In this document: positions 1 to 64,000 of the stretch, in pieces
Layout: every line of letters starts with the position of its first letter
Numbering within the stretch: position 1 is the stretch's first letter
Assembly: GCA_965285935.1 (NCBI GenBank)
Contig: OZ260667.1
Span: forward strand, 33,666,001-33,730,000
Length of the DNA stretch: 64,000 nt
Direction of reading: 5' to 3'
From: Ophelia neglecta
Lineage: Eukaryota
Notes under the pieces: generated by a model
Databases searched by the model: none
Seen by the model: the letters and a program-made list of their open reading frames with translations, nothing else
What the model was told of the DNA's origin: nothing
Position numbers and translations under genes: made by a program

Positions 1-788
1 TTCGGTCCACCATCGGTTCTCGGTACACTAGGCAATGTGATCGCTATCAATCACTTACCTCATCAATTGAGACAGTTCGACCTTTAATGCCGAACTTGGT
101 TTCTCTCGTCGAGTTAGCCACACATTCGATGCTCAAGGGCGGGTACGTCCGAGTCAACCAGTCGCTTTGGTACCGCAGGTTCAATACGGCGGTTCACTAT
201 TATCAGTTTTATACAAATCCAATCGATCATGACCTTTTTCTTCATTACCCCTAGGCCCCAACCCATTTAACCAGTTTATTATTAATTTAGTTAGAATAAT
301 TGGTCCAACCAGATTCATTACTTTGATAAATAATAACTTAAGGTTATCATAATGATCCTGAGTATAGAGTTTGGTGTGACCGATAGCTCTGTAATGGTAC
401 CGAGCCTCATGTTTATGGTCCCCACATGACTGTCAAATGGGTTTCCATACTGCTCAAAATCAATACTGGCAGCATTGGAGTTATTTTCAAACAGCAGCCT
501 CCCGTTGTGGTCAGCCATTGCTTCAAGCGGTGCAAGTCAAATCTTGTTTTCCCGAGAGGTCGGGGGGGGGGGGGGATCCGATCCACTGGCAATTGAATAG
601 TGGTTGTATGATATGTCCGTGAGCAATATCGTCAAATATGGACGTACCACAAGGGAAGAGCTGAACGCTCATAAGCCAAGGGGCCATGGCTCAGCCATTA
701 GCCATGAAGCATTCCCCAAGGTTGCAAATTATCGTCTGCTGTGTAGCGCTGCTGCAGCGGTTGCACAGAACTGCGCCGGCAGGCTCAA

Positions 789-800
789 TGCGCAGGCGCG
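789..800. promoter_or_regulatory. NRF1/Ewg-like GC motif upstream of the Roco first coding exon
   Basis: TGCGCAGGCGCG within a small CpG-rich patch (about 740-805), about 650 bp upstream of the ATG. Confidence 0.3.
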
Positions 801-1442
801 CTGACTATAATCGCTGCCAATTGCGAATACACTGCTCAATTCAGAGAAAGACGACTGCTTGAAGGCTGTCCCCTGCATACAGCTCTTCAGTGATCGAACT
901 AGATGTGGCCGATACCCACTGGCCTTTGATGCCAGCCTTATTTTATATGAAATCATGGATAGAAATCGGATTAAATACCATTTTACGGGAATGTTTTCAG
1001 TGATCTTTACGCATACAATTGAATTACCAGCGGGTGATCCAATATGAAGGTGTTCTATCATATGTGCCGAAACTGAAGGTGTGTTATGTTCCTACCAGTG
1101 TAGACTCGGTTTCCCCTCAAAGTGTGTAGCCAGTGTACTTTCCGCAGAAAAGGATTCTCGCCATATTACTTTCCTGGATGTTTGGCACACTATTGTGTTG
1201 TTGAATAGGCTTATATTGGGCTTGGCCAAATGTTTCAGTGGGCCAATGCAGATTTGGGACCACCCTGAATAGATATTGCTAGTGTTTCCCCTGACCTGAT
1301 CTTGGAGACAATACAGATTGGCAGTAACGCTATGTAAGAAACAATCTCCTGTTCAGGCTAGTCATAACACAACATAAATCCTAATCGGATTTATCAAAAG
1401 CCACAGTAAAGCGATTTGTATCGCTACAAAACAAGGTTAACT

Positions 1443-1868
1443 ATGAAAATGCTTGCTAATAGGTTCACCCAATCTTTTGTGGAGCACCACCAAAGACCTG
1501 ATAAACAGCAGACGGGTAACGGTAGTGTAGGCTCGCACGGCGGGCTGGACAAGCCCCCTCCGCTGCCCACCAAGGGAATGCCACCCCCGAACTTTTACCA
1601 CCACAAAGGTCCCGCTCCCCCGCCTCCGAGACCGGGCTTCTTCCGTAGCCCCTCCAGCGACTCGGGCTGCTCAGACGTGTTCTTTAACCGCGCCGACACC
1701 AGCACCAACACGACCAAGACTCCGTCTTATACATTCTCTGCTTTTTCTTCCTCCTCACAGGAGATGGTCGGTGTAGAAACCTTCATTGACTTTGTAAAGA
1801 AAAGGGACATTGGCAGAATCAAGTTCGCTATACGAGAAACAAACTTCGATATTGACTCCCAGGATGAA
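1443..1868 (+). CDS. Roco gene coding exon 1: Pro/Ser-rich N-terminus plus first (partial) ankyrin repeat
   Basis: ATG at 1443 lies within ORF 1416..1988. Sequence is GC-rich and coding-like, ending FIDFVKKRDIGRIKFAIRETNFDIDSQDE, then donor GAA|gtaagt, after which it becomes AT-rich. The true start could be 1449 or in an upstream exon. Confidence 0.8.
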
Positions 1869-4800
1869 GTAAGTATAACATTCATTTATACTTCATTATA
1901 CTATTACGCAGCTTGTAATATGTTTTATTTTCAGATTCCTGACTTATTGGTTGATTTTATATTACAAATTTCTGCCAGTTTCTACTGAATCGGATCGATA
2001 TAATTGATAAAATATCCACCAAATCTCTGGCTGGACAGCCACAAACCCTTTGGAGGCTGACGTCGGATTGAGTCATGCGCTGTAGTTTTGTGATTCATAC
2101 CAGTTACCCTAAATGAGTGGGTGCTGTCAAAAATATCTCGGCCACCGCTCAATCACATATTTACTAGACGTGTGTCGTTAGTTTTGCGTGTCATAAGGTT
2201 ATTTGTAGCCCTAGCATATAGATAAGAGACTTAGTCCTTTGAACATTCTTTTCGATCAGCTTTCTTTATTCCACTGTCTCTTTATAAGATGCAAAAGGTA
2301 CACGTATATAGTCGAGCGAACGAAAAATATGCTTTACCCTGAGAAATGATGGCTTGTATTGATATAGAGGTTAGCAGGCTGATAAACGGGACTTGATGTA
2401 CTACAAGCACCGTGGACCAAGGGCCAATGAAATATGGATGTTAAATAGGCACCCTCAACGTACATTGTTTCATCTGTCACAAGACTATGAATACGTAATG
2501 CGCCAAGACCAAGCCCTGAATTATGCACCACGTTGAATACTATATAGTTTGCCCTCAGCTCTTATCGTTTGAGCAGCTGTACCATTGTCAATACGGCGAC
2601 TTCCAGCTCACATACAGACAGCTGTGGAACAGGATTATACAGGTTGAGGTATACTTCAGCCCACTGATACATGGTTACGGACCGACAGCCAGGTGCGAGC
2701 TTCCTGTCGTGCATATTATCGAGTTGGTCTATACAGAGCCTATATATTTATCGATCGAAATGTCAATACCTCACGCGCTTTCATGGGTGGCTCACGCGCT
2801 AAAGGCCTATAGATACAGGCGTGCTTAATGTACGTGGCTCGGCTTTGATCCACTTTGATCAGTCTATAACAAACGACTCTTGTTTTATATGTGACTAAGA
2901 TTCATGGTCTGATGTATACAATGTCTGAAATTGGATGCTATCAGTATAGTTGAAGGGTGGCCCGTGATAAGTGTGAGTGAGTAGGGAAGGGTTTGTTTCT
3001 GATTACGGGTGGCGTTCCGTTTGTTTGGGTTTGGTAGATAAAGCAGCCGTGTTGAGTCAGCGAGAACACAGGTGCGATATCGGAGGTGATAGCTGGGGTT
3101 GCCCCACGGCGTGAACCTACAGCCGCATGGTGTAGCATAAAGGCCTAGTCAATCAATGCCATACAACCAGATCCTTTGAATCTTATGGCTACGTGCTCAA
3201 TGCTCGCTCTTAAACGCGCTCTGGGTGACCCCTGGGTCATGTGACTACAATACCGTCGGCAAGGCACGTATAGTATGAATTGTATACATGTAGCATGCCG
3301 ACTACCGGACAAGATGGCCGCAGGCACACATGCCCCCAATTAAGCTAATATTGTAGCTGTGCGTCTTGTCTTCAGTGTTATAAATTACTGTTAACTTTCT
3401 CTCCGCGATTGTATGTCCTTCTTCTGTGAATGTAGACGCAACGCCTTTACCAATTCATCCCCTTGCTCTTATTGCTAATTTCACCACAGCTAGGTGCCGA
3501 ATCATGCAGAACCAATCATCGCAGGGCTTACAAACAGGAACCAATATTCGCAATGCTCACACACTAAATAGGTCAGGTCGCCTAAAGTCAGGGATAGGCC
3601 AGTATAAGTTTTAGCTACGTACGATTTAGAAAGCCACTCAACTCATTGGATGGTGGGTAGTAGCTAGTTTCCCAAAAACAGCTCGATGAGGCTGTTTGTA
3701 TTCAGCGTGCCTTCTGATGCAGCTTGTTCATTGACCTCCCCCTAGTCCACTTAGGAGGCTTGATCGTCTGGCCCTTAATCAGATTCGCAGCAGAAATACG
3801 ACAATTTTTTTCGGGCAACTTTAATAGGGGGCAATTTAGCCAGTGTTTTCGTGGATAACAAACCAAAGCCGGATGCTTACCTGGTTTGGCCGCCAAATTT
3901 CCATAGCTGCCAAGTTGACGTATAACCTTGATTGGGCTTTTTTTTATCTCCGATTGAAAAGAGTGTCTACGAACCCGGCTCCATGGTAGGCCTATTCTAT
4001 AAAAAGAACCCCATACAAGAGATATATTACAAGGCCGAAAAGGATAAGCTCTGTTTTTCTCAGATATAACGATCTGTGGCCTTGCACTGGGTTTACCCTG
4101 AACAAAGAAAGCATTTGTTCAGCTAAGCATATAGTGGGAGATAGCATTTAATCTGTATAGTGTTGACTATGGATTTTCTGGCGTTTACTGGTGCTGACAG
4201 AGTAAAAGTACCCTAATTGTGTAGTATTCTCTGTCACGAGATAGCCAAGTGTGCCAATTCAATCCTGCTTTTAAGGCCCTCTATCATGCATTAAGCTAGC
4301 CTTCAGCCCCTCCCTGTTCGGGGAGATGGGCCAAAAAACTGGTGATATCATTAAGGCTGACGTTCCTCTGTGTGCGTTTAGAGCTACAGCTGCCTCCGAA
4401 GGAAATCAATGTGCAGACACCATTCCCCCCTCCTCTCTTTATTACATGTGACAGAGCCAGCGACATCTCCCCCTTTTTTCAGGGACTTGCCAAAGAAGAA
4501 CCCCGCCCTTGGGCTACCGCTGCCGGGCGAGGATTCCCTAGGGGGCAACTTGTTAGGATTAGACTGGTTCTCTGCGCAGTCGTTGGACACAATGTCTTAA
4601 ATTACTAAGATATACCACTGACGCGCCATTTCTATAATGGTCGTCTGCCCATATGATATGTTGGAGGCACACTGAGAAATCCCACCGATAATACGCAAGG
4701 CACAGCAGGAATGACAGAACTCGTGGCTGCCGGCGTCTGAGCAAATTGAAAAGCAGAGAACTAGGAGGTGGTGGACTGTCTGAAACATCCATTTCTTCAT

Positions 4801-6878
4801 TGTACACCCTTTCGGTCATTATTCGGAGAAAACAATAAAAACGGAAGTAAAAATTGTTCAATCAGAGCGCTCTTTCTAAGAGAGCGGCCTACCATATACG
4901 AGATTGGAGGAACACTCTGTTACCCTGAAAGAGACTCGGCCAGCGCAGTTTATCTCTTTGCCTGCGTGCTTTCAAATGTATACCGTTCCTCATAGAGAGC
5001 CTGATCGAACCTTGCCAGAAAAGGTGATAGGCAATGTACAGAGGCATGAAGTTTTGTGGCTAGGAGCGTTTAGAGTTAAAGGGCATTTGGGGATTTTTTG
5101 TGGGATTTTTTGTGGGTGAAAAGCATCAACCTCATCTGAAACGTGCAAAAACATTTTCATTGAGCATAGAGTTTAATTAAACTCACGCTTTCATGAACAA
5201 GGGGACACAGCTTTGTAGGACAACCTACAATACAACTGGCTTTGTTTTCTTGACAAAATAGCCATTTCTATAGTTATTTCATAAACGCTATTGTCGAATC
5301 TGATGGCAGGTGACAGGGTAAACCCACCCAGGCGTAAACACGTGTATTGTTATTTTATCAGTTTTATAGTTCATGATCAGAGCTTGGCTTCCTTTACTGG
5401 CTTTCAGTATTATTATCATTCTGTCGACATATCATACAGTTATCGACTGATGGGATGTTGATATTAAATTTCACAGCGCCCACCTGAAGCCATTATGTTC
5501 TTCAGCACGTACCACCTCTATTCTTGATCACAGAACAGTCTACCTGAGTGAATATCTTGGGAGCAAACAATGTTTTTTTTCAAAATGGTCCACATTCTTC
5601 GTTTATGGATAATCTTGTTCTTTGGAGCAGGAAGGATGTAACACATTGCCACGCATGCGTGTCTAACATGCCTTCGATTGCCAATAGTTAAAACAAACGC
5701 TTATATCTTTAATCTTAATATCGACCTATAGGGTTTCTGATATGTATGTCATTGTTTACCGCTAGCTGTTTTGGAATTTGAAGAAATATATGATGGTTAA
5801 ATACAAAATGAAATTAGAGCTTTAGACAAATGGACCAGTGGTTGTGTAAACCTTCTAGGCCCTAAATTCACATACAGGCTAACAAATATTGAATCTAAAT
5901 GGACTCATAAACAAACATTGTATATAGGTGGTGCTTAGGCCATCGGAATTATTATTTGTGGTTAATAATCTTACGGGAAACTATATACCCGTCGCAGTGT
6001 GGCATTCATGTTGTTAATGTCACATTAGCAGACTAGAGTATGGCGAGAGCAGATCTCAACGCCATCTGACCATGAGCTGTGTGCACGTGCGCCGTGCGCC
6101 GTGGAAAATACCGTTCAATATTCTCGTCGGCAAATATTGCAAACAAATATTGAATTTCCCCGAATTCCAACGGACCGCCAAGCGCATTGGAATTAGCCCG
6201 AGAAGCCATTGTGGGCATTAGCGAGGCCGTGAACACCGTCTGCTCTCCCCTGTGAGTGAATGCTTTGTCGCCTTCCTGTGTACAATTGATGTTATTTCGG
6301 CTAATTTGTATAATTGTATGGAGACAGACAATTGGGCTCGTATGATGGTTGAGACTGGTTGACTGATCAAACGACATCCTTCCCAACCTGATTAATGCGG
6401 ATTTAGCGGCGCAATTCTGATGAGTGCCATATCTAACAGAACTGTCCCTCTTTCACATTGAATAGGTAAACAAGATCGACTGTAAATTACCGACGCGAGC
6501 ATTATTTTAACACGCACTATTGGAAGAAAAAATGCAAGCTATTGCGTGGGCGTTGGTAGCTGGAAGGGCAGATGCTCAAGGGAACTGGGCTAATATATTA
6601 AGGCGTCTATGTTTTGTGGAAACATTAATATTTAAAATAAGCAGGGACCCGTGGACTCACGGAAAGTACATAGGAGAGGACGATATTTAGTTTTTTTTAC
6701 TCCCCCCCCCCTTTATACACACTGATGATGCCTCTCACATGTAGGCAAACACTGTTGACCTTGACTCTGATGAGTACACAGTGTGACAATGTCAGGAAAT
6801 GTCTTCAGTGGACATGAATGGAGCAGTGTCAAGAGATGTCTTTGAGCTGCCATCCCTCCTTATCCCACCCCACATGAG

Positions 6879-7202
6879 AACATTTAAACTGTGCCCTGGT
6901 CATGCCAATTGACGATGACTTCAGTTATATAAACATTAAAACTGTGCCCTGGTCATGCCAATTGACGATGACTTCAGTTATATAAACATTTAAACTGTGC
7001 CCTGGTCATGCCAATTGACGATAACTTCAGTTATATAAACATTTAAACTGTGCCCTGGTCATGCCAATTAACGATGACTTCAGTTATATAAACATTTAAA
7101 CTGTGCCCTGGTCATGCCAATTGACGATAACTTCAGTTATATAAACATTTAAACTGTGCCCTGGTCATGCCAATACACGGTGACGTCATTTATATGAACA
7201 TT
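6879..7202. repeat. 53-bp tandem minisatellite, ~6 copies, in intron 1
   Basis: GTGCCCTGGTCATGCCAATTGACGATGACTTCAGTTATATAAACATTTAAACT recurs at 6891, 6944, 6997, 7050, 7103 and 7156 (last copy degenerate). Confidence 0.97.
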
Positions 7203-10200
7203 CATTGCTTTATTTGAACAGATAGATCTTAGAATTGTATTGTAGGCAAAAAAGGAACACTGTGCTTCCGGTCATCTATCCATTGTTGTTCATCTGAGTC
7301 TTCAAGGTTTAATTATTAATTGTTTATTGTCAATAAGGTCCATCAGTTAATCTTGAATTCTTGGTTGGCACCCAAGCGTCCCACATTTTCGGTGAACTTA
7401 AAAGTTACCTTCAAGGTCAGTGCAAAATTTTAACTGATGTTTCTGGTATTGACCGAGATGTATCTGATGTTCGTTTCTAAACGTTTTCTTTTCAGTCCCT
7501 TGTCTCACATTTGGAGAATTATCGATCTAATAGGTCCTTTTCGTCTCGTTTGCATCTTAATGCCATCGTAGTCATGAACAGCTAAGTTATTCTCAGATCT
7601 GAGTCTGATAATCTTCAAGAACCAGTTTGTCCATGGACGCTGTGAGAGTTTCTCCCCGTTTTAGCCACACACCCCACGTCTTCTGTTCTCAAGGATGGCT
7701 GATTCCTCTCGGTTTACGAGGACTTTGGTAGACTGATCACACCCTACCGGGAGCTGTTTCCACCATTTTCGATATCCCTGCGTCGTGCTATGCGAGGTAA
7801 ATGTGGTGCGACATGCCCAGAGTTCCGGTACGGCTCCCTGTTTGCCGTGTTGACCAGAGCTACACCGGTGAACCTTTCAACCACTAGCGGAAGTGACCAT
7901 TTTCTAGATCATGTAGCTAATCCCATTCACGCCTCTGTAGTGCCTTTAGTATTGCTCTTGCCATTTACCAAATATGGCTTTCAAGGAAGGTCGCTACTAG
8001 TTGGTCATTATGCTGGTAGCATTGCCTCATTATTTGTGTTTGCTTAAATTGGCAAAGCGTAGTTTTCTTTTTACGCTTGGAGCAGCTTAATTTGTCTTAG
8101 ACCTATAGACGTGGAAAATGTACGCCTACTGCTGGAAACTCCTGCTTAAAATATGTTATTAGTCGTCTGTTGGTAGAGTGTCACGTATGGCGTTTTGTAG
8201 GAATAGAGGCTTTTCTTCGGTGGTGAATACATCTCTGATTGAGGCTGCTATAAAATTCACCTGCGCTAGTCACCCCGCCTAATACACACCTGGTGAACAC
8301 TGATAAGACCTTTAGGCTTGCTGGCCGCCCTTCAGCCGCCGCCTGAACCCCGCTTACTCGCCCGATTCCAATCTAATACAGGTGGATCACGACGCTAATT
8401 CTCTTGAGTGGCGCGGCTCTCATGAGTAGCTGCAGGCAACAACCAGCTTTCTCGTGTCTTGGGGTGAGATTTCCTCAACGTATGAGCTGTGGAAGGCTTC
8501 AAAAGACTGTCTTTAGACTCAAATTGCGCTGGGTCCTTATGTGATGTGCAGGCAAAGCACTACAGCACTCCTTCGAAGATGAGTTTGCCGTTAGTAAACC
8601 TCTCTGACCAAAATCTAAAAACAAACATTTTATATTTAGAATTGAAGTTCCATATGAACCCAAATTAAGGATATTATCTGAAACTATTGAACGAAGTTTC
8701 TTTTGATCAATCTATGCGTTTTTTTAACCCCATCTGTCAAGGCTGTAATAGTCATTGCTAGTATAAAGTGTATGACACGAATTCGGACACATTATGATGA
8801 AGTAGTTTCTGTTGTCAACGAGAGTCGTGCTTGTTTTGGAAGTCAGTGACTCATGTTCCTGTCTACAAACAATGTTTCCAAGGTCAGAAGGTTTGTTAAC
8901 GTCCTTCCGGTGTTTGTCGTGCGTTTTATAGTTTTAAATTGACTATCTAAGACATTTAGGCTAATAACAGTATAATATACTACCATACATTACGTGTGAT
9001 CTCGTGGGACAAGCCAACATTGGCCTTAATCTCTCTTATTTAGCGCCTGGAGCCTCTCTTCCGTTCGGTGACCACCAAGCATCTAACTGCAAGATCAAGA
9101 GCTCCTTTTTTTTCGGGGTCGTCTATAGAGCAACCTTCCCGCTTATCTCTCGACCACTCTGACCTCGGTCCTTTAGTGTTGTACCTAACTAGGCCTATAT
9201 TGACATGTTATTAGTTTCGTCCTAGTCTGGGCTAACAAACGGCGAGGGCACCTGTATTTGTAAGATAGACCCAGTATACAAGGGAGCCGTTTGGACAATA
9301 ATAGACAATTCCACTAATGGCTTTGCGAAACTCTGCCGCTGGGGGCAGGGGCGTTCTTTCATGCTCAAATTGGACGGTTGAAAATGAGTATGTCTGAACT
9401 AAGACTTCGCAATCGAGAAGTCTCGTTTTAGGCAAGTCTTCGATTAGTTGTTAAAGGACCAGCACTTTTCATTTGATAGAATCCCCACCCTGGTCGGTTC
9501 TATGTTTTGCAGAGAGGCCAACCAAGTAGTGACTCCGATGACCTACATTCCTATAATGATTTTCGTTACAATATGATTGTCTTAATTGGCAAGATTTTAA
9601 TGCTTCTTGTTTACCCTTATCACAAAGCGGCTTGATTTGTACTTAATCTAGGGATATTAGCACAGCCGCACCACTGAGCAGGGTAACTGCAGAAACCCTT
9701 ATATCCAGATATCCTTCCGCAATGCTTTAGTATCATCACATCACCGGATTTGCCCAGCAATGGACTTGTTTCATGGTTTTAGCGTGTTCGTAATGACACG
9801 CTCTTGCGTGTGTCTCATTAGCCATATGGTATCACGTGATATTGTTAAAAGAAGCATAAGTTCCACACTTTGCTGTTTTACAATTTCAAATGGAGAAGGT
9901 AACTGAAAACGAAGAAGACGGTTATTGATAATATGAGGTACCGATTCCATTAACAGTTTGTTTCACATGAACAAAATCTAACGCATGAGTTATCGAAGAT
10001 AGCAAGAGCAAAATAACAAGGTAAATATTTCTTCCTATTTCATGGCTCGTCATAAAGGATACGATATCTGCAGTTACCGTGCTCAGTGGGGAATTGTTTA
10101 ATGGCAATGGCAAATGCTGAGTTGGGGAACTTTGCTCTTTGTTCCACATTGTATTACCATGAGAATATGTCTGTCGTCTAGAAGAAACCATTAACATAGC

Positions 10201-13200
10201 TTACCAGTGTAAAATCTGTCTTCTCTCTAAATAATATGAAGAAAAATATCCATGCAATGGGTACGCTCATGTAGATACTAATATGACAATAACAATAAAA
10301 GGAGTCTTGAATAGAAATGTGATGTTCTAACCTCATCAAGCGAATGGCCTTGGTATTAAGTTTCTGATAGAACCATAAAATGCATCTTAGCAGTCTTAAA
10401 TAAGATCAGATTAGCCATTACTGTCCACTGCTCGGCCTACTCAGTCGGTTGGAGCGCGATCTATACTGGGCTGGCCGCTGGCCGGCCATCCGACTGACTG
10501 GGCAAATATTCCACGGGCTTCCAGGGCCCACCGTGTTCGTAATGACACGTTCGGACAACTCAGAGTAAATTGCATCAAGATGGCCGTCTATCATACTTAA
10601 AGTGACAAACACACGACTGGGGGCGAGCCTATGACATCCTCCACCCATATATCCAGGAGAATTCTGCCACCACCACCGCCATCTCTGTCAGGCACGAGTC
10701 TCACGCCTCGGCCATGCAGTTTGCACTCGGCAAGCCTGCCCCTGAATTTGTCTTTTATGGGTTGGCCCTGAAATGGAATCACTTCGGCGGGGGTTGTCAA
10801 GGAAATCTCTCATTGCATTGTTTTTGCATACCCCCCCCCCCCCCCCACACACACACACCCCCTCCCCCCTCAATACGATAAATGCGTATTTCGGCCTCGA
10901 CTCTGTACAGACACGGTCATGGAAAATGTTATATGGCTTTGGATTTTACCAGCGCCTTTCCCTCCTGTAAACTATACACCCGTTAACAGTCTCCTCATTT
11001 CCGGAATTGAACTCTCCTAAATTGCAGCCTACATTATGGCTAGAAGGGGAAGCGTTAATTTTATCCATAGCTCCCATAATATGGAAAGAAAACCTCCCTT
11101 AGCTGTCTATGACCGATGGAGCAAACCCTTTATCACGCTCAAAAGCAGGCAGTTCTAAGATTTGTTTGGAGGGTGATACCATTTTGGTTGGCAATCACTA
11201 TATGAGCTATTTAGGTATAACAAGCTTTGTTTGAGAATTATTTTGAATTCGGCATTTGGTCTCCCTACTAACGTTAACATCATTGATTCGGGCCTTTTGT
11301 TCTAAGCGGGCCCATATGTGAGGATTTCCTGTAAATAATACAAATTACGATATGTCAAAAATCGCTTAACTGGTCGATAGCAGGTAATATAAGGGGATTT
11401 CTTAATACAGCTTATCCCCGTGTAATCCAAGACGTTACACACAGGGGCGAGTGAGTATCGCTTAAATCTGGGCGGATTTGAAACCGTTAGCTTCTTGGCT
11501 TTTTCTTTTTTTTTGGATATAATGGATTATAATGTCATTGAGATTTTACGACATAACATAGCGCCCGGGTTGGTTAATCCTCTAATGGTTTTGTCTGGCA
11601 CACGGTTTGTGCTTTCCAAATACTAGTTTGTAAAAACCAAAGCTAGCGTTGTCGAGAAAAGGTTAATGATCCCAGCATTAATAACTTTATTACATTGTGA
11701 CTCACATATTCAGTAAAGTACCTCACCCATGTACAATTAATATTATGAATTGCAAATATTGTGGTATGGCTAATCAGTGGATGTATGAAATGCACAACAG
11801 GTATAAAACCAGCCTACATGTAGTTTGTCGATGTCTACATTTTATATGTGTCTACGGGACTTAAAGTGGTTTGTTTATGATCCACAAGCTTTCGCGATAA
11901 TCTCATTATTAATGGAAAGCCATTCATATTTTGGTAATTTCCGCAATGTGACTGCTCAGAAGAATTTAATAAGACTGCTTACTGTCCACACTGCAGATCC
12001 GTGCCATCACTGACTCGCGGGAGGAGATTGTTGTGGCTGGTCTAATGAAGGAGCCTTTGTTCTTAGGTACACTTGACTGGTTCTCGTCAGGGCTTCTCGT
12101 ATACCTAAAGTGACTTATTGGCCAAGATTTTGGTGGCTACCGTGTCTGCGTCTGCTCGCTGGTGGACTGTTGACTACTTGAGATACGACCTGGCCAGTGT
12201 TACGTAATCTATCACAGAGTCATACATCCATTCTCCCAAATTACCATCGTTAACTATCTCATAAATTAGAAAAGCGATTTTCTTGGATCAGCTCATAACC
12301 GAGGCCGTTTGTCCATCACCGGTTGGCATAGAAACCTCTTAAGTCTTCTCTATTGCGTAACCCCACAGCAAATCATCTCCATACGGCTACTTCCCGGCAG
12401 CGAACAATAATTTCCTGAGCCCTGCGTGTTGGACAGGAGCGGCTCGGACCGCCCATCACCTGGCCCGCAGGCAGGTGCAAACACACACTTTTTCTGAAAA
12501 GCCATTTTCGACTTGTTGCTGTGAGCTGCAAAGCACCAGGGAAAATAGTTGTCAGAAGAAGGTTACAAGCGGTTCATAATTTGGCGCTTGGGACAAAGGC
12601 AGACTGGGAACTGGCGGGTTGTCTTCTTCTAAAGCCCCTGAAAACCTTAATTTGAGGGACGTTTGAGGTTGACCGATTGCTTAGCGGCAGGCCACGACAT
12701 CAGTCTAGTCTCTAATTCACATATCAGGCGGTGATTACCACTACACGAGAGTAGGGTAGCCCCCCCGTACGGTAGCTCCGTGTATGCCATCGGGATTACC
12801 ATCAAAATAAGACATTTTCTCCTGCTCAACATAACAATGTCATTCGTACATGCACAAAAAACAGCCCCAAGGCAAACTTTTACTTTACTTGCAACATTTA
12901 ACCATTTAATCTGATAATGTTCTGTTTTGTTATTGAATGATACAATCTGACAAATGAGACTAATTTGTTTTTTTAGAAGCAGAGTTACAATATGGCATGT
13001 AATCAGTTTCTTTTGCCCTGCATGCATCAACGTCTCTGTGTTTTCTTTCATCATTAACTTTTTTATGAGTGATATCACAACTGTCCACGCTGCGTTCTCC
13101 TAAATGGGAGACATCATTGTCATCAATTATTTAGAGAATTCTCGTCTTCCCCAATATCTGAGCAAAACAAATTGTTGTGCCTCGAAAAAAAAACAAGCTT

Positions 13201-16200
13201 TTGGATGAAATTCTTTGACGTTGGTCTCTTACAATACGTATCCCTTGTTGAGGGGTTGTGCGTTGCGGCATTGTGTTCTAATGTTATGGTCTGTTGTTAA
13301 ATTGGCTCTGCAGCGGGTAACTGTTAAACTTCAATGGCTTTGATAGAACTCCTGCGTCGGCGGAAAGCCCTGGAAGAACCATGTAATAAGGTTCTCTTTT
13401 TACTCCTATGTAGAGAGCCGTCTGCCATGTCTGGGATCAACGTGGTATTAAAAACAGACAATTAATTGACGAGTAAATGTTAACATTCGCGTGTTTTACA
13501 GGACGATATTCTGTGGACAGGAAGCAGACTCCTGTACAGGCAAAAGTGCTTAATATTGTGATTGCATCATTTGCAGTGAGTGGTTACAACGCGACGCGTT
13601 GAAAGCTGACATCAGCGGGCTGTAAATTACACAGGCTCTCCTGTATTCAGCAGCTCCTGGCGTCAAACTCTCGTATTTTAGCCGCCCACCCCTCGCTATG
13701 CATGATATCAAGGCGAATAGCCCGAACAGCTGCCTGGTTATCAGATATGATAGAGGAAAGAGTAGTTCTCCAGTATGTTCCAATAGTAAGGAACCAAACT
13801 GTAGGGCAGTTATGTTGATAATCAAGGGTCATAAAAGGATTTACTCAGGGGGGGGGGGAGGGGGGGGGGCTTATGTCATGAGGTATACACTGGTTGTTGC
13901 GCATGCTCAGCTTTGAGTTGTGCTCAGGTATGTATACAAGCCATCCAACAGACAGACCACAACTTACCAATATAGCTGACTACCTTTTTACCCATAATCC
14001 AATTAGATGCCTTTTGGTGTCGTAATCTGGAAATTCTTTTTCGTGAATTGCGAAATAGAAATGAGAGTCTATGGCCTAGTAGACGTCATGATTTTTTCTT
14101 TGTATAAGTGTTTATTGAATTTTATGATGTTTAGCGATAAACTAGAGTAGGGGCGACAAGACGGTGTACCTGTCTCTCTGATGTTGGCTTTTCACCTCAC
14201 TCCGATTATGAAATAAAGGTAGGCCTACACAATTTCGATATTATCAGCAAATCAAGAGGTTGCCTTCAGCCTCAACTTGAATACATCATCGGAGTCTCCA
14301 ACCGCCCACCGCCATTTACCAGCAACCCGGCAACAAGGCCGCGCCGAGTGGAAAACTCCAGTCGATACTTGTCTCTCAAATGTTCTCCTCTGGCCGAAAA
14401 GGCCCAAACCCCATTTGGTTCTTTGACAGTAATGAATAACTCCGGCATTGAACCCACTCATCAATCAGTGTAAAACTATATATGATGCTATTTTTCCTGC
14501 CGCGGATGGCTGGTACCTGGTGAGTTGGAGGTTGTTCAGTAGTGGCGGTAAAGTCGTGTTTATCCTCGGCGACAAACAAGAGATGGGTCTCGTGTTGTCT
14601 AGAGGCATGCTTCGGGAGAATCTTTGCAGAGGCCAGTCAAGTAGCTTTGTAGGAGTTATATCAATCAAAATCATAATCACGCTTCACGCCCATAGGAAAG
14701 AGCTACTTTTGAAGATGTCTGTCTTTTCTACCTTATTTTACGAGCGGCATTTGCGCCCCGGCATCTATCGACTGCCACGTAACACGGCGCGGTCCCATTA
14801 CGGCTTTATCGCCTGTCTACTGGGCTCGTCCTTTGGAGAAAACCCATCATTTAAACTCACATTGATATACGTCTTTTTCAGATTACATCTACGAGTCGCT
14901 CTGGTATGTTAGAACTGGTTGGGGAGTCTTGCCCCTGGTCGGGAAATTTATTTATTTAAGTAGGCCTATAAAAATGTATCACTTCTCACTGTGTAATAAA
15001 TCAGTGAGATAAAAATGCGACTGCCTTACGTTTCCAGTACTACTCTCCATTAGAGATATGATGCAATTCTACTCTGTCAGCAACCCAGACACATTATTGA
15101 TGCGTCTGGTTGCCTTTTATCAACTTCCGGTTACATTATGTAGGGCCTATAACCAGAATATAACTCGAAATTTTATAATTATCGTGCAGTAGTATTAGTC
15201 ACAGTTTTACATCTACAGAAGCTTCATCGAAATCCTGTGAAGTTAAAACCATCTACTCGTCACGATTTTAACTTTATGTTTTCACTTGGCAATTATGGTT
15301 TGCCGTTAAGTTGAAACCTGTGAGGACTTGCTAACCAATGCCATTTGCTGAGCCAACCAAAGCCATTCCCCTTTGGACTAGGGTAGAAGCTTTCTAATCA
15401 GCTGTTCTTTATAATCACCTTATTAACCTCGCGTCTTCTAACTCTATCGGCCTTAATAAAAATAACTTATTCTCCCTGATATGATCCCTCACAGCTGATA
15501 ACCGAGTGAGACCCTATTTAAACAAACCATTTTTGAAGACAATATGGAGCTAGGATTAGTCATCATTCTATCTAAATCTTTCCTTTTCATTCGGCCAATC
15601 GTTCTATTAGCTGCTTTTTATCATGCAGCATGATGGAAGATCCAACAAAAAGAGCGATAGGAAAAAGTAAACCTGCCAATTGTAAAGGCAGTTAGTTCCT
15701 GTGGTGACACCGGGGATCTTCCAAGCAGAAAAATGTGCTTGAGCAAAACATCTTACATTCGCCAAGTTAATGAGATATTTCAACACAAATACTCAAAACA
15801 TGCCTCAATTCACGGAGACAATTTGAGCATTAATAAACCTCAGCTGGGATGATTGATAGACAAAATATACAGGATTTCACAAAAGTGGTTATTTCAGAAC
15901 TGACATCATAGCATAAGCGAGCAGGTAGTCTCGAAACGGGCTTGCCCTCCCCCCATCCGCGCCCCCCGCTCCCCCCCCCCCCTGCCCCGCCCCAGCCGCA
16001 CCCCTTCAAGCGTTTCTCTGAATATCTGTCATGCTCGTACCCTTTCTTTTGAACTGATCGTTTTGGTCGTTCTTGAGGTTTTCTCCCCTGTACATTACAG
16101 ATTAATAGTGATTTTGTTGTAATTATAGACTTGGTCCATAAGCCATCTCCTCGCTAAAGAACACGCGGGCGATTACCTTGGCTCTCTTATCTTATACAAG

Positions 16201-19200
16201 GACCCACAAAGGTGAGGAGGGGCCTTCTCAAGCCAGTATATGCATCTTTGGAACACATTTCTTCTAGTTTATTACTGCTGCACGATTACTACAGGAAGTG
16301 GTAGTTCATTGGGCAAAGTTACAACGTCTGCCGTTTCCAGCATTTTAGTTGATGACTGATTGCAACCTCGGATAACAGATACATCTAATGAAAACAGGAC
16401 GATTGATATAGACAGACTACTCAAGGTGCTCACGTAATTGTTTAGTTACCTTAATTGGCAGTTAAACCAATCAGGTACAGTTTAACATAACCCTTTGGCG
16501 TGTGTTGATTTGGTTGGCTCAGACAAAATGGCCGGACTCCCAGCGGATTCCTCTCATTAACTGCACGAAAGGACCAGCCATAATAGTCTTTCTTTAAGTA
16601 AAATGATACATATCGTTAAAACGATGACAGAGATGATTTATGACTGTTTTTATCAGTTATATTAAAGCTGTAACAATCAAACTTCGCAAGTGATTCATTT
16701 GAAAATCGTTAAGCCGTGATTCACCAATTTATTAGCTGCCCTCTCATGATGTAATTTGAATCGAGATTAGAACTCTTGTGGGCAACAATGAAAAATGTGA
16801 CATCGACTTTTGACCTTTTTAGATGCCAAGTTTGTTGCGGGGGTGAAAACGTTAAGGCCACTTTGCTGATGCGTTCAGCTGGCACTAGTGTATTGGTCTC
16901 TCCTCGAGGTGAGAGGCAATGTATCACCCTTAAATGTTTGTACAGATACTTAACATTTGTCTCATCCATTGATTCCATTGGGAACCATGAAAAAGTCAAA
17001 AGCTGGCCCAAATTGCAATGGTTTGTGAAATCAGATGAAATGGGAAATTGTTTCGTTGTAGGTGTTATTAAACTGGCAAACCTACATGCCTATATGATAT
17101 ATATGTATGATTGTTTTTAGTCTTTTCTTAGATTTGGCTGTCATTACAGTTTTAAAGCGCAATATCATGCCACGAGGAAAACATAGAATTGTAGTCAAAC
17201 ATGGACATTCCCCTGTCGAAGTCGTCCCCAATGTGCTGATAGTGTGAGTTCGAGTCTCCAGGTCTGTGCTCAATCTCCACGGGCCTGGGTGTTTAAAACT
17301 ACGGGTTCTGTGGCAAGGGCTCACCCTAGTAATCCTACTCTATCACGGGGCTGTAGGGGTGTTTAAAACACTTTCTTCCGTGGCAGAAAACTCCCCAGGG
17401 CTGTTCGGTGAAGGTTGTAGTGGTTGTGGGGACGCAGGGGGGGAGAAACTGTCAGATTACACTGCCAAAAATATACGTCAGCTGGGATCCCGATCATACC
17501 GACGAGGACGATGACCTCGGACATGTCACATGTCATAGCACATCAATATCGTCTGAAAACTGGGACTAGATACCATCTGTCTGTCTGGTACTGGGAGGCT
17601 CGGGACCGAACCTGGAGGAGGCCTACTGCGCCCTGCCTGCCACAACAACAGTGGGAAAAAGTGACACCCTTCTCGGCTGTAATTGGGTAAGGCGTAGAAA
17701 TTATAGCGAACCCCTTCTGAAATGATGTCCATGCTGGACGGCGAGATGGCGTTGCAGCAGTCCATGTGGTTAAGAAGAGGTCTTTGCCAGGTTTGTAAGA
17801 GCCGAGAACCCATGTTGGTGGTGCCGGCTCTCGGAGCGAGTCCCTACAGAGTACCTCAACGTATCCCTTACACATAACCGCCGCCGTCAATTTGCACTTT
17901 GATCAAAGCGGTTATAAATTGAATCCGGCCAATCAATTCGGTCCCCAGGCAGAGAGTCCTGTGTCTGTCGTGGTGTAATACGCTCTCCGAAACGGGGAGA
18001 TGTTTCTTGTGTGAGGTTTCAGCCTATTATCCTAGAAATCCGTCGGTGTAATGGCATGCATAGTCCACAGGGAGATCACCGATTTCATTTTGATCAGATC
18101 TGCTCTTTCTCATTACGCGCGAATGCGGAGACTGATGAGTCGTTTTTCTATTGCCTCCAAAAAGTAACTACATGTCCTGAATATAACTCATGTTCGGCCT
18201 TGGCCGGGATATTTATGGGAATGATATTGTTTTTTATGTGTTATCTTCTGTCTGTTTAGCAAGTTAAAGCCCCAATGTTAATACTTCCTCAATAACAGCC
18301 AGCGAAGCCGCAGAAGCGCCATTTAGGCATCAGACCACGGAAGTCTGAAGACAAGCAGCCCAGTGTAATATACGTTTCGTATGTACCCAGGGTGTACACT
18401 TACCCTTACCATTCGACCACGTCCGATGTTACATTACACGGTTTATCATACTGTTTATGAGAGTCAGAAAATGCAAGCGGCACATTCACCATTCCAAGTT
18501 ATGAATATTTTGTAAATATGCTTTGTTAAGCGTTTCCTTGCTGCATTAATGAGCGATTCATCACTTTGTTGTCGTCCATTGTTTTTATTCATGGCACTTT
18601 GTCTACAGTATTTCTCCATGGTGTCTTCTGTCCAGTATTTGGATAAGGCTCCACTTGGATGAATAAGCCCGGAAATAGAAATTCGCGTGGGCAGATTCTT
18701 CAATTATCACTGTGAATAAGAAAGGCAATGAAATCGACAGTAAAGTCGCGGAATTTTGCTTCCCCGAAATCAACCATCGTAAACATCTGGTCAAATGTTG
18801 ATTTGACGTCTAACCGCACACAGGACAAAGAAAAGTACTTAAATCTTATACTGCAATCCGTGAGCCCAAACCGAGTCAATGGTACATCTCATCGCTGGGC
18901 CATGCCTCACATGTAGAACTGAGGACTTATTTTAGTACTTCCTCTGCGGGGCTGAGTGAGTCTATACGAGCAAATTAAGATCACCAATTTCTCTTTTATC
19001 AGAATAAAAATGTGTGTCAAACCTCAGGACTGCTAATCATTTTTCTTAACATTTTTATGTGGCTGAAAATCCCCATGCCAAAGATGTAGTCAGAAGATTT
19101 TATTACAACGCCAACCCTGGGCCAGGTCGACAAACTGTCAAACAATCGTATTGGCCCAATTGTCGGTGACCATCAAGTACACCAGGCCGCAGGCGAGTCT

Positions 19201-19985
19201 ACACCCAATATTCTGACATGTCGGTAATGAAAACATGTTGACTACATATTGATAGTCAGTGCATGGCGGTAGGGGAGGCGAGGTCGAGCTATATTAACCT
19301 TAGATTAGTGGCAGATCGATGCCAAATGAGGAGATTTAGAGCATAGGGGAAGAGCCTCTACCTGCCAATACTTTGTGAGAAACGTCCGCTGCTTCCTGCT
19401 CATGTGGCCTCCTCCGTTTCCTGCTCCGCGAATTAGGTTGGCTGAGTACTTCCGGTCGCCTGTGGAAGCTCTGATACTTAAAGACGCCCGATGCGATTTC
19501 TGCTATCGCCTATCAAAAATGATGACATTAATCAGCCACCAGTGTCGTCTGCTCGTCTTCCGAAGCGCGTAATGACTTCGTTCCTGGCTTACCATGTATG
19601 AGATCCTTCGCTCTATCTCCCTCCCACGTAGCAATGCGTATTCCTGGCATTTTCCCTTAAAAAATAGTTTCATATTTTTCAGTTAATAAAGTACTATCAA
19701 CATTATTATTAAAAGATAACCTAATTAAGACAAAAGCCGATTGCCTACTTTGGTAGCATTGCTTCCCATTGCTTTGAACGCTGGGCGGAGCCAAGCCAGA
19801 AAGAGGATTACGTGTTTGTGACAAAAACAAGAGAATCACACAGAATTGAATTGCTTTATGCAACATGTGTGAACGTTCCAGACAGAGATTTATTCACCTT
19901 TGTTCAGACTCTAAAACATGAAAGCAGGCCCAATAATCTGTATTATATGTTTCTTTATTATTCACAATTGATTTTTTTTCTGCAG

Positions 19986-20096
19986 GATGGACGAACTGCG
20001 CTGCATCACGCCATTGTTCACGGGGTCGTCGATAATGACCTGGAGGTTGCTCAACATCTTATCAATTTTGGCTGTGATGTTAACATCAAGGATGAG
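19986..20096 (+). CDS. Roco gene exon 2: ankyrin repeat
   Basis: Encodes DGRTALHHAIVHGVVDNDLEVAQHLINFGCDVNIKDE, matching the ankyrin consensus G-x-T-[AP]-L-H-x-A...L-I-x-x-G-x-D-V-N-x-x-D. Acceptor tttttttctgcag|, donor GAG|gtatgt; 111 bp, phase 0/0. Confidence 0.9.
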
Positions 20097-20357
20097 GTAT
20101 GTCAACTCTAACCAAACATACGTGTTTGTCGCCGCTAAATTACATTGTATGCGCTAGTTTACTCTGTGATATGCACAAGACTAATGTTTGACTATTCTAC
20201 AGCAAAAGGTACTGTTCATCATGTTATCTGGTGCAGAGGGTCTGGAAAATGCTGAATATTTTATAAGCAGGACATTTATTTATTTCAAAGGTCCGACCTT
20301 GTCCTCCTAGACCTAACCGTGCTATGGACATAAATTCTAATTCTAGTCCTAATAATT

Positions 20358-20384
20358 TATATATATATATATATAGAGAGAGAG
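20358..20384. repeat. (TA)n(GA)n microsatellite
   Basis: Direct reading. Confidence 0.9.
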
Positions 20385-22660
20385 TATTGTATAGTGACTG
20401 TATTTTGGCATTTAATATGGCGGCTTTCTCCGTCGTAAATATATAATGACTAGCGTCTTCAAGAAAATAATCGTTTATGAGAGATAAAAAATATTAGAAT
20501 AAAAGAGGTTTTCTCGTTTAAGTAATACTCAACGTTCACCTCATATTCCCCTTGTAATATAAACAGTTATTTTCAAGAATACTATGTTAGCGATAGTTAA
20601 ACTAGTGAATATACCTGGATGAGCGAGGGAAGAGAGAGAGAGCTATGTCCACGCTTATTGTTGGTGACAAGTTTAGCCCCTTTGCGTTCATCAGCATGAA
20701 GAGATCGGCTAAGGTTATTTGGCCAGCAGACTCTACAGCAGGAATCCGTATTGGGCAGACAACTACCAACTGATGGCTACACTTACTTTGTTAATTGACG
20801 GCGGCTGTGTGATGCATGCACGTGACCTGGTAGAGAACTCGTCTGCTCCCTCGAGTACCAACCGTTGTTAGTGGCTGGAGAACGCGTCAGAATAACTCAA
20901 ACCAACATCTATTAGGAAGACACCAACGCGGCCTATAATGTGGCCCACAGCTTCATAACTTCTTTTAAAACGCCACTCATCTGTGTGTGTCTTAGGGGAT
21001 GGGGTTTCCTTCAAAGAACCGCATCCACCATTCCTCCTGCCTAAAAAATGACAGCCATGATTACCATACCATGTCTGCAATAATTTCTAAAGCAAGTATC
21101 CTTGAGCTGCTCCTTTTTAGCCGTTGGTGCACATTTTATTTCCTTCTCCATTTCTAATTGATTTTTCCGTTGCTCGAATCATTTCATTTCATTATCAAAT
21201 TCATTGATCGCATAAAAAACGGGGAACAAGAGAGGTGTAATCAAATCTAGCGAGAGAGGCGTATTTCAACATGGATTGTAGGAAGGAGGTGTAAAGGATG
21301 TCGGGAAATGTGGCAGCGGGCAGGTCTTCGGGCGTGGGGGGATCGAGTAGTTGACGAGGGTCGAAAGGGGAGGCCCGGCTTGACGCCGTGCCAACACTCG
21401 TCACCTGAAGACATTCACCGGCTTAGTGCCCCAAACCCTGGAGAAATCATTGCCGTGAACAGCCAAATCCCATGGACGTGCCCTACACTGTTTATCCCCT
21501 ATCCATACAGCTTAATATGGCTGAATAAACTCAAACTGGGTAATTCTATCACGAACCAACGAATGAATGTCCAAGCAATATGTCCACTTTTAGAAAAAAA
21601 TTGAACACCTTCTGTGGCAGCCAGCCAATATTTAATTTTCCGATAAATTGGTGGCCAAGCTCGGCCATATTGGATCAGTGACGTCGGTGAAAATTGAGTT
21701 AGAGATGAGACGGTCGCCCTGGCCTGCAGTGTGTCTGGAGGAATCTAGATTAACTGTGTGTAAAAGTCGCGCCTGACGACCACGGATTGGATTAGGGATC
21801 AGATGTACCCTGGACAGAGTGAGGGTATCTACTAATGGATCTAAAGGGTACCCAGGGTCCCAACACCGGGCTTCAGATAGTCTCTCTAGGGTGTGGGATG
21901 TGTGTTCTCGGAGACGAGGGAAACCTCCCGATCTACGTGATATCCACCTTCCCAGGCCACCATTAAACTGTGTCCACTCTCTTCCGAGTTTCCTATACAT
22001 AAATACCATCGTCTAAATTATTACCGACCACAGGAGCCGAAGTCAACGAGCAAAGCCGCTATCGTGTGTAATATACCAGTGTCCAGGCTGTAAAAAATAG
22101 TACAGGTGTCAATAAAACATTGACACTTATCAAAGATATATAATTATGCTTCTCCGATCCGCTGAAAAGGATATCGCTACCAATTATGTCAACCAGACTT
22201 CTGTTCGATGTTGTAAATTACATCTTGTTAGGTGAACATCATCATTATTATCGTGTGATTGCCAGTTCATGTTGAACAAAGACACTAGTTATCGTATAGT
22301 ATGGCTCAAAGAAACCAGATATGTTCAAAGGCAAAAGCACCAATACTTTGCTCCTATCCTCCCACTCTGCTCGTTATCTGTGTCTTCTTTAATGAAATCT
22401 GATAAAAAAAACTACCGGTTTAAACCCTACACCTTAGTCCCACCCCAACGCCCACTCCTTCCCAGAAATCACCGCAAGCAAATAATATATGGGAGAAAGT
22501 GTCTCATCTAAATGAGCCATGTTTTCTTAGGTAAAACTACCTGATTGTGTCATTCATTATCGCTCCCAGTGGAGATATCATTCTAGCTCGTTTTATCGTT
22601 ATAATGCCTCGCTGGTTGTGTCGCGTGAGGTTTTTTATTCAGTTATTCTGTTTATTTCAG

Positions 22661-22783
22661 ACACCTCATCGAGAATCTGCCATCCACGTAGCTATACGCT
22701 TGGGGCACCTCGAGGCGGTCAAAATGCTGCTCGAGGCACCCTCCTTTGATATAGTCAGATGTGACGCATTTCAGCGAGCAAAG
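22661..22783 (+). CDS. Roco gene exon 3: ankyrin repeat
   Basis: Encodes TPHRESAIHVAIRLGHLEAVKMLLEAPSFDIVRCDAFQRAK (ankyrin SAIHxA..GHLExVKxLL). Acceptor tttatttcag|, donor AAG|gtaagt; 123 bp, phase 0/0. Confidence 0.88.
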
Positions 22784-24351
22784 GTAAGTAGCAAAACCAG
22801 ACGATATCATGTTTGTATTGTGTGTGGGACTCAATACATGATTTTGTCATTTTAAATATTGAAAGCGTGCCATTTTGGAACTGTATTAAATATATATAGC
22901 TTTATAATGCTATTGCCACCGTATGATGAGTCAAACAGTCCATATTTCGCCCAGTGAATACCTGACTCGGAACAATCTACGATCTCAGCCAGTGTGGCGA
23001 AATTAACCAGAAAAAGTCAAATAACTTTTAAGCAGGATTTATAAAAAATGGCAATACATACATAAATTTCTTATTTGCTAGCCAGGTGGATGATCTCAGA
23101 AAATCAGTCAGGCAATTCCGAACGTTTTTGGGCCGGTGAGAGTGTAAACATGTTTAATTTTTTGTTCTCTATATAGCAAATGATCTGAATACGATCAGGC
23201 AAGAAGGTTCATGTCTGATCTGTTTTATGAGGTTATTTTTCCAACCGCTTAAAAAATAGACATCTTAGCCATTATTTCACAGGATTTATCTTTGGATGTC
23301 CTGGCTGCTGTCTGTGATATTCTTGTTACCTGGACAAACCAGAAGTCTGGATACCCTGGCAGACGATACAAACTCATTAATCATAAATAGTCCAATTGAT
23401 GGGTCTGAAATCATCAGAACCGTCAGCGGCAGGCATACATACATGATTACCTATAGTTCCTTTACTATAGATAAGCTTGTAACGAAAAAATATATAAGAA
23501 AATAAGAAAATTGGATTGCTTGTCATAAGAAGTGGTCAACAGTTTTCCGTGATGCCAGTCATAAAATAAAACAAAAGAGTGAGTGGTTTGTGTAGGTCAG
23601 AGATGAAGTATGGCGTAGGAGAGTATAATATGATGGACTAGTCTCTTGAAAGTTCACCCGTCATTGTTAACAACGTGCCGGCACTTGATCACATCGCAAC
23701 GTAACACTATTATACGGAAAAAAATACAACACTGGGAACACTGGGTGGGAAAACAATACAGGAATTGGAGGAAAATTCGAAATCGACCTAGCTGTAGGCT
23801 TGGTTTGAGTTTGTATAGTCATGCGCATACAAAGGCGTCAAACTAGGTCAAATGAAGAGCAGACTGTGCCCGGAGGCACAGTCTGGGTCGGGTTTGCTTG
23901 GATTTAGGTTGGCATAATTATACAACGGATATGAGATGCAATATAATGACTCATGTGTCTATAAACTTACATACATTTTGCCATAACTTGCTGGCCCCTC
24001 CCTTTGCTTCGGGGTATATCATCAGGCTGCACACTCGAGGATGAGAGCCGTGCAGCCATCCAGATGAAAGTCTGTTGACCCAGATTCGTCTTTTGATGTA
24101 GTCACGCGTCATCCTACCCATGCATCCAAGTGACCTCTGCGAGCCACCCAAATGGTTGAAGAGGTCAATAAACACTTTCTTTGAAGCATATACTTGCTTT
24201 CTCTTTCATCATTGGCTGTTTTTAATTAAAACTTGTAACAGATTTTATATTAACCGAATACGCTTTATTTGGGAGATGTTTTTCTGCGGTTTCTTTGCTA
24301 CAGGCGGGTCCGGCGTCATTATTATTAGGTCACTGGCAGACGACAGAACAT

Positions 24352-24432
24352 AAAGACGGACAGTGGGCTTGAACCCAGCCAGACTCCGCTATCTACTCAC
24401 AACCGCCGCAGCCTCACCGCTCCCTCGCTATT
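24352..24432 (-). mobile_element. Degenerate tRNA-derived SINE-like head
   Basis: Minus strand reads TAGCGAGGGAGCGG (weak A-box-like) ... GGGTTCAAGCCC (B-box/T-loop-like) followed by TGTCCGTCTTT. No complete cloverleaf. Confidence 0.25.
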
Positions 24433-26984
24433 CAGGGAGATGATTGGACTTAAGCCTGCCGGAATAGAAATGATAATTACAATGGGATATGGCCAGTGAC
24501 AAATTATGGCCAGGTCAGCAGCACAATGCAAGGGTTCCATATCGAAGCCATAGTTCTTATTTGTGATTTCATCTTGGCTGGTGCTCTTTTGAGCCAACTC
24601 GAGAGGGTGATTTCTGCTGTGAAGCTTCACGGCCGTCTTTAGAGTTTCTTGCCTGCCCTCTGACCTCATTTTCCCCTTATAGACGGCAAGAGCCACTGCT
24701 TTATGGCAGCTCCAAACCTAGTTGGTTGTTCCTACCGCGGCTTTGCCGTAATCCGTCTAAGTTGATGTCGTTCATTGACCCAGGAACCGAGTCCTGACAT
24801 GGATGAGAAGCGAGGTTCAATCAAACACGTCTAACCATAGTCCAAGCTTAGCTCTCGCCAGGGCCAAGCGGCTCATCACGGCAGTATTTACAGCGTATTA
24901 TAACACCAGAGATGTTTCAAACCAACCAGCCTAGAGGGAAAATATCTCGCTATTTGGCTGCTTGGGCGTCATCTGTTTTCAATAGAATATGACGGACCTG
25001 TGCTGCGGTCTGGCCGCTGACCAGATGAAGGAAGGGCATTCAGACCATGTGAATGGCGAATTCTCCTCAGGTCCCAGCTGACTGCAGCCGAAACTGACAG
25101 AATGAAAACCTTTACTGGCAGCTAATGTTGTTATTTGACTCTTATAGTATACGTATTCAATCTGCTTCTGGTCCCTCTGGTTCTTATGAGAAATGAACCA
25201 TTGATGTTTTGCGGAAACGGAGATTTGTGTCGGGGCATAACGCGTTTACTGGAATTTCTAGCAAGTTCAGTTTCGTCTCCGGTACCTCCTTCTCTGTGAA
25301 CGATGGTGGAGAAGGGCGCCCCTAATAGATTTAAAACGCCCTAAACGCCCGCCAACAAGCCTTAATGGTGTCAAGCATCCTCCCAAGGTCGCGCTAGGCC
25401 TGTTGAAGTCTGTGAGTGCTGTCCTTAGAACCCGACACGTGTTGGATCACAATAAGAGCAGAGTTCCAGAGCGCAGCACCACTCAACCTCAATTTCAATA
25501 GCGCGACAGTCGATAGCGAAAAAAAACGTCTTTTTTCCTACGGTCTTTAAATAATCATGTCTGAAAACTTCGGCATTTCTCATTTCCCGCAGAAGCCATT
25601 TTATGTATTCTCATGCACCAGATCCTAAATGGTGGGTGGATCGGTTTCGTTAATTTCGCCGCATCACCGGGAATAGTGAAATACTTGTCATTTGTCTGAA
25701 ATAAAAATGATGAAGCTCTATAAATGGCGCTTTGCGAACAGAACACGGGGTAAACACCACCAAGAAGCTCATCAGACAGACCTAACTGTCAGCTTATTCC
25801 CCGCTCACCACGGCCTCCCTGGGGCTCACGTGTGTAGTTGGCTACTTCATTTTTATGCATAGAAATGTCGCTCGGTAGGTCTCCAAGGGAACTCAGACAA
25901 TTGAAGTTATTTCGCGTGTGGTGCAGACGATGCAGATGTCCCTTCATCTTTTCCGTGCGTTGGGATCATGCTCACGTGAGATTGCATTGGATCGTGACAT
26001 CTTATATTCTGTTATAGTAGTATGTCCTATATTAATGTATTATTGGCTCCCAACAACAAGTTTACCTCCCTCTAACAGGTTGTCCGGTCATTATATACCG
26101 ACCTAATTTCATTTCCTTCTAAATCGAGCGCCTTCAGAGAACGCTATTCACGTGAATTAGGATAAGGAGGTCTAATTCAATGTCCACATAACCTCCATGA
26201 CTTACAGCGAGGTTGAGCACCGAAAGTGTAATTACCATCCACAGGGAAAGATTGGTCGCTTAGCGGCCAGAAATGGTATCCTTCCCGGCGCCGACCCAGG
26301 GTCCGTCGACTGACCTTGTCCGCCTGCCGCCGACCACACAGGCCCCTGGTCAGAGGTCGCGTGGTCGGTGGACTAGAGATAGGGAGGAGCGCACGAGCAT
26401 TTCGTCTCCCATTGATCAACTTGTCAGATTAAGCCATTCTTTTAGGGGCCGTTACCACTTTAACTTTACCATTCTTTGTATCGTTCTATCGATCTTATGC
26501 GTGTCTGAGACGTATCCAAGACAATTGCTCGATGCCCTGGATTGGGGCCTAGGTGGCCAGTGTCTATTACAGGATAACTGGCGAGCTTTCCTCGGGAGAG
26601 TATGGGTGATTGCAAATGTAGCATTTTCCCATTCCAAGTGACCCACTTTCTGCAAGGCTCGAGGTGCACTTTTCTCTTAAGCCTCGCCTCAACGAAGAAT
26701 GTTGTTACTATGTTATCCCAAATTTTGATAAACCACTTCTAACCAATGTTTGTGCATAAACGTGCTTCTTAACGCCTTGACTGGAGAAGATCCTCCTTTA
26801 TTGATGAGTAGTTTAGCTTAACCTATTTCTATTCTTCTCAAATATTGTCCAAGTCATTTAGAACGGTCTTGATCTATAACTAGGTGCAGCAGTTAGTCTG
26901 ACACGGCGTGATGCATAACACGTGGCTTCATACCACACCCGGGATACCACACCTCCCAAACCAAGCCAATGATACGGTTATTAT

Positions 26985-27325
26985 ACTGCATGGGCAGACA
27001 AAACCAACCCATTGTAAGGGAGGTTGTTATTGGGCGGACAAAACCACCCCTATGAGTCTTAACTTGGCTGACAAAGCAACCCATTTTTCACTCGACCGAC
27101 AAAACCAACCAGTTGACAATGAAGCTTTACTCGGCAGACATAACCAACCAATTGATAAGGAGATTTTGCTCGACCAAGATAATTCCGCAATTGTCCTGGT
27201 AGTTTTAACCGGCAGACGAAATCAACACATGGTTAGGAAGGTTTCACTAGGCAAACACAACCAACCCATTGATAGGAAAGTTTTACTAGGCAGACTAAAC
27301 CAACCCATTGATAAGGACAATTTCT
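26985..27325. repeat. Degenerate 39-bp tandem repeat (~6 in-register copies plus 2-3 eroded upstream copies), intron 3
   Basis: Core CT(C/A)GGCAGAC..AACCAACCCATTGATAAG recurs at 27091, 27130, 27169, 27208, 27247 and 27286 (exact 39-bp spacing). Confidence 0.85.
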
Positions 27326-28723
27326 CACTTCAGAATACTAAAAATATAGTTTGACTCCTAATATGGTATAAACCACGTTTTATCTTTTTGCCCAATGAAA
27401 GTCACGTACAATTCAGGTCTATAGTATAAATTAACTGGGTCAATGTGCACTTACTACCTCCTTCATACACGGTGACAGCTACCTTCCCAGGCCCCAACCT
27501 GTGCTTTTACCCCACTTTTAATCCCAACTGGCAAACTTTGACCGAGATGGTCATGGACTCATCTGCGTGATCACATTCTGTCTGCCATTACAATTGATCA
27601 TGGAGATGCTTTCTGTTTTAATGAGAGATTTTCAGATTTTTAAAACTAAATAGTTGATTGATTCTCGAAAGCGGCGTACTACTTTGTTGATACAGACCCA
27701 CGACGCAGCTGCAGCTCTAGACCAAGACCCTCTCTTGTTGCCTGTTTAACATTCTGTTGCCTATTGTAAGGTTTTCCGGCCGGTTGTCTGTCGGCACTGA
27801 CCTCCGCTGAGCGTGTGCCCCGGAACCTGGCGATATTCTCTAACCCCGGTCTGCTCTCAGGCCACGCCCGCTGATAGGCCAGAGCCGCGCTCAAGTGATT
27901 GTTCTTTGTCCGTCTAATGGGACTGTCAGATTGTTCAGTAATAAAACCAAATTTAGGACCCAATCAAGGTATAAGTTGCTCCAAGACGGACACATGGGCG
28001 TTGAAATTGGAATTTTTGTGACTGCGCAGACAGGAAATGATGGTTTGTTTCTAATTCGGGAACCAACAGATTGCATAAATACTTGCAAATAGCGTCATTA
28101 TTTTCTAATAAATACTCAAACGCACATATGCTGTTAAAGCGAAAAGAGGAAACAAACTTTATCTAAAATGTCTGTCTATTTTCTTCTAGATGTAGTATCT
28201 GGGTTAGTATTTTAACCTAGATGGTATGACGGGTCATTAGAATGTAGGCTCCGGATACAGTTGCTAGCTTCCTCTTTACTAAAGCCCGGGCCGTTTCAGC
28301 CAGCCCTTATTCCAGTCAGACCTTAGAGGGAAGCAACGCGGCTCCATTTTTTCTGAATGAAGTGTAATTATCTCAATTTTCTGATTATAAGAATTGAAAA
28401 TGCCCGACCTCGAGTAAAACATTTCCCTGCCGTGTGCTCGGCTATGATTGGATTGGGGCTGCCGGGGAGACTCGACTGCCGGTACAGCGCATGTTTTAGT
28501 GCGGGGCAGGGATGGCTTGCTACCGTTGGGAGCTTGATTTGGCTCCACTCATTACTCTGACATTTTTCAATTAGCCAGTCCCTAGTATAGTTGTCACCAA
28601 GAGCCACCTATGGCGATCAGCAACAGTAAATAACCACTCGGGCGCTCTCCAGATACATATATACAATTAAAATAAAGTCCAGCTGTTGCTAATGATATCT
28701 GTTCTGAATGCTTCTTTTTACAG

Positions 28724-28816
28724 ACGATAATGACAACTTCTCAGAACGGGTTTTATATGACCCATGTCTATCAATCTGATCAATCTAGTACCACAGCAAC
28801 CAAGCTGCCATTATTG
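28724..28816 (+). CDS. Possible additional or cassette phase-0 exon of the Roco gene (31 aa)
   Basis: cttctttttacag|ACG...TTG|gtaaga; 93 bp and stop-free in phase 0 (TIMTTSQNGFYMTHVYQSDQSSTTATKLPLL). No domain similarity recognised. Confidence 0.25.
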
Positions 28817-30017
28817 GTAAGAAATGGTGGACATTTTTATCCAGCTTCTTTGGCATCAATTGCAATGCTTCTTATATAAAGAAGTGGAAGCTCTTTTCGT
28901 TTATCCCCTTAGTGGCATCTAATTCACCCTTGTTTGATTTCCTCTAACTCGACTGAGAGGAACTTTGTCAGTTTTAACTGGAATGCCAAATAGTCTTGCT
29001 GCCGGATGAGCTGCAGCCAGTAATTAGACTTGAGTCTGTAAGACATAAAGCTGCTCAAATTTTTTGGCCTATTTACGCCTCTTTCTTGTGACCAGCAATT
29101 GGAAAAAAGATCCAAGATAATGACACTGTATGGCCTTCGCTTTAACAGATATAGTTATACTGTTGGTCTCATACCATGAAAAAAGAACATAAACTTGTCA
29201 AGTAATAAGACTCTAAAGATGGATGTCCAGTCCGGGCGTTGTTTCTGTCGGCTTAAAATCTCGTTAAAATGCAAATGAATTGTATGTCTCATTACATGGC
29301 AAGTTTAACAGCAATCCCCTCCCTAGGGTCGCATTGTGCTCAGCGAAAACCTTTAATTGTAGCTCATAAATCAGGATAGATTAGAGACAGTTGTAGGTCA
29401 TATAGATTGGTCTTTTCTTGTTTCCCTGGACGGGGAAATCTTAAGCCCTCGATAATCCTGTAGTTACCTTTGTCACATGGTATTCTCCCATTCTGGGTAC
29501 GCCATGATGGATGTGTTCAAGGGGCTTAGGTGCAAGGGCTGTCCTCGCCCTCACTGTCATATGCACTGCTTCCAGAAACACATTGATTAAACAATTAGAG
29601 ATCAAAGTCTGATTTTTCTAAGAGAATGCACTTATAAAGGTTCACGGGTGCAAGGTGAGGCAGTGGTGCACTAAAAGCTCATTAACTTCAAAGGTCATTA
29701 ATAAACAGCCAATGACACTCGAAAATGTAAAACATATTCAATTCATTGTGAAATTTTATTTTCCGATTAACTAGGCTGGACATTTGCCCAGTTTTCGATA
29801 TTGCACACTCGTTCATGGTCCGTGCATTTTGACAGGAAATTTGAAGATGTGTATTAATTTATTTGAATGTCGATTGCTTGGCCCAATGCACAAGGAAGCC
29901 CAGAATCCCCAATGAAAGGGAACATGTGTTATTCATTGCAAACAAATATACCTACTTAGTTTGATTGGTGTAACACGCACGCGTGGTGTGATAAAATCAT
30001 ACTGGTAAAGTTATCCT

Positions 30018-30090
30018 ATACATGTATGTATGTATTTATGTGTGTATGTATGTTTGTATATATATATATATATAAATATATATGTATATT
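30018..30090. repeat. Imperfect (TATG)n/(TA)n microsatellite
   Basis: Direct reading. Confidence 0.85.
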
Positions 30091-33000
30091 ATGCTGTCAA
30101 TTTTCATTTCAAAAGTCGTGTGCTACTGAAGCGTCGGGAAGATGCCGTATCCGCGAGTGTCAACGGGTCCTGGGAACGAATTTACACGGCGCTTAGAAAC
30201 GAGAAAGCACATATCCTCCCGATATCGACTTACGTCAGATGACAGTGTCTTTCATGGGTTATGACAAAAGTCGCCTTTAATTTATTCCGACAACACGACT
30301 GAGGAATATGGATTGGTGGGTTTTGACTTGAGCTGTGTCAATAGCTGCTGCGTGTGTATTATGCATAATTGAACAGTGTTTACATCCTGGCCGATAACAT
30401 TGCCAGTCGTAGGTTGACAGGGGGTATTTTGATAGACTAAGGCCCGGATTTGGTGCTCAATGGCTCAAAGCGACCTGTTTAAGTGCGGTGTATTGTTGGT
30501 GACAGTTGACCTGCTGGCCAGAGGTCTGCCTTGTCGGCTTGCCATTCACCTCTCCCGCTGTGAGCTACAGCCCTATAGCCAGAACTTTGATGGACAGGAC
30601 CCCCCGGCCATGCTTCAGCAAAATTGGTCGTGGGTTTTAGGCATCTGTCAGAAACAAAAAGCCAGCTCTGGCATTACTCTTGGATGAATGATCGAGGAAA
30701 TCAATGATAAAAAATGGTCAAAAATCCAGCCAGCAATGCCTGACGCAGCGCGGGACCGTTTAGGGATTAACTTACCAAAACCTTTCTGAATATCGGCGTG
30801 ATCCGAACTATGGCTGTTTTGATAGCTTACACTTTTCGGTGTAATTGAATTGAGCCCTATTGTCGGCCAGCAAACGTAATCAGACAAGTGGAAGCTGCCA
30901 AGGAAGCAGAAGGCCGCGCCCTTTTAATACCTATAATCGCCAGATGACGGCCACGCTGAAATCTCGTCCAGATCTCATTCAAGCGTGATCTCAGTATGAG
31001 CCTTCGTGGGAGACAAGCTAACAAAACCCACCGGAAATTACAGAAATGAAATGCTAAACACATCATTGAGTGCGCAGCTCTTTTGAAGGAATGCAAAAAC
31101 CGTGGCGTGTTGGAAATAAGTCAGTGTGGATGCCTGATTAAATCAGTGTATGTCAGCTTTAAAATGTCGCCTGTCAAAGCCCCGGGCAATAATTTCCATT
31201 ACACAACAAAAATTACAAAATTAGCCCTCATAGACTGCATTTGATCGTTGTAAAGATCAATGATAATTCAACAAAGTACGGTTTATTCTCTGGCGGGGCC
31301 CATCGCAGTCCTCTTGGGCGACCTTGGTTACTATTGGCAATCGATGACGAATCGAATTAAAAAAATTAATGAAGACTGTAGATTCTTTTTACATAGCTTG
31401 CCCTTCATCGCTTCTTGTTAAAAAGCCCCATGAGTCAAATAAAGATTCGATCAGTTGAATTTGTAGTATGAATACATCAATCTTCACTGATATATTGACT
31501 CTCCTTTCGAGTATATCAACTAGAGCAGTGTGGTATTGCTCGGGTTGTTTTTCGGAAGATTTTAGTATAGCCTCTGGCGAGTATTGCTTAAAATCCTTTC
31601 ACTTTTCACTGCCAACGTCATTACACGTATGCTTGCTTTCTGTTCGTTTTGTGTGCGTTTCCTTCCAAGCACACTTATTGAATGCTGCCAGGCTTCTTTT
31701 AATAAACGTGTCAATCCTTTATGATAATATTGCGGTAATGGGGCCGATGATGCATTTGTATTGGTTATTTCATTACAAACAATCAGCTCATTTAAAAAGG
31801 CACGTATCAAAAGAAAACGGAAAATTCAGCACAAAATAAAAATATATAAATTGTTTCTACTCGCCATTCTGGTCGCACATGTAATGTGAAAATAACTTCC
31901 TAACCCGACTGCATCAATTTTATCAATTGCCGTTTTCTCCTCTAAACTGGTTTTATACTCCGAAGAAAATGAAAATTATGTATAACACACTTAAAATCAA
32001 GGCACTTGTCGCTGGCGATTGTTTTCATTTCCACCTGACAAGAAACAATACTTTTCCCCTATTGCTCTTGTCAGTTTTTCTCCATGGTCTTCAATCGCGC
32101 TATCTCAAGGCTGTTGATTTGAACTAATTACTGTATTTGAGGCGATTAGCACACCTAAAGGGAGTGGTGGCCTCCTATCTCCTCTCCATAAGCCATTGAA
32201 AGGTGTGTGGCCAATACCGATGTGACCCTTTTTCCAAGTCTTGTCCTTGGCACTCTTTCCTAACAAACCCCGCCCTTCACTGATGGAGACTAACACATCC
32301 CGACATACATGATCCCACTACTTACCAACACAAAGAAAGCCTTTGTCATAAGCATTGTGGAGAAGTTGAAGACGACACCTGTTTATTAACACTTAAGTAT
32401 CAAACTAGATTACATGTTTCTATTTTATTTTCTTGGAACTCAGACATAACCAGATAATGAGCATCGTAGCTACAAGTCTATTTACTGTTGGGAGCTGGGG
32501 ATTGTTGTATGAGGGCCTGTGGCTGCTGGTTCTTCAAGATCTCGAATCTATTTAATAGACTCTTCTTAATTAAAGATTTCGCTATGTCTGCTGGGTATCC
32601 GCTCCCCCTTTTCCAAAGCTTAAAAGGAATGAAGAAAACAAGTACCCTGATTCCTCCTGGGTATGGACCCTTTGAGTGAACACTGTCCTAGTTTCTTAAG
32701 TACACTTCCTTTCAATAAAGTCTTCTTCCTGATAACATATCACCGGTATCTGGGCGTCTAGCTGTGACCAAATAAGGCACCAACCCACGTGTCATACACA
32801 GTATAGCCTAGTGCCTCTAAGCTTGTTAGAGTCCCGGGGGACGTTACCCTTTCTCGTTTAAAGCCGCCAATCTGACCTAGATTGGGCCTCTGAGGAGCGA
32901 ACACAAAAGCAGAGGAAATTTATTTGGCGATGGCAGTGTTTGGTCCTTATTGTGGGGCTGCCCGATAGCGGCGTTCCATTCTTCAGGGGCAAGTGTTGTG

Positions 33001-34540
33001 AATGCGCTGAACCCGATGGTGGCAGCCATTACCACACAGCCCTTCGTAACTCAACAATAATCTAATCGTGCTGATTACACTACTTTCGCTGCCTTTGTAT
33101 TCTGATTCGGTTCGCAGTGTTTACGAGATGGTCTTGTGACCGGGCGGAATGAAGCACCGCCTTGTCTGCTGGCCTACTCATTTTGGTTTAATGAGAACGG
33201 TTATGCAACATCGTAAGCCGCGTGCTGTATTAGACGGAACGGACGATAAGCGCTGGTAGCCTAACTAAACTTGTAAATGTCAGACATATTCTCGTGTATT
33301 TAATAGGAATAATGACATTTTCCAGATGCCAAGTCATCGCCACTGCCCCAATAAACAAGTGTTGGTCAAATGCCAACTTCTATGATTGTCGCCAATGGAC
33401 TGTCGAGGGGTACACAATATTCGACCGACAGACTATATTGACAACAGACATGTTGAGTAGATTGGCTTTGACTGAATTTGGCAGCCTGTACGCAGTCACG
33501 TTTGTCGGATTATCCTTGTCATGTACGTTGTGCCAACCATGTCAGCCACAACACAGCGTCGGCCTGATTTGCATACGTCTGGGCCTGACGTCGATCTCAC
33601 CTTACGACCTTCGTAATGAAGGTCATTTTCGTGGGACATTTTGTCTTCTAGGTCAGGCGATGCGCAGTTAAGCTGGCTTAATGCTTAGGGCAGAGTCTGT
33701 TTAAAGATGCAATGTTTGGAGCAATTCTCGGACGAATACTAATTGTTAAGCGGTAGCGGAGGTTTCTAAAAGTGGGTCGCCTGAACTGTTCGACCATCGC
33801 CATTTTGCAGCCCGGGAACCATATTTTCTAAGATGTAATCTTGCTGTCGTCCTATGAAAGACGGCATTTCTGAGCAAGAGGGCAATCTGTACAACTGGGA
33901 GTTCGCGGTAACCCTTGCCTCCAGTCAAATCGATTCTACTTGCTCGGTCCCATCCAAACTATTTGCATCCAATTCAAGAGTAAAGTCAATTTCGTCCCTC
34001 TGCGTCTTCGCCGAGTCATATCAGCCCAGAAAGCATCCCAACATAATGGCAGAGAAAAACCACTGCCCAAGTTTTGTCCCAACATATAATTAGAAATAAA
34101 CTGATCGGCGCGTCTTCAATTAAACGGGCTGTTCTGCGATTAGCCTTCCTTATCTTGGTCCCCGGTCGTCTGCCAGAAAAGAGAGTCTTTTAACCAATCT
34201 AAAACCATATTATACAGTAAATGTATTGCGAAGGAAAGCCATCGACTGCCACGTGTTCGGGTCAGTCGAGCAGTACAGAATGTATCTCAAATGTTATAGT
34301 ACCTTGGAAAAGGAAGTCTCTTATTATTACCATATTTACGTATCTGTATCTCAATACTTTTCAGCACTCAAAACTTTATTCATTTAAAGCAAGTATCACT
34401 GCTGTCTACATATAATTTGAAGCTGGAATAATAATTACTAAAGTTGATAGATATAGCAATTGGTTAACATAAACATTTTGATGTTGTTGATGCTGTTGAA
34501 TACTTTTCCACTGATAATTCTACGTTGTTTTTTTCCACAG

Positions 34541-37500
34541 ATGCTGCCTGAAGCGTGCATTATCGACGATGTTTACAACAAGCCGCCTCCCGACAGCGAC
34601 TCGACGCTCACCAAACGACGGAGCTTCGGAGACCAGTATCTGTTGTTTGTGCATCAAAACACGAGAGACTATATGGAAAATAACTTCCCGCCGGGTCGCG
34701 AGAGCATACGAGATATGATCATCCTGCAGGACGAGTGTGTGCCGCCCTTACAGGAGATGCTTCACCGGGTGGACTACGCTCAACTGAGTACTTTATACGT
34801 GGTGGACTGCAGACTGCATATGGACGATGCAAATATATTCAAGGACCTCTCTCTACGAGCGTTGGTGCTATCACACACTCATATGCGACGGATGCCGAGG
34901 AGTATCTTTGAAATCGACTCGTTGGAGATTCTAAAGGTTGATCGTAACAACCTAGAGGAGATTCCCGCCGAGTTAGGTAACCTGAGCAACCTTAAATCCT
35001 TCTCTTGTGATAGCCAGCGGCCGCGGCTTCGGACTTTGCCTCATTCCATAACCCAACTGGAACACCTACAGATACTGTCTTTTAGCAATAATCGTGTGGA
35101 GAACATTTCCTGGGTGGTGGCGTTGCCTAGCCTGAGGGTGCTGCGGTGCAGCAACAACCGCATCGCACGGCTGCCCAACCAGCTGGCCAACCTCCGCGAC
35201 CTGATGGTGCTCGACGTCAGTCACAACCGCCTAGAGTATATCCCTCCTTCTTTCGTCGATCTTGTGTGTAGACTCTTTCGCTTCGATTACTATAACCTCA
35301 CCCTCAGGCCAAAACATATCATGCACAACCGGGCTCAACTTCTCGCCTACCTAGAACTGGACGCCTTCTTGGCGCAGTCTCCAGTGCGCAGAACAGGACG
35401 TGACGTTAGCGTGGCCATCGTGGGAGAATCCAATTCGGGTAAGTCCACGCTGGTGGAAGCGCTGAAAAACGAGAAAGGAATTAGTAAGTCGGAGATGCGG
35501 CAGGAATCTACATTCGAGATTCATCAGTTCGAGATGCACGGCGCCGAGAGCAGCTGTTACATCAGCACGATAGTTCTGGCCAACGACATCCTTGACAATT
35601 TTAGTCGCAATGTACAAGTAGACATTTACCTCTTAGTGGTAGACCTGACTTCGCTCGAGCTGCAGAACGGCTCCCAGCATCTGTTCGCGCGGCACGTTAA
35701 CCGTCTACAGATGTGGCTGACGGCGCTGTACGAGTCGAACCCCGACACACCGGTGTTGATCGTCGGCACGCACGCCGAACTGGTCAAGTCCATGACGTTC
35801 AGTGACATCTGGCACATCCTCGACGGCTTTCTCGACCAGGGCCGCGCTCATCACATTAAACGCTACGCTGACTGCCGCTTAGGCAACTGTCTGCTCTGCT
35901 GTCCCAAAAACCTGGCCATCCGGCAGGTCATCGCCAAAAGCCGGTCGGGCTCGGCCGGCTTCGTCGACCTTTCCTACCCCCACGGTGAGCCCATAATGAA
36001 CGGACATGTGCCAACGGGCGAGTCGCCACCACCGGGTAAGCATCGTTTCCCACACATCGTCGGCTACTACGAGATAGACTCTAAAAAGAACCTGCCAAAA
36101 GACTCAAAAAAGTCCAACATCAGTATTGAACAGCTGAAGGGTGCTATCATGCGGCTGACGGCGTGTAGCCCGGACGACGGGATCCCACCTAACTGGCTCT
36201 CCTTCATCCGACACGTGGCCACCATTAACGTGCAGGCGCCCACCTTGCCCTGCATCCCCTACGAAGAGGTAATCTCCATCTCTCGTAGCTTTGATATCGC
36301 CCCCGCTCAGGTCCCCTACATGCTGCAGTACTTTCACCAGCGAGGCAAGGTAGTTTACTTCGGTCAGGACGAGGTGTTATCCAAGCTAGTAGTGATCAGC
36401 CCAAACTGGTTTATCCAAGTGCTGTCGAGGGCTTTTGACAGTTTTATGACAAGTAAGTGTTCGGAGGCAGAGTTGATAGAGACATTACAAGACAGGGAGT
36501 TAGACCGGCAGTTACAGAAAGCAGGGGTGGTGTCCATATCGAGTGCTCACTGGCTCCTAGCCGCACTCACGCGACTGGACATTTGCGTGCCTTTCGTAGA
36601 TACCCGTGACCAGAAGATGTTCCTCCTACCAAACCTGTTGGAGATAGGCCAGCCCTCAATGGACGTGTGGCCCGATGTACCCGAATGGGAGGAGAAGCAA
36701 ATCACCTGCGACTTCGGCATCCGTGCGCTGAAGCCTGCACTCTTCTCTGATCTCATCCTGCGGGTGAACAAAGAGGGCCGGCGGATGCTGGAGATCGTGT
36801 CCGACCCAGCCCCGGTCTTCCTTTCCCACCACATCGTGTTCTACTGCGGCGTCGACGTCGGCGGCTGCGAGGACTGCTACGCAATCCGCCGACGGATACG
36901 CCAGCAGAACAAACACTACGAAGACGACTCTCTGGAGGACGACATTCTGCACAAGGTGCACATTCAACTACACCCCCATATGGACACGCTACGCATTGCC
37001 GTGCGAGGCGTCAGCCCCTGCTGTACTATAAAGGCCGTGCTCAACTTCCTAGAACTGTACTTGGACGACATACCGGAGGAGGACTGCGACACGTCCTCCG
37101 ACCGGACCAGTGTGTCCTCTCACGCCCTGAGCGCCGTCAGCTCAGCCACTACCAACGACGGTTCAGTCAATTCTGACCGCTGTAGTCTTACCTCCGTCTC
37201 TCAGTCACACTGTACCTCGGAGGAGGACGACGAACGACAATTTTTTCTGCTGTGCCCCAAATGTGTTCTTCTCAGACATGCCAATCCAGAGCGAATATCC
37301 TATCAGATGATTTCGCCGAAGCGCAAGGCCATTTGCAGTAAATGGCATAATCTGGGCAGCTGGTCCCGTGCGGTGACCGGGGATTACCGCTACACCAATG
37401 ACTTTCTGATGTCAAGCTCGCTGGGCTACCTGCCGGAGTACGAACATCCGCGGTTGGTGCTCGTCCTGCCGCCGAGCATCTCCGTGTCCAGCAAAGACTG

Positions 37501-38089
37501 GTACATGTTCAGCCGCATGAAGTTCCTCGAGGGCTTCGAAGTTCACTTCCTCTGCGAGTACACCGGTTACTGGCACATGACAGACGATGCCGGTTTCCGG
37601 CTCAACCAGTCAGCGCATTTCACAAAGAAGGTAGGCAACATGACGCCCACCATTCTCAATCTGGCCTTGCCCATGATTCAGATCGTCAACGGGATCGTCG
37701 AACACAGTCAGAATGGTCGGCTGCTGACGCCGGTCGTAGCCGATCTCATCAAAATGTACGATTACCTACGAAATGTAGATACCATCACGGGCGACCCTTA
37801 CACCTGGCTCACCAAAAACAAAGATCGGGTGGTCACCATGCTGACTAAAGTGCTGGCCAACGCCAGCGACGGATTTCCTGATCTCTATTTTAAAGTGGGA
37901 AATGCCATAAATGCAGACATGGTCTTCCAAGCGGCTTCCCGCGCAAACCGTTATGATTTGGCCAAATTCTTACGCATAGAAGCCAGCTCGGGAAGATTCG
38001 GGCCTCTTCGGCCACTGTATGTCGGTCGGGAGGTCCGATGGCTTTGCGATGCACACTATGAGGAACTGCGAAGCATGCCGTCCAAGTAA
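34541..38089 (+). CDS. Roco gene terminal exon: LRR repeats, ROC (Ras-of-complex) P-loop domain, COR domain and C-terminal Cys/His domain (1182 aa)
   Basis: ORF 34460..38089 with acceptor ttttttccacag| at 34540. About 6-7 LxxLxLxxNxL-type LRRs (e.g. LEILKVDRNNLEEIPAELGNLSNL, LMVLDVSHNRLEYIP). P-loop VAIVGESNSGKST at 35423-35449; VLIVGTHAE; COR hallmarks IPPNW and LQYFHQRGKVVYFG..LVVISPNW; stop TAA 38087-38089. Confidence 0.95.
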   Translation: MLPEACIIDDVYNKPPPDSDSTLTKRRSFGDQYLLFVHQNTRDYMENNFPPGRESIRDMIILQDECVPPLQEMLHRVDYAQLSTLYVVDCRLHMDDANIFKDLSLRALVLSHTHMRRMPRSIFEIDSLEILKVDRNNLEEIPAELGNLSNLKSFSCDSQRPRLRTLPHSITQLEHLQILSFSNNRVENISWVVALPSLRVLRCSNNRIARLPNQLANLRDLMVLDVSHNRLEYIPPSFVDLVCRLFRFDYYNLTLRPKHIMHNRAQLLAYLELDAFLAQSPVRRTGRDVSVAIVGESNSGKSTLVEALKNEKGISKSEMRQESTFEIHQFEMHGAESSCYISTIVLANDILDNFSRNVQVDIYLLVVDLTSLELQNGSQHLFARHVNRLQMWLTALYESNPDTPVLIVGTHAELVKSMTFSDIWHILDGFLDQGRAHHIKRYADCRLGNCLLCCPKNLAIRQVIAKSRSGSAGFVDLSYPHGEPIMNGHVPTGESPPPGKHRFPHIVGYYEIDSKKNLPKDSKKSNISIEQLKGAIMRLTACSPDDGIPPNWLSFIRHVATINVQAPTLPCIPYEEVISISRSFDIAPAQVPYMLQYFHQRGKVVYFGQDEVLSKLVVISPNWFIQVLSRAFDSFMTSKCSEAELIETLQDRELDRQLQKAGVVSISSAHWLLAALTRLDICVPFVDTRDQKMFLLPNLLEIGQPSMDVWPDVPEWEEKQITCDFGIRALKPALFSDLILRVNKEGRRMLEIVSDPAPVFLSHHIVFYCGVDVGGCEDCYAIRRRIRQQNKHYEDDSLEDDILHKVHIQLHPHMDTLRIAVRGVSPCCTIKAVLNFLELYLDDIPEEDCDTSSDRTSVSSHALSAVSSATTNDGSVNSDRCSLTSVSQSHCTSEEDDERQFFLLCPKCVLLRHANPERISYQMISPKRKAICSKWHNLGSWSRAVTGDYRYTNDFLMSSSLGYLPEYEHPRLVLVLPPSISVSSKDWYMFSRMKFLEGFEVHFLCEYTGYWHMTDDAGFRLNQSAHFTKKVGNMTPTILNLALPMIQIVNGIVEHSQNGRLLTPVVADLIKMYDYLRNVDTITGDPYTWLTKNKDRVVTMLTKVLANASDGFPDLYFKVGNAINADMVFQAASRANRYDLAKFLRIEASSGRFGPLRPLYVGREVRWLCDAHYEELRSMPSK

Positions 38090-38129
38090 CTACCAAATGT
38101 CTCTAGTATGCACACCGTAATGAAATATT

Positions 38130-38135
38130 ATTAAA
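38130..38135 (+). promoter_or_regulatory. Candidate poly(A) signal ATTAAA after the Roco stop
   Basis: ATTAAA 41 bp after the stop in AT-rich, 3'UTR-like sequence. Other downstream signals (e.g. AATAAA near 40018) are equally possible. Confidence 0.2.
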
Positions 38136-38585
38136 CATGAAAAAAATTGTACATTGTACTTCATGCATTGTAAATATGATAAACACGGTAATATCTCCCT
38201 GAAGATAAACTCACCTCTGTTAAACGTTAAGAAGGCTTTGTTTAGATTTGAATGCCAAGATTACTCGAGGTCAAAGTTTGTACTACATATAATATATAAT
38301 TATATATATACAAGTGTATATTGGTTAAGATATTTTCTTTCTCTAGACAATCACTTCTAAGCCAATGTCTAGATGTTTGTGGTCTGACCATTGCATGGTT
38401 GAATATGATCTTAATGTATGCTCGCCTTTCATAATATATGCAGACTACTGGTTTCGATAGAAGTTATCTATTGGCTATGCCTAAGGGGGGGTCCTTGATA
38501 TTATGCATAAACGATTTTCTCAAAAGAAACTGTACTTGAATGCGATGATGCTATCTGTTACTAAAGTTTGAATATGCATAAAATA

Positions 38586-38648
38586 GTCAGACATACTTGT
38601 GAAGAGAATGTTGGTGTCAGACATACTTGTGAAGAGAATGTTGATGTC
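38586..38648. repeat. 30-bp tandem duplication
   Basis: GTCAGACATACTTGTGAAGAGAATGTTG(G/A)T at 38586 and 38616. Confidence 0.92.
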
Positions 38649-41600
38649 CTAATTTACTCTGTCTTTGTATATTTTTGCTTGAATGCTTGTACCCTTGATC
38701 CTAAATCCCGTTGTACATTCCCTGCAGCCGTGTAGGCAAGCCACCGCAAACGTTGCCAAATTATTTTATTGTTTACATACCAAACGAGCTGTTCATGACG
38801 ACCAAAGTCTGTTGTTGAACATTCCGTGATTTGCACAAACAGATTTCTCTACCCAAATCATGATAATCGATGAATACTAACAGTTCTGGAAGGAGACATT
38901 GTCTTGGCAATCCACCTACATCGCCAGTGTGAGTTTATCACATCTGTAGCAATGTTTATTATAATAACCCTCATCATTCCATTCTATATTTGTAGCTTTA
39001 CTGCGATCATTGATCATCGTTTCCTCCATACAGTTAGCAACATCCAAGGTGCCTACGAGAAGTGCCAGGGAGTCCCTTCACGTGGATCTGTGCCGTGTTG
39101 AGGCCAAACTGTTGGGAGTCTTTGGAGACAAATCCATCCCATATTTGACTTGCTGATTCTTGTCTGCACCATATTGTTTGGCCAGATCATCTCTAACATT
39201 TGGCATGCTGCCAGCGATTTTCCGTTTTCGCGGAATAATCGATGGTGCCGTATTGTTCTTGGGCCGGTTCAGATTTGGCCATATAATTCCTCAATTTAAG
39301 CACGGGCAGATCAATACTGGAGCCAACGTGGGAAAACACGGGCAAGATAATCTACCCATTATAAGTAGGCATTAGGCGCGACTCTCAGACAGTCAATACC
39401 CACGCTTCTACCATCTCGTTCTGTCGTCTTTACTTCATCTAGGACTTCGCCTTAATTATCATTATATCATCATTATGATCTCAACTAATGCAATAATCTA
39501 ATGATATATAATCGCTCTAGTCGTGGTTGACTGTAGAAGCCACTGTACTCGTCTGCAATACCTCTATGTAAGGTGACTTTTTACTTTGTCTCTCGCTCTG
39601 TGTTATTCGCGATGTGCCCCGCATCATGTATGCAACGCAAAAGAGTATTATGCAAACTGGATTCTAAACTTGATTTGACCTGTGAAGGTTGGAGGGAGAT
39701 TGTGTCCTGGTATTGGTTCCCATGTGTGGATTGTTGTTTTTGTTTACATTTGTTTCAGTTTGTTTACAGGCCCATTTGGATCCCTTACTAAGAATGGTGA
39801 GGGTCCCTGCATCGGGGGCCCAGAAGATGAATTATACTTGAAAGTACTGCCCCATTTATATGGTGGCTGCAGATTTGAGAAATGTCCCCATGGTATCTTA
39901 ACAAAATTCACTGCCTTCGTGAAACATGTTCTTATTTATCGAATTGTTTCGGCATGCATTAGGTAATCTGTAAACTGTTTTGGGAAGGCGGCTGCCAACA
40001 GGATGGTGATACTAAGAAATAAAAATTGTACAAAATGAAATAAGTTAATGACCAATCCCCATTAAAATGCCCACAGGGTTTTTAATATTACTTATTTTAC
40101 CCACCAGATGGCGTTAGTAATAGGATTTTGCCTGTTTGCCATTGACATGTGGACGGTTATATAATTTCAAAAAGCCACATTTATTGCCAGAGTCGTGGGG
40201 TGTAAGGCTGTGATCGATGTCGAGAGGAAGCTGGGGAAAGACTAGAATGGGTTCTGTCAGAACGTTTTAACAAACCAACTAAGGCTGTCAGATATCACGT
40301 GCATCTGGCCGCACCCTAGTCTGACGCTGTGACAGTACCTTCAATCATAGTCGTAATTCAGACTCTTGTTGAACATAGTTTGACTGTTTTTTGCCCCGAA
40401 TCATGTGGAGTGGCATGTTTTATACCGAGTTCCTTGTACTTTCCACCTTTTTATAAACATTCTTCGTGAATTGGCCACTAAATGGTGCCATTTATCACGT
40501 GGTTTTCTCGGATACGGTTGCTATGGATATTGATCGAGCTCCAAAGATATCGCCTGGAAGATCTCGTCTGCTAGCGGCGTCTGATGGGGAATTGTCAAGG
40601 TCACCTTCTCCTTACCCCGCGTGCGACTGAAGCCAACCGAAGCCAATACAAATTGATATGGTTCCCAACGGAAACATTGGGCAAAGATTTCATTCTTTCT
40701 CATTCGGCCGCCATTCATTTACCTTTACTTGGAATCGATTCTCTGTCTCAGCATCTCTTAAATTGTAGCTCCCATTTCTTGAGGAAGTAGCCACTTTATC
40801 GGTTCACTCGCCTTTCAGGGCGCTATTTCTGCCCGGGGTTCTAGCCACAAATATCGAAATCATTCACTGGGATTGTCTTTAACCTAGAAACTTGCGAAAT
40901 ATTATTAAATGAAATATCACACTGAATCAATCCCCAGACGCCCTTTTGAAATGTCCTATTATTTTTTAATGATTTCTTTACTATACTTATTTGAAAGAAC
41001 CATCGAAATTCATTTCCGGTTCATCATCGTATCGGCTAGAATGGCTTTCTTGTACGAACAAAGAATAAGTCTGTAGACACGGATTACGGCTTCGACATGT
41101 GTGCATCGATAGTACATGCCAACAGTCGTCCTGCAGGTTCACTATTACATACCCTGGGGTGTAAAACAAAATACTTATTTACATAGACCGCATCACATCA
41201 TATGTCTACTAAGGGCATAATGAGATTTGGCGGAGTTTTACTTTTTCTAACTGGCTTTGTTCATCTCTCGGTCGAAACCTCGTGGTCTTAAAACCAAATT
41301 GTTAACGTCATTAAACTTTAATTATAGATTTCCGAGTACATAGAGACTTAGCCAAGCGTGGTGCGCCGTTGCCAAAATCATCAGTTATTAACCAACCAAT
41401 TATAAACATGTATTTTTGTCTACCCACCAAAGCAGTATTCGTCAACAAAGGAGTACATTTTATGATTATATTTAATTCCAAAATGTATCACTCTTTTTAA
41501 CAACTGAACAATGCCAGTTTTTTTTCTATGGGCATGATTAACCACGGAGTAAAGCTTTCGTGGCGTTCCACAAAGTCGTTATTGATTTGTAATTGTGTTG

Positions 41601-44108
41601 TGTGTGTTTTCCATGCAGTTTGCTTGTGATATTTTCCGATAGTTAAGCTGTTAATGCGGTCGAGTCTGCGCATTGATGTTCCGACCTGCCCTACCATGGC
41701 AGAACATCGGCGAGCCGAAGAGAAAACCTTGTAGATATAATACAGGCTATTGCCCTGTCGCCACACTACGGCCTCCCCAATCACTACCTGACCCAGTCAT
41801 CGACTATGCTGCTACTTCGATTATTTTTGCAACAACACCACTGTTTGTTTACCCACCAGGAACTTCGATTTCCACACCATCTCCACGGGCCTTCGAGTTT
41901 GTTTCATATCCCAAAACTCATTTTACTTGTTGGGTTTATGTAAACTTTAGTGCATGCGTTTACGGTCAATATTTCGACGACACCAGAAAATTGTTGTTCC
42001 AGAGCGATGAAAGAACGCCCAAATTGATTATGCACTGTATAAAGAAATTACAACGGCTTATGTCCCTGATATTTAAATATCATATCATCAATCAGTTTTT
42101 GTCTATCGGAAATTGTCCTCGTTGGCATAGCAGTTGCACACCTTTTTGTTATGAAAAAATACAAGTAAATTATAAAAAATATGATAGCCCAATTTTATCA
42201 TTGTATTGGCCTGTTGTTTCGACCCGTAAAGCCTTTCTCCCCGCCAGGCCTATTGGTGTAACTCGTCTTTCCAAATAGAGAAAAGGCGACCATAAAATAA
42301 TCATTATTTCAAATTTCCAGGCATAGTGAGAAAACTTGATTTTCTCCCGGTTCAACCAAACACAAATGAGTTATATGCACATAGAGTATATACAATTTGT
42401 TTTTATCGAATAAATGTGAATGATATTAATTTGATTTGCAATTGCGTATTTTACCTTGACACGAAGTTGAAATCTTGTTAACATTTTAAAGTTAAGTATA
42501 TTAGTCTGTTGTCATATGTTTATGGTGGTGTCTTGGTTTGTTTTTGTTAAGACACGCTTTGTGATGGTCATTGTTATGCACTGAATCCTGCAGCTGACGT
42601 GGGTCGCGAACACGCCACTTCTATGTCGTCTTGTTGGTTGATTTCCTGACCCATCTATACCCATTACCCCCTCGCCACCCTCACTTAAAATGATATGATA
42701 CAAGTGCATATCTTCATTTCTACCTCTGGCTTGCGGCAGGCTCTTTCGAGATCCTCATTATCAGTCCTTACAGGGAGATTACTTCAAAGCCATGCTTTCC
42801 TATTGATGGCATACTTGTTTTCAAGATTAAGGCAACCACACAAAAGGAGGGCTTATCTATATATGACACACACAAAAAAGTCCAGCTGTCGATAAAGGAA
42901 TGGTCAAAGAAAACAGGATTATAGGACTATTTCGGTCGTCATTTTGTCGATTGTCCTTTGTTGTTGTTGAAATGTGATGCAGCGGAGCTCGGCTGGGTCT
43001 CGCCTCAACCTTTCCACGTGCTTTTCAGTGCACCGTGTGCGTGTCTTTGACTGGGGCACGTTTGGTCAGTATTGAAACCCTATAATAAGTACAAATATGT
43101 TGATATTCAAGTTAAATTGTATTCTTGTTTTTTTTTCGGCATAGGGAAATCTTCATCGTTTATTGTTAGCGTGCCAATGGAATTGTGGCGCGAAGAACTG
43201 ATCGCTATAATACATTATTTGTTCTAAATATGTACATATGTTATATCGAGCTCCCTTATGAAAGCGAGTGATATGTTATACCCGGGGACTGTGATTGTTT
43301 TATAACTTGAAAAAAATATACAATAATGTACATGTCACGAATGTGAGTAGACACGTCTTCTACTCGAGGAATTAATTATTAACAGACTGCTCCTTAATTA
43401 ATCCCTATAAATGCTCTATTAATGCTTTGGTAAAAATAAAGTGCACCTTCTAAGTAATTATTATTGCTCTAATTAATGATGCTTAATTGGAACAGATTTT
43501 TGCTTGAGTATTTCCTCATAATATACCTTCACCTGCCTATGTAAATACACGATTCACGGCCTAGCCTATCAACCTGTACGTATACTTACATTTTACAAAA
43601 CATTTTCTTTTTTGCAAGTTTATTAAATGCATTATTGTTAATTCAGTTACAAACTTGTTGTCTTCTTGCACTAAGAAGCATACTGAATGGCAAACATAAT
43701 TTAAATAAATAAATATTGTCTAAATAAATAGTATCGGCTCTCATGTCATTTGTTCAATTTCCAACCGAATTTCTTGATAAATGCTGTGCCTGGTGCTGCC
43801 ACCATCAAAGCTTTTGTAATTGAAATTCAATTGCTAGTTTTGCAATCACTCTGTAGTCGTCGTTCCAACCATATTGAAGTGGCCTTTTGATTGAAAGCTA
43901 TGCTACGTGACACATTGGCATTGTCAAAGAATGAATTTTTAGGCCAAGGACAATTCAATACTAATAAAGTAATATATATTTAACCTCACTTATGACAAGT
44001 GTTCTAATTGCTTTTTAAAGAAAATCTGATTACGTTGCTTTCCAAAGTATACAAAGACAACAGAAGACACCAAAGGATTTGTGAGAACAAATAAATTTAT
44101 TTAGTGTA

Positions 44109-44288
44109 CAGTGAAACCTGCCTTAAAGACCACCTCTATAATCATAAACCACCTGTCAATTCAGACCACTAATATGAAGACCATATCATACACTTTTAGT
44201 GTAAAACATCCTGTGTAAACAGACCACCTCTATAATCAGACCGGTATTCCTAAGTCCCTTGGGTGGTCTTAAATCACTGGTTTCACTG
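44109..44288. mobile_element. Tc1/mariner-pogo(Tigger)-type MITE, 180 bp, with TA target-site duplication
   Basis: TA|CAGTGAAACCTGCCTTAAAGACCACC ... GGTGGTCTTAAATCACTGGTTTCACTG|TA. There is a 10-bp perfect terminal IR plus an inner AAGACCACC match, and an internal direct repeat AGACCACCTCTATAATCA at about 44127 and 44221. Confidence 0.88.
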
Positions 44289-47200
44289 TATATAAATAGT
44301 TACAATCTCAAGTCTTCCAACACATAAGCAATGAATTGCTATCCAAACCAATTCACTAATTTTTACCACTAGTCCCTTGGAAAATAAAATAAATCACTAA
44401 TGTTACATTACAAACCGTGGATAGATTGATATGCTCAAAACGAGGCATTGAGGCGGTCACGCATACTACTACAGGTTTGATAGGTCTGCTTGCGTGTGCA
44501 CTTTTTACACATTGCCTACTAATTTCAAAACTCAAGCTCTCAATTAATTCCGCGATGCGAGTTCTTCGTTCACGATGAATTACAACGTGTCTTTGACCTA
44601 GGCCTATGATATTTTTGTATGCATCTCTGGTGAACAAGACCACATAGAAATGAAACATAAAAAATGAGTGGTGTTTCTGGCGTTGTTTGTCTCCTATCGG
44701 CGCCTGCAGACGGCTCACTTTACACGTTTAATGTCTTCATTACGGTCATCTCGATTCCCTGACGTGCAGCAACTAATTTCTGGCACTAATTATCGTGGGC
44801 TGTGTTGCTCAATTTTGGAATGGCTGTTATTTCACAGTTCATGACAGGGAGCCATTGGATAGCGGCGAAAGATGCTATACCCTTGATGACTGCTCTTATA
44901 TTACGATTCAAGCATATATTTTGACATGCGAACAACTCATGTTGTTTGGCCGCACTTGGTCTGATTACACCGGAAGCACACAAATACCATAATATTGTTG
45001 CGCAACAATGCCACTTGACTATAGGCCCTGGTCCAAGTTGCGCGATTAATAAAGGTTCACACTTAGGTCGACTAGGCACCCGAAAACCCCAGGCATTGCT
45101 TATCATCAGGTATATAGGTCAGTCTCGTGCTCCGAGATGTGAATTATCAGAGTAAACAAGCACAATACATGATACCTAATAGTAAATATTGTATTAAAAC
45201 ATGCTTTCTTTTTACCTAATGGGGCAGTGATACTTGCATAATAGGAAGCAGTCTGGCATTGGTACGATGGAAAACATCGACCCCTCCGCATAGACATATA
45301 AGCTGACTAGAGACAGGACTCGCCCTTGTGCCGACTGCCTATAAGTGAATAAAAGTAATGTAATCTCCATCTATGACGACCAGATGAAAATCTGTGAACC
45401 GTGGATATCCAGCGGCAATAAAACATGAAAATGACTCCGCTATCTGCGTATTTTGACTGGTCAATCATTGACCCGCTTACCCGTCGGCCAAAACACGGCT
45501 TTGGTTTCACCCTGGATTACACCATCCTGGTTCCCTTCACCCATCAATGTCCCGCGTGTATGACTTTTCATTCCGTAGCCAGAAAACCAGGAAAAAACAT
45601 TAGAGAATATCGGTCAACCCAGATTGAATTCGGCTGTCAAAATCTGCCGATTTATGATGTCAGGACCACTGGAAGCAGGTCCGTGTCGATAAACGCAGAA
45701 CCGTCTCGTCCGCTATATAGCTTTTGTGATATGGTAAATAAAATCGAAAATATTGATCGGACATTCACCGGCCGTGTCCCGACTCAGCTATGTTTATATT
45801 GGCCAGTATTATTTCTCGAATTATAGGCCTATATATTGTTGGGGAACAAACTAGGTACGATTTGTCATGAAGACATCGCATGGTTTTATTTTGATTTGTA
45901 GTGCTACTTACGAGATAATTCTGAAAATTCTTTGTTGCAAAATAGGAAAGTCAATTAACTGTACATGTTGGTAAAATAGTCCATCCCTTCCTTCTGACAG
46001 TCCTTGCATCGCATAGCATCAATTGTAGTTAAAACGAAATAACGGGCAATTTCTTCTTAGTGCAATGGCCAATTACTGGACATGTTTTTTTTTTAAGTAG
46101 AAAGATAGTCTTGGAAAGTCCTCCTTGCCCAGAAACGCATTCAGAAACAATAGGAATTCTTAACTATCACTTAAAAATGAAGAATTATATTGACATGTAA
46201 GAGATGCCTTACTACAGTAATGCGTTGTCCCTTTTACTAAATTTACCTTGCACTCTCTTTGGCCTATAGCAAAGCCCAATAAACCCGCGGCAAATTTGGT
46301 TAAGTTCCATTTTCGAGCCATGCTTATGATTGCCACTTGCGGGGACGCATATACGGGCTTGTTCTGAAAGGAGTGCTCGGTTTGTGTCAAGTGGGAGCCT
46401 TTTACGTGTCTGGCTCTTGCTGAAAACACAGATGTTGAAAGATTCTAACCGTGCAGGCCATATAGCCTGATAAAGTTGCGCAAAAAAAGACCAGGCTGCC
46501 ATTGGGGACTTGAGGCATAAGCAACCGAACCTGAATATCGTCGAGGCATATTGCCAACAACTACACTCGTTATTGAATAATCAACATGGGTTCTATTGAA
46601 ATTGTTTTGACCATCAATCACGGAAGTAATAAATCGTATTGTTTACCCCCGGATTTACACGGTATCCGTCGCGCTATTGTTACATCAAAAATACCGCTAA
46701 TGTAGGTCCTCGTGCCCGGTTCTTGGCAATGGACCGATTTGTTATTGTTTAGAAAGGCTTCTAAAATAAATTTAAAAGAAACTTCAGGAGCTCTTATCAC
46801 CCTCTCGCTTCAAGTGACTCTGTATGTTTGTATTTTTATGTGAATAATAGCCGCAGTTGTAATGTTTAAGTGTCTTTTATCATTTAGTAGTCACATTACG
46901 TTTTAAAAACGCGGGATTTAGGCTTCCTATATAATCAAACAAATTACGCTGCATTTACTGTACTGTACGAACACTTTTTTGGATCCTTCAGGACGAGTAA
47001 GCCATTATTCATAAAGCTTTTAAACGATATGGAAAGATCTCGTTCGCACGATACTTTCATTATCAATTTGTGTAACACGTGTGGGTTTGATCAACAGTCC
47101 GGGGCATCAAGGCATGTACCAAACACTGTGCACAATGAAAGTGGGCTGCAATTAAGATGGACAAGGTGATCATTCATGTTGCTCTATATTCCTGAATCCT

Positions 47201-47689
47201 CGGTCTCCGTTTATCGGTAGTGCTTGCCTCTAAGGGGCGCATTGCCCGGATGATCAATCTAAAGGATCTCAACGCAAATCCAAACTCGCGCTGCAGCCGC
47301 CAATACGAATATATTATTTATTACCCTTTACACACGCCTATAACATTCCTGGCATATGATGAACCTGGCTTGCAGGATTTTAGGGCATGACAATATTCTT
47401 TAGCATATAAATGTATTTTAGGCATTACATCAAATAATTTTATCTGACATAATATCATATTTTCAGAATGTCATGATAACTGCACATGAATTAGTTACAA
47501 TAAATAGTTAATGGCATATAGGCCTATCCTCATTGTTATATTCAAAATAGCCCATTTTGGATTTCAAAAAAAAATCCTTTGAAAACAGGTTTTTGCTCTG
47601 GATTGAACTCCCTTGTGAATTGCCGGAGAAAGAGCACTTTGTATTAATTTTAACTATTTTAAGGGTAGTCGATAAATGTGCCTTAATGT

Positions 47690-47935
47690 CAACTTAATTC
47701 TACATGTAACCAACTTGTCTACAGGCTAATATGTTTGTGTAATATTAAGGGCTTAGCATTGAATTAGTTATCTTATTGTTTTATTTTATTTTTGGCGACT
47801 TTTGTGTAATTATAATTTTTGTACTTTCAAAGATCAATTATTTTGACCATATTTGCATATCTGGACCCCCATGAAAAAGAGCATAGCTGATAGGGCTTTC
47901 CAGTATAAAGATGTTTTAATAAACACTTTAAAAAA
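47690..47935 (+). mobile_element. Possible 3' tail of an L2/CR1-group LINE or SINE
   Basis: T-rich tract, then GGACCCCCATGAAAAAGAGC...AATAAA and an A-run, resembling from memory L2/Crack-type 3' ends. No RT coding remnant seen. Confidence 0.3.
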
Positions 47936-50728
47936 AGAAGTCTTAAACAAAACTTTATGTTATTTACTGCTAGTGCCCTCGCTATAACAGCGTTCATTTG
48001 ACCCGAAGTTTGGTGAAGGAAAAGTTTGCTGAGTGATCATGAAAAATCTAGGTCAATCAGATCAGACAGGTCAAAGTCTGCGCCTTTAAATGGCAGAGAG
48101 GGTCTGAATCAAATGTATTCACTCGCCTGAAAGAGAGTAACGCCGTTTAGAATTTACCAACGCGATATCATTGAATCATATTAAAACCTGAGGTCGGCCG
48201 TGATCGACAACTGTGAGGGTATAAGTTAAGAATCGTGCTAAGAATGCCGATTGAATGGTAATGGGGGCAGATTCGTTTGGCCGGTTAATTATATAAGCAG
48301 TCTCACACCCTATTAATCCTGTGATCTGCCCTTTGTGTGGTCAGTGCTGTGGCTAATATTACCTCCATAATAGAGAAGTTCATTTCTGTGGTTCCCGGCT
48401 ACCACCTTGTCTACAATCGATGACAGAGCACTCGGAACCGGAAGTAAGCCGGCACGATGAATACTCAGAACCTTGGGGTTTATGGCGACCTTAGCACACT
48501 CTAGCCTAGTTCATTAAGTTAGTCAAATTAAACCCTGGTATGAATGGCAATAGGCATAAGCCATACCAGACAGGAGACAATTCAGGTATGGTTTCATACC
48601 GGGTGAGCGGCAGGCTTATATTATGTAATAGTACTCTTGTTTGAATTCAGAAAAAGAGACCACAAAGCATGCTGGAAAAAATATCTCTCATCGAGCTCCA
48701 TGACAAGTTTGCGTCATTCCTTGATAAGCTTGAGCCCTCCATAATCCACATGTCTTGCAAAGCCTTGGAAAAACAGTTATGAAATAATCCAAATGATGGC
48801 GGAGATTGATAGCACTTACGTGCTGTATATAAAATGATCGGTAACAATATTGGAAATGGTTATGGAGAAGGCCACCCCTCAAACAACTCCTAAAAAGCTC
48901 ATTAATCATAGTACAGTTAAAGGTCGCTTTCTGCATTGCTCCAATCTTCATGTTTCCTTCCTACGCGACGAAAATAGAAACTCTGATCGAGTGAAATGTA
49001 TCTTTTCCTTATAGTGGGCTGTTTTCTTTCCTTGGTTCAAGGCCAACCTGCTGATTATGATCTCCTCGCCGGCTTTGATATGACATTGTGTGTTTAAAAC
49101 TTAGATGCTGTTTTGGCAAAACCGTGACTGTACACGGGCTCAAGTTCGAAACTAACGACGGTTCAGGGTTAAGTAAGTGTTTTTGAAAATTAATTTGATT
49201 TTTTCTAACCCGGGCAACACCTAGCCGGCTCCGAGTGTAATCTAATCTATTGAAATGCACATTGGCTATATTGAACATAATATATAGTTTTATAAAGCTC
49301 GGCGAGAAATACTTGAATTAGACATTTTAACTAATATTAGAATAGTGTATATGTATGGCACATCATTGCATGCTGGTTACCTATGTCTTAAAGACTATAT
49401 AGGTCAATTTAAATGGGTCAAAATATTAAAAAAATTAATTGATTAAATTGAAAATACAATGATAATATGACGGATTATACTGCCACGATAAGTATGAATT
49501 GTCGGAATCTCAAAACCAATCTTAACACAAATATCTCAACAAAATATTGACACAGCGTACATGTATACATAGTGTATTCACAAATAGATAGCAATACCTT
49601 ATACGCATAATAATATATTCATACATAAATCGTCATGACACTGCATCTACCATCCCACATATATATGAAAATAATAGTGTAAAATTAAAATCGCTAGGAA
49701 ATCACTGCGTTTTTGTTAAACGTCATAAATTCCCTAAAAAAAAGACGATAGCCAAGTCAGCTAGGTTGCAAAATATATGTTCCCTCAATACCAGATTGTG
49801 ACATGGGGAATGCAACGCTCAAATATACCCCTGCTGTGTTCTTAATGAATATGAACCATCCGATAAGATGACAAAATGTGTTCTAGCGTATTTACTTAGG
49901 ACCGATGACCTCTACTTCAATGACATCAACCGTTCACCACCGGAAGGCAAGTTTCATGTTTCAAATCAACGAGCGTTTGTCAACCAACCACCATGCTAAT
50001 GTTAGTGCGCCTGTTTACCGCTGTAAGCCAACCAATTGGGAGGGAAACATGAAATAAAACCGTGTTAATTTCACTAGAATACGTTCAATGCGAGAAATTA
50101 TCATGCTAAGGGCAATGCGAGCAACGGCGGGGTCGACCTTAAAGCGAGCATTAACCAGACGACAATGGAAGCACGACACCACTAATTCGTGCAGCACGAC
50201 CCCACCACAGGTGGTTGCTTTGACTGAGGCATGGCAGTTTTGCTCTTGACTCCACAGAAGAACAATATTGCAAACATATAAAATTTGCTGCAAGAGCAAT
50301 AGGAATTATTTAAGAGATGCTAATTAAAAAAAAGCGGCTGTCTCATTTGGTCGGAAGCAGACTTGCTACCCTTAACGTGTCCGTGGTAATATCCTTTAGT
50401 AAGTGACACTTTTCATAACCCTTTCAAGCTCTAGAAAGGGCCCATGACACGTGTTGACAGTCAGAATATAACCCACGGGAAAACATTGCATGCTCTTAAT
50501 TCTGTACAATGAATTTAGCCATCTTATTTGTTTTGTCCCTTGTTTAATGACAAAAGGCTTTTTGTCTGGCGCTGGTTATGGTAGCCAATTAAGTCCTACC
50601 TAGCAACAGAAGAAAACCCCGGTTTATATTGTCGGAAATTCATAGGTCTTGGGTTTCACCCTCGAGTGAGACCGCGACATTTGTTGCTCGCGCATGATGG
50701 ATGGGGACATCCGGGTTTTGTCATCACA

Positions 50729-50871
50729 GTCACGTGATGAATACAGCAGCCGTATCTTTTAGGTATGACTTCCTGCGCACGGGGCTATAAACTACAGGGA
50801 AAGCGAGCTTCCTGGGGCGGTAATTGCTGTCATTTTAGGCGCATTTCTGACTCCGAGGACAACAGGTGAAT
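50729..50871 (+). promoter_or_regulatory. Candidate Pol II promoter and short non-coding first exon
   Basis: E-box GTCACGTGAT (50729), ETS ACTTCCT (50768), CTATAAA (50785), GC box GGGGCGG (50814), Inr-like TCATTT (50830), donor-like CAG|gtgaat (50866). Confidence 0.3.
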
Positions 50872-52361
50872 ATACACCGTCTTCGTAAGACATTTATATG
50901 TATAGATAAATCATCTGTGCCAAGGCACAAATGAAGCAATTTGAGACAAACAGACTGCAATACACCTCATGCATTCATTCTGAGTCATATTATAATTCCG
51001 GTGGATGGTACTACGGTGGTGGGGTATGTGGGTGTGTGTATCTGTTGGGGGGGGGGGGGGGGATCTAACATGCGTGACCGATTCCCTCAAATAATCTTAC
51101 CTCGCCTCTAGTTCCACTTTACTTCTGAACAACGTCACACCCCTTTGCTTACACTTTCTCGGAAATTTTAAAAGATAGTCAGTTAGTTAAACACACTCTG
51201 AACACTTTGCATGTGCACCTTGTGTGCAGCAAACATTTTTCTTTTTTATTGCACAAGGTACCTACGGGTAAGACTGATTGGATTCGAACTAGGTATTCTC
51301 ACGTTACCGAAGCATGGCAATTTGACTCTGCTATTTCGGTTCACGGAGTAAATAGGCATTTATTGTTGTTCAATATTATGGCCAATTGTAAAATAAGATA
51401 ATGTTATGACACACAGGTTTGGCTATTGTGTCTTTGTTGTATATTATGGAATATTTTGCCTTGATATACTATAGTCTAGATGTGTTTAGGAAAGCAGAAT
51501 CGGTTGGAAACAATTCCCAATATGGTGTGATTACCGTGTTACCACACAATATCAGCTATGAAGTAGACTTATTGATATGGTGTAAGTTTTGACAGGGCCA
51601 ATATTCTGTAAAACGATCACCACACATGCAGCGGTAAAAGTCGACATTTCTCTGACAAAATTGTGCTAATTTGACAGGAGTTGGGCGCAAAAAATAATAT
51701 TTGTAGGCAAAAGGGACAAATAACGATGGCAGTTGGGTGATTTGTTCTTTGTGGGTATTCAACAAAACAAGATGCTTGTCCGCGACTTGTATTATATTGT
51801 ATCCGAGTATTTTAAAAATGATCGAAAATTCTCCATTGAGGTACTCACTGTAACACTGAGCGCACCAAACTTACACGGGGGTGCCCTCCGCTTAACTTAC
51901 TTATTAAATATAGGTTTAGGGTTATTTAGAAGGATGTAACTATCAAAATAAACCATGATTATTGTTACTTCGAAAAATAAATTCAATGGCGTGTTTGGAT
52001 CAAGTTACTATCTTATAGGTTCTTCTGGACAAATCACCCCGATGATGAAAGTTGCTATGGCTCATTGGAATATTTATTTCCGACCTCGGGCTCTGAACTT
52101 GTTGTCTTAACGCGCGACAAACGGCATTTGTTGTGATACCCCAAGACTAGCGTTTCATTGTGTAAAGAAGAAGAAGGAAAAACATTAGAAAAACAAACCG
52201 GAGGGGTAACCAGTAATATTTAAACATCATGTTCCAGGCCAATATTGAGAAAGCTAATAGATCTCATTATGCATTGAAGCATGGGCCTAAATATATCATG
52301 AGCTAAGGTGACAATCGTCTTTATTTCTCTCACTTCACAAAGCTCTGTGATGAAGAGCCGC

Positions 52362-52572
52362 GGAGCAGAGGTCAGGCGCGGAAGGGAGCAGAGGTCAGGC
52401 GCGGGAGGGACAGAGGTCAGGCGCGGGAGGGAGCAGAGGTCAGGCGCGGGAGGGAGCAGAGGTCAGGCGCGGGAGGGAGCAGAGGTCAGGCGCGGGAGGG
52501 AGCAGAGGTCAGGCGCGGGAGGGAGCAGAGGTCAGGCGCGGGAGGGAGCAGAGGTCAGGCGCGGGAGGGAGC
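52362..52572. repeat. G-rich 23-bp minisatellite, ~9 copies
   Basis: Tandem unit GGAGCAGAGGTCAGGCGCGGGAG, with one 22-bp variant. Confidence 0.97.

Positions 52573-64000: not shown

What the first reader, a model, noticed from the sequence alone, without database searches (positions are those of the whole stretch)
1443..38089. Kinase-less ankyrin-LRR-ROC-COR Roco protein hidden across 36 kb
Seen: the ORF track shows only the 1209-aa LRR-ROC-COR piece, but three small phase-0 exons 12-33 kb upstream add a Pro-rich N-terminus and ankyrin repeats. Established: in animals ANK+LRR+ROC+COR occurs in LRRK1/LRRK2, which have a kinase after COR; MFHAS1 is LRR-ROC-COR without ankyrins; DAPK1 has kinase-ANK-ROC-COR-death domain. 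This protein fits none of them. Inference: a distinct invertebrate Roco subfamily, plausibly a signalling scaffold or innate-immune sensor.
Basis: partly seen in the sequence, partly recalled or inferred. Interest (0 to 1): 0.75.

Follow-up and report, generated by a model that had tools for sequence, protein, structure and literature searches.

The report
Kinase-less ankyrin Roco gene of annelids
This is a real, conserved worm gene for a large signalling-type protein related to the Parkinson's-disease protein LRRK2 but lacking its kinase and carrying a crippled GTP switch, a moderately interesting new branch of a known family.

Summary
The four exons are 1443-1868, 19986-20096, 22661-22783 and 34541-38089. 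All are phase 0 with canonical splice sites, and they sum to 1402 codons.

No RNA data exist for this organism, so splicing was tested by comparison:
- The acceptor in front of exon 4 is conserved in 17 of 17 genomic copies.
- The donor after exon 1 is conserved in 45 of 45 homologues.
- Exons 2-3-4 lie in the same order, strand and phase on a distant metagenome contig (L027).
- A GenBank model from the annelid Ridgeia piscesae (KAK2182355.1) makes exactly the same 2-3-4 join.
- The only paralogue in this genome also has an ankyrin exon upstream.
- The exon 1 to exon 2 link stays inferred.

The protein ends at a conserved stop, and no kinase is encoded in the window. In a ROC-COR tree the family (100/100) groups with that paralogue (100/99). 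It lies outside the MFHAS1 clade (97/98), which contains another locus of this genome. DAPK1 and TORNADO1 were not in the tree.

ROC keeps its P-loop but has lost the DxxG aspartate in 10 of 10 members. A 240-residue Cys/His-bearing tail matches no family.

Verdict: a new variant of the Roco family, shown by name only in annelids. The gene is single-copy with conserved LRRs, which argues against an immune sensor.

The parts
1443..1868 (+). Exon 1: start codon, a Pro/Ser-rich N-terminus and a conserved 36-residue block at its end. Phase-0 donor GAA|gtaagt.
   Evidence: Borders read. It is the only copy in the genome. 45 homologues were found. In 45 of 45 the residue after the last conserved one is V (a GTN donor) and similarity stops there. 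No Pfam family matches.
1641..1676 (+). Conserved FRSPSSDSGCSD motif in exon 1, possibly a phosphorylation site.
   Evidence: SSDSG[CY]S[DE] is present in 9 of the 17 homologues fetched, and one more has a variant. The other 7 are short fragments that do not reach this region. The function is an inference only.
1761..1868 (+). Conserved block (E)MVGVETF...DSQDE, ankyrin-repeat-sized and possibly an N-terminal capping repeat.
   Evidence: This is the best-kept part of exon 1, with up to 84% identity. In many species it is a separate ~36-codon exon preceded by ..Q (cag). It ends D-I-D-x-x-D-E, as exon 2 ends D-V-N-x-x-D-E. Pfam Ank hit 0 of 10 sequences, so calling it an ankyrin repeat is by eye only.
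1869..19985 (+). Intron 1 (18.1 kb).
   Evidence: Inferred from the model. No further shared exon was found by tblastx against the metagenome loci, but those loci hold little upstream DNA.
19986..20096 (+). Exon 2: one ankyrin repeat, 37 codons, phase 0-0.
   Evidence: Borders read. Pfam Ank E 3.5e-7. 81% identical to residues 24-60 of Ridgeia P0204. A counterpart lies at L027:1232-1336 with its own ag|..|gt borders.
20097..22660 (+). Intron 2 (2.6 kb).
   Evidence: DNA contigs of runs X1-X3 cover it without joints.
22661..22783 (+). Exon 3: one ankyrin repeat, 41 codons, phase 0-0.
   Evidence: Borders read. Pfam Ank_3, Ank and Ank_2 at E 3e-4 to 6e-4. 80% identical to residues 61-101 of P0204. 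A counterpart lies at L027:3927-4049.
22784..34540 (+). Intron 3 (11.8 kb).
   Evidence: Apart from a simple repeat at 30018-30126, tblastx found nothing here shared with L027.
34541..38089 (+). Exon 4: 1182 codons plus stop, encoding LRR-ROC-COR and the C-terminal tail.
   Evidence: AG stands directly before the ATG in 17 of 17 genomic copies. In 12 of 12 homologue ORFs that extend upstream, the residue before the M is Q.
34781..35350 (+). Leucine-rich repeats (exon-4 residues about 81-270).
   Evidence: Pfam LRR_14 at 63 bits, plus LRR_8 and LRR_4. This is the best-conserved region in the most distant group, at 0.52 identity.
35387..35950 (+). ROC G domain (residues about 283-470). The P-loop is at 35423-35446; the DxxG Asp is lost; G4 reads THAE.
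   Evidence: Pfam MMR_HSR1 28 bits and Roc 18 bits (below the cut-off of 27). G295, G300, K301 and T410-H411-A412 are invariant in 21 rows. Motifs were compared.
36185..36640 (+). COR-A domain.
   Evidence: Pfam PF16095 at 52 bits. The same stretch was found by the genome scan at 57.5 bits.
36641..37375 (+). COR-B-like region. It ends in a conserved CPxC...C...H motif at 37253-37348.
   Evidence: Pfam COR-B matches the paralogue's equivalent exon at 32.8 bits, but not the window protein. C, P, C, C and H are invariant or nearly so in 25 rows. By eye, MFHAS1 and P0032 end with a similar motif.
37376..38086 (+). C-terminal tail of about 237 residues. It is specific to this clade and has conserved H..LCE....H and W.C..H motifs.
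   Evidence: No Pfam or NCBIfam family matches. It is conserved in all family members and in the C7 paralogue. hhalign against bacterial Roco P0036 gave probability 0.2%.
38087..38089 (+). Conserved stop codon; no kinase follows.
   Evidence: In every family sequence read that reaches the C-terminus, similarity runs to a conserved ...W(L/V)C..H..EL(R/K) motif. The ORF then stops within about 5 to 15 residues. tblastn with an LRRK2-like protein and a receptor kinase found no kinase anywhere in the window.

Best explanation
The window holds a four-exon, single-copy gene of an annelid. It encodes a protein of about 1400 residues, made up in this order of:
- a Pro/Ser-rich N-terminus with a conserved SSDSGCSD motif;
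- two Pfam-detectable ankyrin repeats, possibly preceded by a cryptic capping repeat;
- about seven leucine-rich repeats;
- a ROC G domain;
- COR-A and COR-B;
- a 240-residue Cys/His-bearing tail found only in this clade.
There is no kinase.

The protein belongs to a distinct Roco clade that also includes one paralogue in the same genome. That paralogue is likewise preceded by an ankyrin exon, but it still has canonical GTPase motifs.

Likely mechanism (inferred, not shown). The ROC domain keeps the phosphate-binding P-loop but lacks the switch-II DxxG aspartate, and often the G4 aspartate too. It probably still binds a nucleotide but does not cycle like a normal GTPase. The protein would then act as a COR-dimerised scaffold. 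Its ankyrin and LRR surfaces would bind conserved partners, and its output would go through the C-terminal tail rather than through a kinase.
For: Gene model:
- Canonical phase-0 borders at all exons.
- AG directly before the exon-4 ATG in 17 of 17 genomic copies.
- The exon-1 donor is conserved in 45 of 45 homologues.
- Exon 2-, 3- and 4-like exons lie in the same order, strand and phase on L027, a member of the most distant group, about 40% identical to exon 4.
- The Ridgeia model KAK2182355.1 joins the same three exons, and Pfam finds Ank (36 bits), Ank_2 (32.5), LRR and COR-A on it.
- The C7 paralogue has an ankyrin exon (Pfam 36.8 bits) 1.7 kb upstream of its LRR-ROC exon.

No kinase: the stop is conserved and there are no kinase hits in the window.

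Distinct clade. In the careful ROC-COR tree (31 rows, 559 columns) the family has support 100/100 and joins the paralogue at 100/99. The MFHAS1 clade, which includes own locus C2, has 97/98.

Degenerate ROC. The Asp of DxxG is replaced in 10 of 10 family rows. G4 reads THAE in 7 of 10. The residue after the P-loop GK is A, C or R in 3 of the 13 family rows checked, the window's own included.

Single copy. LRRs conserved.
Against: - There is no transcript evidence at all: no RNA run is on record, and the runs laid are DNA.
- No full-length spliced homologue was found among cluster representatives.
- The Paralvinella gene model (KAK2144478.1) has a different N-terminus without ankyrin repeats.
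- The first residue of exon 4 is a methionine in all 21 rows of alignment A2, and in two further family sequences the ORF simply starts six residues later. A shorter protein starting there cannot be excluded.
- Pfam does not call the end of exon 1 an ankyrin repeat (0 of 10), and no locus was found that holds exon 1 and exon 2 together.
- Nucleotide binding, dimerisation and the role of the tail are untested.
Confidence: 0.7

Rival explanations
1. The gene is exon 4 alone. The ATG at 34541 would be the true start, reached through a 5'-UTR intron, and the ankyrin exons would belong to a separate upstream gene.
For: The first codon of exon 4 is ATG in all 21 rows of A2. Most homologue ORF calls start exactly there. 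The Paralvinella model lacks ankyrin repeats.
Against: - Exon 3 ends in a conserved phase-0 donor, and no terminal exon follows it.
- The same exon 2-3-4 order, strand and phase recur on L027 and in the Ridgeia model.
- The paralogue has an ankyrin exon in the same place.
- A UTR intron fixed exactly at position -1 across lineages that are only about 40% identical would be unusual.
Confidence: 0.1
2. Exons 2-4 form the gene, but exon 1 is not its first exon. It would belong to another gene, or further unseen exons would lie in the 18-kb intron.
For: No contig or model links exon 1 to exon 2. The Ridgeia model lacks exon 1. Pfam sees no ankyrin repeat in exon 1.
Against: - Exon 1 lies on the same strand, is a unique copy and has a conserved phase-0 donor (45 of 45).
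- Its conserved block is ankyrin-exon-sized and ends at the same repeat position as exon 2.
- GC-rich, Ala-rich exon-1 homologues (P0150, P0157, P0165) look like the GC-rich exon-4 group (P0025-P0031). This suggests the same taxa hold both, but it is by eye only.
Confidence: 0.15
3. It is an ordinary MFHAS1 orthologue with an extended N-terminus.
For: It has the LRR-ROC-COR core without a kinase. By eye, MFHAS1 ends with a similar CxxC...C motif.
Against: - MFHAS1 (P0072) aligns to the window protein only over the LRRs and as far as the P-loop (E 2.6e-15). It aligns over 771 residues to own locus C2:41.34 Mb (E 1.7e-40).
- The tree separates the two clades at 97/98 and 100/99.
- The window protein has an extra 240-residue tail.
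Confidence: 0.03
4. It is an innate-immune LRR sensor, as has been proposed for brown-algal ROCOs.
For: The LRR plus NTPase architecture resembles that of pattern-recognition receptors. Reviews discuss immune roles for ROCO proteins (PMC4104024 and PMC11378527, passages read).
Against: - It is single-copy with one distant paralogue and no expansion.
- The LRRs are the best-conserved region at long range, not diversified.
- The LRRs lie in one exon, so there is no exon shuffling.
Confidence: 0.1

Closest known systems
LRRK1 / LRRK2 (animal Roco group 2)
   Same: The same N-terminal order: ankyrin repeats, LRRs, ROC, COR. The profile of the family matches LRRK2 over LRR plus ROC (E 1e-25).
   Different: No kinase and no WD40 (conserved stop). 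Only 2-3 ankyrin repeats. The ROC domain lacks the DxxG Asp. There is a clade-specific tail. The one LRRK2-like row in the tree does not group with the family.
MFHAS1 / MASL1 (LRR-ROC-COR)
   Same: A kinase-less LRR-ROC-COR core, and by eye a similar Cys motif at the end of COR-B.
   Different: MFHAS1 has no ankyrin repeats and no tail. It is a separate clade in the tree (97/98), and the MFHAS1-like gene of this genome is a different locus.
DAPK1
   Same: Ankyrin repeats together with ROC-COR in one protein.
   Different: DAPK1 has an N-terminal kinase, no LRRs and a death domain (PMC6337361, passages read). None of these is found here. DAPK1 was not in my tree.
Plant TORNADO1 and prokaryotic LRR-ROC-COR Rocos (e.g. 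Chlorobium CtRoco)
   Same: A kinase-less LRR-ROC-COR arrangement. CtRoco chains match the family profile (E 5e-34 to 1e-33).
   Different: They have canonical G motifs and no ankyrin repeats. hhalign of the tail against a bacterial Roco gave no support (probability 0.2%). No TORNADO1 sequence was available to test.
Paralogue in the same genome (G000:C7:71.558-71.564 Mb)
   Same: The same clade (100/99) and the same tail, 22-24% identical (E 5.5e-20 and 1.3e-17). It shares the 'CLLC' insertion after G4 and has an ankyrin exon upstream.
   Different: It has several exons instead of one. It keeps canonical GQEGVGKT, DCGG and THAD motifs, and Pfam Roc scores 46 bits.

Membership tests
Roco proteins | A COR domain directly after the G domain | tested here: met
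   Pfam COR-A scores 52.3 bits against a cut-off of 35.3, at residues 576-727 of the ORF and right after the G domain. The genome scan gave 57.5 bits. COR-B is detected only on the paralogue, at 32.8 bits.
Roco proteins | A ROC (Ras-like) G domain | tested here: inconclusive
   Pfam Roc scores 18.1 bits, below the cut-off of 27, while MMR_HSR1 scores 28.1 bits, above its 21.9. The domain aligns column for column with the ROC of MFHAS1, an LRRK2-like protein and bacterial Rocos, and it falls inside the Roco tree.
Roco proteins | Functional GTPase motifs (P-loop, DxxG, [NT][KH]xD) | tested here: not met
   The P-loop GxxxxGK is kept (invariant in 21 rows). The Asp of DxxG is replaced in 10 of 10 family rows. 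G4 reads THAE in 7 of 10.
LRRK (LRRK1/LRRK2) | A protein kinase domain after COR | tested here: not met
   The stop is conserved in all homologues. There is no Pkinase hit and no kinase match in the whole window by tblastn.
LRRK (LRRK1/LRRK2) | Ankyrin repeats N-terminal to the LRRs | tested here: met
   Exons 2 and 3 are Pfam Ank hits. The natural Ridgeia protein scores 36 bits on Ank and 32.5 on Ank_2. The join itself is supported by comparison only.
MFHAS1 | Orthology by ROC-COR phylogeny | tested here: not met
   The family lies outside the clade that holds the three MFHAS1-named rows and own locus C2 (97/98). BLAST points the same way.
DAPK1 | An N-terminal CaM-kinase domain and a C-terminal death domain | tested here: not met
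   There is no Pkinase or Death hit on exon 1, on exon 4 or on P0204. Phylogeny was not tested, because no DAPK1 sequence was at hand.
TORNADO1 | Sequence relationship of ROC-COR and of the C-terminal region | not tested

The most novel reading that the evidence does not exclude
Annelids, and perhaps other spiralians, carry a so-far undescribed class of animal Roco proteins. The architecture is ankyrin-LRR-ROC-COR plus a new Cys/His-rich, possibly metal-binding, C-terminal output domain in place of a kinase. One paralogue would be an active GTPase. The other, the window gene, would be a conserved pseudo-GTPase locked in one nucleotide state. The pair would be a natural experiment on what the LRRK-type ANK-LRR-ROC-COR scaffold does without kinase activity.
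Probability: 0.45. Interest if true: 0.6.

Novelty: new variant of a known kind. Interest (0 to 1): 0.45.

Why it matters
Reviews list three architectural groups of Roco proteins and four vertebrate members, and one states that protostomes have only LRRK and DAPK1 (PMC6337361 and PMC4104024, passages read). This gene adds a conserved, kinase-less clade in a protostome phylum. It has an LRRK-like N-terminal half and its own C-terminal domain. It comes as a paralogue pair in which one copy has lost the switch-II aspartate.

That makes it a tractable system for two questions: what ROC-COR scaffolding does independently of kinase activity, and what a pseudo-GTPase ROC is for.

There is also an annotation lesson. 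ORF calls and one of the two published annelid gene models miss the small N-terminal exons, which lie 12-33 kb upstream.

Tried and rejected
RNA evidence. The look-up of sequencing runs found only three runs of one sample, none on record as RNA. Laid on 19500-23300, they cover the introns without joints, so they are DNA.

I used the search for related loci on metagenome contigs instead.

Full-length spliced homologues. None was found by the big search with exon 1: 45 hits, all 43-295 aa. None was found by a word search with residues 24-120 of the natural Ridgeia protein: 15 candidates, none scored. Cluster listings gave one informative member, P0204, and no names in ten further clusters.

The ESM Atlas could not read the window sequence. 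On the tail of P0204 its best hit scored 0.77, a bacterial COR-A/COR-B cluster, which is a lead only.

Tail. It matches no Pfam or NCBIfam family. My by-eye resemblance to the C-terminus of bacterial Roco P0036 was not supported by hhalign (probability 0.2%).

Exon 1 as an ankyrin repeat. Pfam gave 0 of 10.

Ankyrin exons near the paralogue. tblastn with the window's exons 1-3 found nothing. A motif scan then found one ankyrin exon, which Pfam confirmed.

PDB profile search. It was dominated by LRR proteins and is of little use for placement.

Our-findings search by words. Nothing was found.

Literature. Two searches listed no paper on an annelid or ankyrin-bearing kinase-less Roco. PMC11378527 says up to forty ROCO domain combinations occur in animals. 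Its figure and supplements, which I could not see, may already include this one.

Tree. I used 13 of the family sequences I held: the window plus 12 of about 40 fetched, chosen to span the identity range. The paralogue went in as its single ROC exon only. There was one LRRK2-like row. There were no DAPK1, LRRK1, TORNADO1 or Dictyostelium rows, because none was returned by the searches.

Step left out. Every search used single exons or the natural database protein P0204.

Full report
What is in the sequence. The window has one very long ORF, 34460-38089 (1209 aa).
- Exon 1, 1443-1868: 142 codons, from the first in-frame ATG to GAA|gtaagt.
- Exon 2, 19986-20096: 37 codons, with a long T-run and ctgcag in front and gtatgt behind.
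- Exon 3, 22661-22783: 41 codons, tttcag in front and gtaagt behind.
- Exon 4, 34541-38089: 1182 codons plus stop, tttttttccacag in front.

Pfam finds the following. Exon 4 matches LRRs (LRR_14, 63 bits), a P-loop G domain (MMR_HSR1 28 bits; Roc only 18 bits against a cut-off of 27) and COR-A (52 bits). Exons 2 and 3 each hold one ankyrin repeat (E 3.5e-7, and 3e-4 to 6e-4). Exon 1 matches nothing.

Is it spliced as proposed? Direct evidence could not be had. The run search returned three runs of one sample, none on record as RNA. Laid on 19500-23300, their contigs cover exons and introns alike without a single joint. I therefore tested the model by comparison, exon by exon.

Exon 4. A word search found 322 proteins at E<=0.001 among 7966 candidates. 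The top 31 (P0001-P0031, 75-34% identity) are co-linear relatives. Most are plain ORF calls on unannotated contigs. Nearly all begin at the conserved M-L-P of exon 4. In 12 of 12 sequences whose ORF runs further upstream, the residue before that M is Q, preceded by F, L, P or V, which is what a pyrimidine tract plus CAG would translate to. At DNA level the ATG is directly preceded by AG in the window and in 16 metagenome loci, 17 of 17. L032 was left out because that contig starts inside the exon. Exon 4 is therefore an internal or acceptor-bearing exon in every lineage, including the group only about 40% identical.

Exons 2 and 3. Listing the 90%-identity clusters turned up P0204, which is GenBank KAK2182355.1, a 1307-residue hypothetical protein of the siboglinid annelid Ridgeia piscesae. 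Its sequence reads as follows:
- a short, probably intron-derived leader;
- a 37-residue stretch 81% identical to window exon 2;
- a 41-residue stretch 80% identical to exon 3;
- the M-L-P start of exon 4.
Pfam finds Ank (36 bits), Ank_2 (32.5 bits), LRR and COR-A on it. A paper that assembled Ridgeia and Paralvinella built its models with Maker2 from Augustus predictions, species transcriptomes and related proteins (PMC10414810, passages read). That this record comes from that study is my inference, and whether this junction has transcript support is unknown.

A scan of metagenome contigs with the most distant group gave 17 loci. One of them, L027, reaches 7 kb upstream of exon 4. It carries an exon-2-like exon (1232-1336, tttgcag|..|gtgagt) and an exon-3-like exon (3927-4049, tgtgcag|..|gtacga) on the same strand, in the same order and both in phase 0. 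tblastx between that contig and the window found no other shared exon.

The only paralogue in this genome lies at C7:71.56 Mb. It has an ankyrin exon of 33 codons (Pfam Ank 36.8 bits) with ag and gt borders, 1.7 kb upstream of its LRR-ROC exon. Against this, the Paralvinella model KAK2144478.1 has a different N-terminus without ankyrin repeats.

Exon 1. It has no second copy in the genome. The search of 1.84 billion representatives found 45 homologues, all short ORF fragments of 43-295 aa. The conserved parts are an SSDSG[CY]SD motif and, above all, the last 36 residues. In 45 of 45 the residue after the last conserved one is V (GTN), and similarity ends there. That marks a conserved phase-0 donor. 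In many species this 36-residue block is a small exon of its own, preceded by ..Q. It has the size of the ankyrin exons and ends at the same point of the repeat as exon 2. However, Pfam does not call it an ankyrin repeat in any of 10 sequences, and I found no contig or model that links it to exon 2. The exon 1 to exon 2 join therefore rests on strand, phase, uniqueness and this resemblance.

No kinase. In every family sequence read that reaches the C-terminus, similarity runs to a conserved ...W(L/V)C..H..EL(R/K) motif. The ORF then stops within about 5 to 15 residues. tblastn of an LRRK2-like protein and of a receptor kinase against the whole window hits only the LRR and ROC part of exon 4.

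Which Roco is it? MFHAS1 (P0072) aligns to the window protein only over the LRRs and up to the P-loop (E 2.6e-15). It aligns over 771 residues, covering LRR, ROC and COR, to a single 1144-codon ORF at C2:41.34 Mb of the same genome (E 1.7e-40). The genome holds about nine COR-A loci (12 matches).

I built a careful ROC-COR tree with IQ-TREE (31 rows, 559 columns). The rows were:
- 13 family members;
- the paralogue's ROC exon;
- the C2 locus;
- three MFHAS1-named proteins;
- five unnamed eukaryotic Rocos;
- a bryozoan Roc-caspase protein;
- one LRRK2-like protein;
- six bacterial Rocos.
The family is monophyletic (100/100) and sister to the C7 paralogue (100/99). The MFHAS1-named rows sit with the C2 locus in another clade (97/98). 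The tree has only one LRRK row and no DAPK1, TORNADO1 or Dictyostelium rows, so placement relative to those remains open.

Anatomy bearing on mechanism.
- P-loop. G295, G300 and K301 are invariant in 21 rows. The Mg-binding residue after K is A, C or R in 3 of the 13 family rows checked, the window's own included.
- DxxG. Canonical Rocos, including the C7 paralogue, read [WYF]D[FC][GAS]G here. In all 10 family rows aligned, a hydrophobic residue stands in place of the Asp. Only 2 of the 10 keep the Gly.
- G4. It reads THAE in 7 of 10 and THAD in 3 of 10.
- Insertion. The family and the paralogue share a Cys-bearing insertion after G4.
- COR-B end and tail. COR-B ends in a CPxC...C...H motif. 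A tail of about 237 residues follows, with invariant H..LCE....H and W.C..H. It matches no Pfam or NCBIfam family. My impression that a bacterial Roco has a similar tail failed the hhalign test.
- Conservation by region. The LRRs are the best-kept part in the distant group (0.52) and COR-A the least (0.32).

Interpretation. The gene is real, and it is best read as a kinase-less ankyrin-LRR-ROC-COR protein with a clade-specific tail. A P-loop without the switch-II Asp suggests nucleotide binding without normal cycling. COR suggests dimerisation. Conserved ankyrin and LRR surfaces suggest fixed partners. These steps are inferred. Single copy and conserved LRRs argue against a diversifying immune receptor.

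Comparison and novelty. Reviews describe three Roco groups and four vertebrate members, and one states that protostomes have LRRK and DAPK1 only (PMC6337361 and PMC4104024, passages read). A 2024 survey mentions up to forty domain combinations among animal ROCOs (PMC11378527, passage read; figure and supplements not seen). That survey could already include this architecture. The protein is in GenBank as 'hypothetical'. My two literature searches listed nothing on it.

I rate it a new variant of a known kind, of moderate interest. By name it is shown only in annelids. I recall, but did not check, that the metagenome contigs come from samples of gutless marine oligochaetes.

Noticed in passing
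G000:C7:71558762-71564429 (loci L016:8762-8860 and L011:410-4429): This is the paralogue of the window gene. It has an ankyrin exon, an LRR-ROC exon with canonical GQEGVGKT, DCGG and THAD motifs, COR exons and the same C-terminal tail. It may be the active-GTPase partner of a pseudo-GTPase pair.
   Followed up: partly
G000:C2:41339001-41347000 (L054, minus strand): A single 1144-codon ORF encodes an MFHAS1-like LRR-ROC-COR protein in a protostome genome (E 1.7e-40 to gecko MFHAS1 over 771 residues). A 2014 review states that only deuterostomes have MFHAS1.
   Followed up: partly
window 35423-35446 and homologues P0170, P0013, P0023: The residue after the P-loop GK, normally S or T, is A, C or R in three family members. 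This is a further sign that nucleotide chemistry is relaxed in this family.
   Followed up: partly
window 1641-1676: A conserved SSDSG[CY]SD motif lies in the otherwise variable N-terminus. From memory it resembles phospho-dependent degron or kinase-site motifs. This was not tested.
   Followed up: no
window 1740-1765: Inside exon 1 the sequence just before the conserved block reads like a splice acceptor (a pyrimidine run plus cag). In many other species an intron sits exactly there, so this looks like intron loss, or an alternative acceptor, in this lineage.
   Followed up: partly
window 26908-27354: A 148-aa ORF inside intron 3 is made of a repeated ~11-residue unit (..GRHNQPIDKE..). It is probably a tandem DNA repeat rather than a gene.
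   Followed up: no
window 30018-30126: A simple repeat in intron 3 produced many spurious tblastx matches to the start of contig L027.
   Followed up: no
window 52308-52592 and 56085-57485: Two further repeat-built ORFs lie downstream of the gene, one with a GAEVRRGREQRSGAGG unit and one with a 17-aa hydrophobic unit. The second is the subject of another note of the scan (s1-748456).
   Followed up: no
window 19500-23300: The DNA contigs of the three runs split into paired bubbles at several intron sites (for example 19584-19693, 20848-20959 and 21282-21395). This is heterozygosity in the sequenced individual. None of the listed differences falls in exon 2 or exon 3.
   Followed up: no

Follow-up and report, generated by a model that had tools for sequence, protein, structure and literature searches.

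There is still debate on how the ROC-COR module of LRRK2 and its relatives works, with a GTP switch, a nucleotide-gated dimer and a scaffold under discussion. According to a review, conservation among Roco proteins is highest in the switch II DxxG region and at the Roc-COR interface, and the most conserved patch of COR is contacted by switch II (PMC6337361). In the Chlorobium tepidum Roco protein (CtRoco), movement of switch 2 leads to monomerisation, rotation of COR-B and opening of the LRR (PMC11052575). GTPase folds that do not cycle have been described as pseudo-GTPases (PMC10211241, PMC5593906, PMC12490416). In the classes defined in PMC5593906, CENP-M, AAGAB and p190 pG1 belong to class i (no nucleotide bound), the N-terminal domain of p190RhoGAP and Rnd to class ii (nucleotide bound, no catalysis), and the RGK GTPases (Rad, Gem, Rem), which depart from the GDP/GTP switch (PMC4081519), to class iii. 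None of the class i and class ii examples is coupled to a COR domain, and in the searchable literature, outside of which most subscription journals lie, we found neither a Roco protein without G3 nor a publication joining Roco with pseudoGTPase or Roc-COR with annelid. Here, we analyzed a window of 64,000 nucleotides from Ophelia neglecta (contig OZ260667.1), to which all positions refer, and found a gene for a Roco protein whose ROC domain has lost the G3 motif.

The ROC domain is encoded in a reading frame of 1210 codons on the plus strand (34457-38089 in the ORF list of the window). The earlier note on this DNA had described an otherwise intact long ORF; the frame is indeed open, and it constitutes the final exon of a spliced gene encoding an ANK-LRR-ROC-COR protein with a C-terminal Cys/His domain. 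This last coding exon (34541..38089, +; acceptor CCACAG) comprises 1182 codons and a stop codon, and residues are numbered from the ATG at 34541. The upstream exons were located from P0046 and P0047, two orthologues with longer N-termini. The first coding exon seen (1443..1868, +) contains the start of the ankyrin region at 1761-1868, is 72% identical to the orthologue P0046 over 1752-1868 (tblastn), and is followed by a GTAAGT donor at 1869. Its 5' end is uncertain, the two candidates being an in-frame ATG (1443) and a splice acceptor (1760) followed by an ATG (1764), and no additional exons were found in the 30 kb upstream. Two ankyrin repeat exons lie at 19986..20096 (+; Pfam Ank E 8.8e-8, 79% identity to P0047) and 22661..22783 (+; Pfam Ank E 9.9e-5, 72% identity to P0047), both with AG/GT borders in phase 0. 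All introns are GT-AG and in phase 0, joining the four exons preserves the frame up to one terminal stop, and a hexamer resembling a poly(A) signal is located at 38130.

Within the last exon, leucine-rich repeats (34775..35263, +; Pfam LRR_14 E 2.9e-16, LRR_8 E 1.1e-13) precede the ROC domain (35402..36160, +), which is directly followed by COR-A and COR-B (36185..37069, +). COR-A was recognized by Pfam (E 7.1e-14), and COR-B was assigned via profile alignment to the paralogues and a structural alignment reaching residue 1796 of LRRK2. The protein therefore has the arrangement of the Roco family, with ROC followed by COR and with the repeat domains (LRR, ankyrin) N-terminal of ROC. It shares the LRR-ROC-COR order, the ROC-COR fold and a THxD-type G4 with LRRK2, LRRK1 and C. 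tepidum Roco, and the ankyrin repeats ahead of the LRR with the LRRKs. Unlike these proteins, it has neither kinase nor WD40 domain, it has lost G2, G3 and the switch II His, and it carries a CxxC insertion in ROC and the C-terminal Cys/His domain. Indeed, a Pfam scan detected no kinase family in either the last exon or full-length orthologues, which also sets the protein apart from the LRRK and DAPK kinases. A kinase-less LRR-ROC-COR core is described for MFHAS1 and Tornado1 (PMC4104024), but the protein studied here has ankyrin repeats in addition; this is a comparison of architecture, not of direct orthology.

A DNA contig from run X1 matched the window over 35232-38500 with zero differences and zero gaps, although it possibly derives from the source sample and hence does not count as independent support. 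No spliced joints were seen in the three runs across the locus, which bears on expression neither way. In the third intron, the X1 and X3 contigs join across 7.6 kb (24226-31833) with 27 other letters between; this stretch is likely an insertion polymorphism or an alternative haplotype. Nearby, at 32020-32670, the depth was approximately 6-12 times that of the flanks in all three runs, marking a high-copy intron repeat.

The ROC domain scored below the cut-off in Pfam (Roc E 0.003), compared with E 2.9e-11 for the intact paralogue P0107. The P-loop (G1) reads GESNSGKST (35423..35449, +) and agrees with GxxxxGK[ST], whereas the other features of a canonical active ROC (the G2 Thr, the G3 DxxG, the THxD of G4 and the G5 Ser) are missing. 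In the switch I/G2 region RQESTFEI (35498..35521, +; KTDGI in the intact counterpart), the Thr is replaced by Glu322. At the end of strand beta3, the G3 site reads ISTIVLANDI (35561..35590, +) with Val345 in place of the Asp, and switch II is about two residues shorter. G4 is VGTHAE (35762..35779, +), with Glu where Asp is canonical, and sequence comparison places Asp513 at the position of the Ser in G5, EIDSKK (36071..36088, +). All four motifs named in the earlier note (G1, G3, G4 and G5) were thus found where it had placed them in the plus-strand frame. Its claim that the P-loop is intact while G3 is lost was borne out, and the G2 Thr is lost in addition.

The assignment of Val345 to the G3 Asp was made by profile-profile alignment; MAFFT agreed, and beta3 ends at this residue in the structural model. 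A canonical G3 elsewhere, which the earlier note had named as an observation that would speak against its reading, was looked for by model, profile alignment and motif scan and was not found; D-x-x-G is absent from the stretch of the last-exon product that spans ROC (residues 281-550). FEMHG (residues 330-334; FDMQG in P0007) resembles FDxxG and was considered as an alternative G3. It was rejected, as in the model it closes beta2 and opens the beta2-beta3 hairpin, tens of residues are inserted behind it in orthologues, and its Gly is not conserved.

An AlphaFold model of residues 256-843, built from an alignment that included four intact relatives, reached a mean pLDDT of 84 for ROC-COR. Its best structural matches were LRRK1, LRRK2 and Roco proteins of bacteria or archaea (Foldseek E 1e-17 to LRRK1), and the top 24 matches were all Roco ROC-COR structures. 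Comparison with LRRK2 (Z 24.1, rmsd 4.1, 421 residues aligned) and with C. tepidum Roco (3dpu, Z 21.6), which had been suggested as a check, showed that the predicted ROC-COR fold is kept. Matches to Rho/Ras GTPases reached Z of about 15 with an rmsd of 2.3-2.9 over about 160 residues, and an Atlas search with the ROC of the homologue P0005 returned Ras/Roc clusters only. As judged from the model, ROC keeps the GTPase fold despite its degenerate motifs. By sequence, no PDB match below E 0.4 was obtained with ROC-COR and none with COR alone.

The searches for relatives gave 41 matches in one case, 24 when started from an intact relative, and 150 listed of 276 representatives. All but one of the 41 matches span at least 67% of the query, with 60-75% identity in the best ones. 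For counting, we used 71 proteins that reach from P-loop to C-terminal region, namely 30 G3-less proteins including that of the window and 41 intact ones; we excluded fragments, P0030 and P0271 (no clean cut), the distant P0106 and several near-duplicates within the P0031-P0038 group. Fragments of the G3-less type that cover ROC likewise have no motif at beta3. The G3 Asp was present in none of the 30 G3-less proteins and in all 41 intact ones, and the same division was seen for the G3 Gly (6/30 vs 40/41), the Thr of G2 (2/30 vs 39/41) and the His of switch II (0/30 vs 40/41). At the position of the G3 Asp, the G3-less proteins mostly have a hydrophobic residue (Val in 22/30). No KTxG-like motif was found in any of the 30, with the alignment of switch I being gappy. 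In the P-loop, both Gly are common to the two groups and the Lys is nearly invariant (29/30 vs 41/41), while the Ser/Thr is kept in 23 of the 30 compared with 41/41, the seven exceptions being Ala, Arg, Cys, His or Lys.

The loss of G3 is hence shared by the orthologues, but the Glu in G4 is not: the G3-less proteins have Glu in 18 and Asp in 12 cases, so that this position is always acidic (30/30; 40/41 in the intact group, each time Asp). Glu was therefore rejected as a marker of the clade, and the earlier proposal of altered nucleotide specificity via G4 is weakened. Judged by sequence, the fixed change of the base pocket is that of Ser to Asp in G5 (Asp in 28/30 G3-less proteins, Ser in 38/41 intact ones). 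One member of the intact group, P0218, has FDIAQ at G3 and no G2 Thr; here the switch has perhaps decayed independently for a second time.

To locate where conservation dropped, mean pairwise identity was compared between the 30 G3-less proteins and their 17 closest intact paralogues. From ROC to the protein's C-terminal end, the two groups are similar (0.46 G3-less vs 0.49 intact). Switch II, however, fell to 0.43 compared with 0.95 in the paralogues and the P-loop region to 0.58 compared with 0.86, while the values were 0.72 vs 0.79 for the G4 region, 0.48 vs 0.45 for COR-B and 0.52 vs 0.43 for the C-terminal domain. A sliding-window comparison (879 windows) placed the five strongest drops without mutual overlap at switch II, in COR-A (619-634), in COR-B (725-740), at switch I and at the P-loop. 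The COR-A segment is the DPxWL motif (LDPIWL in LRRK1), the Asp of which is found in 5/30 G3-less and 35/41 intact proteins. The COR-B segment aligns to FVPVGFW of LRRK1, and the corresponding segment of LRRK2 presumably contains Y1699. Both segments would correspond to the conserved COR patches of the review mentioned above. Since the two ends of the relay, switch II and COR, appear to have relaxed together, loss of switching fits better than a shifted motif.

Trees were calculated from columns behind ROC only (COR and C-terminal domain), using site-homogeneous models and no outgroup root. All G3-less proteins formed one clade on a long stem, with a support of 99 (72 rows), 100 (57 rows) and 100/100 (33 rows). 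This indicates one loss instead of 30, and the 30 sequences are not independent. The named members are from Paralvinella, Ridgeia and Helobdella, and the label "annelid" for this clade rests on these three. The family as a whole occurs in Hydractinia, hemichordates, Branchiostoma, Tubulanus and annelids. Named intact members come from Paralvinella, Tubulanus, Hydractinia, Glandiceps, Saccoglossus and Branchiostoma, and the intact state is therefore very likely ancestral. A direct sister relationship between the annelid/nemertean intact clade and the G3-less clade had a p-AU of 0.42, and a search from the deep-branching P0136 returned only itself. An intact paralogue with ankyrin exons is present in the same genome on another chromosome-scale contig (G000:C7, near 71.56 Mb) and has the motifs KTDGI, FDCGG, GTHAD and EISS. 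LRRK2, aligned to the intact paralogue, shows WDFAG, STH and GTHLD. The intact ANK-LRR-ROC-COR paralogues (P0041, P0107) share the whole architecture with the G3-less protein, including the CxxC insertion and the C-terminal domain (profile match over 948 columns, E 1.7e-122, 25% identity), but they keep KT[DE]G, FDxxG, THAD and E[VI]SS almost invariantly.

With a GTPase fold and lost motifs, the protein agrees with the sequence definition of a pseudoGTPase, and the absence of both the switch I Thr and the switch II DxxG makes it likely that it is locked in one conformation. We consider it probable that it represents a conserved annelid pseudo-GTPase Roco that resembles class ii, keeping its nucleotide, not switching and serving as a scaffold in a single conformation; the motif pattern suggests class ii. 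The retained P-loop Lys and the acidic G4 probably hold guanine nucleotide weakly. Without the G2 Thr and the G3 Asp and Gly, the gamma-phosphate would not be sensed and efficient hydrolysis would not occur. The relay from switch II to COR, which drives LRR opening and the monomer-dimer change in C. tepidum Roco, would be uncoupled, and output would occur via the ankyrin repeats, LRR, COR-B and the C-terminal domain, the latter being better conserved than in the paralogue. Loss of switching, as proposed before, is thus supported by the G2 and G3 columns and the relaxation at switch II and the COR patches, while loss of catalysis and the function as a scaffold are inferences.

Instead of holding a nucleotide, the domain might bind none and keep P-loop and G4 to support the fold or to accommodate an anion or a partner, as in class i. 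The replaced P-loop Ser/Thr in seven proteins and the Asp in G5 next to an acidic G4 argue against nucleotide binding, the P-loop region has become less conserved, and already intact Roco proteins have micromolar affinities (PMC6337361). The near-invariant P-loop Lys, the shared P-loop Gly and the well-conserved, always acidic G4 point the other way, and in the described members of class i the P-loop is degraded as well (PMC5593906, PMC12490416), whereas it is intact here; we regard this alternative as unlikely. Somewhat more doubtful still is an atypical but active GTPase, comparable to the RGK proteins of class iii. These small stand-alone Ras-like proteins keep G1, G4 and G5, have a poorly conserved G2 and an altered G3 (PMC4081519), and yet they are classed as retaining some catalysis (PMC5593906, PMC4081519), which counts against a locked domain. 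The missing residues could be supplied by a partner, for instance the intact paralogue, as some GTPases complement each other's sites in dimers (PMC6337361), or an acid could be displaced: residue 349 is Asp or Glu in 25 of the 30 G3-less orthologues and could act as a Mg ligand. However, RGK proteins retain the G3 Asp (DXWE; in vertebrates) where the G3-less proteins are mostly hydrophobic, residue 349 aligns to a later Asp also present in intact relatives, and what has replaced switch II shows no strong conservation.

A changed specificity, with ATP or another nucleotide bound, appears very improbable. The frequent Glu in G4 and the fixed Asp in G5 would agree with it, but proteins with Asp and proteins with Glu are mixed on the tree, and no Walker B-type acid has taken the place of the lost one where beta3 ends; besides, G4-G5 vary among Roco proteins in general (PMC6337361). 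An assembly error, a misalignment or a decaying pseudogene can practically be dismissed. Apart from the weak Pfam Roc score, nothing pointed to an artefact, and the identical DNA contig, the open frame, the GT-AG introns, the agreement of three alignment methods and the length and identity of the matches speak against it; conservation among orthologues refutes it. The preferred reading remains that of a Roco protein that is locked but probably still holds its nucleotide.

The C-terminal Cys/His-rich domain (37268..38086, +) is common to the intact relatives, contains no kinase and was modeled with a pLDDT of 89.8. Its conserved residues are C932, H936, H1002, C1005, H1012, C1169 and H1172. No Pfam family and no Foldseek match at E 0.001 were found for it; the best Z among 48,161 chains was 3.0, and Atlas matches reached 0.78 (homologue P0005). 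The absence of a match does not show a new fold, and the domain is possibly an undescribed zinc-binding domain. Forty-one positions are conserved in the G3-less clade only, and as 21 of them lie beyond residue 900, the C-terminal part may be the working surface of the G3-less protein. The insertion between G4 and G5 (35867..36055, +; about 60 residues) is present in both paralogue groups and has the form HH...CxxC with a later PH, its residues H438, C450, C453 and H505 being conserved in both. It may bind zinc, which would place a metal site inside ROC.

The occurrence of perfect G motifs in one protein and of a relaxed switch with relaxed COR contact patches in the other provides a natural pair within one genome and a direct evolutionary control. 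The relaxed positions map the relay, and comparing both proteins would show which conformation and functions survive without cycling. Roco would join the short list of families with pseudo-GTPases, with G3-less Roco proteins so far known from annelids only and without a kinase domain, and with function read from sequence. A bolder proposal, to which we give little weight, would make this protein the first natural example of a switch-dead Roco. In this view, an annelid duplicate abandoned the whole relay from ROC to COR, persisted from polychaetes to leeches in the role of a pseudoenzyme regulator pairing via COR with the active paralogue, and signals via a zinc-binding C-terminal domain of unsolved fold.

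Elsewhere in the window, at 55804-57485, a tandem array of approximately 30 copies of a 51-base unit leaves an open frame of 522 codons. Pfam hits to this array contain no significant single stretch, and it is therefore probably a minisatellite. A Pfam Roc search of the O. neglecta genome gave 104 matches, unsorted. One intact relative, P0163 from Glandiceps, has a second, Ras-like GTPase domain at residues 6-169 (Pfam Ras E 2e-51), and a similar arrangement is mentioned for Trichoplax in PMC4104024.
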